A model generated the notes under the pieces. It saw nothing but the letters and a program-made list of their open reading frames with translations. It was not told the origin of the DNA and did no database searches. A DNA stretch of 64,000 bases, taken from assembly GCA_001179505.1 (NCBI GenBank), contig CDMY01000326.1, positions 55,752 through 119,751 of the forward strand, read 5' to 3'. Both the position numbers and the translations under genes were made by a program. Positions 1 to 64,000 of this stretch are shown here, in pieces. This DNA is from Vitrella brassicaformis CCMP3155 (lineage: Eukaryota; Protista; Chromerida). The first letter of the stretch is position 1. Every line of letters begins with the position of its first letter.

Positions 1-1397
1 CAACAGCAGCAGCAGCAGCAGCAACAGAAGGAGGAGACAACTGTCGATGTCTCAGAGAAGAAGGGGGAGAGGGCGGAGATTGTGCTGGAGCATGGAGATG
101 TGGATGACGTGACCGAGGAGGTGCACGAGGCGGAGGCGGTGTCTCACGAGGACGAGCAGGCCATCGAGCGGCCGTCGGACATCACTATCGCACCACCCCA
201 CAGACCACCCGATGCTGCGACCACGGAAGAGCAGCCGCCTGCTGGTGTCGGTGCTGCGACCATTGACGAGGACGACCACGCCACTTCGAGTGACGATGAT
301 GAGGAGGGGCGAGAGGACCACTTCGTCTTCACACAACAGGAAGTCGATCTCACCGCAGCAGCCACAACAGCAGCAGCGAGAGAGGAGACAGCGGCAGGAG
401 CAGGCGACGACCACGGCGAGAGGATCGAAGATGATGACCGGCCAGCTGAGACGACACACGATATAGAAGAGATGGTGGAGCACGCCCCGGCCCCAGCCGC
501 AGCGGCAGCGGCTGCAGACAAGGAGGATGGATCAGAATCGCGGCAGCAGCGGCCTGACGAAGGTGAAGGTGAAGGAGACGGCGAGGGCGAGAGCGAGGCT
601 AGGCGTGAGGTGGTGCTGGAAGACCTGGCCGACGTGCTGGGGCAGAACCACCATCACGCAGACGATCTTGAGGGAGGGGAAGAGCTCATCGACATCGACC
701 TAGATGTCTATGTGCAGAGGGAAAGGGAGAAACCACCACCACCAGCAGCAGCGGCAGCAGCAGCAGCAGCACCTTCTGCTGCTGCCGGGGCGGGGGGGTC
801 GATGCCCCCATTGGGGATGCTGCTGTCCAGCCACCCTGACGCAGAAGAGAGAGAGGCCTTCGCAACATCAATCCAGATCGGCAGCGCCGCATCGGTAGCA
901 GGCGATCCCGTCACCAAGCTGGTACGTCAGCCACCCACCCACAGCATGCTCACCCTTTCCTCCATCGTCTGCTCGGTTTGTGTGTGTGCAGACGTCCGCC
1001 CACAAGAGCCGGCTGGTTGCGCGAGAGGACTTCATCGACCAGGCCCTTTTTTCACAGTCTCACAAGGCCCCTCAGGCCCCCGATGAGCCCAATAAGGTAG
1101 CGACAGAGACCGAAGAGAACGACGTTGCGGCATTGCGCGAGCTGAGACACCAGTATGAAGACCAGCATGGGCAGCAAGATGGCAGTGACCGTCACCACCA
1201 TGGGATTGCCGCCATCACCACAGAGGAAGAGGACGAAGAGTCGGAGGAGGCGGATCATGCGGCGCACGCTGAGCGTTTCCACTCCTACGACGACCTGGAC
1301 CACACGGCCATGGCGGCCGTCTGGGGCGAGGTCCAGCAGATATCGGACGACTACCAAGCACAGGAGCAGAAGCACACCGGTAACCCTTCCCCCTTCA

Positions 1398-1435
<38 letters not shown>

Positions 1436-1752
1436 CTGACTTGGCCATGCACCCAGGCCATTCGCCGCTTTTGCTGCCCAATCATGCAGGCACGATCCAC
1501 GAGCCGGCCGGCACGCCAGCAGTGAGCTACGAAGAGGCGGCCGCCTTCTTCTTTGAGAGGAGTGGTGCGGTCGACACCCTGCTGTCAGCCGGGCTGCAGA
1601 AGTTCTGTGACGACCGGACGGGCGGCAGGGATGGGGATACGGAGGAGCGGCAGCAGCAGGGGAGCTGCCTGTGCGTGTCGGCACCGAGGGCACCCACACA
1701 CGTGCCAGGTCTGCGCCCCATGGGGCGGTGATGAGGCGAGCGCATTCATGAC

Positions 1753-1787
<35 letters not shown>

Positions 1788-2595
1788 TGTAGGACTGTCT
1801 AGCGCCTTAGAGAAGGAGAGGGACAGTGTGTTCGCGGCGATGGGCTCCGGCATGGACGACACACAGCCGATGCACGGCCGCCTGCTGCAGACCATCTACA
1901 AGAAGCTCACGCGGAACAAGGTGGACGCGCCGCGCCTCGGCCGCCACTGGGAGGTGGTGGGGTTCCAGGGTGCCGACCCTGCCACCGACCTCCGCAGTGT
2001 GGGCGTGTTCGGGCTGGTGCAGCTGCTGGCCTTCATGCAGTGCTTCCCTGACCTCGCACTCAAGATATACACGTGAGCACATGGAGCGTGTGTTCGTGTG
2101 TCCTTGGATGGTGGGTGTGTTTGGGGGTGGTGCGTAGGCTGTCTCGTGACGAGTATCAGGCCTTCCCTTTTGCAGCGGCGTCGCTCAACTTCACAAAGGT
2201 CGCCGCGGACGCCTTCTGCAGCGGATGGTGCGCGGGAATGAGACACACACACCCCATGTGTGTTGACGTCCATTTGTGTGTGAGTCGATAGGCTGTCGGG
2301 CATATGCAGCAGGGAGAGGTGTGTGGTGTCGGTGCTGCACCGCGCCCACGCGGCCGTGTTCTTCGCCTTCTATGAGGCGTGGCGGAGGGAGAAGCTGAAT
2401 ATATTGGAGTTTGGCAGAGTCAAGAAGGTGTGTATATGCCTGTAAGGGGGAGACACACATCATGATGCGCGGCTCTCTCTGTGGGGTGTGTGTGTGTGTG
2501 TGTGTGTAGGAGATCAGCGATGAGCTGGCAAGGCGGCCGCAGAGACTCCTAAACGCTCTCAAGGTGGGCAGCCACCAGCCCCCCCCCCCCCCCCC
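1..2595 (+). CDS. ELMO/CED-12 domain (ELMOD-like) protein with long acidic low-complexity N-terminus; multi-exon, 5' end outside the window, 3' end next to a gap
   Basis: Exon ~1792-2071 encodes QTIYKKLT...HWEVVGFQGADPATDLRSVGVFGLVQLLAF, the ELMO domain WxxxGFQGxDPxTDxR motif; the next exon encodes YQAFPFAAASLNFT. GT-AG introns carry microsatellites. Confidence 0.85.
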
Positions 2596-2895
2596 NNNNN
2601 NNNNNNNNNNNNNNNNNNNNNNNNNNNNNNNNNNNNNNNNNNNNNNNNNNNNNNNNNNNNNNNNNNNNNNNNNNNNNNNNNNNNNNNNNNNNNNNNNNNN
2701 NNNNNNNNNNNNNNNNNNNNNNNNNNNNNNNNNNNNNNNNNNNNNNNNNNNNNNNNNNNNNNNNNNNNNNNNNNNNNNNNNNNNNNNNNNNNNNNNNNNN
2801 NNNNNNNNNNNNNNNNNNNNNNNNNNNNNNNNNNNNNNNNNNNNNNNNNNNNNNNNNNNNNNNNNNNNNNNNNNNNNNNNNNNNNNNNNNNNNNN
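2596..2895. other. Assembly gap (300 N) flanked by poly-C
   Basis: Run of N. Confidence 1.
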
Positions 2896-4248
2896 CCCCC
2901 CCCCCCCCCCTGCAGACATACCAAGGTCTCTCCCTCTCTCTCGGTGTGTGCAGCGTGGTGTGAGTCTGATGCGTACCATGGAAAAGGCCAGCGGCGGCGG
3001 CGAGAACAATGGCGACGTTCGCACACAGGTTTTCCCCCCACCTGAGGCTGCGGGGGGCGCTTGACGCGAAATGAGCGAATGGGGCGTGTGACGTGTTGGT
3101 GTGTGGACCGTCTGTCTGTCAGTGACTGCCCTGTTCTGTGCGTGTGCATCTGTCATTTCACTGATCGACCGACCAATGTCCGAATGTCCGAGTCCCTGTG
3201 GCAGCCATGGATGTGTGCAGCCACGTAGGCAGCCGTCCAGCTGTCTGTCTGTCCGTCTGTCTGTCTCATACACTGTCAATCTAATTACACCCCAGGACAC
3301 ACATGCACAGAGGCGCACACACACATGCACTAATTACAGACGAATAGACAAGCCCACCCACACACACATCTGCCGAGAATGACCCGCACGCGCCCATATG
3401 CACCACCATCACTACACCTGTGCTTCTGTGGCCTGGCCTGATCCCCCCCACCTGTTATGCGTCGATGTGTCTGTTTGGGGTCCTAGCACCCAAGCTCACA
3501 TCTTCACTGCTCGCTCGGGCACTAGGCCCCCACACACACACGCCGACCACATCAGGAAGGGCCAGCCCGCCACCACCACACCCATGCACGCTCATCTCCC
3601 TGTCTGCTCCTTTCTGCCCTGATCTGATCTGCTCTCGGTTGTGTTGCTTGTGTTCGTGTCAATTGTCCGCCTGGCCGTGTCTGCCCCCTCAAAGGTGCCG
3701 GAAAAGACACCATGCCTGCATATGAGCATGCGTCTTTCGGACACCCCAAGAAAGCCAACACTGCCACGGCGAGCACGACACACACACACACACACACAGG
3801 AGGAAAACCTTAGCTAGCGGGATGGGAAAACCGCTGCTAGATACAGTACACACACAGGCAGTGCGCTCACACTTACTGCACGCGGCAAAAAGTGACGTGA
3901 GACTGACCCCTGACTGTGCAACACTGTCCTGCGATCGACCACTGCGTGCGATCCATCCTTCATCCATCCCTTCTTGCCTTAATTAGACCTGCGTACCCCT
4001 TGCTGCCCACCTGCCTGCCTGTCTGTCTGGGCGAGGTCTCGTCATTCTGGTGTTTCACCCAACCCGCCAGTGACGCTTCCAACCACATGTCGAATTCACA
4101 CGTGATGGAAGACGTCAAAGGGAGGTTTGAGAAGCCCCAGAAACGACCGAGACCCACCCAACACACACCAATCGCATCAAGTAGACGACCAAAGAACCCT
4201 CTCCCCTAGATAATTATTGGCTCACTCGGACCTTCGTCACTCACTCAG

Positions 4249-6555
4249 TCACTGCCCCTTGAGTCTCTTGTGTGCCCCCTCGCCCCTCTCCGCCCCCCCA
4301 ATGGCAGCAGCAGAGCAGCTGCGGCCGCCGGGCGGCGTCAGCGGCCCAGTGTCCATCGGCGATCCGCACCCTATCGACGGCGAGACGCTGTCTGTGGGGG
4401 AGGGGGCGGCGATGGCCGAGTGGGGGCGCTTGCTGCCGCTGCCTGTGGATGGGGGGGCGTTGGGGCTGTTGTCGGGCGAGCCGCCGTTGGGCGATCTGGA
4501 GTGGATGAGGGACATGAGCAGAGGGGGCCCGAAGGAAGGGTCGTTGATCTGCACACACAGGCACAGAGAGGGGGGATGGTGTGTCATCTCTCTCTCTCTC
4601 TCTCTGTGTGTGTGTCTGAATGGGGGGACCACGCACTCACCACTCGCGGCGTCCACAGTGTCTGCGCGAGCTCCGTTGCGAGCGAATTGTCGATCTTGGG
4701 GTCCAGCAGCTGCAGCAGCCGGGGAACCGCACCCAAATACTCATTCTCCGCCAGCACCTCCGGCTTCACGCGATCCAACAACAGACGCGCCACCTGCACC
4801 CCCGCACACATAACACATACCACAGACGCCATCTCGCCCCCACCCCCACCGAGACCGACCTTGGTGGAAGTCCATGTGGTGAGGTTGTCCCGCCGGTTGT
4901 GCCACCAGCCGTGCAGCAGCCGCAGCGGGCTCACGCCGTCCAGCGCGGCGTCGAACTCGGGGCAGGGCGCCTGGGCCAGCGCGTAGGCCAGGAAGGTCGC
5001 CAGACACTCGAACGTGTTCCTGTGGGTGGGTGTGCACATGGGGACACGTCAGGTCGTTTGTTTGTGTGGGCGAGAGGGGTGTTACCTGGTAGCTGTGTCG
5101 GCTGCAGAGGTGTGGAGGGCGTCGGTGAGGACCGAGAAGGCGTCCCAGCTGCCGTCGACCAGCAGACACTTGAAGTAATGCAGCTGCCCAGACACACACA
5201 CATACACATCCACACGCATCCCTCCCTCCACCCCTCTGCCACCCCATGCAGGTCTGTTTCTGTTGCCCACCCACATACACACATACCGCCATGCTCCGCA
5301 GAGGGTACTCGCACACCGTCACCTCGACCTCCACGCTGTCAACCGTCGCAATACCACCACCGGACACGACCGCCCGCTGCCTATCCTCGTCCTTCACCCT
5401 GGTCCCCTGCAGCACCCCCTCCCTCCGCCCGCCCAGCGCGACGCAGCAGCTGCCCGCTGGCATGGTGGCGGAGCAGAGGATGGTGCCGTCGACGTGGTAG
5501 GTGGCCGTGCCGTTGAAGCAGCCCGTCCGTAGGCCGCCGCAGGGGAGAGTGGCTGCAGGAGAAAGCAATGGAGAGACAGTGGGCGAGATGGGGTGGGCAT
5601 GGTGATGGTGGTGGAGGTGAGGGTTGGTCACTTACGAGTATAGATGGCTTCGAACCGGGCGATGTCGGCGATGGGCAGCTTGGGGTCCTGGTGCACCCCA
5701 CATCCCGTCGCCAGCGTGAAGAAATGTCCCCCACTGTGAGCGCGCGTCGATGCACTGCACCACCACACCAAAGCCACACACCCACATGGCCGTCTGCCTG
5801 TGTGTCTGTCTGTGTGTGTGGCTGTCAGTACCTGAATTGCACCTGCACTTGGCCGATTTTGACGGTGTGTCCCGGCTGAAAGGCGTGTTCGACCGTGTTG
5901 GTGGTCTCGAGACAGAATGTCTTGGCCTGAAAGACCTTCCGCAGCGCGTCAGGGAGGCTGTCGCTCTGGGTGGCCGCCTGCAGCCACGCGGCAAGCTCGG
6001 TGGCCGACACGTTCACCTTGTGGCTGTCGATGAGGCATAGCAGTTGCTCCAGGGCCTCCTTGATGCACTCGGCGAAGGGGTCCTTGTCGCCCATGTTGCC
6101 CGACTGAATGCCGTCCCTGACAATGCAGACGGACACAGACACGTGTGTGTGTGTGTGTGTGATGTGGGAAGGGGGAGGGAGATTGCTAACAGAGTGTCCG
6201 CAACGATCGCGGGGAACTGCATGAGCATCGCTGGGAGGTCGCTCCTGAACATGGGCATCATCAGGACGTGGTGGAAGGCAGACCTGTGTGTGCGAGGCGA
6301 GAAACATCCATACACACCACACCACACAGCCACAGAGACATCCATCCATCCATCCATGGTGAGTCCTGTGCTGTGCTGTGTTGTGCTATGTCTTACAGGT
6401 CGGTGGATGAGGCCGATGAGCTGCTGGGCGAGTAGGGCTGCTGCTGCTTCTTGGACACCTCGGTCAGCAGCGCCGGCAGCAGCGACCGGTCCGACCACCA
6501 ACAAGACCGAATGCCTTTGCGCTCGAGCAGCGGCTGCACAGTCACCAAACCGACA

Positions 6556-6589
<34 letters not shown>

Positions 6590-7006
6590 CATAGACGCGT
6601 TGCATTTCGGTGCATGTATGTGAGCACACCTACCACGATGCGGTCGACGAACCGGCACCCAAAGTAGTCGAGCGCGGTGAGTGCCGCGATGAGGTTGTCC
6701 TCGGTTATCGCCTTGACGACGTCGCCCGCGTCACGCTGACGACACAAACACAGACAGACGACACACCGAGACGTCTGCCGACACCTGTGCAGACCTGCCC
6801 CACCCACCACCCACCCGCAGCACGACTTTCGCCTCCTCTCTGCCGATGCCGTCGACCTGCAGCGCGTCGCGCCTCTCCCTGCCAGAGAACCAGCGGAAGC
6901 CGTCTGCGAGTGAGGCCGGCACAGAGAGGGTGGAGCCGCCTGCGTCTCTGAAGGTCAGCGATATCATCGCGGTGGGAGTGCCGTCTCGGCTGCCGTGCGA
7001 CACCAT
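4249..7006 (-). CDS. Multi-exon BTB/POZ-domain protein with Ser/Pro-rich C-terminus
   Basis: Exons give MVSHGSRDG...TLSVPASLADGFRWF, AITEDNLIAALTALDYFGC (BTB C-terminal helices, A-x-Y-F-G pattern), further exons, and a stop at 4249 after ...HKRLKGQ. GT-AG introns separate them. Confidence 0.6.
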
Positions 7007-7255
7007 TTCGTCACGAAAGAGCGTGAGAGAGGCGTGGAGGTAGATTCAGCTTGCTGATGGTAACCTCCTTTAGTTCTTTTTTCGGCAGATCTTTGGTACA
7101 GCCGTGATGCTTCGGGTCTCCGGCACCCCACTGTCAGCCTCGTTGCCTTTTTGCTTTTCCCGAGATGGAAAAGCTTGTAAAAAGCTCGCATCCTTCTTCC
7201 CTTGCTGCTGTCTTCCCTTGGGATGGCATTGGAGAGACAAGAAGAGTCGCCTACC

Positions 7256-8421
7256 ATGGCAAATGGCGGCTGCCACGATTTGGAGCCGCTGCCATTCATC
7301 GGCGGCCATGCGTCGACAGAGACCTGCTCTACGCCGACAAGGCACTCGCCGCCATTGAGCAGTCAGCCAAACAGATGCGCAAGAAGCTGCGGCAGCAAGC
7401 CAAGACGATCAAGGACCTGATCACGAGCAATGGAGGACAGCCGGTAGTGACAGGCTCGTTGAGTGAGGAGATTGAGGTCAATGTGGGCGGCGGGACGGTG
7501 CTGTGTGTGCCTCGCAAGCCGCTGCTGCTGCCCGGCGTGAGCGACTCGTTCGTCGCCTATCTGCTGCTGCACCATCTGGATGGGCTCCCCAAGGACACAG
7601 AGGGCCGGCCGTTCCTGGATGCTGACCCGATCTATATCGACTGGTTAGCCAGTAGACACACAGAGGGGAGGGAGGGCTCACGCGCAATGCTGTCTGTTGT
7701 GTTCCTTGTGTCAGGCTGTTTGACGAGATTGCCAACGTCGGTGCTGCTGATGCCCAGGGCGAGACGAAGGAGATCGTCTTCGAGCCAGGACCCGACGACC
7801 CCTTCTACCATGACCTCTTCTTCGACAACAAGATCTCATCGCAGCAGCAGCAGCAGAAGGATGCGTCAGCTCACGATCTCGGAGAGAAGAAGGACGCTGC
7901 CGGTGGGGCCAAGAAGGCCGCTGCTGTCGATGACCCCCTGAGCGACCTGCACACAAATGTCAAGAACCTCGAGACGGCGGTGGATCGGCTGTGGTCGGCA
8001 GAGCTGGAGCTGACCAAGTTCCATGCTGTGATGGGACCGTTCCTCAAGTCGGGGGGCGGCGGGGCCGATGAGATCAAGAGCGTGCGCGTGATGGGCAAGA
8101 GGGTGTCGACCACCGAGGCCACCTTGGCCTTCATCGGGCGGGACAAACCGCTGGGCACGGCATTCGACAGGTGCGAAGAGCACACGCACGCGGCAAGGCA
8201 CAAAACCCTCCCCTTCTCTCTGTTCCCTGTAGGAGTATGACGCTTTCGTGCATCTCGACTGCCCACTTCTCCAAGATCGTCGACTTCGCCCGAAGACAGC
8301 GCATTGCTCCCCGAGGGTCCCGTGTGCGAGCGCCCACCGCCCCGCCCAGCAATCAGCACCAGCTGCAAGTCGATCTGCAGATGTACGGCCTGCAGACGGC
8401 GGACATCTACACGCCCCTGAT
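7256..8421 (+). pseudogene. BTB-BTB-TLDc family copy 1 (subfamily A); 1-bp deletion near 7303, 3' part lost in gap
   Basis: EVNVGGGTVLCVPRKPLL...LLLHHLDGLPKD...DPIYIDW and RVMGKRVSTTEATL...KIVDFARRQR. Compared with copy 3 (atc ggc cgc cca), copy 1 reads atc ggc ggc cat, shifting frame; an upstream ATG at 7165 could bypass the shift. Confidence 0.8.
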
Positions 8422-8721
8422 NNNNNNNNNNNNNNNNNNNNNNNNNNNNNNNNNNNNNNNNNNNNNNNNNNNNNNNNNNNNNNNNNNNNNNNNNNNNNNN
8501 NNNNNNNNNNNNNNNNNNNNNNNNNNNNNNNNNNNNNNNNNNNNNNNNNNNNNNNNNNNNNNNNNNNNNNNNNNNNNNNNNNNNNNNNNNNNNNNNNNNN
8601 NNNNNNNNNNNNNNNNNNNNNNNNNNNNNNNNNNNNNNNNNNNNNNNNNNNNNNNNNNNNNNNNNNNNNNNNNNNNNNNNNNNNNNNNNNNNNNNNNNNN
8701 NNNNNNNNNNNNNNNNNNNNN
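8422..8721. other. Assembly gap (300 N)
   Basis: Run of N. Confidence 1.
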
Positions 8722-9480
8722 CTACTTCGAGCATGACCAGGAGCTTTCCCTGGTTGCGGACGTTGCTCCAGTCCTCCCCATCGCCTCGGGTGATGGCCAG
8801 ACACATGTACCACCGCACCAGCATCTTGTGGAGCAGGGCATATGTGATAATGGCCACGGCCACGATGAGCGGCACCGTCATCCGCCGCCACCAGACATCG
8901 CCCATCCCATGCGCCCTGGTCTCGAACCACAGCACAACGGCGTACACGATCCACGCAAGGGAGAATATCACACCGGCGGTCTTGAGGGTCTCCTGCAGGC
9001 AGACAGACAGATGCATTGCCGGTACGCGTGTCGATGTGCTGACAGGCCAGCTGACTGACCTGAGTGTCTTCCTTGCAGAGCCTCTGGTACTGGAACTCCA
9101 GCTCGGGATCTTTGAATTTCATGCAGATGAAAGGCAGACCCGACCACTGCACACGACACACACGATGAAAACGCATCATTCTATTCTCCCTCCCCCTCCC
9201 CCCCTCCCTCCCTCCCTCTGACCCGATTGACGCATCCGATTGACCCCCATTTGCTCTTGAAGCTCTTGACGAACTTGCCGCAGTAGGCGAAGATGCTGGC
9301 CGGCACGAGCATCTCGATGGCCACGTTGATGTTGGCATTGGCGCTGTTAGACATCCCGGTGACATGTTCGCTGTGCAGCTGCATCTGGGTCAGCCGGTCG
9401 CTCTTCTCGACCTTCTGGTGCTGTTCTTTGGCCTTATTGTCGCCGCCTGCCCAGATCTCCCTCCTTCTTTTCTCTGCGAG
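8722..9480 (-). CDS. 5' fragment of a multi-pass membrane protein, possibly the N-terminus of a nucleotide cyclase or phosphodiesterase; truncated by gap
   Basis: Three spliceable exons give ...GSIGCVNR|WSGLPFICMKFKDPELEFQYQRLCKEDTQ|ETLKTAGVIFSLAWIVYAVVLWF...VPLIVAVAIITYALL. An FxDxELExxY motif precedes the hydrophobic helices. Confidence 0.45.
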
Positions 9481-9528
9481 CCTGAGCGGCCATCCTCGTA
9501 GCTTTCGCTTTTTGACGCCGTTTTGACG

Positions 9529-11525
9529 ATGTTTCCGAAGAAGCGTAGAGCAGAGGGCGCACCTGAGGTGTCTGAAGACGATGGCGACGAGTTTGAGCCG
9601 CTGCCAATCATCGGCCGCCATTGTGTTGACAGAGCGTTGAAGGAGGCCGACGAGGCGCTCGCCGCCATCGAGCAGTCGGCCAAACAGATCCGCAAGAAGC
9701 TGCGGCAGCAAGCAGCGACGATTCGCGACCTGATCACAAGCAATGGCGGACAGCCGATGGTGACGGGCCCGTTGAGTGGTGAGATCGAGATCAACGTGGG
9801 CGGGACGGTGCTGTGTGTGCCTCGCAAGCCGCTGCTGCTGCCCGGCGTGAGCGGCTCGTTCGTCGCCTATCTGCTGCTGCACCATCTGGATGGGCTGCCC
9901 AAGGACACAAAGGGCCGGCCATTCATCGACGCTGACCCAATCTACATGGACTGGTGAGCCAGTCGACATACTGAGGGCAGGGAGGGCACACAAAGTCAAC
10001 ATAATGCTGTCTGCTGTACCTCCTGCTGTATCTGTTGGTGTCAGGTTGTTTGACGAGATTGCCAACGTCGGTGCTGCAGATGCCCAGGGCGAGACGAAGG
10101 AGATCGTCTTCGAGCCAGGGCCCGACAGCAGTGTGCCATCCGACCCCTTCTACCATGACCTCTTCTTCGACAACAAGATCTCATCGCAGCAGCAGCAGCA
10201 GAAGGATGCGTCAGCTGACGATCTCGGAGAGAAGAAGGACGCTGCCGGTGGGGCCAAGAAGGCCGATGCTGTCGATGACCCCCTGAGCGACCTGCGCACG
10301 AGTGTCGAGAGCCTCGAGACGGCGGTGGATCGGCTGTGGTCAGCAGAGCTGGAGCTGACCAAGTTCCATGCTGTGATGGGACCGTTCCTCAAGTCGAAGG
10401 GCGGCGGGGCCGATGAGATCAGGAGCGTGCGCGTGATGGGCAAGAGGGTGTCGACCACCGAGGCCACCTTGGCCTTCATCGGGCGGGACAAACCGCTGGG
10501 CACGGCATTCGACAGGTGCGAAGAGCACACGCACGCGGCAAGGCACAAAACCCTCCCCTTCTCTCTGTTCCCTGTAGGAGTATGACGCTTTCGTGCATCT
10601 CGACTGCCCACTTCTCCAAGATCGTCGACTTCGCCCGAAGACAGCGCATTGCTCCCCGAGGGTCCCGTGTGCGAGCGCCCACCGCCCCGCCCAGCAATCA
10701 GCACCAGCTGCAAGTCGATCTGCAGATGTACGGCCTGCAGACGGCGGACATCTACACGCCCCTGATGCTGCCCCACGAGATGCAGGCCGTCATCGAGATG
10801 ACCGGCAAAGAGAACGCCAAGACCGAGCTGCTCTTCAAGTGACACGAGCATCACTCAGACGGAAGGAGAGGAAACTTGGCACCTATGTGTTGCCCGTTGT
10901 GGTCGTCAGGTCCAGTCGTGATGGCAAGGCGTACCCCAAGATGCTCAGCAGCGCCCAGGGCAAGAGCGGCCTGCTGTTCGCCCTTCAGGACAACGACACA
11001 CACCGATTCGGCACCTTCATCGATGGAGAACTCACATCACCTGACGACCCCGACGACACCGACGACTACAGTGTGCCGGTCTTCTTCTTTTCGCTGAGTG
11101 GCGCTTACAATGCACCGACCAAGATCGATGTGCCAGAGGAGGACCAGGAGGTGGCGGTGGCCGGCACAGAGGGGGCGGTGGAGGACGACAAGGAGCGGCC
11201 GCGTGCGAATGTCTGCATTGGTGACGGCTATCTGTGGCTCGGATATGGTGATGATGGTCCTGCAGCCGACCTCAGCAGCTGCAATCAGCGGATGCCGAAG
11301 GACCTTTTGCTGGGTATCACGGAAAGATCGATCGAGATGGCGACGGGTGTCTGGCCACCGCCAGCTGCTTCACATTCCTCGATATGGAAATATGGCAGGT
11401 ACGGCACCTGGGAGCTCGACGGGAGCACCGGATAGGTGACCGATGGCCTTTTGTGTTAATGTGTGTGCAGGTGGTGTGTGTTGATGGGGAGCGACTGAGC
11501 GGATCTGATCTCAACACCACGTAGA
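9529..11525 (+). pseudogene. BTB-BTB-TLDc family copy 2 (subfamily A); frameshift in TLDc near 11310
   Basis: Exons ~9529-9954, 10046-10515, 10579-10837, 10910-11397. TLDc reads SSRDGKAY...GLLFALQDNDTHRFGTFIDG...FFFSLSG...LWLG. The expected tail GYHGKIDRDGDGCLATASCFTFLDMEIWQ is in the -1 frame. Confidence 0.85.
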
Positions 11526-13052
11526 TGGCCGTCTGAGGTAGGAAGATAGCACAAATGGATGGATGGATGGATGGACGGATTACTCTCTCTTTTTCTCTCT
11601 CTGTGTATGTGTGTGCGTGTGTGTGCAGTCAGTCGCGTGTACACCAACCCCGCGCATTGCATGCTTCTTGTGCGTGCGTGCGACACTCACTGGTCGACTG
11701 ATTGATTCATCTGATTCAGTCATTCATGTGTGCATGGTCTTGACACATATCGGATGCATCAACAGACACAAAAAATACTTGCAACACACGTATGTATCAA
11801 TCAGTGACACGACGCACACACACACATACACAGGCATCAATCAATCACATGCACACATCCGGCAAGGCCGCCACACAACACTGTATAGGTACACACCCGC
11901 TGCCTCCCCCCTCTCGGGTACATACCTGTGTGTGTGTCCATCCACATCTGGTCTGGTGTGGTCTCTCTGTATGTGGTTTGTGCACAGAGAGGAGGAAGGG
12001 CACCCGCTTCTGATGTCTGTTGACGGGACGGCCCGGCCGATCGGCAAAGGATCATCAATATCGCCTTTCCTATCGAAGCCAATCAGCACCAACACACACA
12101 CGCCACGACGCGGGTGTCTCTGTGCGTGCATGCAACGTTTTTGTGTTGACGTCAGTTGTTAGTGCTGTGCTCGATTGTCTCGCCACGTTTGTCGTGTCTC
12201 ACATATCAGTATATCTGTTTCTGTATCCCATCCCTCCGCCCCCCTTATCACTCTCGCCATTCCTTCCGCCCGTCCGCCTCACAGACACAGGCAGGGAAAG
12301 GATTGTGTCAACGCACATCTGAGCAAAGAAGTGAGTGAGTGAGTAAGTGAGTATGGGTACGCACACACAGGCAGACACAGAGACATCGGAGAGATGGAGA
12401 GAGTCAGCCAGCATGATTGGTACGCGCACACAGAAACGAAAACGTCGGAGCAAAAAGCGATTGTCACGGGCCGGGAACCCCTTCCTCCCTCCCTCTATCT
12501 GTCTCTTCCGGCAACCGGCCCACACCCCGACCAGCACTTTGACGCGCACACACACAGGGAAGAGTATCTGCGCACACACACTCATACATACGGAGGGTGC
12601 GTGGCGGTGCAATTTCTCCGCGCACACACAGCCATGTCGTAAGTGTCTGGCCAGGTGTGTGTCTTACCTCCTCCGACCGAAGTGCCTTAGCTTGCCGGCC
12701 CATTAATGTGCAGCCTTCGATACGAAGGTCGCTATGCCCAAAGCTTTGACTTTGGATAGATGATGACATATGTCGTTTCAGAAACCTCATGCATGTCAGA
12801 TCCGTCCACGCAGTGAGGACACATTGTGTCTCAGAAACGCACAACAAGTCTCAGAAACCAACCGACCTCTCAATCCGTCCACCCATGCGTGCAGGCATAC
12901 GTATTTCCTGCCTGCCTGCCTGCGCTCATTGTATTGCTGCCGATACATGGCGTACCTGACGTCACCACACCGACAGACGCCACTCACTCAAACACACTCA
13001 CATCACACTTGCCACACTTGCATGCAGACAGCTCCCTTCCTTTGTGTACTTG

Positions 13053-15398
13053 TCACTCATTCCCAGCGCCGCCCTTTTTCTTCGGCTTCCACGTATAGCC
13101 GGTGGTCTGTTTGTACCCAAAGTGCTGAACGAGTGCGTCGCTGTCGGGTGGGCCGCGCGAGCCGAAGGGGTACGTGTGGACGGTCACAGGCGTGGCGTCG
13201 CCCCCTGCAAGCCCGTCGATGGTGTGCAGCATGGGGGTGAAGATCCGCCAGGCCTCCCGCAGCTCGTCTGTTCGCACGAAGTTCCGCTTGTCGCCTTCAT
13301 GGACAGAGACAGACAGACAGACAGACACAGAGACAGAGGGAGGGAGCCAGTCTGATGAATGTCTGTGCTGTGTGGGTGTAAACTGTGTACTGTACCGTTG
13401 AGGCAGTCGAGACTGAGCCGTTCGTACGCGTCGGGCAGTCTGTCGATGTCGAATCGGTCGTGCAGGCTGAGGTCGAGCTCTGTCTGCACGACCTCGTTGC
13501 TGAGCCCCGGCTGCTTGCCGTAGATCTTCAGGTACACGGACTCGTTCGGCTGCACCTGCAATATATATGCAGTCAGTCGACAGACAGACAGACAGACAGA
13601 CAGAGGGAGGGAGGGAGGGAGGGAGGAAGGGGGCACACGTGCTCGCACGGAGACAGCTGGTCGGCCTACCTACCTTGATGACGAGCTCGTTCCTCGCCAA
13701 CTCGCCAAACAAACTGAAGCGCAACACAACGAACGGCGCAAATACGGCGCAGACAGGCAGGGCAGGTGTTGTGTGTGCGTCTCTCTCTCTCTGTCTCTCT
13801 CTCCCTCCCCTGTGTGTGTGGTGCACGCCCACGACATCCATACCCGCCAGGGACGTCCTTGAGCTGAATCCGCACCTCAGCCATCCGCTCCTCCAGCGCC
13901 TTGCCTGCCTGCAAGGACATAGACACACGTATGCGCGCACGCAGGTTCGTATGTATGTCATGAGGGTGAGTGTGTGCGGTGCGCGCCTTCATGATGAAGG
14001 GGACGCCGGCCCATCTCTCGTTGTTGATGAACATGACCAGCGTCGCGAACGTGGGGCACTGCGAGTCAGCCGGCACACCGGGGTCCTGCAAATCAAATTG
14101 CCACACACACACACACATACACGGACAAGACGTGAGACACATGCACTAGGTGGCTCACGTCTTTATATCCTGGCGTCTTGCCGTCCTCCGATCGAGTGTA
14201 CTGACCCAGCACCACATGCTCCGTCTCTGGTCACACGCGTGACCCATCCATCCATCCATCAATCACTTTGTCAGCGTACGTGATGCATATGGGTGTCCTG
14301 GGGCTTACTGATAGGTCCGATTTGTTTGAGGACCTTGACCTTCTCGTCGCGGATGTCCTCATCGAGCAGCGACGCCGGCCGCTCCATCGCCACCAATGTC
14401 AACATCTTTACAGACGCAGACACACACACACATAGATACATAGACCACCCAGCCGTGTGAGCGTATATGCCTTTCACCTGCAGCAGGTGGTTCTGCATGA
14501 CGTCGCGGATGATCCCCACCTTGTCGAAGTAGCCCCCACGGCCCTCCGTGCCGATGTTCTTCACACACCAGAACACCATACCCCATCCAACACACTCACG
14601 CAAAGATACCAGAACGTGTGTCGCTCGCTCGGTGTGGGTCATGCTGATGGCCAACTGACCTCCTTGAATGTGATTCTGAGGCTGTCAATGTAGTGGTTGC
14701 TCCAGATGGGTGTGAAGGCGACATTGCCAAACCGTAGCGGTATCAGGTCCAGCACCATCTCCTTGCCCAAGTAGTGGTCGATCCGATACGTCTACAACAC
14801 ACCCGACACACAGACACACACGTATACTCATTCATTCGCAAACAGAGGCAACGACACTTGTACGTACTTGTGTGGGTCCCACCTCTTTCTCCTCGAGCAC
14901 GGCCATGAGTTCGCTGGCGAGTTTGTCGGACGACGGCAGGTCGTGGCCGAAGGGCTTCTCAATAACGACGCGATTCCATCCTGTCATGTGCACATCCATC
15001 CATATGGCCCGCAGGAACAATTCATTCGTGCAAGCGCACCCTTTTGGCTCCATGCCAGTGGCTTCAGGGCCCTCACTGCGTCTGCGAACAGGCTGGGAGG
15101 CAGCGCCAAATAGTACTGCATACACACGCGCACACAGTGTGTGCAGAGAGAGGTAGATAGAGGTGTATACAGTACGTGGGCTATGCATCGATCGATCATC
15201 CACACGTGTGTACGTACCATCCGGTTCGCCCGTGCGAATTTGGCTTCGTGCTCCTTCTGAAGCAGCTTGTCCAGCCGGGCTGCGTCGTCGGGACTCCCGT
15301 ACTGACCACGGCTGGACCACCCACCGATCCATCGACAAACACAGAGAAGAACACACACACAGGTGGATGTGTGCAAGTGTCGTGGCGTGGCAAACAAG

Positions 15399-15436
<38 letters not shown>

Positions 15437-16230
15437 TGTGTGTGGCCTGCGAGCCTTACAAGTAGGAGCATCTCTCTCTGAACGTGTCGGGGGAGAGGCA
15501 GATGTGCGACATGCCCCGGTGACGGGCCGACCGGTTGCCGAAAAACGCACTCACCTTCCTGACGCACACACACAAATGAGCGAATGGATTGCACTAGGGG
15601 AGAGGAAAGGGTGCTCACGCAAGTCCAGGTGAGAGTCGCTCCCAGAAGTCGTCGAATGAGAGGTCACTGCGCGCGTAGCCCTTCACACACACACACACAC
15701 ACATGGACGAACGGGTGCGGTAACACAAATAGGTAACACAAATTTTGTGGAGCGTGGCGTGCGTACCACGATCGTGAAGTTGCGGGGCAGCCGGCCTTCG
15801 CAGAAGAGGCTGAATAGCGCCGGGCTGACACGCACACCACGCACCCACAGCGGTCTCTCTGTCTGTCTGTCTGTGCATCCTGGCTCTCTCACTCACTATG
15901 TCTTCTTCTTGGCCAGATCGCCGGATGCGCCTGTTTGGCAACAAGCGGCATGTACAGGTGCATTTGCCCGTGCATACGTACCGAGGACGACGAATGTGGT
16001 GTGCTCCTCAGACTCGGCCGGGTTCTCAAGCTCCTGTGTGTCTGGGACATAGCCATGGTGCATGTATCTCTTGGTTTGACCGCTTGCTTGTGACATGTAG
16101 CAGCGGTGCCTGTACCTGACTGCTCAAGGGCGTGAGACGGATGCTGCCAGTGGGCATTCACTGGAGGCACAGCAAGCAAGTCGGCGCCGCACACCGTCGC
16201 CAAGACCACCAGACTCTTGAGCGACAGCAT
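13053..16230 (-). CDS. G6PD: Glucose-6-phosphate 1-dehydrogenase, multi-exon, with signal-peptide-like N-terminus
   Basis: Exons encode TTFVVLG|[97 protein letters not shown] and [19 protein letters not shown], all canonical G6PD motifs. Confidence 0.97.
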
Positions 16231-16944
16231 TTTGAGGGGAGAAGGATGCGACGGATCCGCGGAAGTTGAGAGCAACCAGGGGCTCGCCATCTCGCATGGG
16301 CAAGTGGGGGCCCCCTACCGGTCTCGCAAAAATGAATTTTCCTGGGAATCCTGGCCAAGTGTCACTGATCATTTTCCAGGCAGATGCGACGGCGGGCTCG
16401 AGGACATCATCAAGCAGTCTATGGACTAATATGTGACACATATCGTACTGAAATTGTCAGCACCAACCCGTCCCGGTTCTGCAAATCCTCGCCCGGGGAC
16501 AGAACGGAGACAGCCGTTAGAACTACGACAGTATGTCTTTTTCCGAACGGTCGGACGTCCTCCTCCCTGCACAAGCAACAACACACAGCCTACAAGTGTG
16601 TTAACGCCTACTGTTGCTGCCCGTGCAGGCAATCCAGACGTCAAACCGATAGTACACGGCCGTAACGAGCGTCTCACCCGCGCGGCATTGGCAGTGGTGC
16701 TGTGGGTCGCCCAGTCGTGCAAAAAATTGTCCGAAGACCGCTCGAGTGCTATCATTTCTGGCATTCAAACGAACGCTGTTGCAGCGACCAAACAGCAGCC
16801 GCCTGCTGCAGCTCTGCGTCCATTGTCTTCTTCTCAAGACCAACTTGCTCAATCGACCCACCCCAGCCCCACAGCTTTTCTTCTTTATCGCCTTGGGAGT
16901 TTCTATCGGAGTGAGTTGGCGGCAGACCCGCCGCTGCTCACGTC

Positions 16945-17736
16945 ATGGCGGCGGCCGCAGCTCAAGCTTTTCCCTTAGACTGCGATGGCTACGAGTTCAC
17001 GAATGGCCGCTTCACGTTCGACTCGGCCCAGCCATTTGCTGGCGGCGGCTGCGCATCGCTCTGGAAGGTCCGCGACAACACCGCAGCTGACCCACACGTG
17101 TGGAAGGGGCTGAAGGTAATGAACAAGCCAACCTACAATGACCTCAGGGACCCGGGCCGAAATGAGTGCGCCTTCCTCATCTCGCTGGCGGACGAGGCCG
17201 ACGAGCACCCCAATGTGGTCAAAGTATTTGCTGTGCGCCGGGGGTGACTGGCAGTGGCAGGATCCAAACGTCGGGAGGACTCGTGGGCGCTGATGGAGCT
17301 CTTCGAGGCGCCAAACCAGTACCCACTCGGCCGCTACGTCAGCAAGAAGGGCGGCAACCCATCCCCCCATTTGCTCGACCCGGCGGAGATCAAGGCGCTC
17401 GCCTTCCAGACGCTCATGGTGCTGGCGTGGCTGCACGAGAAGGGCATGGCGCACAGAGATCTGCAGCCCGACAACCTCTTCGGCGACCGATCGAGAGTCT
17501 TCACCGACCTGGACGCGGTCAAGCTGATTGACTTCGGCTTCGCGACTCACCCGGATGGGGACGACTGGCAGCAGGAGGGGGAGGGGGAGCTGGTGGGGAC
17601 GCCGGGGTACTACACACCAGAAGGGGTCTTCAAACAGGCCTTGATGGCCATGAACCCCGACGCCGGTAAGGATGAGGATACTGGCAAGACAAGAGACTGT
17701 GATAAGAAGGGGTCATTCATTCCTTGTGTGATGGCG

Positions 17737-17767
<31 letters not shown>

Positions 17768-19128
17768 TCTCTTTGTGTGCAGACTTCTCGATTCTCAGGC
17801 GCAACAGCCCCTTTGAAGCCGACATCTACCAGTTCGGCCAGCTCTTCTACGAGGCTCACATCGGTGAGCCGCTGTACGAGGTGCCGGCCAACTATGGCCG
17901 TCCGGGGGGCATGACGGAGGAGGAATACTTCACAAAGGAGGCGGAGCGTCACGCCCATTTCATGGGCCTGCCCGGGGAGGCCGAGATGCCCCAGATGGAT
18001 AGGACGGTGGGCCAGGTGGATTTGCAGCTGCCCTGGCTGATCACACCGCCCCACACCGAACAACACCACAAGAGTATGATCCGCAACTGGACCGCTAGAG
18101 CGCTGGATGAGACGGCCGTCGATTTCTACTCCAATCAAGTGAGTGGCGGGGAGAGAGAGAAGAGAGATTACAGAATGTACCTTTTGTCGTTCTCATGTCT
18201 CCCCGTCTGTCTGTCTGTCTGTTCGTCCGTCTATCTGTCTGTTTGTTTGTGGCCTCCTTTTGTAGGTGTCTCTGCTTCGCCCCACAGCGCTGGAGCGCCG
18301 CACAGCTGCTATCGCATGAGTACTTCAACGATCCGGCCCTCACACAGCTCAAGACTGCGTACGCCGACCGCGGCTTCCCGGTTGAGGATCTGCTGCCGCC
18401 CCCAACCCCCCCGGCAGACCAGCCGCCCCCACCTGCAGACCAGCAACCGCCCCGGCTGCTGACCCTGTCCATGTGCCTGTCGCTGTGCCGGTGGCCCCTC
18501 CTGTTGGAGACCCTCCTGCTGCTGCTGCTGCTGCTGCTGTGGCCGTCGAGATGCCACCTGTAGTGCCGATCGCACCCCAGGTCCCACCACCTGCTGTGCT
18601 GCCGCCTGCCGACGTTGTCATGCCACCAGCACCCCTTGCGGATGTTGATATGGCCCGCCACTTGCTGCGCTGGCCGACACGTCGGTGAGCAATAGGGGCA
18701 TGTCCATGGAGACAGGCGGCACTCAGACGTACCATGATGATGGTTGCCCTTCAGCATGCTTCGCGGTCTGCATGTCGAGGCCGTTTTTCAAGTCCAACAT
18801 CCCCTTCCAGCCGATGCCCAAGTCCAACATTCCCTTCCAGCGAATGCCTCGCCGGCCGCGCGACCCCTCCCGGCTCTGGGAGTATCTGCCTGAGGCCAGC
18901 ATGCGTCAGTACGCGGCCATCGCGGAGCTCACGCCCTCCCTCCCGTCTCCCCTCCCACCGCACGGCGTCAAGGCCACCCAGCTCCTCACCGATGGGGAGA
19001 CATGGATCCAGCGCGCCAAGAAGGTGCTCGAGGGGCCGCCTGTGCGTCCACCTATTGCTGCAGGTGCCAGACAGTATCGGTGCCTACATTTTATATCAGC
19101 TGGCCCCTTTATGCCGCCGATAATGTGA
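16945..19128 (+). pseudogene. Ser/Thr protein kinase with in-frame stop and apparent frameshifts; Pro/Ala-rich C-terminus
   Basis: Motifs GGGCASLWKV, GLKVM, HPNVVKV, HRDLQPDNL, LIDFGFA, GTPGYYTPE, ADIYQFG, QRWSAAQLLSHEYF. In-frame TGA at 17245-17247, phase mismatch across intron 18139-18265, and a frame change near 18450. Confidence 0.75.
18790..18849 (+). repeat. 30-bp tandem duplication (KSNIPFQPMP / KSNIPFQRMP)
   Basis: aagtccaacatccccttccagccgatgccc followed by aagtccaacattcccttccagcgaatgcct. Confidence 0.9.
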
Positions 19129-19614
19129 AGAAATCTACATGGCCGGCGAGTGCGCAAGGCGGCGGCGAGGAAGAACTATCTTTCTGTGTTGTGTGTGTGT
19201 GTGTGTGTGTGCGTGCGTCTCTGGAGTTATTCTGCATGAAATGACGTATTAGCTTGACCATTAGCTTGACAAAGAAGGCCACAAGACGACCAAGCATCTT
19301 GCTCTCTCTTGCTCTGTCTGTCAGTCGCGCACGTGTAAGGCACATACGCAGATTGATGGATGGATGTGTGAAGATTGAATGAATGACGTGTGCATGGTGA
19401 ACGTACTCATTGTATCTACAGGTGTAGATTGACGAGCCATGCATAGATAGCACCAATGCGGTAGAGTCCCACTCACTACGTAGTCAGCCAGCCGCCGCCC
19501 TCTCTCTGTCCCTCCACCTCTGATCTCTCTGTCTGTCTGTCTACCATCAACTTTGTGCTATGAAGCTGCCCAGTAGCGGCCTCCATCACACAAGACACCT
19601 GCAACTCACACACA

Positions 19615-19653
<39 letters not shown>

Positions 19654-19762
19654 CGACAACAACAAGGCCAGCAGTGTGTTTGCTTCTCTCTGCCGGTGGT
19701 ATTTTGGTGCAGTGTTGTCTCACCGACCTCTGTCGCTGTCTATATGAGTGCCGTCGGTCGGT

Positions 19763-21806
19763 TCAGCCGCTCACCACCTGCACACACACATACAGCAGCG
19801 TTGGGCCACGACCAGCCATTGATATGTGCCCTCCCCGCCCCCTCACCCACTCACCTGCCACACTTCCATCTCATCGCACGTGAAGTCTTTGGACTGCGCC
19901 AGTGTGCCTTTGCCCTGCACACTGATCGTCCCCTTGTATCCCTCCGACAGCTCATCCCTGTTGATCCACTGCTGGCAGCTGCTGAGGTCGGCCCCGGGCC
20001 AGGACGGCCATGTCCCAGCCACAGATGGCCGCCGCCGATGCTCACATTGGCACGCGGCTGGCCTTCGTCGTTCTCCACCACCCCCTGTGTGCCGGCCACA
20101 GACACCATCTGCCTGTCCTCCTCCGGCACCTCGATCTTGGTCGGCGTCTCGTACGCACCCGACAGCGCGTAGAGGAAGACCGGCGCCTCGTACCCGTTGG
20201 TCTTTGTGGGGTCAGCGGGTAGCTTGACCTCTCCGTCGACAAAGCATCCGAATCGGTGCGTGTCGCCATGTCGGAGGGCGAAGAGGAGGCCGCTCTTGCC
20301 CACCACCTTGTCGAGGAAGGAGGGATAGGCAAACGTGTCACGACTCGACCTGACGGACATCACACAACAGACACACCCGAAGGCAGATCTTCAGGGCCCT
20401 TCCGTTGCCGCCTTTTGTGGCTCGCTGACTTGTATAAGAGTGACGGCATTGGTGAGGTGTTGCCCGTCATGTTGAGCACCTCGCCCCACTCCTCGGCCGT
20501 CTCGATGACCAAGTTGCCCCCCGCCACGCCGCTGCAGAGGGGCTCGTACTTCAGCCCATGCATCTCAGTGTCCGTCCGAATCTGCTTGGTCCTGGTCGAT
20601 GTCGGCGGCATGACCAGAGTGTCGAAGGGTGCGATCCGTTGTCTGCGGGCGAAGTCGACGACCTTCATCAGATGCGAAGGCGAGATGGAAATCACAGGCG
20701 CACCACTGCAGACACAGAGCGAAGAGCGCAACGCTGTTGCTGTTCCTGTTGCTGCGGCTGTGTTGCTGGTGTTGTGTTGCCCACCTGTGGAATGTCCTGT
20801 AGAGTAGTTTGTCGCTGCCAACACGCGCCAGTGTGGCCTCGGTGGTCGACACCGTCTTGCCCATCACCCGCACGCTCTTGATCTCATCGCCCTCCCCTCC
20901 CTCGTCAGTCGCCAGCAACCGCTTCACGAGCTTGTGGAACCAGACCAGGTCCGCCTCTACGCCGCCCAGCCGCCCCACTGATGCATCGAGGCTTGCGATG
21001 CTGTTGTGGAGGTCCACCAGGTGGTCGGCCGCATCCTCACTCTCACCCTCGTCGTTCCAGCCCTCGTGGTCCTGTTGCTGCTCTCGCGCTTCCTGCTGCT
21101 GCTGGTCGTCCACCTCCATGTGGTCGTCATCGGCTCGCGGCGGCGGGTCTGTGGGCATGTCGATGTCGAGGCCGGTGATGGTGGTGAAGAGGAACTCATG
21201 CCAGAAGAGGGAGGAGCTGTCACTGTCGTGCGGCGGTGTGAGGACGATCTCGGTCGTCTCGGCTTGTGCATCGGCCACACCGACGCTGGCCACCTCGTTG
21301 AACAACCTGACACCAACAGATACAACAGACAGCATTGCGCGTGAGCCCGTCTGCCCTGCCCCCTTCTCTGTGTGTCGACTGGCTCACCAGTCGATGTAGT
21401 TTGGATCAGCGTCGAGGAACGGGTGGCCGTCTGTGTCCTTGGGCAGCCCATCCAGATGGTGCAGCAGCAGATAGGCGATGAACGAGTCGCTCACGCCGGG
21501 CAGCAGCAGCGGCTTGCGCGGCACACACAGCACCGTCCCGCCCACGTTGATCTCAATCTCCTCACTCAACGGCGCCGTCACTATCGGCTGTCCGCCATTG
21601 CTCGTGATCAGGTCCTTGATCGTCTTGGCTTGCTGCCGCAGCTTCTTGCGCATCTGTTTGGCTGACTGCTCGATGGCGGCGAGCGCCTCGTCGGCCTTCT
21701 GCAGCTCTCTGTCAATTGCTGGGCGGCCGATGAATGGCAGCGGCTCCAAATCGTCGCAGCCGCCATTTTCCATGGTAAGCGACTCGCCTTTCCTCTCCGT
21801 TGCCAT
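19763..21806 (-). pseudogene. BTB-BTB-TLDc family copy 3 (A-type N-terminus, C-type linker); frameshift in TLDc near 19993
   Basis: EINVGGTVLCVPRKPLL, RVMGKTVSTTEATL, KVVDFARRQR, then TLDc SSRDTFAYPSFLDKVVGKSGLLF. It reads cctggcccggggccgacc where the family has cctggtccggcggccgacc (1-bp loss), so DLSSCQQW...FTCDEMEVWQ lies in another frame. Confidence 0.85.
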
Positions 21807-21975
21807 GCGGGGGAGAAAAAGGACGCGAGCTTTTTGCGAGCTTTTCTCCGCAGAGAAGCAAAAGGCAAGGAGGCTTACATTGGGGTGGAGGAGAGCCCAA
21901 ACATTACGGCTGTGCCAAAGATCTGCCGAAAACGAGTGAAAGGACAAGCATCTGCATCCCCATCTCTCACGCACG

Positions 21976-23610
21976 ATGACAGCTGCCAAGGGCGAGGAGG
22001 GGCGTGACCGCTGGGCGAGCCGATTCGCCTTCATCACAGCGGCAGTCGGCTCGGCTGTCGGTGAGTCAGGGAGGGAGGGAGGGAGGGAGCCGCACGCACT
22101 GAGGGAGGGAGAGAGGGAGGGATGGAAGATGATCTGCGTGGTATGGGGTCGTGATGATTGTGTGTGTCTGTGTCTGCAGGTCTGGGCAATTTGTGGCGGT
22201 GAGTATCCTGGGAGGGCTGGGGGGAACAACGGCGGACTGTGCACATGCACACAGCCCGAAGGATGCATTGCATTGGTCTGTCTGTCTGCCTGTCTGTGTT
22301 CATCTGTCTGTATGCGCAGATTCCCATACCTGTGCTACAGCTATGGAGGTCAGTGCGTGTGTGTGTGTATGTGTGTGCGTGCTTCTCTCACTGTGTCTGT
22401 CTGTCTTTTCCATCCGTCCACCGTCCATGTGCAGGCGGGGCGTTCTTCATCCCCTTTTTGCTCGCGCTGTTCTTCCTGGGCATCCCCATGCTCACCACCG
22501 AGTTCGCACTCGGTAACTGCACATCGACACGTCACGCGGATCTGCACACGTGTGTGTCGACACATACGCGCGTGTTGTGTTGTCTTGTGTTGTGTTGCGT
22601 GATGGTGGTGCAGGTCAGGTGTATCAGGGCGGCCACGCATTGGCCTTCAGTCGCGTCAACAAGCGGATGGTCGGCGTGGGCTACTCGGCGCCATGGGGAT
22701 CCATCATGGTACACTCACACACGCACACACACACAGAGAGAGAGAGAGAGAGGGACAGTCGCCATCAAACTCTCGTATGCATCCCTCTCTCTCTCTCTGT
22801 GCTCTCTCTTTGTGTGTCTGCGCGTGTGTGTCTGGCTGGCAGACATCGTCATACTACACGGCCATCATTGCCTACGCGTTAGTGTACTTGGTCAACTGCT
22901 TCAAGGCCGACATGCCCTGGACTACCAAGGTCACTCTCACACCCACACCCGCACCCACACACAGAATGCGCTGGCTGATCGGACCTGTCCACGCGCACGT
23001 GATGTGTCCGTATGCGTGTTTGGGTGCAGACGGAGGAGATCCAGCGGTGCATGGAGGCCGTCACAGAGGACCAGTGCCTCGCCATCGGGGCATGCACCTT
23101 CTCAGCCACCGAGGGGTGCAAGCAGGCCCTCGTTGCCAGGGTGCGTACGCGCCAAGTCAAAGAAACATACGCACACCCATAACAACCTGTGTGTGTGTGT
23201 GTGTGTGTGTGGTTTTGCAGGCATCGGCCTTCTTTGAGGACAGCGTCTTGAATATGTCTCCCCCCGACAGCCCCCCCACCACCCTCGTGTGGGGGCTCGT
23301 CGTGGCCATTGTCGTCGTCTGGTGCTGCGTCTACTTCTCGGTTGGTGACCCGCGCACACACGAGAAGGCACACAGAGAGGTATGTGTATGTGTGTGTATG
23401 CGTTGGGTGGCTGTGTCTGTGTTATCGTGCAGATCTTCCAGGGCCCCTCCATCACCGGCTATGTGGTCTACGTGACAATGACGCTGCCCTTCCTGCTCCT
23501 CATCGCTTTGATGGCCGTCGGCCTTTCACTGCCAGGCAGCGGAATGGGCATCAAGGCCTACATAGGTGCCTGGCTGGTGCATACATAAGAAGAAGCCTCA
23601 GGCCCACTCA

Positions 23611-23645
<35 letters not shown>

Positions 23646-24103
23646 TGTGGTCGCACAGGCGAGTGGGATGTCAAGTCGTTAACCGAGACGCCGCAGGTGT
23701 GGTCCGACGCCGTCGGCCAGGTGTTTTTCTCGATCGGCGTCTGCTGGGGTATCATGACGGCATGTAAGCAATCCCCACCCACACCCACACACACCGTCAC
23801 ACACGTCTGATATATGTGCGTGTGTGTGTGTAGACGCGTCGTACAACAAGACAAACCAGAACGTAGCTCAGGACGCCGTCATTGTGGCCATTGCGGACTT
23901 CGTGGTGGCCTTCCTTTGCGGATTTGCCGTCTTCGCCATCCTCGGCTACCTGGCCAACCAAGCGGGTCAACACACCCACCCACACACGGAGAGAGAGACA
24001 GAGAGAGACAGAGAGAGAGAGACAGAGAGAGAGACAGAGAGAGAGACCACCACCCCCCACACACAGAGGAGGAAACTATTTACAATGAGCGGGCGCTTCT
24101 CTG

Positions 24104-24140
<37 letters not shown>

Positions 24141-25982
24141 TGCAGGTCTTGCTTTCGACGAAATGCCTGCCGGCGGGATGGGCCTCGCCTTCCAGACCTA
24201 CCCAGTCGGCCTCGCGCAGATCCCGGGCGTCGGTGCGCAGATCCTGTGCGCCCTGTTCTTCCTGACCCTCTTCCTGCTCGGCATCGACAGCGCCTTCTCG
24301 CTCGTCGAGGCCTGGGCCACGCCGCTGCACGACTCGGTGCTCTTTCACCGCACCAGGCGGACGGTGTTTGTGGGGGTGGTGTGCCTCATCTTCTTCGCGA
24401 TTGCGCTCTTCTACGTGACGGACATTGGGCTGCACCTGCTTGACACAGGTAGGGCATCACATCATGGACTGATGCCGTCCGCCGTCATGTGTGTGTCATG
24501 TGTGTGTGCAGTGGATTGGTATCTTGCGTCGGTCCTGGCGCTGTTTAACGGCCTCGTGCAGTCCGCCGCCGTAGGCACACAGACAGACACAGAGACAGGC
24601 AAACAGAGAGGGAGACAGACACGCCCACTTCCCTCTCCTATGTGTTTAGGTGGGCTTCTTCGCCAAGACGGACGACCAGTTCGAGAAGATCGGCAAGCCA
24701 GCGACCCTAATCTTCGGCTTCGGCTACATCGGCGCCTGTGTGGTCGGCACCATCTTCGGCTTCGCCCTGCCCTCTGTGCTCAACGGCGGCCTGGGCATCC
24801 TGGTGGGGATCGTTATCGCAGTCGGGGCGGTGATTCTGTCGTGGATGATGATCGACAACAGCGCCGGGCTGTCGGAGGTGGTACGTGGCTGTGGGGAAGG
24901 TGTGGGCGTGGCTGTGGGTGCATGACTCTCTCTCTGTATGTGTGTGTGTAGGAGAAGATGTGGTGGCTGACGATGGGCAACATCGAGACGCTGCGGATCG
25001 AGCTCAATGAGACCGTCGCACGTGAGCCGGCCACTTCCCCATCGCCCCCCCCCCCCCCNNNNNNNNNNNNNNNNNNNNNNNNNNNNNNNNNNNNNNNNNN
25101 NNNNNNNNNNNNNNNNNNNNNNNNNNNNNNNNNNNNNNNNNNNNNNNNNNNNNNNNNNNNNNNNNNNNNNNNNNNNNNNNNNNNNNNNNNNNNNNNNNNN
25201 NNNNNNNNNNNNNNNNNNNNNNNNNNNNNNNNNNNNNNNNNNNNNNNNNNNNNNNNNNNNNNNNNNNNNNNNNNNNNNNNNNNNNNNNNNNNNNNNNNNN
25301 NNNNNNNNNNNNNNNNNNNNNNNNNNNNNNNNNNNNNNNNNNNNNNNNNNNNNNNNNNTCGCCCCCCCCCCCCCCACACACACACACACACACGTATTGG
25401 AATATTGTGTGTGTGTGCGTGTGTGTGTGTGTGTCAGCTGGCAACACGTGGTGGCGCATCACGCCCATGTGGTCGATCCTGATGAAGTACTGCTACCCGC
25501 CGATAATGTGCATCCTCCTGGGCATCTCGTTCAGCGAAAACTTCGGCAGATACGGGGACTACCCCGTGCAGTACCAGGCCATCGGTGCGTGCAGTGCAGC
25601 CACACGCACCCAATGGGACACATTTGTGTGTGGTGTGGTGTGGTGTGTGGATATGTGGATGTGTGTGTAGGTGCTGTGTTCGCCTTTGTGGGCATCTTCT
25701 TTGTCCTCCTCGGCATGTTCCTCCCATCGGTGAGCGAACCCCCCTCCCCAACACGCACACACCCTCAGACAAAGCCACAACACCACATCTCTGTGTCTTT
25801 GTCTGTGTCTGTGGCTGTGTGGCGTGTCCATCCATCCATCCACACACACACAGGCGTACACCATGTTCCTGCCGCCCAAGGAGACGTCAGAGGCGGAGCT
25901 CAAGGCGGTTGTGGCGGGCGACACCACACCTGCCACGACCATCGAGGGCGGCAAGAGCAACAACACCATCAAAGTAGTCTGA
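21976..25982 (+). CDS. Sodium:neurotransmitter symporter (SLC6/NSS) family transporter, multi-exon; a gap falls inside an intron
   Basis: RDRWASRFAFITAAVGSAVG|LGNLWRFPYLCYSYGG|GAFFIPFLLALFFLGIPMLTTEFALG (NSS signature), GLAFQTYPVGLAQIP and LFFLTLFLLGIDSAF. Stop after ...NNTIKVV. Confidence 0.95.
25059..25358. other. Assembly gap (300 N) flanked by poly-C
   Basis: Run of N. Confidence 1.
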
Positions 25983-27424
25983 TATAGTCTCCTATAGTCT
26001 GATATATGAGTTTTATCGACGGAGTGAGACAGTGCTGTGTGGTGTGGTGTGTTGATGGCTGCGTGTACGGGTTCCCGGTGCGCCGCGATTCGCCTTTTTT
26101 GGCGCACTGCATCGGGAGGGATGTCTGTGATGCATTTTTTGGTGTTGTGCTGTGCAGTGTTGTGTTTGCTGGTGGTGGTGGCGGTGGTTGTGGTGGTGGT
26201 TGTGGTTGGCTTACTACTCCCTCTAGGTGCTTTTTTCCCTTTTGGGCTGGGTCGGCTGTCACACATCACATGAGGGAGGCATATTCACCCGTTGATTGAT
26301 TCGTGCGCCCGTCCGTCCATGGATGGAGTAGGTAAGTCTGTGAAGTGAGTTTATAGAGCGTGCATATATACACATGTGTGTCCATCCATCCATCCACTCG
26401 TGTGTGTGTGTGTGTGTGTAAGTGTAGGTGTAGGTGTAGGTGCATGCGCTTTATCCATCTCATCTCCATGGCCATGGAGGTCGCCTGCCTTTTTATCGCC
26501 AGCGACCAATGGACGAATATCGGTGCGTATGTGTGCTGTGTATGCTGGGAGCGAAGGAGAGATTGTGCTGTGCTGACTGCCGGTGGTGCTTTATCCATCC
26601 ATCCATCCATCGAGGTCACTGAATCGCTTCACACACACTCGTCTACTTGTCTACTGGTTCGTCAGTGACTCTGACAGCTGGTGTGGCTTCAGACAAAGCC
26701 GCACACACTGCCTGAGACTGACTACCTATAGCGGAGAGAGAGAGAGGGATCGTTTCCATCCGCCGTCTGTCTGTCTGTCGTCTGTGTGAATATGGTCATA
26801 TTCTGGCGAGACTGGTCGTGTCGGTCCATGGCCGTGTACGCTAGAGCAGTCAGTCGCCTGATGCTGGTCGTCGGGCTGGTGTGGGTTCTTCGTGTGTCAC
26901 CCTGCCCATGGCGATGCTACCCATGTTGTCTTCAGCAAAGACGCCATGGGTCAGGTCGCGGTGGGCTCGTTGACACAGGAAGAGCGACGCGCGCAGATAT
27001 CTGAGCGTTTTTGCGTGTCGTGACAGACTGACTGACTGACTGACTGTCGGAATCTGAGTGAGTGAGCGTCGGGAAGTTTCTGATGATCGGTTGGTCGGTC
27101 GACTTGTGCAGTGATGTGATGTGATGATGAGAACTCCCATAAAGGTTGACAGACACGGACATGGATGAGGTCACAAAAGGTCTATGAAGCCATCGACCTC
27201 TGCTGTTGCACTCACAGGCTACTGCTGACACAGAGGCACGCCTCGGCGGTCATCCAACGTGGCAGCGACAGATCCGCCCAGTCTCCCAGCACCTGCACAC
27301 GTACCGACACAGCACAGATGGACACACGGCACATATGTGTGTAGGTAAAAGTGGTGGCCCTTCCCCTGTGCGGCACCGACCTGCCACACCTCCACATCAC
27401 CACACGGGAAGTCGCACCTCCATA

Positions 27425-29430
27425 TCAGCCGCTCAGCACCTGCACACAGACACAGCAGCGTTGGGCCACGACCAGAGATTGATGTGCCCTCTCTTACCCT
27501 CACCCACCCACCTGCCAGATTTCCATCTCATCGCACGTGAAGCTCATGGACTGCGCCAACATGCCGCTGCCCTTCTCCGTGTACCCCCCGCTGTAGCCGT
27601 CGGGCATGTCATTCTTGATCCACTGATGGCAGCGGCTGAGGTCGGCTGCAGGGCCAGGATTGGCACGGCCCAGCCACAGATAGCCGCGGGCGATGCAGAC
27701 ATTCGCACGCGGCTCGCCCTTGTCGTTCTTCACCGCCCCCTGTGTGCCGGCCACGTCCACCTGCTGCCTGTCCTCGGGTATCTCGATCTTGGTGGGCTTC
27801 TCGTACGCACCCGACAGGGAAAAGAGGAAGATGGGCACATCGTAATCGTTGGTGTCGTTGGGGTCGTCTGGTGGTGTGAGGGGGCCGTCGACGAAGCACC
27901 CGAATCGGTGTGTGTGGCCATCTCGGAGGGCGAACAGCAGGCCGCTCTTGCCGGTGACCTTGTTGAGGAAGGACTGATACCCAAACGTGTCACGACTCGA
28001 CCTGACATCGACACACAACAACGATGTCTGTGTGCCCGGCATGTCTGTCTGAGTTCACTTGTACAGCAGCGACGGCGCCACGGCGATCCTCTTGTCGGCC
28101 ATCTTCATCACCGCCAGCCACTCGTCGGCCGTCTTGATCAAAGCGGACGCCCCCGCCGCCCCACCGACAGGCGGCACCGTGTTGAGGCCGTACATTCCCA
28201 ACTCGACACCGAAGATGGCCTTCTCGTGCGCCGCCACCACCGGCGGATGGACGAACCGGCCAGACGGCATCACGGCCAAACGGCGGGCAAAGTCCACGAT
28301 GAGCTGCAGAAATCTGAGCGACGTCTGGCGGGCCTCCTGATCGGGCCACTGATCGCTGAAGAACAAAAAACCACACACACATCGATGCTGTGTGTGCCGG
28401 GGGTCTTATGACACCCACATACACACACACACATACACACACACACACACAGGCACATAGGACACCACACAAGATCCCCAGCGTTACGGTCCTTACGGAT
28501 TGTATCGCCTGACGAGGGCATGGTTCGGTCCGAGGTAGGCCAGATTGCGACGCAGGATCGACACCTGCTCGTCCTCGACAGTGAGTGACATCACCGCGAT
28601 GTCCTCCTCGCTGCTGTCCCCCTTGACGAACGGCCGCATGGCCGTCAGGACGGCCTCCATCTTTTCCTTCTGCCTCTGCAGCTCCTCGCGGACGAGCCAG
28701 TAGCTGCTCATGTACTGCACTATCTTCTCAAACGCCTCATCTACTCCCTCCCTGTCACCACTGCCCCCATCTCGCCCCTCTTGGACGTTCGCATGAGCCA
28801 TGTCCATATCGGCCTGCTCGGCTCCCCCTCCAGCTGCCCCTGCCGCTGCCGCTGCAGCCGATGTGGCCATGGCCTGTGGCTGCTCCTCGACGTCGATCTC
28901 GCCGGCCAAGCTCTGCATGAAGAGGGAGTGGTACTCCGAGTATGAGGGATCTTCACTTTGGGGCGAATGGATGGCGACCTCGTCCAAATGGGGGCTCTCG
29001 AGCAGCGCCAGTTCGTCGCGCAGCCAGCGGAAATACGCCGGGTGCATCTCGAGGAAGGGCAAGTTGTTCTCGTCCTTCGGCAGCTGGTCGGTGAAGTGCA
29101 GCAGCAGCGTCGAGAGGTAAGTCGTCTTCATCTTGCGATGCAGGAGCCGCTTCACCGAGATGGAGAAGACCGTGCCGCCCACGTTGAGCTGCATGCGGCC
29201 GTCCTTCTGCTGCGGCTCGATGGTGCCTCCGTTGTCCGTGATCAGCTGCTTGATGCTCCCAGCCAGCGCCTCGATTTCCTTCTCCGCCAGCTGTTTTGCC
29301 GTCCTGGTGATCTGGCTGAAGGTGTCCACAGAGGTAGCCGCGGCCTTGACGGAGATGCATGGCCATCTTGGCGGCCGACCCCAGCCCGTCTACCGCATTG
29401 GCTGCCTCCTTCACGAGCGCATCTCACGGC
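27425..29430 (-). CDS. BTB-BTB-TLDc family copy 4 (subfamily B); TLDc intact, possible frameshift near 29357 at the 5' end
   Basis: QLNVGGTVFSISVKRLL...YLSTLLLHFTDQLPKD...FLEMHPAYFRW, QWPDQEARQ...VDFARR, and an intact TLDc ORF 27500-28042. No in-frame ATG between the stop at ~29391 and the GTG ORF start at 29329. Confidence 0.85.
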
Positions 29431-29612
29431 CACTCGTCACGCTGCGGAGCTGCGATGGGGCGGCGATGGACTCACCACCGGCTGCGTTGGCCATTGCTAA
29501 ATCTGGGGAATGGCAGATTCCGCTTGCTTTGCTGCCGTTGGAGCTCGCAGCAAACCGTTGGCACGTCGGGTGATGGAGAAAACCCTGCAGGAGGAAGGCA
29601 GAGATGGATGGA

Positions 29613-31791
29613 ATGGGTAAGAAGAGGAGGGCCGAAGGGCCGCCGCCCTTTGCGGCGGCAGCAGCGGCAGGAGCGTCGGCATCCGATGTGCTGACGGGCT
29701 CGGCCAGTGTGGACGTCATCATCTCCCGCTGCAGCAACAGCCTGGAGGGCTTGCAGGAGCACACAGCGAGCGCCATCCGTGACAGAAAGGAGGAGGTCAA
29801 GGCCGTGACCGAGGAGATACGGACCATGGTCACTGACAAAGGCGGTGTTGGGGGCGTCGCTGAGAAAGATGGGGTCATCATGGTCAATGCTGGTGAGACG
29901 CAACAGGCCGAGGGTATCTGTGTCTGTCCGTCAATCTCTCTCGTTTTGTCCGTGTCGTTGTACTTAGGCGGTCAGGTGTTCCCTGTCAAGCGCACAGCGC
30001 TGCTGCGGCCGTATATGAAGCGGCGGTACATCTCAGTGCTGTTGATGTACCATGAGGGTGGCCTGCCGAAGGACGCCGACGGCCACATCTACCTCGAGAC
30101 GTCATCGGCCTTTTCTTTTTTCCTGGACAAGATGACCCTCATCGACACCGGCCGCACCATGGCCATCGAGCTGCCGGCGTCCAAGGCGGCCGACCCGCTG
30201 TACGCCGACTACCACTCCCTCTTCATGCGCAAGATCAACTGCTACTCGGCCCCCCCGCAAGCGCTCCCTGCAGCAGCAGCACCGATGGAGGTCGACGGCC
30301 AGGGGGAAGGGGGTGGGGAGGGGACTGTAGCTGACGGTGTGGAGAGAGCCATGAAAGATACCATGGCGGCATTCGAGCAGCGCCTGCGCGCCGACGCCGA
30401 GGCGTACAAGGCGCTGGTGCGGCAGAGGGATGAGATCGCGACGTTCCTGACGGCCATGGCGCCTTTCCTGTGCAGTGGCGATGGCGAGGCGGACAGCATT
30501 CTCAGCCTGACGGTCATGGGCCGCCCGGTGTTGATCATGCGGAAGACGCTCGAGCGCCTAGGCCACAATCACGCTCTGCTGACACGGTTCTTGACGTAAG
30601 TCAGACACACAGGGGCGAGAAGGGGGACGGGACGGCGGAACCCTGGAAACGCTTCGAATGGATCTTTTCTCTCTGTTTGTTTGCCTGTTCAGGATGCCCC
30701 AGCATTTGGGTGGTCACGATGTCGACCAGACCCCATCAGAGCACTTCGTCACGACAGTCGACTTCGCCCGCCGAATCGCGACCCTGCCGCACAATCAGCT
30801 CATCCGCCCCCCGCTTGTCGAGGAGGGCGACGAACGGCTCGTCAAGGAGGACATCGTAAGTGACATAGAGAGATGGAGGGAGGCACACACACATGAAGGA
30901 GCAGCTGTGTTGGTCATGTGTGTGTGTGTGTCAGGAGACGTATGGCTTGAAGTACGAGCCCCTCTGCAATGGCGTGACGGGTGGCGACTTCGTCATCGAG
31001 ACGGCCGAGGAGTGGGGCAAAGTCATCAAGATGACCGGCAAACACTCACCCACCGTCACACTCATCTACAAGTGAGCCAGCAACAGCCAGAGAGGGAAAG
31101 AGACACACAGACATGGCTGTCGTGTGTGTGTGCCGTTATCAGGTCGAGTCGCGACAGGTTTGGGTATTCCTCATTCCTTAACAAGGTGGTGGGCAAGAGC
31201 GGCCTCCTCTTCGCCCTTCAAGATGGCCCCACTCACCGATTCGGTGCCTTCATCGACGGCCCACTCACACCGCCAGACGACCCCACGCAGGCCAACATCT
31301 ACAAGGTGCCCGTCTTCCTCTATTCGCTGTCGGGTGCGTACGAGACGCCGACCAAGATCGAGCTGCAGGAGAAGGACCAGCAGGTGGAGGTGGCCGGCAC
31401 ACAGCTGGCGGTGGAGGACGACGATGACGAGTCGACTGCCGATGTGTGCATTGCTGGCGGCTACCTCTGGCTTGGCTACGGTGATCCTGGACCGGCGGAC
31501 GACCTCAGCAGCTGCTATCAGTGGATCGAGAGGGACAAGCTGCCGGAGGGCCACATTGACGACAGCGATATTGACGACGAGGAGGAGGATGGCACGATGG
31601 ATGACGGTCGCCGCACGCTGGCCAGCACGATCGAATTCGAGTGCACTGAGATGGAGGTGTGGCACATCACAGAGGTCAGCGAGAGGCAGCGAGGGCAACA
31701 AGCAGAGAGAGATCGGAAAACTGCATTTGATTCCTGTACCCATGTGATGTGTATGTCGCTGTGTGTGTGTGCGCAGGAGGTCAACGCCTGA
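29613..31791 (+). CDS. BTB-BTB-TLDc family copy 5 (subfamily C), apparently intact
   Basis: Spliced VNAG|GQVFPVKRTALL...YISVLLMYHEGGLPKD, LTVMGRPVLIMRKTL, VDFARR, GLKYEPLC...LIYK|SSRDRFGY TLDc, last exon EVNA*. Confidence 0.88.
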
Positions 31792-33699
31792 TGCACTGGG
31801 ACAGGCGTGAAAGGGGCGGAGGGGTGGGAGGGGCGGAGGGGTGGGCGTTCCGTGGGGGACAGGAGAGGGAGGGGGGCGAGGGCCGCCTCTTTCCTTTGCC
31901 TGAAGTGCCTTTTGCGCTGCTCTCACTCTTTTCATTAAGACCTATGTGCTACTTGGCCTTTATGCGGCTCTTATGCTGGCGGTGCGGTGCTGGTAGATAG
32001 CTGATCGGTGCCCCACAGCCCCCCAGGGTGTATACGTTTACGCTTGTCTGTACTCTGTAGCTGCTGCTTGATGTGGTGTCTGTGTGATGCATGGTATCAT
32101 GTCGTCATCGATCGGGGGAGGGGCACATGTGTGTGTGTTGTGCGCCGTGTTTGATTAACGCCTGGGTCACATTATGGGTGACATGAGCGGCTCTCTATTT
32201 GTCTACCGCTTCCTGGGGATGGTCCATGCCGCTGTGATGACAGTCTGCAAGCCGGCGGATCGAGGAAGAAGTTTTCCTATGTAATGTATGTGTGTGCAGA
32301 CATGTCTCTGTGTCTGTGTGTGTATTGTACACACAGAGAGAACCCCATAGCCTCGCACTGCCCGTGATCAAACAACCACTAGACACCGACACGCTGCTGT
32401 GCCGTTTGTTTGATGACGGACGATTCGCTGTTTACTTTTTGATTCGCTCGCCGTCTGTACGATTGGTTGGCGCTGTGCTGGAAAAAGGGTTTTTGTGTTC
32501 CATCGACAGGGCATGTGGCTGCCGTGTGGTGCATGTGTAGAGCGTGAAGTCTTTTCATGCATGCGACGGTGCAAGCAAGTCGGTCATCGTCTGTGTACTG
32601 TCCATGGACGGGGTGATGTTTGTTGATGGACGACAAGCACTCGATGTGATGGCCGGCAGACAAAGGGAGGGAGGGAGGGACCATCTTCTCCTGTCTATGT
32701 GTCTATCGTGTGCACTGATCACGGTCATGGTCACTGCATCCATGCTGGCTGCGTGAGTGGCACACCATGACCGACATGCACAAGTTGGTCATCTCACTCG
32801 GCCGGCCCTTTCGCGATGTCATGACATCGATCTGTGCAATGGATGCTTGGGTGAACAGTGAGTGTCTGCATCGGTCTATTGTGTTTATGTGTCTACACAG
32901 AACAACAGGTACTGTACCTGCACCGTCCGTCCAGGGTGACGACCAGCAAAAACTGAACACAGCCAGAAGCACCACCTTCTATGAGTCAAACAGCCGCCAT
33001 TTTTCGGGAGTCGCCCACCACACTGCTTGTGAGGATGCTGGCGGGTCCAACAGGCGACAATCTGCCCAATCTCTCGGCGATGTGCCGGATCGCAGTCCAC
33101 TGTTTCAGCTCGCATCTCCCTCATTCTCAGATGAACGGCTCGAGCGGCTCGTCTGTTGTCCTGCCTCCCCATCTCGCATCGCCGGCAAACATGAGAGGCG
33201 TCGATGCCGCCAAGCGGCTGGTGGCCGAGCTGGAGAAGCGGACACTCATCGTCAACCGACTGATCACAAGCACTGGGGGACAGCAAACGGTCACTGAGCC
33301 GCTGGATGGAGAGATCGAGATCAACGTGGGCGGGACGGTGCTGTGTGTGCCGCGCAAGCCGCTGCTGCTGCCCGGCGTGAGCGACTCGTTCATCGCCTAT
33401 CTGCTGCTGCACCATCTGGATGGGCTGCCCAAGGACACAGACGGCCACCCGTTCCTCGACGCCGATCCAATCTATATGGACTGGTGAGCCAAGCGACACA
33501 GAGGGGAGGGAGGGAGGGCAGACGAACTCACACAGAATAGTGTCTGTTGTGTTTCTTGTGTCAGGCTGTGCAACGAGGTGGCCAACGTCGGCGCCGCGGA
33601 TGCGCAGGCCGAGACCCATGAGATCAAGCTGACCGGTGACCACAGCACCGACAACGCGTCGCTCTTCTGGCACGAGATCTTCTTCGCTAACAAGATAGA
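31790..33699 (+). repeat. Segmental duplicate of ~44240-46039 (spacer plus start of an A-type gene)
   Basis: Collinear matches such as cacattatgggtgacat, gcggatcgaggaagaagtttt and tgtacctgcaccgtccgtccagg; ~33140-33699 is nearly identical to ~45520-46039. Confidence 0.85.
33191..33699 (+). CDS. BTB-BTB-TLDc family copy 6 (subfamily A2), 5' part only, truncated by gap
   Basis: MRGVDAAKRLVAELEKR...EINVGGTVLCVPRKPLL...DPIYMDW|LCNEVANVG, near-identical to copy 8. Confidence 0.85.
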
Positions 33700-33999
33700 N
33701 NNNNNNNNNNNNNNNNNNNNNNNNNNNNNNNNNNNNNNNNNNNNNNNNNNNNNNNNNNNNNNNNNNNNNNNNNNNNNNNNNNNNNNNNNNNNNNNNNNNN
33801 NNNNNNNNNNNNNNNNNNNNNNNNNNNNNNNNNNNNNNNNNNNNNNNNNNNNNNNNNNNNNNNNNNNNNNNNNNNNNNNNNNNNNNNNNNNNNNNNNNNN
33901 NNNNNNNNNNNNNNNNNNNNNNNNNNNNNNNNNNNNNNNNNNNNNNNNNNNNNNNNNNNNNNNNNNNNNNNNNNNNNNNNNNNNNNNNNNNNNNNNNNN
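33700..33999. other. Assembly gap (300 N)
   Basis: Run of N. Confidence 1.
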
Positions 34000-34479
34000 G
34001 GCGTCAAGGGCGTCACACCACCATCCACAGGTGCGGAGAGACCTCGACACATCACTCACAAGGAGGGGCGGAAAGGCAATCGACCTGTGTGTGTGTGCTG
34101 ATGGTATGCAGGCCCTCGTTTTGCCACACTGCAGCACACCAGCCATGCAATGCATCGACACACGCAAGCAAACAGGTACTAACACATACATGGAGATGAG
34201 AATAAGCCAGACAGGAAGATCATAGCGTACTTACACAAGACGCTGCTAGGTAGGTCCGCACACGCCATCCATTCCACTCGTTCATTCATTCCGTGCTGTG
34301 TCGGTGTGCCTGCCTGCCTGCTTGCCTGCAGATATGTGTGTGATGAGGCGACTTCGGTCGTAGCCGAACGAAGAGAATAGAAACGAAGGAAAAGGAGAAA
34401 CGGAAAAGAAAGAAGAAACCTTAGAGGGCGAGGCCGCCGAAGGCGGCCGAGCCCAGGCTTCGACTGCACAAGGGGACAC

Positions 34480-37170
34480 GGCTCGATTGAACCTCAGGTT
34501 GCGCAAGTTGGGCGGCTGGATGGTGAAGTTGATGCGTGGCAGCACAAAGGTGTTCTACTGTGAGCTGCCTCCCCCGACCTTCTGCACCTCGATCATGCTG
34601 CTGCCTCGCGGCCCCTTGTAGATGACCTTCTCGTTGTTGGACAGCCCGTAGCGCCAAGACATGTTGCGCAGCACCAGGCATACCACGCCTCGCTTGAGCT
34701 GCAGAGTGTGGGGCGGCTTGGGGGACTCGTTCTGACCCGCGAGGAAGTCCTCGTCATGGTGGCCTGCCTGGTAGTCCTCCTCAAGATAGCGCTCGCGAGC
34801 GACATGCGTGCAGAGCTGGCCGTCCATGCGGTCGATGATAGTGTTGTTGATGGCGTCCACTGCCTCATTCGTCGGACACAGGATGGCTCGGCTGGCGCAT
34901 GCTCGAGGATCACGCTCGTAGAGCCGGTCAGGGAATGCGAACTCGATGGCGTCCTCCTGGCTGTGGGAGTGTTGCTGATCGAGCTCGATCCAGTCGGAGG
35001 CGTCTTCGGGGCGCAGGGAGGGGTCCTTCTCAACGAATGAATCTGCACGAAACGTCGCTGGCGCCCGTCGCCCACCTGAAGAGACACGCATACAGGCAGA
35101 CCCAGACACATGCACCATGCGATGTACACACACATGTCCGGATGCGGTACCTTGAGGCACATGTTCGTGTATGCGGTGTCATTCTTTGAGCGCATGATCT
35201 GCTTCAACTCACGCACAATGAACTCGTCGTACAGGTCAGACGACCGCAAAGACGCGTGGAAGATTGTTGTCTCGTTGCAGTCCTCGTGTCGCGGCAGCAC
35301 GAGCGGGAGCTGCCGGAAGTCGCCCGCACAAACGAAGACCTTGCCGCCGAACGGCAGATTGCATTCCATGATGTCTTGCAGCATAAGGTCGACCGCTTCG
35401 ATACACTTCCGGTGCGCCATGCTGCAGGAAGGGATGGATGGATGGATGCAAACGAAGAGACTGGACGCGTTATGATGTGCGGCCCCGAACCTACCTGATC
35501 TCGTCCCACACGATGACCTTGGCCTTTCGCAGCAGGTCGGCCTTCTGCGAAGTTCTGCTCACTGTGCAGCGCAGGTTCTCCTTCATTATGTCGTCCACCA
35601 CGGGGATCTTATGCAGGCCGTGAGCAGTGTGTCCACCGACATAGTTGAGAGCCGCGAGTGCAGTGGTTGCGGAGGCGAGGGCGATGTCGCCGCGGCTGCG
35701 CACGGCCGAGAGCACGCAGCGCAGAACAGTCGTCTTCCCCGCACCACCTGACCGGTCGCAGACACAGGAGGAACGATGAGCGATGCTTGCCTGCATGGAA
35801 CCATTTGTGTACCTGGCGCCTTGATGAGCAGACAAAAAGGCTCCGGGCTGTCACCGTTGCGGGGGTAGATGTGGGCCATGATGTCCTCAAACACTTCCTT
35901 CTGCTCGGCGACCTTCTCGACCATGTCATGCACCCTGTCGTAGCTTTGCCTGATAGTGGTGAGGCTGCCGTAGCTCTTGCGCTCGGTTTGCTCTTCAGCA
36001 GGGATGTGCTGTGGCTCTGGCGGGCCGCATTCTGTGTTGGTCATGCCGCACTCCTGGAGGTCCTCACAGATCTCCCGTAACAGGCGCTCGTAAGCTGCCT
36101 CAGGATCGTCGACTTCCTCGTAATCGTCCACCATAAACTCGCGGTACTTCTCCAAGATGTCGGCGGCGGCACACTCGTGGTTGAGGATCAGCACGACGAA
36201 TAAGAAGCGCAGCTGATAGGGCAGGACAGCTTGCTCTTCGACGGCCTCTCTCATGACGTTCTCGACGTAGGTCTGCCCCTCCAGTAGCCCTGCTGCCTTC
36301 GCAGCTTGGCTGAAGGTTGAGTAGCAGGTCCCATCGATAGTGCGAATCGCCTGAGAGACACATTGAAGACACACAGCAACGATCGAACCATCGCTGCCAT
36401 ATGCATACTCTGTGTCTCCGCCACTTACCTCAAAGCTCCCCTTTGCCTGAGAGCCCTTCAGAAGCAGTCGAAGGTAGTAGCGCTCTCCCTGCATCGCGAA
36501 GGCGCTCTGCAGCCGCGTGCAGTGCTGTTCCCAGCGCCGCCGCTGATAAAAGCCGTGGCCCGTCTTGGTGCGCATCTCACGGGCTGTCGCCGACTCGTGG
36601 GCATCAGCATTCTCGCCCGCCATATCCGCTTCTTGTGGGTCTCGAGCTCGGTCCTTCTTCATCGCAAAGCGACGGAAGAACTGCTGATAAGTCATCTGAT
36701 CGAAGTCCACGTCCTCATTGTTGATTCTCCTGGTGGCGTCCGGCCGATTCAGCCAGTGATCGATCATGCTGAGGCCGGGCATGAAGACCCGCCCCGTCTC
36801 GCCTCGCCCCGACACTCGTTGAACGACTGGTCGCTCGGCCGGGAGGTAAACGAGCAGCGTCGTCACGGACGGCTGAGTCCAGTGGATCTGATGGCCGAAG
36901 ATGCGGTGGCACGCCTCGCTGGCACAAAGGACGCGGCCCTGCTGGTAGTCGCGGATCTCGTCTCGTTGTTGCTCTTGCGCTGGATGTGCAGTCTGGTGGT
37001 TGGTGAGGAGCGACGCCACCTGTTGCCGGCGTCGCTTCTTCTGCTGCTCGGATTCGGAAGCCTCGCCGGCATCCGCCTTGGCCGCTCGCTGCTTGCGCTT
37101 CTTCTCGTGCTCCACGCTGATGAGAAAGGCGCTCTTCTCGGGCTTGTACATGTACTTATACCTGCAGACC
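34480..37170 (-). pseudogene. Helitron PIF1-family helicase region (exons split by introns), with premature stop and missing C-terminal motifs
   Basis: DEIRDYQQGRVLCASEACHRIFGH, YYLRLLL, Walker A GAGKTT, WDEI, GDFRQL, ILCPTNEAVDAINN. In-frame TAG at 34555-34557; sequence ends at PRINF...NLRFNR without QFP/AMTxxKSQG. Confidence 0.85.
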
Positions 37171-37254
37171 GACACACGCAAGCAGCAGCAGAGAAGCCAC
37201 TCCAATGTGGGTTTCTCTCTTGGCTTGTTGTCTCACTGTCTGCGTTGTCTCTGC

Positions 37255-39308
37255 CTGCGTACATGTAGCTGATGACATTCGTAGAGGCAGCGCAGTCGAC
37301 GTACAAATGACAGTTGAACTCGGCAAGCAGCTCGGGGGAGTACGGTGGCACCCACCTATCCTCCTCGTGGCGTCGCCGGTACACGCAACGGCCTCGCCCG
37401 TCGAAGTGCGTCTCGTCGCAGAGCGGCTGAGGGAAGCCGTACTTGCACCGCTCGGCCACTGGCTCGTTCGCATTCCTGCAGCGGTGATACTCGCGCAGGC
37501 TCGCCTCGTCCCTGCATCGCGCGCTGCACTTGTGGACCATGAAGCTCTCCACGAGCTTCCTGAGCTGCGGATTATGCCGAGGCATCTCGCCGCAGACGAA
37601 CTTGTCCACATCAGCACCGCAGCTCGGGTGCTCTTCATTGCGCACGCTGATGTGCGCGTGGCTGAGCCCTCGCTTCTGGTACTCGATCACAGCCATCAGA
37701 TAGAGAGCTCGGCTGAGGGGGCCGTCCCGGAGACGCTGCAGCAGCGAGCGTAGCTTGAGGTGGAAGACACGACTGGTCAAGTCGGGGCGATCATACGCTG
37801 TTTGCCCTGCGCAGCCACAGCCAGCCGAACGCACATAGGCATTGATCCATGCAAGTAAGCCGCCGGATTGTGTCTCCCTCACTCACTGCCACACTTACCC
37901 GATTGAAGCTTCTCCTGGATCTCGGGCCAGTTGCCATTGCATGTGATGATGATGAACCACGACGGCTTGCCGTACTGCGCAACGATAGCAAAGGCGTCCT
38001 GACAGAGTCGCTTGTAATACCGCTCGCTGCCCACGAAGCTGCCTGGCAGCAGAACAAAGCCTCCCTTGGCCTGCTCCGTCACATCCACCCCATCACATTC
38101 GAAGTCATCCTGCATTTCTCGCGCAGCGCTGTCCCGCTCCTTCTCTGCCTCGCTCAGCTTCAGCACGTCGCTGCCGCATGTAACGCATCTGTGTCCAGTA
38201 GCGGTCCTACCGCTTCACGTGCCCCTCCAGGATGTCGCGGTCCGTCCACGCCCGCGTGTAGAACTTGCGATCGATCATGTCCTTAATCTCGGAGCTCTCG
38301 GCAAACAGATGGAAGTTGCCTCTGAAAAGGAGACAGGCACACACAGCAACACAGGGATGCACTTGCCCTGATCTTCGCGTGGCTGTCAGACAGACAGCGT
38401 GTCTCCTCTTGCCGACCTTTATTCCACAGGCATCGATGGATACCACCCGGGAGTGCCCTTCAGGAACAGCAGCGGGTACTGGAGCGGCTCGTACACATGC
38501 GAGAGCACATCGACGAACTCCATCGCATCGCCTCTGTGCCCCGACCTCTTCAAAGAGATGAAGACCTTCCGCTGCTGTGGAAGGTAGGCGGACGTCGAGC
38601 AGGGCAGGACGATGCAGACGTCGTCTGCTTCTGGCTTGAACTTGAACTGCAGGATGATGTCCTGCCGGCCGTTCTCTGCTAACCGGCCGAAAGCATGAAG
38701 GTCTCGTACGAACGGATTGTTCTCATGGAGTATTTCCTGACACAGTGACAGACACACACAAAGCACCCGCTGTCTGTCTCTCCCTGCACGCCGTTAAAAG
38801 ATGTGTGTCACCTTGAGTTGATCGATTAGGTACTTATAGATCTCTTGCTCTCTCGCCGACCTGCCGCCCATCTCGCCGACTCGTTTGTCCAGCTCTTTTT
38901 TGGCTCCAGCATTATCGAACATAAGCCCTACAATCGGATGGTCCTCGGCTGACAGGATGCGATGATAGACACGGCCGTGGATCGTCATGTTCCCCCAGTC
39001 GTGGGGGATTGACGCTGCCAAGTCAGAGTTGCCATCGAATCCGATCGCTGTCATGGCGAAGCTGTTGTTCAGCGACAGCGACTTGTCTCGCAGCTGCTTG
39101 CCATATCGCGACGCCACCAGATCCTGCAGCTCTTTTGGCACCGGAAGGTTGTCGAGCACCGTCTTGCCTTGCTGACAGCAGAAAGATGCACCATCTCCCT
39201 CCCACACCAGAGCATCGCAGTGCGGGCACGCCTTGCGCTTCGGCAGCCGATGCAAGGCTGGGAAGGCCCTCGTCGGATCCAACAGGGGCTGATCGCATGC
39301 TGCGCTCT
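37255..39308 (-). pseudogene. Helitron Rep (HUH endonuclease) region
   Basis: SLNNSFAMTAIG, IHGRVYHRI, YEPLQYPLLFLKGTPGW, motif 1 FIIITCN, RPDLTSRVFHLKL and EYQKRGLSHAH. In-frame TAG at 38207-38209 and a frame change near 38170. Confidence 0.9.
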
Positions 39309-40219
39309 CTGCAAACACACAGATAGACACGGACACACACATCAACCGAGCACGACGGAAACTTGCACACCGACCCACCGGGATAGTGCCGCTTGACCAA
39401 CTCTCCGAGGCATCGGACAGCCCGGTCGACGCCGCTTTCACCGCCCGCCGAGTGGCACCCCTCACCCGAAAGCGCCTCACGATCGTCAACTGCAACGGGT
39501 CCTTAGGCTTCAAATGCACTTCGAAGCGATGCCTCGTGAAGCTAAGCCAGCACAGCCGCCTGCTCATCCCCTGCGCCTTGTGGTGCTCTCTCAGCAGCTC
39601 TTGCGCGAGCCGCGTCGCACTCTCGCGCGTCAGGTCCGGCTCGCGTACGTCGGTCTCCATCTCAACCGCGCCCTCCTCGCTATCGCTGTCCATGCCAGGA
39701 CAGGACGCATAGTACTCCTCGTACTTGCCTCGGATGCTCTCGAAGGCCACCAGTAGCCCCTCCTCTGTCATGGGGCGCGGCTTCTCGCGGAAACAGACAG
39801 GCTTGGGCAGCAGCTCACCAGATGCTGGGTTGTCGGTTATCCTGCAGTGAAAGCGCTGCGCCGTCCAGTTCCAGGATATCGGTGGGCGCTGCGTGATGAG
39901 GCACGTTTGACGATACGCGGCAATGAGAGCGTTGGCTCGCTCTTCTGCTTCTGAAACGCAAACAGAACCACACGTGACCGTCACCGTCTGTTCATATCCT
40001 CTTCCTCGCATGTCACCTTCGGCTCTCAAGTAGCGAGGCTTTTCGTTCGGCGCCCGCTCGTCAACCTTGACCCTTTTAGCGGCCCTACCCGATCGAGACA
40101 CAGTCGATGACTGTCGCCGTCGCTTCGTTTTCCCGGAAACGCTGCTCTTCGCGCTGACCGCTGGCCGCGACGATGCTGCCGGCTGTGTGGTGGATGGCTG
40201 TTGCTGCTGCTGCATGGCT

Positions 40220-40730
40220 CGCCGGACGTAGTCGAAGTGGTGATTCTCGTAGTTCAATAGGATCATAGTCGATCGGTCATCAAAGGCACCAGACTGGCAG
40301 TCGAAGACGCCTGGCTGAGACCCACGCCCCACGAGCTCATACAAATAACTGGCGAGCCGCTTGTTCCCGGAATCGAGCACAATCACGACGCACTTAAGCC
40401 CGAGCGCATACAACGATGCCGCAACAACACCCTCATCTGGCCATGTTGGCGCTTGCAAGCCCCACCGGATCCACCACTCCTGTGCGACCATCCCTCGGAG
40501 CTGTGCGAGAGCATTCGGAAACATGTCCCTCAAGTACACCACCTCCTGACCTTGCGGGAGCTGTGCCGTGGCGAACTCTCTCTCCAACACCGATAAGATG
40601 TAACGCTTCAGCAGCAATGGGTCGCTCGTTGGGTGCACGCACCCGCTGCACGTGTCTTGTAGCTGCTGTGCTAGACAATGGAAGAAGCAGTGGTTGTCTT
40701 TCGGCTGCTCGATGACCATCAAAGGGATGC
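40220..40730 (-). other. OTU-like cysteine protease domain within the Helitron ORF
   Basis: IEQPKDNHCFFHCLAQQL matches the OTU DGNCxFxAL Cys motif; a W-rich middle segment (WWIRWG...WPDEG) and YENHHFDY match the HY/FD His motif. Confidence 0.7.
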
Positions 40731-41835
40731 GCAGCGAAGCGAGCTGCCTCGTCAAAGACCCTCCCGTCTCATCGAACGCTACCCCTCCCTCCACTGGCTG
40801 ACGAAGCACCTGCTGCACAGCAGCTCTCGCCTGCTCCAACTGCCGCCGCCGAGCCAGCTGCGGGCCGCTCGGCGCCCTCGAAGGGCGCCGCTTTCGCGCA
40901 TAAGGGTTGCCGCGAATTGCACGAATCAGTTGGTTTCGCCTCTTCCGCAACCCACGGGACGATCGCAGCCACACAATGTCCTGCAGCAGCCCAGTGGGTA
41001 TGTCCCGCAGCGAGTCATGAGAACGCACACCTGAAGCAGCACCATGAAGCAGTAAAGCAAATGAGTGCCGGCAAGACAAACACAGAAATGCAATGTCCCC
41101 CACTCCTTCATTTTCGTTTTCATTTGCATTCTCACCATCCAGGAAGCGTCAAAACGCCTTGGCATCGACACCCCCCCTCGAGTCAGCAGCGACTGATGCC
41201 ATGGAGGACACCCACTACCCTGCCAACGCTTACGTGCGTAACGTAGGAGTACCAAGGGCTTATCGCTAACAGCAGTAGGAAGCTCGACACCGTCCTCGAG
41301 ATGAACTGGCCCATCTGTACTCGTCCCTGCCACATACACACATACGCGCAGACAATGAAGAGAATGAGTGTCCCCTCCCCCCGACAGATACGCCGCGTAC
41401 GTTGTACGAACCTGGCCTGCCAGCGAACGACGCAGCACCTGCACATGTATAATTACAGCCTGCCACGCAGGTGAAGCCCTCGCGAGAGAGAGGGCGGCCT
41501 GCAGCCACACACAACAACGCACTCCGCGAGCACTGGCCATCCGTCCTGCGCCCATTACCATCTTCAGTTCCCAGCAGGACGCACACAACCACACAGAAGA
41601 GAAGTCCAAAGAAGGCACCCGTCCTCAGCATCATCACCCTTCACACCTCAGCAGGATCACTCGTTACGGTTGCCATTTATGCCTTTGTTGCCTCTACAGC
41701 TATGGCCCAAGGACGCCCCGAATGACCCAGATTCTGATCGAATTGCACTATGCTCGCGAGATACTGTGCCGCGCGACTCAAGAAGCAGACCGTTCGAACC
41801 ACCAGCAGGCGCTTGACATCGTGATGAAGCCGAAA

Positions 41836-41869
41836 AAGAAACCCTAAATGTGTACCTTTAGGGTTTCTT
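41836..41869. other. Perfect 13-bp inverted repeat (hairpin) built from telomere-type repeat, at the Helitron right boundary
   Basis: aagaaaccctaaa-tgtgtacc-tttagggtttctt, followed by CTAG|T at 41880-41884. Confidence 0.9.
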
Positions 41870-41912
41870 GCACGGTTAGCTAGTGGGGAGATCTGGGCCA
41901 ATGGGACGTTCA

Positions 41913-41932
41913 AACCCTAAATCCTAAACCCC
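41913..41932 (+). repeat. Short interstitial telomere-like (CCCTAAA) repeat
   Basis: aaaccctaaatcctaaaccc. Confidence 0.6.
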
Positions 41933-42097
41933 AACCGAGCTGCTTCTGGCTTCTCTGCGGCAACCTATAAAGACGTGCGCCGAGGTGGCGTTATCAACCT
42001 TATTACTGTGCCCGCTCCAGCTCGAGCTCCTCGGGATCCACGGCCGCCGGAGGCGGCCGGCACAATACTAGTCAACGGCAGAAAGGCAATCAAAGCG

Positions 42098-44242
42098 ATG
42101 AGCATCATGTCGGGCGCGTCCCTGTCGCCGCCCATGACGGGCTGTGAGGCGGCCGACAGGCTGATCCGCCGTGCCCGCAGGTCATTTGACGACATTGTGG
42201 CGGCCAAGGAGAGGGCCCAGGCGGACGTGGAGGCCATCGCCAATGAGATGTCCGCCATGGTGGCGGCCAAAGGCGGCGTGTGGCAGCTCACCGACACCGA
42301 GGGAGAGATCATGGTCAATGCCGGTAAAGACGGGACGGAACAGACAGGCAGAAATGGGCATATGTGTGTGGTGCAAATGTCCGTCACTCTCTCACTCTCT
42401 CTGTGTGTGTGTGTGTGTCTGACCAGGCGGTGTGGTCTTCCCAGTGAGTCGGCGCGCCCTGTTGATGCCCTTCATGAAGCGGCGATACATCTCAGTGCTG
42501 CTGATGCATCACGCGGGCGGCCTGCCCAAGGATCCCGACGGCCACCTCTACCTCGAGACGTCATCGGCATACTTCGAGGCCTTCTGGGACGAGCTGACCC
42601 TCTACCAGACTGGCCGTACCGACACCGTGACCCTGCCGGCATCCAAGGCGTCAGATCCCCTTTACAACGACTACCACGCCCTCTTCATGAGTGAGATCAG
42701 CTGCTACTCGGCCCCCCAGCAGACCTCCGCTGCAGCCACGGCCGCGCCGATGGAGGTCGACGGCCACACACCCGACACACAGCCGGCCGACACATCCGAT
42801 GAGATGCAGCAGCACATCCGTGAGTGTGAGGAGGCCCTCCGGGCCCATGGGGCCGCCATGGTGGGGCTGCGGGCGGTGCGCGATGACATCCAGCGGTTCC
42901 TGACGGCCATGGAGCCCTTCTTCGCCAGCCGACACGCCGAGGACAATGCCATTCTGAGCCTGACCATCCACAGCCGGAAGGTGTCGATCATGCGGAAGAG
43001 CCTGGAGCGGCTCGGCCACAACCACCCCCTGCTGACACGCTTCTCGACGTAAGAATGACACACAGACACAGAAAGAGGGGGACGAGGGGATGATGCGCAT
43101 TGGTGTTGGTGTCGGTTCTGATGGTGGTCAGGACGCCCCCCTGTTTTGCCGACCGTTCTGTGCGGCAGACGCCCACCAAGTGCTTCATGGCGGCGGTGGA
43201 GTTTGCGCGCTGCATCGCCACCATGCCCACCGAACGGCTTATCCGCCCGCCACTCGTCGAGGAGGGCGACAAGCGTCACTTCGTAGAGGACATCGTAAGT
43301 GAGACACACAGAGAGGGCGGCACACACAGGAAGGAGCTGCTGTGTTGGTCATGTGTCGTGTGTCAGGAGATGTATGGGTTGAAGTACCAGCCCCTCTGCA
43401 ATGGCGTGACGAGTGGCGACTTCGTCATCGAGACGGCCGAGGAGTGGGGCAAAGTCATCGACATGACCGGCAAACACTCACCCACAGCCACACTCATCTA
43501 CAAGTGAACCCGGCCAGAGGGAAAGAGACACACAGAGATCGTTGTGGTGCATGTTGATGTCAGGTCGAGTCGCGACACGCTTTCGTATGCCTCCCTCTTC
43601 AACAAGGTGGTGGGCAAGGGCGGCCTCCTGTTCGCCATCAAGCAGGGCGACACACATCGCTTCGGATGCTTCATCGACGGCGAGATCGAACCACCTGCTG
43701 ACCCCACAGAGACCAACCAGTACAGGGCGCCAGTCGTCTTCTTTTCGCTGTCGGGTGCGTACGAGACGCCCACGAAGATCGAGCTGCCGGAGGAGAGGCA
43801 GTGGGTGGAGGTGGCCGGCACACAGGGGGCGGTGGAGGACCCAAAGTGGCTGCCGCTTGCCAATGTGGCCATCGCCCGCGGTTACCTGTGCCTTGGCTTT
43901 GCCATGCCAGGTCCGGCGGCCGACCTCAGCCGCTGCTGTCAGTGGATTGAGGAGCAGCAGCTGCCGGCGGAGGGATACAGAGGGAATCGTAGATGGATGG
44001 CTAGCACGGACATTGATTCCCTCGACTATAATGGTGCGGTGGTCGGTTCCCTCGGCAGCAGTTTCGTTTTCACCTGCAGGGAGCTGGAGGTGTGGCACAT
44101 CACAGCGGTGAGTGGGAGGCAGCGAGGAACAAAAGCAGAGAGAGAGAGAGAGAGGCGGAAACAACAGTGCACTTCATTGACTTGCTGCATCCTCATGTGA
44201 TGCGTGTATGTCGCTGTGTGTGTGCAGGGGACCAGCTGCTGA
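42098..44242 (+). CDS. BTB-BTB-TLDc family copy 7 (subfamily C), apparently intact
   Basis: VNAG|GVVFPVSRRALL...YISVLLMHHAGGLPKD, LTIHSRKVSIMRKSL, VEFARCI, GLKYQPLC...LIYK|SSRDTLSY TLDc, last exon GTSC*. Confidence 0.88.
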
Positions 44243-45568
44243 CGCACGGCAGCGGAGGAAGACATGAGGCGGCGGGGTGGGGGTGTGGTGGGGAACAGGA
44301 GAGGGAGGGGGCGAGGGCCGCCCCTTTCCTTTGCCTGAAGTGCCTTATGCGCTGCTCTCACTCTTCTCATAGAGACCTATGTGCTACTTGGCCTTTATGC
44401 GGCTCTTGTGGTGGCGGTGCGGTGCTGGTAGATGGCTGATCGGTGCCCCACAGACCCCACTGTTTCTACGTTTACGCTTGTCTGTACACTGTAGCTGCTG
44501 CTTGATGTGGTGTCTGTGTGGTGCATGGTGTCATGTCGTCATCGATGGGGGGAGGGGCACATGTGTGTGTGTGGTGCGCCGTGCTGATGAACGGCTGGAT
44601 CACATTATGGGTGACATCAGCGGCTCCATATTTGTCTTTCTGCTTCCTGGGGATGGTCCACGTCGCTGTAATGACAGTCTGCAAGCCGGCGGATCGAGGA
44701 AGAAGTTTTCCTGTGTGACGTACGTGTGCAGACGTTTGTGTGTGTGTGTGTCCATATTGCATTGTGCACACAGCCAGAGAAGCAGACAGCCCCGCACTGT
44801 TCGTGATCAAACAAGCGATAGACACTGCGACACGCTGGTGTGCCGTTTCTTTGATGACGGACGATTCGCTGTTTGATGCGCTCGCCGTATGTACGCGATT
44901 GATTGGCGCCGTGCTGCGGTGCGATGTAACGTGCTCTTGTGTTCCATCGACAGACCGACCACGTGGCTGCCGTGGGGTGCATGTGTAGAGCGTGAACTGT
45001 TTTCATGCATGCCACGATGCAAGCAGGGCGGTCATCGTCTGTGTGCTGTCCGTGGACGGGGGGATTCAGGGAGCATCTGTGTGTGTGTCATTCGCTCCGC
45101 CTGTCTGTCTATGTGTCCATCGTGTGCACTGATCCTGGTCACTCCATCCATGAGGCTGCGTGAGTGAAGGAATGACTCCCTTCTGCACAAGTTGTTGACA
45201 TCGATCTGTGCAATGGATGCTTGTGCGAGCAGTGAGTGACTGCATCGGTCTGTTTTGTCTGTGTGTCTCCACAGAACGACCGGTACTGTACCTGCACCGT
45301 CCGTCCAGGCTGACGACTAGCAAACATTGAATACAGCGAAAAGCACCGCCTTTTATGAATCAAACAGCCGCCATTTCTCGAGAGGCACCCACCACACTGC
45401 TTGTGAGGATGCCGGCGGGTCCAACAGGCGGAAACCTGCCCGATCTCTCGGCGAGTGCCGGATCGCTGCACTTGAGGCTCGCATCTCGACGTATTCCTTC
45501 CGGTCATTCTGAACGGCTCGAGCGGCTCGTCTGTCGTCCTGCCTCCCCATCTCGCATCGCCGGCAAAC

Positions 45569-47396
45569 ATGAGAGGCGTCGATGCCGCCAAGCGGCTGGT
45601 GGCCGAGCTGGAGAAGCGGACTCTCATCGTCAACAGACTGATCACTGCCAGCGGAGGACAGCTGACGGTCACTGAGCCGCTGGATGGCGAGATCGAGATC
45701 AACGTGGGCGGGACGGTGCTGTGTGTGCCTCGCAAGCCGCTGCTGCTGCCCGGCGTGAGCGACTCGTTCATCGCCTATCTGCTGCTGCACCATCTGGATG
45801 GGCTGCCCAAGGACACAGACGGCCACCCGTTCCTCGACGCCGATCCAATCTATATGGACTGGTGAGCCAAGCGACACAGAGGGGAGGGAGGGAGGGCAGA
45901 CGAACTCACACAGAATAGTGTCTGTTGTGTTTCTTGTGTCAGGCTGTGCAACGAGGTGGCCAACGTCGGCGCCGCGGATGCGCAGGCCGAGACCCATGAG
46001 ATCAAGCTGACCGGTGACCACAGCACCGACAACGCGTCGCTCTTCTGGCACGAGATCTTCTTCGCTAACAAGATAGATCTCAACATCACGCGCCAGGACC
46101 GCCAAGATGCAGACATGGGCGAGGCATCAGCAGACGCCAGTACCCCTCTGGGCGCTCTCAATCGCAGCGCCGTGAGCGTCGAGAAGGCCCTGGACGACAT
46201 CAAGACGGCCGTGCGGCAGGTCATGGATGAGCATCAGCAGCTGCTCAAGTTCCACCGTGTGATGGGGCCGTTCCTCAAGTCGGCTGATGGCCAAGGCGAT
46301 GAGATCAAGGGCGTGCGTCTGATGGGCAAGACGGTGTCGACCACTGAGGCCACACTGACATTCATCGGCACTGACAAACGACTGTACACCACATTCGACA
46401 GGTGACACACAACGACGGGATGGCAAACACACGTCCAGGGGGGACATTCATCTCATTGGCCGCTTCTTGTGTGTTGCAGCACTGGGCCGGTAACGTGCAT
46501 CTCGCCCGCCCACTTCATGAAGGTCGTCGACTTCGCTCGCCGACAGCGAGTCGCATCCGTTGGCGACATCGTTAAGCCGCCCACGGCCCCAAATCAGCGG
46601 CAGCTCACCACCGACTGCTCCATGTACGGCCTCACCACGGAGAGTGTGAGCGGGCCCGTCCTCTGGGCCGACGAGATGCAGTGGATCATCGAGTTGACAA
46701 AGAAACGCAATGTCACGACCACACTGCTCTTCAAGTGAGTGGCAAAGGAAGGCGTGTGGGTGCGGGGGGCTGCATCGTGTGTGTGTGTTGATCAGGTCCA
46801 GTCGTGACACTTTTGGGTACCAGTCCTTCCTCAACAAGGTGACCGGCAAGAGCGGCCTGCTGTTCGCCCTCAGACATGGCGACACACACCGATTCGGCTG
46901 CTTCATCGACGGCCAGCTCAAGCCACCAAACGACCTTACACAGACGAGCGGCAAGTACGACGTGCCCCTCTTCTTCTACTCGCTCAGCGGCGCGTTCACT
47001 AAGCCCACCAAGATCGAGCTGCCGGGGCAGGGGCAGAAGGTTGAGGTGGCCGGCACACAGGGGGCGGTGAGGAGCAACAAGGGCCAGCCGATTGGCAAGG
47101 TGGCCATCGCTCGCGGCCGTCTTTGGCTGGGGTTTGCTCGGCCTGGTCCGGCGGCCGACCTCAGCAGCTGCCAGCAGTGGATCAGCAAGGATGACATTCC
47201 CAACGGATATGGCGGCGAGATCAATACGAAGGATGAGACCTTCCTACACCTAGCCAGTCGACCTGACTTGACGTGTGATGAGATGGAGGTGTATCACCTG
47301 CAGGTAAACCAGTGGGATGAAAAGGCAACCGAAACACAGCTACATGGGTGTGAATGCGTGTTCGTATGTGCCTCTCTGCAGGTCAACGGCGCATGA
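45569..47396 (+). CDS. BTB-BTB-TLDc family copy 8 (subfamily A2), apparently intact
   Basis: Exons ~45569-45862, 45943-46401, 46480-46735, 46796-47303, 47382-47396, all phase-compatible; TLDc ends FTCDEMEVYHLQ-like|VNGA*. Confidence 0.9.
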
Positions 47397-47760
47397 TCCG
47401 ACTGTTCATCGGATTCTGTGTCAAGCACGTCCGAGGCAAGCAGGCTGTCTGTCTCGCCCAATGCGTTTTTCCGGCTGTCTTTATTCGGTCCGTGTGCGTG
47501 TTTGTGTTTGTGGTGGATGTTTTCGTTGCATGTCTGAGTGCTGCCCTCGTGTGTACGATTGTGGCTTGTGGCCCTTCTATCGCCACGACAGACACAAAAG
47601 AGAGAGCGTTCTGATGTACAGACAGCAAGGGCCGGATGGCCGTGGTTGAGGTGGTGTGCATGTAACTGACACGTGTGTTTGACACGTGGGTGTCGCGTTA
47701 CGTGCCTTTGCACACCGGTCGGCCTGATTGTTCTTTCATGTGTAAAGGCAGCGCTGTCCG
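47335..47760 (+). repeat. Shared 3' flank repeated at ~50405-50830 and ~53465-53945
   Basis: gctacatgggtg...ctctctgcaggt(c/g)aacggcgcatgatccgactgttcatcggattctgtgtcaagca occurs in all three places. Confidence 0.9.
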
Positions 47761-48407
47761 ATGTTCTTCGCTGTGCCCATCACACAGTTCGTTTTGATGG
47801 GATCGCTGTCACTTTTTTTTCCAAGCCTTTGTTGTGAATGTGCGTGTATGTCCTGTATGCATCTACGCGCGCCCGGTTCTCGCCGACACTGTTGTGAAGT
47901 GGAGCATCAAGCCAGAGGCCGGTGAGACCACACTACACACACACATTTCTGAACCGAGAGAGTCGAACGCACTGCTGGCTTTGTTGTTGTCGCTCTCTGG
48001 GTGTATAGGTGAGCTGCAGGTAGTTTGTGCAGAGAGTTGAAGGGATCGTTGGAGCTTGACTGATGGCCGCTGTTGGGCAGCGTCACTGCACGAGCGGCGG
48101 TAGACGTATCGATGGCCGATCGGCAAGCCAGACGGACAGTGAGCAGCGGCCGCCAAGGCCGCGACAGCTTGCGTTGCATCTGTGTGACCGGTACATCGCA
48201 TTCGTGCGGCTAGCTATGCCAGTACATACAGTGACCATCCATCTCTATGTAATTCATCGTTTGGCAGATGAGCATGGCGCCAGCGAGCCGGCTGCTGGTC
48301 CTGCTGCTCGTGGCACATCATGGGCAAAGCGCCATTGCAGGTCCGCATCATGCAATCCGATCGCCAGCAAGCTTGCAAACCACCCTTCTCTTCATCGCGC
48401 CTTCCAG

Positions 48408-50466
48408 CATGTTTCAGCGACTCGCCATGATGCTGTCGGCCACTGGAGGCTCGAGGAGGCGAAGAAGCAGCGACCGCCAAGGCGGATCTGCCCCGGGAGC
48501 TGCTGCGTCATCTGCCGACTCATCTGAGTCAGTCACGCCATGTGAGCCGCAGCTGCAGAGCCTCACATGCGGTAGAGAGGAGGGAGATCTGGTGCTGAAG
48601 GAGGCTGCGGGATGCATCGACGACCTGAGGGAGATGGCCAAGACAGCGATGGGAGAGATGGAGCAGCTGGAGGATCAGATCAAGCAGCTGTTCGTCGCAA
48701 ATGGCGGCATCCTGCAGCCACGGCAGACAGAGGACCGCATTCGGCTCAATGTGGGCGGCACTGTCATGTCAATCCCCGTGTCGGCGCTTCTCCATCCCAA
48801 GATGAAGCAGACATACCTCTCGACGCTGCTTCTGCACTTCACCGACCAGCTGCCGAAGGACGCCAATCAGCTGCCATTCCTCGAGATGCACCCGCCCTAC
48901 TTCCGCTGGCTGCGTGACCAGCTGGCGCTGCTCGAGAGCCCCCACCTCGATGAGATCAGCCTGCACTCACCGGAGGCCGACGATCCCTCTCATGCCGAGT
49001 ACCACTCGCTGTTCATGCAGACGCTGGGCGGTGCCATCGAGATTGGGGAGCAGCCACAGTCAACTGGCACGGCGGCAGAGGGCGGCGGGGAGGGCGGCGC
49101 AGAGAGAGGCTTTCGGCAGATGGAGCAGTGCATGCGACGCTACGAGGGCCTGCTCGACGGGCTTCGCAAGCAGAAGGAGAAGATGGAGGCCTTCTTGGTG
49201 GCCATGGGGCCGTTCATCAAGGGTGACAGCAGCGATGAGGACACCCAGGTGATGACACTCAGTGTGTCTGATGAGGATGTGTCGGTCCTCCGCCGTACGA
49301 TGGCCCTTCTCGGGCCAGACCATGTGCTTGTGAAGCGGTTTGACCGGTGCGAAAGCGAAAGAGCAGCACAGAGGACGATGACACATTGCCTGTGTGGGTT
49401 TCAGGACTCAGTGGCCCGACCAGGAGGTGCGCCAGACGTCCCTCAGGTTGCTGCAGCTCGTCGTCGACTTTGCCCGCCGTTTTGCCATGCCGTCCGGCCG
49501 ATTTGTCCATCCGCCGGTGGTGGCGCCGCACGAGAAGGCCATCTTCGGTGTCGAGTTGGGAATGTACGGCCTCAGTTCGATGCCGCCGGTGCCGGGGGAC
49601 AGCACGATCATCAAGACGGCCGACGAGTGGCTGGCGGTGATGAAGATGGCCGACAAGAGGATCGCTGTCGCGCCGTCACTGCTGTACAAGTGAGCTCAGA
49701 CAGACATGCCGGGCACACAGAGATCGTTGTTGTGCGCTGATATCAGGTCGAGTCGTGACACGTTTGGATATCCGTCTTTCCTCAACAATGTGACCGGCAA
49801 GAGCGGCCTGCTGTTCGCCCTCCGAGATGGCGACACGCACCGATTCGGAGCCTTCATCGATGGCGAACTCAAGCCACCAGACGACCCCAAGCAGGGCAAC
49901 ATCTACAAGGTGCCCGTCTTCCTTTATTCCCTGTCGGGTGCGTACGAGACGCCGACCAAGATCGAGCTACCCAAGGACAAGCAGACGGTGGGGGTGGCCG
50001 GCACAGAGGGGGCGGCGAAGGACAAGAACGACGTGCCGCGTGCCAATGTGGCCATTGCCAACGGCAGCCTCTGGTTGGGCTTTGCCAATCCTGGTCCGGC
50101 GGCCGACCTCAGCAGCTGCCAGCAGTGGATAAGGAGGCAGCACCTAGCGAACGGATACAGCGGCGGGATCAACACGAAGGATGATGAGGGCTACCTCGCC
50201 AGGAAGCTCAACTTCACTGCGAGCGAGATCGAGGTTTGGCACGTGCAGGTAACTCAGGGATATGAAAGGCGTTGGGCACACCGACATGTATCAGACTGTG
50301 TGTCTATGTCTTCTGCAGGCACCTCGCCAGCACGCTCAGCTTCACGTGCGATGAGATGGAGGTGTATCACGTGCAGGTAACCCAGTGAGATGGAAGGGTA
50401 ACGAGCACAGCTACATGGGTGTGAATGCGTGTTGTATGTGCCTCTCTGCAGGTCAACGGCGCATGA
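48408..50466 (+). CDS. BTB-BTB-TLDc family copy 9 (B-type N-terminus, A2-type 3' end)
   Basis: MFQRLAMML...RLNVGGTVMSIPVSALL...FLEMHPPYFRW, RFDR|, QWPDQEVRQ...LLYK|SSRDTFGY TLDc; terminal exon VNGA*. Confidence 0.88.
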
Positions 50467-50998
50467 TCCGACTGTTCATCGGATTCTGTGTCAAGCAAGT
50501 GGGAGGCAGACTGTGTCTGTCTGTCTATCTGTCTCGCCCAATGCGTTTTTCCGGCTGTCTTTATTCGGCACGTGTGCGTGTATATGTTTGTGGTACGTGT
50601 CTTCGACGCATGTCTGAGTGCTGCCTTCGTGTGTACGATTGTGACCTGTGATCAGTCAGACACAAAAGAGAGAGCGTTCGATGCACACACAGGAAGGGCC
50701 GGATGGCCGTGGTTGAGGTCGTGTGCGTGTGGCTCACGTGCATGTCTGACACGTGTGTGTCGCGTCGCGTGCCTTTGCACGTGTTTCATATGCACTGGAC
50801 GCATCGACACAGAATAAAATGATGGGGTCCTGTCACTTTTTCTCGAGCTCCAGCCTTTGCTGCACATGTGCGTGTGTGTCTTGCATGATGAGGCGGGGAT
50901 GGATCCCTCCTCCCCGTGAGCCTGTTTGACTCTGCCTGCTCATGGGACACGAAGACGACACTGTTGTGAAGTGCATGCAAAGCGGTGTAACGCCCTTG

Positions 50999-51541
50999 AT
51001 GGACCCATGAATGCATTGCGCACTATCCATTTCCTGTGCTTCAGGTGATGTGAATCAATGACTCACGAGAACAGATCATCACCCTTGTGCTTCGCGTGTG
51101 TTCGTCTGTTGCAGGACCTGATCAAGAGAGATCCTGAAGCATACAGAGAAGAGCCAGTACAGACACCGACATTAACACACGCAGAGAGAGAGATGCACAT
51201 AAGAGAAATGTGTGTTTCGTGTGTTTGTGTGTGTAGGTATGAGTCGCAGGAGGCTCCACTTCTCGTCGAGTCTGTCCATTTTGCGGCTGAAGCCCAACAA
51301 ATATGACAAAGACTTCAACGAACTCACCATGCTCCTCACACACGTAACGTACACATGGCATACAGTACACCGTCACACGTCCCCTGTGTGTCTGTGGCAT
51401 GTGTTGGTGTGTGTGTGTAGGTGACGCCCTGCTACCAGAACCAGCAAAATCAGCAGCAGCAAAACACTGCCGCTGCGACGAACAGCAGTGCCGCCGGTAA
51501 GTCGTTGCGTGTCTGCCATGTGTACAGACAGGTGCAGCTGT
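50999..51541 (+). pseudogene. SDA1: SDA1 (60S ribosome biogenesis factor) N-terminal fragment, apparently frame-disrupted, truncated by gap
   Basis: FPVLQ|DLIKRDPEAYREE...SILRLKPNKYDKDFNELTMLLTH|VTPCY matches the SDA1 N-terminus (LPQLQNLIKRDPxxYxEEF...LxPxxxxKxxxELVxFxAxxxxCY). The putative ATG at 50999 and the intron at ~51157 are out of phase. Confidence 0.65.
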
Positions 51542-51841
51542 NNNNNNNNNNNNNNNNNNNNNNNNNNNNNNNNNNNNNNNNNNNNNNNNNNNNNNNNNNN
51601 NNNNNNNNNNNNNNNNNNNNNNNNNNNNNNNNNNNNNNNNNNNNNNNNNNNNNNNNNNNNNNNNNNNNNNNNNNNNNNNNNNNNNNNNNNNNNNNNNNNN
51701 NNNNNNNNNNNNNNNNNNNNNNNNNNNNNNNNNNNNNNNNNNNNNNNNNNNNNNNNNNNNNNNNNNNNNNNNNNNNNNNNNNNNNNNNNNNNNNNNNNNN
51801 NNNNNNNNNNNNNNNNNNNNNNNNNNNNNNNNNNNNNNNNN
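51542..51841. other. Assembly gap (300 N)
   Basis: Run of N. Confidence 1.
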
Positions 51842-53536
51842 GACAGCTGACGGTCACTGAGCCGCTGGATGGCGAGATCGAGATCAACGTGGGCGGGACG
51901 GTGCTGTGTGTGCCTCGCAAGCCGCTGCTGCTGCCCGGCGTGAGCGACTCGTTCATCGCCTATCTGCTGCTGCACCATCTGGATGGGCTGCCCAAGGACA
52001 CAGAGGGCCGCCCGTTCCTCGATGCTGACCCAATCTACATGGACTGGTGAGCCAGTCGACATACTGAGGGGAGGGAGGGCCGACGAACTCACAGGATGGT
52101 GTCTGTTGTGTTTCTTGTGTCAGGCTGTTCAACGAGATTGCCAACGTCGGTGTGGCGGATGCCCAGGCCGAGACCCACGAGATCAAGCTGACCGGTGACC
52201 ACAGCACCGACAGCGCGTCGCTCTTCTGGCATGAGATCCTCTTCGCCAACAAGACAGATCTGAACATCACGCGCCAGGACCGCCAAGACACCGCCATCGA
52301 CGACGCATCAAGCACCGGTACGCCCCTGAACGCTCTCGATCGCAGCGCCGCGAGCGTCGAGAAGGCCCTGGACGACATCAAGACGGCTGTGCAGCAGGTG
52401 ATGGACGAGCACCAGCAGCTGCTCAAGTTCCACCGTGTGATGGGGCCGTTCCTCAAGTCGGCTGATGGCAAAGGCAATGAGATCAGGAGCGTGCGGGTCA
52501 TGGGCAGGACGGTGTCGACCACTGAGTCCACACTGGCACTCATCGGCACTGACAAACGACCTACACCACTTTCGACAAGTGAGTGACACATAACAATGAG
52601 ATGGCATTCATCTCATTGGCCGTTTCTTGTGCGTTGCAGCACTGGGCCGGTAACGTGCGTCTCTGCCGCCCACTTCATGAAGGTGGTCGACTTCGCTCGC
52701 CGACAACGTCTCGCATCCGTCGGTGGCATCGTCAAGCCGCCCACCGCCCCGAATCAGCGGCAGCTCACCACCGACTGCGGCATGTACGGCCTCACCACGG
52801 AGAGTGTCAACGGCCCCGTCCTCTGGGCCGACGAGCTGCAGTGGATCATCGACTCGACAAAGAAAGGCAACGCCACACTGCTCTTCAAGTAAGTCGCAAA
52901 AGTGTGAGGCAGGAGGGGCTGCATCGTGTGTGTGTATTGATCAGGTCGAGTCGTGACACGTTTGGGTACCAGTCCTTCCTCAACAAGGTGACGGGCAAGA
53001 GCGGCCTTCTGTTCGCCCTCCGAGACGGCGACACACACCGATTCGGCTACTTCATCGACGGCCAGCTCAAGCCACCAAATGACCGCACAGAGACCACCGG
53101 CCCCTACAAGGTGCCCCTCTTCTTCTTTTCGCTGTCGGGTGCGTACGAGACGCCGACCAAGATCGAGCTGCCGGAGGAGGCCCAGTGCGTGGACGTGGCC
53201 GGCACACAGGGGGCGGCGAAGGCCAGAAATATGGATTGGCGCGCGAATGTGGCCATCGCCTGTGGCCGTCTGTGGCTCGGCTTCGATGAGCCTGGTCCGG
53301 CGGCTGACCTCAGCCGCTGCTATCAGTGGATCAAGGAAGGGGAGCTGCAAGCGAAATACAAGGGAAATATCAACAGCAACGGCAACGGCACACTGGCGCG
53401 GACGTCCAGCTTCACGTGCGATGAGATGGAGGTGTATCACGTGCAGGTAAACCAGTGGGATGAAAAGGCAACGGAAACAGCTACATGGGTGAGGATGCGT
53501 CTTGTATGTGCCTCTCTGCAGGTGAACGGCGCATGA
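51842..53536 (+). CDS. BTB-BTB-TLDc family copy 10 (subfamily A2), 5' end lost in gap
   Basis: QLTVTEPLDGEIEINVGG...DPIYMDW, RVMGRTVSTTESTL, KVVDFARRQR, LLFK|SSRDTFGY TLDc, VNGA*. Confidence 0.88.
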
Positions 53537-54225
53537 TCCGACTGTTCATCGGATTCTGTGTCAAGCACGTAAGCGACCGACTCTCTGTCTCGACCCAATG
53601 CGTTTTTGCGACTGTCTTTATTCGGGTCCGTGTGCGTGTTTGTGTTTGTGGTGGATGTTTTCGTCGCATCTCTGAGTGCTGCCCTCGTGTGTACGATTGC
53701 GGCTTGTGGCCCGTGTGTCGTCACGACAGACACGAAAGAGAGAGCGTTCTGATGCATATAAAGAGCGTTCTGATGCACACACAGCGAGGGCCGGATGGCC
53801 GTGGTAGGGGTATGCGTGTGGCTGACATGTCTGACACGTGGGTGCCGTATGTGTCGCATTACGTGCCAGTGCATGTGTGGCGGCCTGATTGCTGTTCCAT
53901 GTGTATTGGACGCATCGACACAGAAAGGATGGGGTGCCGTCACTTTCGCTGCGTTGATGAACGTGACTTCATTCGAGGAGGTGTAGCTCGGAGCATGAAG
54001 CCTTTTTTCATGTAACGAATGTAATGAACCGTCATTCCATTCGTCACATGTCTCTGCGGCAACGATTTGCGTGGACCGGTAAGTCGATCATCGCCACGAA
54101 GACGAATAAATGAATGAATGAATGATCGATCCATTCGCTACAATCGTGCCCCTCCTTTCTGCCCACGGGCCCCTACACACTCACAGGAGAGAGATGGATA
54201 TCAGATGCGTCTCTGCACTATTCAC

Positions 54226-56606
54226 CTACGGGAACAGCCTACAATCCCGCTCAGCTACCAACACGCCCACAGAAGAAGAGCCACCCCCGGCACCACACGC
54301 ACTTTCCAGCAGCTGACGAATCGCCCGAATTACCTCCCCCTCTACATTCCTCCCATGAAGGTCGCTGGCGAGAGAGGCGCACCTGACTGGCCGATGGGTG
54401 TCGGTGAAGGCAACCCTCTTGCCCCTGGCCCCCAACGCCCGCGAGATGTCCTCCTGTGTGGTCTCGAGCACCTTGTCACCATCCTTGCCGCATATCTCCT
54501 CGCTGAGCTCCTCAGTTGCGTTCACCCATGGGGGAGTGCTCAGCAAGGCCGGCACACAGCGACGGATCGACATCCACATGCCGTCCTGCAGGGATGCAGG
54601 AATCAAGGAGACACATCCAAAGAAATGAAAGGAATCGTCTGGGGTGGGTGGGTGTCTCACCTTGATGGACCGGTGGTATCGTCTGTCGTCCCGGCCATGC
54701 CCTCCCGCAAAGACGGGATGGGTGTATGAGCAGTATTTCGCCCAGGAATGTCCTGAGGCGATTGGAAACCGGCCGGTGGCTTTCTTGCTGCTTCTGCTGC
54801 TGTAGCGGGTCTGGTGCTTCCGCAGCTCGGCCAACAGGTGCCGTTCGAGGTCCTTGTACTTGTGCTGGTTGGCGTGCTGAAACAAGACATGGAGGGAAAT
54901 GCATATACGATGTCTCCTGCCAGGTTGGCCGTTCTGACATACCAGGAATAGCAGATGGCCCGAGGGGTCGTGCTGACCGATCACTGAGGCACATAGACAT
55001 GGACAGACACAACCGGCTGACTGTATTCAACACCTCTCGACGCATCTCTCTACCTGTCCCATCAGTAACTCCGACGTTGTGTTTTCCCGATCCTATAACG
55101 GCGGCAGCTTGTTGGACCACAGTGTAGGAGGCGCCAGTCAAATACCACCCCACAAGAAATGTGTCCTTGTCTCCCGCGCCCAGAGGCTCTCGCCCATAGA
55201 TAAGCGGAAAGTACGTGTCGGAATGCCAGTTGAGGAAAGTCGTCAGCAAAAGAGCTCGCCATGTCTCCGACCTGCCCTTGTCGATGACCAGCTGACCTGT
55301 CTCTAGTCCAATACTGATGTTGACGTACGGGTAGTCGGGGGGCACGAGGTTCTGGTCGTCTGGGGGGCCTGGAGGGGGCGGAAGGTCTGTGTAGTCCCAG
55401 ATAGACGGCACACCCTCATCACGCACCAATGACCTGCACAAAGACAGGTCAATCATTGATGGGGTCCTTTCGCTTTGTTTCCATGCTTTGCTTTTCACCA
55501 GTAGTCTGGCCAGAAGATGGCAGATGAGTTTGATCTCTTGAGGTGGTCAAAGAGGAAGGAAGGGTCTCGCAACACCACGTTGTCCACATCGAGGAAGAGC
55601 ACCTCAGCAAAAGATGTCGCCAGCAAAGTAAGGGGCTTCACTGCAGTGCAGGCAGCGATGCACAAACATACGGATGCCACGTAGATGATCATGTCTCCCT
55701 CCGTCGCTGCTCACGCAGAAAGTGCCGAAACGCCCCATGCGCATACGATTCCTCTCCATCAACACTCGTGTCTTCTCCCGGCCCATCCGCCTTGATCACC
55801 TCATGCGGCACTCGCGGCAAAGGCAGCAGAGCCACGCCACCCAGCTCGCGAAACTGCCGCACAATCCACTCATTCCCGACCACCCTCAAGTAGTCAGAAT
55901 GCGGGAAGAACACCTCCACAGGCAACGGACACGATTGGCGCAGCACACGGAGGCTGACCAGTGTTGGCATCAGGAACTTGGCGCGAAAACCTGAGACAAG
56001 AGCAATGCCTCGGCCCCGAAAAAGGCCAGGTGGGAGAGGTGGAAGAACGTCGAGGAAGGTCTGCCACGCCGCGGGTGTTTCCAGGTGGAAGGATTGGAAC
56101 ATCTTGTAGAGCTGCAGCTGGAGGCGATGCCGTCTCACAGCCCTCCGCCAGTCGAGCAGCAACGTCACGGGGTCCGCATGGAAGAAAAGCACCATCAACA
56201 CCAGCACACACACGACCGCCAGCATCAGGAAAACTCGCCCCCCGAGCCTGCCGCTGCCCTCTCTCCCGCTATAGCTGCCAGCACTGGACGGCAGAAGAAA
56301 CGACAGCTGCCGCAGCCCACTGCTGAAGCTCTTCTTGAGGCCGCTGCGGTCATCCTCTGAGCCCCTTCTGGTGGTTGCCGTGGTTCTGCGCCTCTGCAGA
56401 GAGGTGGTGAGTCCGCCGAAAGCACCGGCCATTGCAATGCCGAGCGATGAGCGGCGAGATGAAGACGGTCGGGGGAATATGGGGGTGATGAGGTCGTCCT
56501 GGAGTTCGTCGGTGGGTGAGCTTCTCCGCCTGGGCACACCCTCGCTGACGAGGGGCCTCGCTACGCAGCCATCGGAGTCACTGATGGATGAAGAGGTCCT
56601 GATCAT
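54226..56606 (-). CDS. Type II membrane alpha-mannosyltransferase (GT71 / MNN2-MNN5-like, Mannosyl_trans3), multi-exon
   Basis: TM anchor FLMLAVVCVLVLMVLFF, GRGIALVSG...LPVEVFFP, KPLTLLATSFAEVLFLDVDNVVLRDPSFLF...AIFWPDYW (DxD), ETGQLVIDK and GAGDKDTF. Start uncertain (56432, 56606 or 56711). Confidence 0.88.
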
Positions 56607-56878
56607 ACACTCACTGTTGCGGTACCAAGCCTCTGCCAAGAAGCCGGCTGCTGGTCCTGCTGGTTGTGGCACATCATGGGCAAAGCGCCATTGCAGGGCC
56701 GCATCATGCAATCCGATCGCCAGCGAGCTTGCGAAGCCTTCTCGGTTTCTTGTGGCGTGAGTCTCGGCTCTTCACGCTCGCGGTGCACGGTCCCCGCGAA
56801 GAACGGCGCGCCGTGAACCGTGCACCGTGAAGTGAACTTTCGCGGGTCACGACAAAGATCTCGTCTCGCGCCCCCAGC

Positions 56879-58796
56879 ATGTTTCAGCGACTCGCCATGA
56901 TGGTGTCGGCCTCTGGAGGTTCGAGGAGGCGAAGAAGCAGCGACCGCCAGGGCGGATCTGCCCCGGGAGCTGCTGCGTCATCTCCCGACTCATCTGAGTC
57001 AGTCGCCCCATGTGAGCCGCAGCTGCAGAGCCTCACATGCGGTAGTGAGGAGGGAGATCTGGTGCTGAAGGAGGCTGCGGGATGCATCGACGACCTGAGG
57101 GAGATGGCCAAGACGGCGATGGGCGAGATGGAGCAGCTGGGGGAGGAGATCAAGCAGCTGTTCGTCGCAAATGGCGGCAGTCTGCAGCCGCGGCAGACAG
57201 AGGACCGCCTTCGGCTCAATGTGGGCGGCACTGTTATGTCAATCCCCGTGTCGGCGCTTCTCCATCCCAAGATGAAGCAGACGTACCTCGCGACGCTGCT
57301 GCTGCACTTCATCGACGCCCTGCCCAAGGATGCCAATCAGCTGCCATTCCTCGAGATGCATCCGGCCTACTTCCGCTGGCTGCGTGACCAGCTGGCACTG
57401 CTCGAGAGCCCCCACCTCGACGAGATCAGCCTGCACTCACCGGAGGCCGACGATCCCTCTTATGCCGAGTAGCACGGGCTGCTCATGCAGACGCTGGGCG
57501 GTGCCATTGAGATTGGGGAGCAGCCACAGTCAACTGGCACGGCGGCAGAGGGCGGCGGGGAGGGCGGCGCGAAGAGAGGCTTTCGGCAGATGGAGCAGTG
57601 CATGCGGCGCTACGAGGGTCTGCTCGAGGGGCTTCGCAAGCAGAAGGAGAAGATGGAGGCCTTCTTGGTGGCCATGCGGCCGTTCGTCAAGGGTGACAGC
57701 AGCGATGAGGACACCGAGGTGATGACACTCGGTGTGTCTGATGAGGATGTGTCGGTCCTCCGCCGCACCATCGCCCTCTGCGGACCAGACCATGTGCTTG
57801 TGAAGCGGTTCGACCGGTGGGAGAGCGAAGGAGCAGCACACAGGACGATGGCACATGGCCTTGTTCGTCTGTGTGAGTTGCAGGACTCAGTGGCCCGACC
57901 AGGAGGTGCGCCAGACGTCCCTCAGGTTGCTGCAGCTTATCATCGACTTTGCCCGCCGTTTGTCGGTCATGCCCCCCTCCCGGTTTGTGCATCCGCCGGT
58001 CGTCGCGCCGCACGAGAAGGCCATCTTCGGTGTCGAGCTGGGAATGTACGGCCTCAACACGGTGCCTTCAAACAGCACGATCATTCAGACGGCCGACGAG
58101 TGGCTGGCGGTGATGAAGATGGCGGACAAGAGGATCGCTGTGGCGCCGTCGCTGCTGTACAAGTGAGCTCAGACAGACATGCCGGGCACACAGACATGGC
58201 TGTCGTGTGTGCTGATCTCAGGTCGAGTCGTGACACCTTTGCGTATCCCTCCTTCCTTAACAAGGTGGAGGACAAGAGCGGGCTGCTCTTCGCCCTCAAG
58301 CAGGGCGACACACACCGATTCGGCGCCTTCATCGACGGCCAGATCAAGCCACCACACGACCCCACGCACGCCAACTTCTACAAGGTGCCCTCTTGTTCTT
58401 TTCGCTGTCGGGTGCGTACGAGACGCCGACCAAGATCGAGCTGCCGGAAGAGGCACAGAAGGTGGACGTTGCTGGCACGCAGGGGGTGGTGAAGGATATC
58501 AAGGACGAGCCGTTTGGGAACGTCTGCATCGCCTGCGGCCGTCTCTGGCTGGGATTCGCTCAGCCTGGTCCGGCGGCCGACCTCAGCAGCTGCCAGCAGT
58601 GGATCGCGAAGAAGGAGGTGCCCGACGGCTACAAGGGGACGACCGTCAATGAGGAGGGCGCCGGCACACTGGCGCGGTCCATGAACTTCACGTGCGAAGA
58701 GATCGAAGTGTGGCAGGTGGGCGCAAGAGAGCAAGCACACCACTGGTGTGTCTTTCTGTCTGTCCGTCTTTCTGTGTGCAGGTGGGGAGCGGCTGA
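56879..58796 (+). pseudogene. BTB-BTB-TLDc family copy 11 (subfamily B); nonsense mutation plus frameshift
   Basis: gccgagTAGcac at 57470-57472 where paralogs have gccgagTACcac; the TLDc frame breaks near 58388 (gtgccctcttgttc vs family gtgcccctcttcttc). Confidence 0.9.
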
Positions 58797-59873
58797 ACCG
58801 ATCTGACGGCACCCATATAGACAGCGGCAGGGGCCGGTGAGACGACACTACACACACACATTTCTCAGCCAACAGAGTCGAACACACTGCTGGCCTTGTT
58901 GTTGTCGCTCTCTGTGGGTATAGTGGTCATTTTGCAATGTGTGTGAGAGTGTGATTTAGGTAGTCAATCCCATCGGCTGTCTGGCTGGCCGCGCATCCGT
59001 GTGTATGTTGACCTGGCTGTGAATGGACGGATAGACCATCGATCTCATCAGACACACACATGATTGATGAGTCGGGCCCCTCCTGACAGACAACACACAC
59101 ACACACACACAGCCATACGTCCATGTCTGTCTTCCCTTGCTCTACCTGCCGAAGCACCACCACACACGGACACAGACACACGACACATCGCTCCGGCCCC
59201 CCTCACAAAGAAGCTTCACACACACACACCGGGGGTTCGATTGAGTCAACCACATGATCGTGGACCGGTCTTGAAGGCCCCGGGAAGGCACACACTCAGT
59301 TTCAGTGGTCATTGTGGGTGGATGTCTGAGTGTGATTTCGGTAATCAATCCCGTCGGTTGTGCGTCTGTGTTGGTGGATGGATGGATGGATGTGCTGCAC
59401 TCATTGACACACGCAATACAGCCAGACAGACAGACGAACAGCCTTTCGTCAGGCGCTCAACACCATTTACGACCCGTCGTCAGTTTCTCAATGAAGTTAG
59501 CAACAAAAAGGAAAACGACTGCCATGCAAAATGCGCAGAACGAGTAAGTGTCAGATGTCCTGTCTGCTCAAGAGTCGCATGTCTGCATGCACCCTTTTCC
59601 CGTCACCATAGCTCATCCCGCTCTCCCACTGCCCTCCTCCTCTCTCCCGTTCCTTTCCGAAATCTCCGTGAAACCCCAATTAGCTATGCCATACACACAA
59701 AGACCATCCATCTCTATATAATTCATCATTTGGCAGATGAGCATGGCGCCAGCGAGCCGGCTACTCGTCCTGCTTCTTGTGGCACATCATGGGCAAAGCG
59801 TCATTGCAGGTCCGCACCATGCAATCCGATCGCCAGCAAGCTTGCAAACCACCCCTCTTCTCGCGCCCCCAGC

Positions 59874-61855
59874 ATGTTTCAGCGACTCGCCATGATGCTG
59901 TCGGCCTCTGGAGTCTCGAGGAGGCGAAGAAGCAGCGACCGCCAGGGCGGATCTGCCCCGGGAGCTGCTGCGTCATCTGCCGACTCATCTGAGTCAGTCG
60001 CCCCATGTGAGCCGCAGCTGCAGAGCCTCACATGCGGCCGAGAGGAGGGAGATCTGGTGCTGAAGGAGGCTGCGGGATGCATCGGCGACCTGAGGGAGAT
60101 GGCCAAGACGGCGACAAGAGAAGCGATGGGCGAGATGGAACAGCTGGCGGAGGAGATCAAGCAGCTGTTCGTCGCAAATGGCGGCAGTCTGCAGCCGCGG
60201 CAGACAGAGGACCGCCTTCGGCTCAATGTGGGCGGCACTGTTATGTCTATCCCCGTGTCGGCGCTTCTCCATCCCAAGATGAAGCAGACGTACCTCTCGA
60301 CTTTGCTGTTGCACTTCAGCGACCAGCTGCCCAAGGACGCCAATCAGCTGCCATTCCTCGAGATGCACCCGGCCTACTTCCGCTGGCTGCGTGACCAGCT
60401 GGCACTGCTCGAGAGCCCCCACCTCGACGAGATCAGCCTGCACTCACCGGAGGCCGACGATCCCTCTTATGCCGAGTACCACTCGCTGTTCATGCGGACG
60501 CTGGGCGGTGCCATCGAGATTGGGAATCAGCCACAGTCAACTGGCACGGCGGCAGAGGGCGGCGGGGAGGGCGGCGCGAAGAGAGGCTTTCGGCAGATGG
60601 AGCAGTGCATGCGGCGCTACGAGGGCCTGCTCGAGGGGCTTCGCAAGCAGAAGGAGAAGATGGAGGCCTTCTTGGTGGCCATGCGGCCGTTCGTCAAGGG
60701 GGACAGCAGCGATGAGGACACCGAAGTGATGACACTGAGTGTGTCTGATGAGGATGTGTCGGTCCTCCGCCGCACCATCGCCCTCTGCGGGCCAGACCAT
60801 GTGCTTGTGAAGCGGTTTGACCGGTGCGAGAGCGATAGAGCAGCACAGAGGACGATGACACATGACCTTGTTCGTCTGTGTGGGTTTCAGGACTCAGTGG
60901 CCCGACCAGGAGGTGCGCCAGACGTCCCTCAGGTTCCTGCAGCTCGTCGTCGACTTCGGCCGCCGTTTGTCGGTCATGCCCGCCGGCCGCTTTGTCCATC
61001 CGCCGGTGGTGGCGGCGCACGAGAAGGAGATGTTCGCCGTCGAGCTGGGAATGTACGGCCTCAACACAATGCCGCCTGTGGGTGAGGCGGCGGGGGCGTC
61101 CGCTGTGATCAAGACGGCCGACGAGTGGCTGGCGGTGATGGCGATGACAGACAAGAAGATCGCTGTAGCGCCATCACTGCTGTACAAGTGAGATGCAGCA
61201 CTCACACGCCAGAGGCAGCTGACAGGCCGAGACCACACTGTCCTTCTGTGTGTCAATCAGGTCGAGTCGTGACACATTCGCGTATCCGTCCTTCCTCAAC
61301 AAGGTGACCGGTAAGAGCGGTCTGCTGTTGGCCCTCCGAGACGGCGACACACACCGATTCGGCTGCTTCATCGACGGCCAGATTAGACCGCCAGACGACT
61401 TCAGACAGGCCAACTACTACGATGTGCCCGTCTTCTTCTATTCGCTGTCGGGTGCGTACGAGACGCCCACCAAGATCGAGGTGCCCGAGGAGAAGCAGCA
61501 GATGGAGGTGGCTGGCACACAGGGGGTGGCGAAGGCCAACAATATGGACTGGAGTGCCAATGTGTGCATCGCTGGCGGCCAGCTGTGGCTGGGGTGGGCT
61601 CAGCCTGGTCCTGCGGCCGACCTTAGCCGCTGCCAGCAGTGGACCGCGAAGAAGGGGGTGCCCGACGGCTACAAGGGGACGACGGTCAATGAGGAGGGCG
61701 CCGGCACACTGGCCAGCAGGCTCAACTTCACGTGCAGCGAGATGGAGGTGTGGCAGGTGGGTGTGAGCGACGAAAAGGGAGCACATATGGGTGGCTGGCT
61801 GCTCGTGGCCAACACTGCTGTGTCTGTCTGTGTGCCGCAGATGGGGAGCGGCTGA
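59874..61855 (+). CDS. BTB-BTB-TLDc family copy 12 (subfamily B), apparently intact
   Basis: MFQRLAMMLSASG...RLNVGG...RFDR|...LLYK|SSRDTFAYPSF TLDc...EMEVWQ|MGSG*. Confidence 0.9.
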
Positions 61856-63000
61856 ACCGATCCGACGGCACCCACACCGACAGGCGGCAGAGGCTGGTGA
61901 GACCACACTACACACACACATTTCTCAGCCGAGAAAGTCGAACACACTGCTGGCCCTGTTGTTGTCGCTCTCTGAGTTTTAGTGGTCATTTTGCAATGTG
62001 TGTGTGAGTGTGATTTGGGTAGTCAATCCCATCGGCTGTCTGGCTGGCCGCGCATCCGTGTGTGTGCTGGCCTGGGAGTGAATGGACGGATAGACTATCT
62101 ATCTCACAAAGCACACACATTATTGATGAGTCGGGCCGCTCCAGACAGGCAACACACACACACACACACACAGCCATGTACCCATGAGACACCACCACAC
62201 AGGGACACAAACACACCATCATCGCTCCGCTCCCCCTCACAGACAAACTTCACGCACACACCGGGAGGGCGATGCGTCCGGTCCATCAGTCGTGAAAGCC
62301 CTGGGTGGGCCGGCAGTTTATGAGTGTGTGGTCATTTTGCAATGTGTGTATGTGTACGTGTATTTGTATTTGCGAGTGTGATTTGGGTAATCAATCCCAT
62401 CGGTTGTCTGTCTGGCAGCGCATCAATCAATCCATGTCTGTCTGTTCACGTTGGTGTGTGCGTCTGTGTTGGTGGACGGATGGGTGGGTGGCTGTGCTGC
62501 ACTCATTGGCACACACACCTCACACAGACAGACAGACAGACATGTCTTCTCTTCTTCCTTAACGCCACACCCTCATCGCTCTCACAGACAGACAGACGAA
62601 CAGCCTTCGTCAGGCGCTCAACACCATGCACACAGCGGCCGTCCTACGGCTGTCATTGTGCGACTTTATCAAAGGCCTGGGTGGTGCATTCTGTATTTGG
62701 CGTGTGTGTGGCAAGAGCAAAAAGCACTGACAATTGACTGACAACACCACACACACTCACTCAAATGTTGCTGTTAGACGAGGGGTAGGTCAGGCGACCG
62801 ACCGACCAGGCACACACGAGAGAGGCAAGCAGCTCACCAACAGACAGCTACAACGCCCCGCGCACACCCACACGCACCACGGCCGTCCGAAACAGGAAAA
62901 ACCCGGCGACAATCAATTGTCTTCACATCTCCTCTGAGTCAGCCGGGCAAGCAACAAATGGCAGACCGATCGAGGTGTGCAGGGCCTGCAGGGTGGCTGC

Positions 63001-63525
63001 CTAGGGGTTCACCCTTCCTCCCACCCAGTATCCCTTCGCCCCAGTGATGACGGGCGTCTTGCGCGACACATAGGGCTTCAACTGCACACACACACAATCC
63101 AACAGACGGCACGGCGCTTGTGTGTGACGTGTTGCGTGTGGCGGTGGTGAGTGTGCTTGTGGGAATGAATCGTTGAGGGTCTGTGAGGTCGGTCACCTGG
63201 AAGCCCGTCAGGTCAGGCACCTTGAAGGAAGGCACCAGCATCGGATTCACAATGAAAAACCCTGCACGCACACGCACACAGCCACACAGACACACACAGC
63301 AAACACCGCAGAGAGAGGCCATCAAGTCAACCGTGCCCATCTCTGTCTGCTTGTCTGTCCCACACATAGATACGTACCTTTCTTTGTGTGTCTGCCCAGT
63401 CCGATTGCACCGAATCCCTTCTTGAATCCCGGCCCCGTGTGCTTTGGCAGCAGCGGCCCTCGGCCCTTGCTCGGGCCACACTTGGTGCCCAGCACCACAC
63501 GGGACAGCCGCACAGCGCCGGACAT
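63001..63525 (-). CDS. MRPL41: Mitochondrial ribosomal protein mL41 (three exons)
   Basis: Spliced MSGAVRLSRVVLGTKCGPSKGRGPLLPKHTGPGFKKGFGAIGLGRHTKKG|FFIVNPMLVPSFKVPDLTGFQ|LKPYVSRKTPVITGAKGYWVGGRVNP*; the F-x-VPDLTGF-x-LKPYVS motif is typical of mL41. Confidence 0.88.
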
Positions 63526-63670
63526 CACTCATTCCAGCCACCAACACAGATGAAAGCTATCGTGCAGCAAGATGAACGATGGACACGGGAAGCGCAGATG
63601 CCATTCGACAGGCCCGCTTTTTTTCCTCTTGCCGTCTGGAAGCCCAGCTATCTGCGAGCTCAGCTGCAAT

Positions 63671-63716
63671 CAGATCTGCTACGGAGGTTTCAGATCTGCT
63701 ACGGAGGTTTAGGGTT
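63671..63716 (+). repeat. Perfect 20-bp tandem duplication ending in a TTTAGGG motif
   Basis: cagatctgctacggaggttt x2, then agggtt. Confidence 0.9.
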
Positions 63717-63926
63717 CAGAGGGGAGATCTTCCATTTTCTCCTCAGGAGGTCTCCTTGGGCGGCAACAGGGAGCACCATCAGATCCGTCTTGTCATTCCG
63801 GTGTCAGTGATACGCGGATCTTCCCCCACCCCTGTCGTATTGGGTGAGCACTCCTCGTTCAAGGCCGGTACCGTCCTCTCGGGGAGGCGGGGCGGCCGAA
63901 CCAGGCAGTAGCCGGCCCGTGCGTCC

Positions 63927-63969
63927 TCCTCCCGGATCCTGCTACGGGCATCCTCCCGGATCCTGCTAC
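63927..63969 (+). repeat. 19-bp direct repeat with 24-bp period
   Basis: tcctcccggatcctgctac at 63927 and 63951. Confidence 0.85.
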
Positions 63970-64000
63970 CGAGCCGGCGCCTCGGGATAACACTTGGAGG

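What the first reader, a model, noticed from the sequence alone, without database searches (positions are those of the whole stretch)
7256..61855. Twelve-copy BTB-BTB-TLDc gene family: candidate variable-receptor / ubiquitin-adaptor repertoire
Seen: 12 loci on both strands, interspersed among unrelated housekeeping genes, all with coiled coil - NV/AGG-type BTB - second BTB-like unit (R/TVxGxxVS...VDFARR) - TLDc. They form three N-terminal subfamilies: A (copies 1,2,3,6,8,10), B (4,9,11,12), C (5,7). Known: BTB domains oligomerise and many are Cullin-3 adaptors; TLDc domains (OXR1/NCOA7) bind V-ATPase and are linked to oxidative-stress resistance; nematode MATH-BTB and F-box families are rapidly evolving adaptor repertoires. 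Inference: this is a lineage-specific birth-and-death family in which TLDc serves as a diversified recognition module, possibly in defence or stress sensing. I do not know of this double-BTB-TLDc system being functionally described.
Basis: partly seen in the sequence, partly recalled or inferred. Interest (0 to 1): 0.85.

Follow-up and report, generated by a model that had tools for sequence, protein, structure and literature searches.

The report
Alga-specific double-BTB TLDc gene cluster
This stretch of the alga Vitrella brassicaformis holds twelve copies of a gene family so far seen almost only in this species, whose proteins join two self-assembling BTB parts to a TLDc part; about half the copies are intact, and front and back halves have been swapped among copies.

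Summary
The window is the last 64 kb of Vitrella brassicaformis contig CDMY01000326.1. It carries 12 paralogous loci built as helix, T1/KCTD-type BTB, helix, second divergent BTB, TLDc.

- **Domains:** both BTB folds and the TLDc are supported by profile searches, and the BTB folds also by AlphaFold2 with fold search.
- **State of the copies:** copies 5, 7, 8, 9 and 12 are intact, and copy 4 is intact except for a rearranged 5' leader. Copies 1, 2, 3, 10 and 11 carry frameshifts or a stop codon. Copies 1, 6 and 10 are cut by assembly gaps that sit exactly at repeat edges.
- **Transcription:** copy 2 is transcribed and spliced.
- **Distribution:** relatives are almost all from Vitrella (28 of 30 sampled). 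There are at least 39 full-length clusters on at least 14 contigs.
- **New point:** the N-terminal module and the TLDc exon have discordant histories, which indicates gene conversion or exon exchange.
TLDc is the most conserved domain. Variability is limited to three loops.
- **Function:** a role as Cul3 adaptor, V-ATPase partner or defence receptor is untested. A conserved KKRK motif suggests a nuclear location.

First-stage notes flag the same family elsewhere in this genome.

The parts
7247..8421 (+). Copy 1 (subfamily A): leader, helix, BTB1, helix and part of BTB2. It has a 1-nt deletion near 7310, and its 3' end is lost in gap 8422-8721.
   Evidence: Exons 7247-7643, 7715-8170 and 8233-8421. 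The last 522 nt are 98% identical to copy 2.
8422..8721 (.). Assembly gap that truncates copy 1.
   Evidence: similarity to copy 2 runs to the gap edge, and the sequence after the gap is unique.
9529..11783 (+). Copy 2 (A): full architecture, transcribed and spliced. A frame change near 11307 replaces the last part of TLDc.
   Evidence: Exons 9529-9953, 10045-10515, 10581-10838 and 10910-11398. Transcript L002 matches at 99-100% without the introns and without an indel at the frame change.
19852..21809 (-). Copy 3 (A): full architecture with a 1-nt deletion in TLDc near 19994. Its BTB2-to-TLDc linker is of the subfamily C type.
27428..29545 (-). Copy 4 (B): open from BTB1 through TLDc. The 5' leader is rearranged, with duplicated helix-1 pieces in different frames.
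   Evidence: The public model P0014 is 5'-partial.
29604..31791 (+). Copy 5 (C): intact, six exons, head-to-head with copy 4 about 60 bp away.
   Evidence: Exons 29604/29667-29892, 29968-30595, 30693-30855, 30935-31071, 31143-31674 and 31777-31788.
33061..33699 (+). Copy 6 (A): 5' fragment (helix and BTB1), cut by gap 33700-33999.
   Evidence: It is 92.7% identical to copy 8 over 887 nt up to the gap edge.
33700..33999 (.). Assembly gap that truncates copy 6.
42107..44200 (+). Copy 7 (C): intact.
   Evidence: Exons 42107-42323, 42427-43048, 43132-43294, 43367-43503 and 43564-44104 onward.
45568..47396 (+). Copy 8 (A): intact.
   Evidence: The public protein P0180 matches at 100% over 502 residues.
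48409..50380 (+). Copy 9 (B): intact.
   Evidence: Exons 48409-49346, 49405-49689 and 49747-50245 onward.
51542..51841 (.). Assembly gap that removes the 5' end of copy 10.
51844..53536 (+). Copy 10 (A): BTB1 through TLDc, with a 1-nt deletion near 52560. It is annotated publicly as two genes.
   Evidence: P0116 and P0192.
56879..58803 (+). Copy 11 (B): TAC to TAG stop at 57470-57472 and a 1-nt deletion near 58390. It is annotated publicly as two genes.
59874..61855 (+). Copy 12 (B): intact, 585 aa, identical to the public protein P0001.
   Evidence: Exons 59874-60823, 60891-61187, 61261-61756 and 61841-61852.

Best explanation
This is a tandemly clustered multigene family, so far seen almost only in Vitrella brassicaformis.

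Shown here:
- The proteins, about 510-630 aa, are built as a short leader (often with a KKRK basic cluster), a long helix, a T1/KCTD-type BTB domain, a second long helix, a second divergent T1-type BTB domain, and a C-terminal TLDc domain.
- The two helix-plus-BTB units are an internal duplication.
- The family evolves by duplication, decay and exchange between copies. About half of the window's copies are intact and five carry frameshifts or a stop codon.
- The N-terminal module and the TLDc exon with its 3' flank have separate histories, as expected from gene conversion or exon exchange between neighbouring copies.

Inferred, not shown:
- The BTB units make the protein self-assemble into oligomers, as T1 and KCTD domains do.
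- Several TLDc heads would then be displayed together on one scaffold.
- The KKRK cluster suggests that this happens in the nucleus.
- The scaffold may recruit Cullin-3, as many KCTD proteins do.
For: - **Loci and gene models:**
- **TLDc:** Pfam E 1e-7 to 2e-12. A TLDc profile hits only TLDc chains in the PDB.
- **BTB1:** a profile hits the SHKBP1 and KCTD16/17/9/7/5 BTB domains, E 2.6e-7 to 1e-2. The AF2 model has pLDDT 84. All Foldseek top-50 matches are BTB folds, nearly all KCTD/Kv T1 (E from 9e-5, probability 1.0).
- **BTB2:** the profile hits KCTD9, E 0.0034. The AF2 model has pLDDT 84. All top-50 Foldseek hits are BTB/T1. VIA-align gives Z 7.3-8.4 over 77-105 residues.
- **Internal duplication:** hhalign of the two units gives probability 90.5%, E 1.4e-6.
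- **Lesions:** seen at DNA level. Copy 2's frame change is also present in a spliced transcript.
- **Discordant histories:** the N-part tree resolves A, B and C at 100/100, while the TLDc tree is an unresolved star. A PHI-type test on the whole gene gives 0 of 2000 permutations as low as observed. For copies 9 and 12, dS is 0.08-0.21 in the N part and 0.50 in TLDc. Between subfamilies it is the reverse: 0.8-2.7 against 0.5-0.6. Sliding-window distances are mosaic.
- **Restricted distribution:** 196 hits among 1.84 billion representatives. 28 of 30 looked up are Vitrella or cluster with Vitrella.
- **Family size:** at least 39 full-length clusters on at least 14 contigs.
- **Basic cluster:** a KKRK-type cluster in 24 of 38 full-length models.
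Against: - Pfam BTB_2 does not reach its cut-off on the subfamily B relatives scanned (E 0.14-0.2) and gave no hit on the window ORF pieces. It does reach it on distant family members.
- BTB2 fold scores are middling (Foldseek E about 0.02, Z about 8).
- The AU test does not reject subfamily clades on the TLDc tree (p 0.18-0.27). Within the TLDc exon the PHI signal is borderline (p 0.05).
- The frameshifts in copies 1, 3, 10 and 11 could be assembly errors. Only copy 2's is confirmed independently.
- Oligomerisation, nuclear location and Cul3 binding are inferences with no test here.
- Transcripts were found for copy 2 and for members on other contigs, but not for the intact window copies.
Confidence: 0.8

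Rival explanations
1. The proteins are Cullin-3 substrate adaptors. One or both BTB units bind Cul3, and TLDc, through its variable loops, selects substrates. The family would then be a diversified ubiquitin-ligase receptor repertoire.
For: The best structural and sequence matches include the Cul3-binding KCTD5, 7, 9, 17 and SHKBP1. A relative, P0191, ends in a RING finger. The same scaffold carries another head in P0030, an L7Ae/Gadd45 domain. One TLDc loop window has pN/pS of 1 or more.
Against: KCTD16, the top structural match, and Kv T1 domains do not bind Cul3 (established knowledge of the KCTD family). No Cul3-contact test was run. TLDc is the most conserved domain, and its domain-wide dN/dS is below 1.
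Confidence: 0.3
2. The proteins are multivalent V-ATPase regulators. TLDc would bind the V1 sector as in OXR1, NCOA7 and mEAK7, and BTB oligomerisation would add avidity.
For: All five mouse TLDc proteins interact with V-ATPase (PMC8608904). The residues matching Ncoa7 G845 and E938 are kept in 33 and 31 of 36 members.
Against: The residue matching Ncoa7 G815, whose change to alanine abolishes binding, is T in 24 of 36 members and in 8 of 10 window copies. The KKRK leader points to the nucleus. In the same genome this TLDc subtype is fused to Tc5-type DNA-binding HTH domains. More than 100 paralogues is hard to square with one conserved partner.
Confidence: 0.15
3. The cluster is mostly decaying or non-functional DNA: a recently amplified gene whose copies are drifting into pseudogenes.
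For: Five of 12 copies have frameshifts or a stop codon. A sixth has a rearranged 5' leader. No transcript was found for the intact copies. dN/dS is 0.3-0.8 in several domains.
Against: Five copies keep ORFs of 510-590 aa across 3-6 exons with canonical splice sites. BTB1 dN/dS is 0.14-0.29 in most within-subfamily pairs. TLDc core motifs are nearly invariant across 36 members. Copy 2 and members on other contigs are transcribed.
Confidence: 0.15

Closest known systems
KCTD proteins and the Kv-channel T1 domain (Pfam BTB_2, PF02214)
   Same: Both N-terminal units have the T1-type BTB fold. BTB1 has the LNVGG start and the KD...FLD/E core. PDB profile hits reach E 2.6e-7 and all Foldseek top hits are KCTD or T1.
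   Different: There are two BTB units per chain, each preceded by a helix of about 40 residues. The C-terminal domain is TLDc rather than a KCTD C-terminal domain. BTB2 is strongly diverged. Oligomer state and Cul3 binding are unknown.
TLDc proteins (OXR1, NCOA7, TLDC2, mEAK7, TBC1D24/Skywalker)
   Same: The C-terminal domain matches PF07534 above its cut-off, and its profile hits only TLDc chains in the PDB. The residues matching Ncoa7 G845 and E938 are kept.
   Different: It is a divergent subtype. The family profile finds only 196 proteins in 1.84 billion representatives rather than all TLDc proteins. The residue matching G815 is mostly T. The subtype is expanded to more than 100 clusters (at 50% identity) in one species, against seven TLDc proteins in humans (PMC8329711 abstract).
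Insect BTB-BACK-TLDc proteins (Bombyx Bmmp, Drosophila CG7102)
   Same: BTB and TLDc lie in one polypeptide, and the BTB domain is essential for function in silkworm (bioRxiv 10.1101/2021.07.26.453796).
   Different: The insect proteins have a classical BTB plus a BACK domain and are described as one gene per species in the preprint. Here there are T1-type BTB units, no BACK domain and a large family.
Single BTB_2-TLDc proteins of other protists (Euglena longa P0148; ENA metagenome P0155)
   Same: A canonical BTB_2 is followed by TLDc. These were the only sampled hits that did not trace to Vitrella.
   Different: They have one canonical BTB, and their sequences are close to the Pfam models. 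There is no second helix-plus-BTB unit, and no expansion is known.
Rapidly evolving adaptor families (nematode MATH-BTB, F-box)
   Same: Lineage-specific tandem expansion with pseudogenes, and a constant scaffold joined to another domain.
   Different: In those families the substrate-binding domain is the fast-evolving part. Here TLDc is the slowest part overall, and positive selection has not been shown.

Membership tests
BTB_2 / T1-KCTD BTB (PF02214) | Sequence match to the family model | tested here: met
   Pfam on single subfamily B relatives (P0006, P0009) gives only E 0.14-0.2, below the cut-off, and no hit on window ORF pieces. The family profile A2 hits KCTD and SHKBP1 BTB chains at E 2.6e-7 to 1e-2. 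Distant members P0087 and P0158 pass the Pfam cut-off.
BTB_2 / T1-KCTD BTB (PF02214) | BTB alpha/beta core fold, first unit | tested here: met
   The AF2 model has pLDDT 84. The Foldseek top 50 are all BTB folds, nearly all KCTD or Kv T1, with TM 0.53-0.67 against the single-domain targets.
BTB_2 / T1-KCTD BTB (PF02214) | BTB fold, second unit | tested here: met
   The AF2 model has pLDDT 84. All 50 Foldseek hits are BTB/T1 with E 0.018-0.09. VIA-align gives Z 7.3-8.4. The profile hits KCTD9 at E 0.0034. hhalign against the first unit gives 90.5%. Scores are middling, so this unit counts as a divergent member.
BTB_2 / T1-KCTD BTB (PF02214) | Homo-oligomerisation (tetramer or pentamer) | not testable with these tools
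   No multimer prediction was available.
Cul3 substrate adaptor (KCTD type) | Direct binding of the BTB domain to the Cullin-3 N-terminal domain | not tested
TLDc (PF07534) | Sequence match above the Pfam gathering score | tested here: met
   28-48 bits against a cut-off of 24.5 on nine of the ten relatives scanned. On window pieces, 31.7 and 28 bits for copies 12 and 5, but 19.4, below the cut-off, for copy 2. All 10 PDB hits of profile A5 are TLDc chains.
TLDc (PF07534) | Conserved residues shown to matter for V-ATPase binding in Ncoa7 (G815, G845, E938) | tested here: inconclusive
   The G845 equivalent is G in 33 of 36 members and the E938 equivalent is E in 31 of 36. The G815 equivalent is T in 24 of 36 and G in 9 of 36.
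TLDc (PF07534) | Binding to V-ATPase | not testable with these tools
   This needs a pull-down or AP-MS.
Insect BTB-BACK-TLDc (CG7102 / Bmmp) | Classical BTB followed by a BACK domain | tested here: not met
   Pfam finds no BACK or classical BTB domain. The BTB units are of the T1 type.
Birth-and-death multigene family | Tandem paralogues, with pseudogenes, restricted to one lineage | tested here: met
   There are 12 loci in 55 kb, five of them with lesions. Further clusters lie on other contigs. 28 of 30 sampled relatives are Vitrella.

The most novel reading that the evidence does not exclude
Vitrella may run a combinatorial adaptor system. A self-assembling, nuclear double-BTB scaffold would be paired, through exon exchange between clustered genes, with interchangeable heads. 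TLDc is the commonest head, with L7Ae/Gadd45 and RING heads in relatives, and FKBP-like heads according to other first-stage notes. The variable TLDc loops would be under diversifying selection to recognise changing targets such as transposon or viral proteins. That would make it a ubiquitin-linked surveillance repertoire in a free-living relative of apicomplexan parasites.
Probability: 0.12. Interest if true: 0.8.

Novelty: new variant of a known kind. Interest (0 to 1): 0.55.

Why it matters
TLDc proteins are few in well-studied organisms, and their molecular role is still debated (V-ATPase regulation or oxidative-stress protection). Here one alga holds more than a hundred clusters (at 50% identity) of a single TLDc subtype. 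The largest architectural group, at least 39 full-length clusters at 90% identity, hangs TLDc on a duplicated T1-type BTB scaffold. That gives a natural set of variants for asking what TLDc binds and whether BTB-driven clustering matters. The discordant histories of the two gene halves also make this a clear case of modular gene evolution by exchange within tandem arrays. For chromerid and apicomplexan biology it is one more lineage-specific expansion to explain. The functional claims remain hypotheses.

Tried and rejected
- A full-length family profile against PDB sequences gave nothing relevant. Only domain-level profiles worked.
- Two scans of the JGI metagenome collection for spliced transcripts found nothing, one with peptide patterns and one with a degenerate exon-junction pattern. 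The sample that holds transcript L002 is evidently not in that collection. The transcription status of the intact copies therefore stays open.
- The AU tests did not reject subfamily clades on the TLDc tree. The discordance claim rests on the star-shaped tree, the dS contrast and the whole-gene PHI-type test instead.
- The PHI-type test inside the TLDc exon alone was borderline (p 0.05 with window 15, 0.34 with window 30).
- I considered that copies 1 and 2 might be an assembly duplicate. I rejected this because they differ at 2-8% over most of their length.
- I considered membership of the insect BTB-BACK-TLDc family and rejected it because there is no BACK domain.
- A literature search for Vitrella plus TLDc returned no paper.


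Full report
**Source and observation**

The window is the last 64 kb of contig CDMY01000326.1 of Vitrella brassicaformis CCMP3155. The public protein P0001 maps to copy 12 at 585/585 residues with four exons. tblastn with pieces of three copies finds 12 loci, ten on the + strand and two on the - strand. The frame changes inside each locus are GT-AG introns with GTGAG/GTAAG donors and CAG acceptors. Two intron positions are shared by all subfamilies: one after '...RFD' in the second BTB unit and one before 'KSSRD' at the start of TLDc. Unrelated genes lie between the copies: G6PD, a protein kinase, an SNF transporter, a mannosyltransferase and MRP-L27.

**State of each copy**

I wrote a protein-to-genome spliced aligner and validated it on copy 12. 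I ran it with references from each subfamily and then checked every lesion in DNA alignments against the closest paralogue.

| Copy | Subfamily | State |
|---|---|---|
| 5, 7, 8, 9, 12 | C, C, A, B, B | Intact. Copy 8 equals the public protein P0180. |
| 4 | B | Open from BTB1 to the end. Its 5' leader holds two helix-1 pieces in different frames, and the public model is 5'-partial. |
| 11 | B | TAC to TAG stop at 57470 and a 1-nt deletion near 58390. |
| 10 | A | 1-nt deletion near 52560; 5' end lost in a gap. |
| 3 | A | 1-nt deletion near 19994, in TLDc. |
| 1 | A | 1-nt deletion near 7310; 3' end lost in a gap. |
| 2 | A | Frame change near 11307 that replaces the end of TLDc. |
| 6 | A | 5' fragment only; the rest is lost in a gap. 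|

The public annotation splits copies 10 and 11 into two genes each, which fits real disruptions in the assembly.

**Assembly gaps**

Three gaps touch family copies: 8422-8721 (copy 1), 33700-33999 (copy 6) and 51542-51841 (copy 10). In each case paralogue similarity of 92-98% runs to the very edge of the gap. The other flank is not a continuation of that copy: it is unique after the first two gaps and is copy 9's 3' flank before the third. These are assembly breaks inside repeats. Nothing can be said about continuity or frame across them, so truncation of copies 1, 6 and 10 is not evidence of decay. The fourth gap (25059-25358) lies in the SNF transporter gene.

**Transcription**

A JGI contig (sample 3300017297, locus L002, 1847 nt) matches copy 2's exons at 99-100% with the introns removed. 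It also shows two further 3' introns. It has no indel across the frame change. Copy 2 is therefore transcribed and spliced, and its frame change is real. The 5' 315 nt of L002 resemble copy 1 more than copy 2, so the contig may be a chimera of paralogous transcripts. MMETSP transcripts exist for distant family members P0098, P0087 and P0077 and for cluster members P0161 and P0164, and P0058 is itself an MMETSP transcript. I found no transcript for the intact window copies. Two metagenome scans were empty.

**Domains**

- **TLDc.** It passes Pfam's cut-off. A TLDc profile hits NCOA7, zebrafish OXR2, mEAK7 and Skywalker and nothing else in the PDB.
- **First BTB unit.** Pfam BTB_2 is sub-threshold on single subfamily B relatives. 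The family profile hits SHKBP1 and KCTD16/17/9/7/5 BTB chains at E 2.6e-7 to 1e-2. The AF2 model (pLDDT 84) finds only BTB folds, nearly all KCTD or Kv T1, in the Foldseek top 50.
- **Second BTB unit.** The profile hits KCTD9 at E 0.0034. The AF2 model has pLDDT 84. All 50 best Foldseek matches are BTB/T1 at E 0.02-0.09. VIA-align gives Z 7.3-8.4 over 77-105 residues.
- **Internal duplication.** Profile-profile comparison of the two units, each with its preceding helix, gives probability 90.5% and E 1.4e-6. The protein is therefore an internal duplication of a helix-plus-BTB unit followed by TLDc. Each model has a helix of about 39 residues before the BTB core. Pairing of these helices as a coiled coil is not tested.

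**Distribution**

A full-length profile found only 196 proteins at E up to 1e-3 among 1.84 billion representatives. Of 30 looked up, 27 carry a Vitrella name and P0035 clusters with Vitrella proteins. The other two are a Euglena longa protein and an unnamed ENA metagenome protein, both with a canonical BTB_2 plus TLDc. At least 39 clusters at 90% identity have the full-length architecture, on at least 14 contigs, several of which carry arrays.

The same TLDc subtype also occurs in Vitrella in other contexts:
- behind Tc5-type HTH domains;
- in tandem TLDc arrays;
- after a lactate-permease domain.

The double-BTB scaffold also occurs with an L7Ae/Gadd45 head in P0030. A relative, P0191, ends in a RING finger. 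First-stage notes of this scan flag the same BTB-BTB-TLDc family, and BTB-BTB-FKBP fusions, elsewhere in this genome. I did not test the FKBP notes.

**Evolution**

Per-domain comparisons show two histories.
- Copies 9, 11 and 12 are 86-100% identical through BTB2, with dS of 0.03-0.24. Their TLDc domains are 67-76% identical, with dS of 0.40-0.60.
- Between subfamilies the N part is 17-41% identical, with dS of 0.8-2.7. TLDc stays 57-63% identical, with dS of 0.5-0.6.

Sliding windows show mosaic tracts. Copies 8 (A) and 12 (B) differ by 13% at residues 420-459. Copy 3 (A) carries a subfamily C-type linker. The 3' flanks are shared across subfamilies at 80-92%.

The N-part tree resolves A, B and C at 100/100. 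The TLDc exon tree is an unresolved star, with 0% of bootstrap trees recovering A or B. The AU test does not reject those clades (p 0.18-0.27). A PHI-type permutation test on the whole gene is significant, with 0 of 2000 permutations as low as observed. Within TLDc alone it is borderline. Gene conversion or exon exchange between cluster members is the simplest reading.

**Is TLDc the diversified part?**

Across 36 members the TLDc core has the lowest column entropy, 0.7-1.1 bits. The helices and linkers have the highest, 2.0-2.7 bits. Three TLDc segments are variable: residues 461-470, 501-520 and 541-570 in copy 12 numbering. Domain-wide dN/dS is 0.35-0.67. One window (491-525) reaches pN/pS of 1.1-2.2, but this comes from non-independent pairwise counts on a recombining alignment. 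It is a lead, not a result.

**Function (inference)**

- T1 and KCTD BTB domains oligomerise, so a multivalent scaffold is the most likely core property.
- Many but not all KCTD proteins bind Cul3.
- For V-ATPase binding, the residue matching Ncoa7 G815 is T in 24 of 36 members and in 8 of 10 window copies. G815A abolishes binding in Ncoa7 (PMC8608904). The G845 and E938 equivalents are kept.
- A KKRK-type basic cluster lies within the first 25 residues of 24 of 38 full-length models across subfamilies. It fits the classical monopartite nuclear-localisation pattern (my knowledge), so a nuclear role is plausible.

**Novelty**

BTB plus TLDc is known in insects as BTB-BACK-TLDc. A single BTB_2 plus TLDc exists in at least Euglena longa. 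No paper in the library mentions TLDc in Vitrella. What appears undescribed is the duplicated helix-BTB scaffold, the size of the expansion and the modular exchange between copies.

Noticed in passing
29366-29604: Copies 4 (- strand) and 5 (+ strand) are head-to-head, with only about 60 bp between their 5' ends. Copy 4's leader holds two helix-1 segments in different frames, one like P0007 and one like P0006. This looks like a recombination scar.
   Followed up: partly
L002:1-405 versus window 7333-7646 and 9645-9955: The spliced transcript contig matches copy 2 at 99-100% in its 3' 1.4 kb. Its 5' 315 nt match copy 1 (95.5%) better than copy 2 (91.7%). It may be a chimeric assembly of paralogous transcripts, or a strain difference.
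   Followed up: partly
Proteins P0034, P0038, P0042, P0046, P0032, P0023 (other Vitrella contigs): The same TLDc subtype is fused to Tc5-transposase-type HTH domains (four proteins) and to a lactate-permease domain, and occurs as four tandem TLDc domains. TLDc behaves as a promiscuous module in this genome.
   Followed up: partly
Proteins P0030 and P0191 (other Vitrella contigs): The double-BTB scaffold occurs with an L7Ae/Gadd45 C-terminal domain in P0030. A relative with BTB-like repeats, P0191, ends in a C3HC4 RING finger.
   Followed up: partly
First 25 residues of the family proteins, e.g. window 9529-9560 (copy 2) and 29604-29640 (copy 5): A KKRK/KKRR basic cluster is conserved near the N-terminus in 24 of 38 full-length models across subfamilies. 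It is a candidate nuclear-localisation signal.
   Followed up: partly
61856-62170, 58797-59111, 47913-47999, 50382-50780, 53452-53699: The 3' flanks downstream of the TLDc exon are 80-92% identical between copies of different subfamilies. They probably hold short terminal exons and the 3' UTR, as transcript L002 shows for copy 2.
   Followed up: partly
22239-26000: An SNF-family (sodium:neurotransmitter symporter) gene is interrupted by assembly gap 25059-25358.
   Followed up: no
35586-37205 (-), 38794-41103 (-): Two long ORFs (539 and 769 aa) between copies 6 and 7 have no Pfam match at E 1e-3.
   Followed up: no

What the first reader, a model, noticed from the sequence alone, without database searches (positions are those of the whole stretch)
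38794..41103. Helitron RepHel fused to an OTU-like protease and AP2-like repeats
Seen: upstream of the Zn/Rep region the same ORF has an OTU-like domain (KDNHCFFHCLAQQL ... YENHHFDY). Two segments, PPISWNWTAQRFHCRIT (~39835-39890) and RLCWLSFTRHRFEVHLKPKDPLQLTIVRRFRV (~39460-39565), are each flanked by amphipathic helices (EAEERANALIAAYRQ, ESATRLAQELLREHH). Known: OTU proteases occur in some Helitrons; ApiAP2 domains (GVxW...xRWxA/V...KxFxV...helix) are the main transcription-factor family of apicomplexans and chromerids. Inference: a Helitron has captured, or is a vehicle for, AP2-type DNA-binding domains, which bears on ApiAP2 origins. A deubiquitinase-bearing element inside a putative ubiquitin-adaptor cluster is also notable.
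Basis: partly seen in the sequence, partly recalled or inferred. Interest (0 to 1): 0.75.

Follow-up and report, generated by a model that had tools for sequence, protein, structure and literature searches.

The report
Helitron with OTU protease and orphan modules
A rolling-circle transposon (Helitron) gene in the alga Vitrella brassicaformis carries a divergent OTU-type protease, which is already known for Helitrons, and two small conserved modules found only in Vitrella Helitrons that have an AP2-like strand-strand-strand-helix shape but cannot be shown to be AP2 DNA-binding domains.

Summary

OTU is supported. The D136-x-x-C139 and H289-x-D291 loops are invariant in paralogs. A PDB profile search hits about 18 nairovirus OTUs, and structure searches rank OTU domains first. 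OTU upstream of RepHel is already published, so this part is ordinary.

The two "AP2-like" segments are real modules. Each is helix, three strands, helix, with strongly basic strands. They are conserved in two diverged Vitrella Helitron families, with dN/dS 0.26. A search of 1.84 billion proteins found them only in Vitrella Helitron proteins.

AP2 membership is not shown:
- Pfam, PDB and PHROGs give nothing.
- Profile-profile P ranged from 0.29 to 0.024, depending on the AP2 alignment.
- The nearest language-model clusters are AP2 but score below the lead threshold.

There is no specific tie to ApiAP2. The flanking BTB/TLDc array looks coincidental.

The "single ORF" runs through two in-frame-looking introns and a frame change.

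This scan examined the same modules on the sister copy (s1-215918) and reached the same conclusion.

The parts
38794..41103 (-). Mechanical 769-aa ORF: the 5' part of the Helitron gene, read through introns
   Evidence: 99% identical to public Vitrella model P0001, 'Helitron helicase-like domain'
40774..41031 (-). Basic N-terminal region, aa 25-110, conserved in copies on C908 and C182
   Evidence: tblastn
40219..40731 (-). Divergent OTU cysteine-protease domain, aa ~125-295. Candidate catalytic residues are D136, C139 (40687-40689), H289 (40237-40239) and D291.
   Evidence: invariant columns in A2; PDB profile hits to vOTUs; Foldseek and VIA top rows all OTU; paralog P0004 named OTU
40017..40218 (-). 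Gln/Ser-rich basic linker, aa 296-362, with KTKRRR and KRVK stretches
   Evidence: sequence
39951..40016 (-). 66-nt GT-AG intron, open in frame
   Evidence: P0001 junction RAE|EAEE; nucleotides
39706..39950 (-). Module A, aa 385-466: helix, three strands, helix
   Evidence: AF2 model; conserved in L002, L005 and L007
39637..39705 (-). Acidic disordered linker, aa 467-489
   Evidence: pLDDT <50
39424..39636 (-). Module B, aa 490-560: helix, three strands, start of C-terminal helix. 10 Arg and 2 Lys in 40 residues around the strands.
   Evidence: sequence
39309..39423 (-). End of module B helix plus intron zone. This copy changes frame relative to L002 and family 2. The public model removes 39398-39465 and 39309-39375 and keeps a 22-nt mini-exon.
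38794..39308 (-). Cys/His-rich Helitron N-terminal region, aa 599-769
   Evidence: 40-70% identical to copies on C200, C115, C571 and C227
38419..38766 (-). Next Helitron exon (EILHENNPFVRDL...)
   Evidence: contiguous in P0001 and P0002
36863..38166 (-). Rep endonuclease exons, with Helitron_like_N and the HUH motif SHAHISV
35586..37205 (-). Exon with the Tyr motif YKYMYKPEK and the Rep-helicase linker
   Evidence: matches P0002
34555..35835 (-). Pif1-type helicase exons, with Walker A GGAGKT and the 2B domain

Best explanation
This is one copy of an intron-bearing autonomous-type Helitron gene of Vitrella brassicaformis, running on the minus strand from about 41.1 to 34.5 kb. Its order is: N-terminal basic region, OTU protease, linker, module A, module B, Cys/His-rich region, HUH Rep endonuclease, Pif1 helicase. 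The OTU is a divergent domain with its candidate catalytic residues all present. Most likely it either removes ubiquitin-like modifiers from the transposase or its partners, or cleaves the long protein in cis (inferred). The two helix/three-strand/helix modules are a lineage-specific, selected part of the transposase. Their strands are rich in Arg, Lys and Trp, and they sit directly in front of the DNA-binding N-terminal region. They most likely act as sheet-mediated nucleic-acid-binding modules that help the enzyme recognise its ends or its target (inferred). Module A has an AP2-like topology, but homology to AP2 is unproven. This copy has a frame change at the end of module B and may be non-functional.
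For: Genome and gene identity. Rep, HUH, Tyr and Pif1 parts. OTU: invariant D-x-x-C and H-x-D; about 18 vOTU chains at E 9e-4 to 0.03, all on the Cys loop; Foldseek top hits OTU at probability ~0.8; VIA rows 1-38 all OTU; a 41%-identical paralog is named OTU by UniProt; Pfam OTU scores E 0.064 on the family-2 paralog; OTU upstream of RepHel is published (PMC11417382). Modules: conserved at 31-40% identity in two families, in the same order OTU-modules-Zn; dN/dS 0.26 against 0.04 for the Zn region; AF2 gives H-EEE-H twice with strand pLDDT 70-80; only 3 proteins, all Vitrella Helitron models, among 1.84e9 representatives.
Confidence: 0.7

Rival explanations
1. One reading: the modules are true, very diverged AP2/integrase-type DNA-binding domains carried by a Helitron.
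Confidence: 0.32
2. The modules are dsRBD-like (alpha-beta3-alpha) RNA- or duplex-binding domains.
For: The topology is exactly alpha-beta-beta-beta-alpha. Foldseek's top ten PDB hits are tandem dsRBD proteins (NF90, R2D2, MLE, TRBP, DGCR8) at E 0.014-0.14. RNase III and DRBM proteins appear in BFVD.
Against: Probabilities are <=0.2 and TM is <0.2. No dsRBD appears in the VIA top 50 of either search. Pfam dsrm gives no hit. The dsRBD signature at the start of helix 2 (a KKxAK-type basic patch) is replaced by acidic TEEG in module A (sequence). Family 2's module A exon lacks helix 1.
Confidence: 0.15
3. The modules are a lineage-specific fold used for protein-protein contacts or oligomerisation, with no nucleic-acid role.
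Against: There is a strong excess of Arg, Lys and Trp on the predicted strands, and the modules sit next to the DNA-binding N-region (sequence; inference).
Confidence: 0.2
4. The ORF is a chance open frame in GC-rich DNA, and the motifs are coincidental.
For: Many overlapping long ORFs occur in this 58% GC window.
Against: There is protein-level conservation with stop-free frames in several copies, dN/dS is well below 1, and a public gene model covers the region.
Confidence: 0.01

Closest known systems
Helitron-like elements with an OTU domain upstream of RepHel (HELIANO survey, PMC11417382; earlier described for Helentron/Helitron2)
   Same: The OTU cysteine protease is encoded 5' of the Rep-helicase. 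Extra protein- or DNA-binding domains are stably kept at fixed positions.
   Different: This OTU is too divergent for Pfam. The element is from a chromerid alga and has many short introns. Between the OTU and the Zn region it has a tandem module absent from the text of that survey ('AP2' occurs 0 times in the main text; Supplementary Table S11 was not read).
Nairovirus vOTU / OTUD-type deubiquitinases (PDB 3PHW, 7JMS, 4BOU, 6W9R)
   Same: The Cys loop matches (P-x-D-x-x-C-F-[FY]-H-[CS]-L-A), there is an H-x-D His loop, and these are the top structural neighbours.
   Different: Identity is 10-20%. There are insertions between the loops, the model is of low confidence, and no activity is known.
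AP2/ERF and ApiAP2 DNA-binding domain (PF00847; PfSIP2 6SY0)
   Same: A three-stranded sheet followed by a helix, basic and aromatic strands, tandem arrangement, and weak collinear profile similarity for module A.
   Different: There is no HMM match, the conserved GV...W.A.W and FS motifs of Vitrella ApiAP2 are absent, each module has an extra N-terminal helix in family 1, and module B shows no signal.
dsRBD (PF00035)
   Same: Alpha-beta3-alpha topology, arranged in tandem.
   Different: There is no sequence signature, no VIA match, and the start of helix 2 in module A is acidic.

Membership tests
Helitron (RepHel rolling-circle transposon) | Rep endonuclease domain with HUH and a two-Tyr motif | tested here: met
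   PF14214 at E 4e-16 and 1e-11. SHAHISV and YKYMYKPEK are visible in the ORFs.
Helitron (RepHel rolling-circle transposon) | Pif1-family helicase 3' of Rep on the same strand | tested here: met
   PF05970 at E 5e-18 and 3e-15, and Pif1_2B at 9e-6.
Helitron (RepHel rolling-circle transposon) | Defined termini (5' TC, 3' hairpin + CTRR) or HLE2-type ends | tested here: inconclusive
   The 3' side runs into an N gap. DNA searches found shared repeats at both sides but no boundary.
OTU cysteine protease (PF02338) | Pfam HMM above the gathering score | tested here: not met
   No hit for the window protein at E<=10. E 0.064 for the family-2 paralog only.
OTU cysteine protease (PF02338) | Cys loop D-x-x-C and His loop H-x-D/N | tested here: met
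   D136, C139, H289 and D291 are invariant in 3 paralogs. The loop aligns to vOTU catalytic loops.
OTU cysteine protease (PF02338) | OTU fold | tested here: inconclusive
OTU cysteine protease (PF02338) | Isopeptidase or protease activity | not testable with these tools
   Needs a biochemical assay.
AP2 / ApiAP2 (PF00847) | Pfam HMM match | tested here: not met
   No hit at E<=10. A local AP2 HMM scores the modules like shuffled sequences.
AP2 / ApiAP2 (PF00847) | Three-stranded antiparallel sheet packed on a C-terminal helix | tested here: met
   The AF2 model has E26-29, E34-41, E48-56, H64-84 and E132-140, E143-150, E160-165, H169-178. Each module also has an extra N-terminal helix.
AP2 / ApiAP2 (PF00847) | Detectable homology by profile-profile or structure comparison | tested here: inconclusive
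AP2 / ApiAP2 (PF00847) | Sequence-specific dsDNA binding through the sheet | not testable with these tools
   Needs EMSA or a protein-binding microarray.
dsRBD (PF00035) | Pfam HMM match and the basic patch at the start of helix 2 | tested here: not met
   No hit. Module A has TEEG at that position.

The most novel reading that the evidence does not exclude
The two modules are extremely diverged AP2-superfamily DNA-binding domains built into the transposase of a Helitron lineage in the closest photosynthetic relatives of Apicomplexa. That would make it a eukaryotic transposon-borne AP2 pair, and a possible mobile reservoir related to the ApiAP2 radiation.
Probability: 0.3. Interest if true: 0.65.

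Novelty: new variant of a known kind. Interest (0 to 1): 0.38.

Why it matters
Helitrons with an OTU domain and assorted captured domains are already documented, so most of this finding is ordinary. The new element is a conserved, selected, Vitrella-specific tandem module between the OTU and the DNA-binding N-region of the transposase. If it proved to be an AP2-type DNA binder, it would be a rare case of that fold inside a eukaryotic rolling-circle transposase, in a lineage where ApiAP2 factors expanded massively. It would also give a testable handle on how these Helitrons recognise DNA. As things stand, it adds an orphan domain family and a divergent OTU to the catalogue of Helitron accessories.

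Tried and rejected
- Pfam on the whole ORF and on sub-pieces: no OTU, AP2 or dsrm hit.
- PHROGs: one irrelevant 24-residue hit.
- PDB sequence profile of the modules: 0 hits.
- Word-based protein search of the modules and of the OTU: only Vitrella's own proteins.
- Full HMMER search: 3 Vitrella proteins.
- BFVD: uncharacterised proteins plus a few RNase III/DRBM proteins.
- PF00035 in the same genome, sought in order to build a dsRBD control alignment: no match, so that control was dropped.
- Merging modules A and B into one 8-row profile gave no AP2 alignment.
- The internal-duplication test of A against B was only E 0.04-0.12.
- A first nucleotide alignment of the frame-change zone failed and was replaced by three-frame translations.
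- One alignment call failed on a coordinate slip and was corrected.
Every exon or ORF was searched by reference, so the module B helix was modelled in the genomic frame only.
- The idea that a deubiquitinase landing in a BTB cluster is meaningful was not pursued beyond confirming BTB_2/TLDc flanks, because related copies lie on six other contigs.

Full report
**Identity of the locus.** The window is contig C326:55752-119751 of a 72.7-Mb, 1064-contig assembly. The ORF is 99% identical to an NCBI/UniProt protein of Vitrella brassicaformis CCMP3155 named 'Helitron helicase-like domain' (P0001). The assembly size and scaffold number match the published Vitrella genome (PMC4501334).

The Helitron gene lies on the minus strand, in this order:
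- the 769-aa ORF 38794-41103;
- exons with Helitron_like_N (E 4e-16 and 1e-11), with SHAHISV (HUH) and YKYMYKPEK (Tyr motif) visible in the translations;
- Pif1 helicase exons (E 5e-18 and 3e-15, plus the 2B domain).

So this is a Rep/Pif1 Helitron gene broken into many short exons. The 3' side abuts an assembly gap at about 33.70-34.05 kb. The flanks are a tandem array of BTB_2/TLDc genes.

**Observation.** The ORF is not a single exon.
- The public model joins RAE|EAEE. The nucleotides show a canonical 66-nt GT...AG intron at 39951-40016 that happens to stay open in frame.
- Between module B and the Zn-rich region, the public model removes 39398-39465 and 39309-39375 and keeps a 22-nt mini-exon (LVKRHYP).
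- Three-frame translation shows that the C200 sister copy reads VKAAFQRAGRF*ELLCLHFPG in one frame, with one stop. Family 2 reads AVRGAFLALLDQKRLFMEAHYPG in one frame. The window switches frame between AVKAAS and ELVKRHYPG.
- This copy therefore carries a frame change at the end of module B, or needs an extra intron.

I built no joined or spliced protein. Each piece was searched by reference.

**OTU.** Pfam gives no OTU hit for the window protein even at E<=10. One of the three paralogs scanned reaches E 0.064. The other evidence points the same way:
- An alignment of three paralogs (61% and 38% identity) keeps D136, C139 and H142 of the loop P-x-D-x-x-C-F-F-H, and H289-F-D291 of the loop N-x-E-N-x-H-F-D-Y. 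This is the OTU arrangement of an Asp three residues before the Cys, plus His-x-Asp, as in nairovirus vOTU. That comparison rests on my own knowledge of the family.
- A profile of this alignment finds about 18 distinct nairovirus OTU chains in the PDB at E 9e-4 to 0.03, all aligned on the catalytic Cys loop (the single-sequence version is).
- The AF2 model is poor (pLDDT 64). Even so, Foldseek's first 17 PDB rows are OTU domains at probability 0.5-0.85.
- A 41%-identical Vitrella paralog is called 'OTU domain-containing protein' by UniProt.

I take the OTU assignment as about 90% secure. It is not new: OTU upstream of RepHel is reported for both HLE1 and HLE2 in the HELIANO survey (PMC11417382).

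**The two modules.** The genome holds a 52%-identical sister on C200 (modules plus Zn region). It also holds a second family, about 40% identical in the Zn region, on C571, C227 and C115. In that family, OTU segments, a linker, an intron, the two modules, an intron and the Zn region follow in the same order.

- The four-sequence alignment has 25 invariant positions, among them W28, F35, A70-F71-E72 and R75.
- Between the two family-2 copies, dN/dS is 0.26 in the modules (dS 0.21) and 0.04 in the Zn region. The modules are therefore coding and selected, though less tightly constrained.
- AF2 on this alignment (pLDDT 68; strands 70-80; linker <50) gives helix, three strands, helix, twice.
- The strand regions are very basic. 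Module B has 10 Arg, 2 Lys and 2 His against 2 acidic residues in 40 positions (sequence).
- Profile comparison of module A with module B is collinear but weak (E 0.04-0.12).
- A profile search of 1.84 billion representative proteins found only three proteins, all Vitrella Helitron gene models. The word search found only P0001. The module is lineage-restricted at HMMER sensitivity.

**Evidence against AP2.**
- No PF00847 hit at E<=10, although the same HMM finds at least 150 AP2 domains in this genome, none at this locus.
- No PDB chain at E<=10 with the module profile.
- Nothing in PHROGs.
- An HMM built from 29 Vitrella AP2 domains scores all eight module sequences like their shuffles.
- hhalign against 29-row and 22-row AP2 alignments gives P 0.29 and 0.22.
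- Module B never aligns to AP2.

**Evidence for AP2.**
- In family 2, the module A exon starts right at the first strand, so the core there is strands plus helix only.
- With a more diverse 71-domain Vitrella AP2 alignment, hhalign gives a 59-column end-to-end collinear alignment, score 14.2, P 0.024. Only 3 of 300 column-shuffled or block-shuffled versions reach that score.
- The ten nearest named ESM-Atlas clusters of module A are all AP2, but at 0.82-0.83, below the 0.9 level at which the tool says a hit is more than a lead.

These hints agree with each other, but each is within noise, and the hhalign result depends on which AP2 alignment is used. I put AP2-superfamily homology at roughly 0.3.

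**dsRBD rival.** The topology fits, and Foldseek's top ten hits are tandem dsRBDs at E 0.014-0.14. This reading is weaker: there are no dsRBDs in either VIA list, no Pfam hit, and the start of helix 2 in module A is acidic.

- 'Captured, or a vehicle for, AP2 domains': the modules are an old, integral part of two diverged Helitron families, not a recent capture. Nothing ties them specifically to ApiAP2 sequences. The claim about ApiAP2 origins is not supported.
- 'Deubiquitinase-bearing element inside a ubiquitin-adaptor cluster': the flanks are indeed BTB_2/TLDc genes. However, OTU is a standing component of these Helitrons, and related copies lie on C200, C571, C227, C115, C908 and C182. I treat the juxtaposition as coincidence. 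This was not tested further.

**Mechanism.** Shown: the domain order, the presence of the candidate catalytic residues, conservation and selection. Inferred:
- The OTU acts either as a deubiquitinase protecting the transposase or as a cis-processing protease of the long protein.
- The basic sheets of the modules bind nucleic acid and help the adjacent Zn-rich N-region and the HUH domain engage the element ends or the target.

**Earlier scan notes.** The scan examined the same modules on the C200 copy and concluded that no test identifies them as AP2 and that a stop separates them from the transposase there (s1-215918). My data agree, and I saw that stop myself. Another note reports an FKBP-like exon spliced onto that copy (s1-215924). 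The P0002 model does start with unrelated sequence, but Pfam gave no FKBP hit at E<=0.01.

**Verdict.** This is an ordinary Helitron with a known type of accessory protease, plus a genuinely orphan tandem module whose AP2 nature remains an open and testable possibility.

Noticed in passing
window 41723-42000: A dispersed repeat of about 280 bp, in two parts, is found at 83-91% identity on at least 8 other contigs (C645, C571 at 274 kb, C709, C510, C501, C430, C398, C710). There the two parts lie in opposite relative orientation. It may be a small non-autonomous element or a Helitron-end fragment.
   Followed up: no
window 34056-34435: The stretch just 3' of the Pif1 exons, abutting the N gap, is 94-96% identical to C483:10959-11317 and C874:11745-12123, and 72-78% identical to C204 and C929. 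Those loci lack the helicase part. It may be a shared 3' terminal region of young non-autonomous relatives.
   Followed up: no
L003/L006/L012 (C908:131-137 kb) and L008/L010/L014 (C571:44-48 kb): Several tandem copies of the OTU-bearing 5' segment occur in a row. On C908 they have no Rep/Zn match nearby, and the public model P0004 merges repeated units.
   Followed up: partly
window 28493-33700 and 41975-46405: The Helitron sits between, or inside, units of a tandem array of BTB_2/TLDc genes. Some segments of the array are near-identical, for example 32981-33700 and 45355-46075. An N gap at about 33700-34055 hides the junction.
   Followed up: partly
L002 (C200:166255-169800), protein P0002: The sister Helitron copy has an in-frame TGA at the end of module B. 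Its public model begins with unrelated N-terminal sequence instead of an OTU, and the contig ends about 840 nt upstream of the modules.
   Followed up: partly
genome-wide (C290, C269, C488, C708, C781 and others): At least 150 PF00847 AP2 domain matches, from 232 candidates, are strongly clustered in arrays on a few contigs. This is consistent with the published cluster of 50 paralogous apiAP2 genes (PMC4501334).
   Followed up: no
window 39951-40016, 39309-39375, about 37100-37200 and about 35800: The Helitron introns are very short (66-80 nt), GT-AG, and rich in TG/GT. They often remain open in frame and translate as 'CVCV/SVSV' strings, which inflates the mechanical ORFs.
   Followed up: partly
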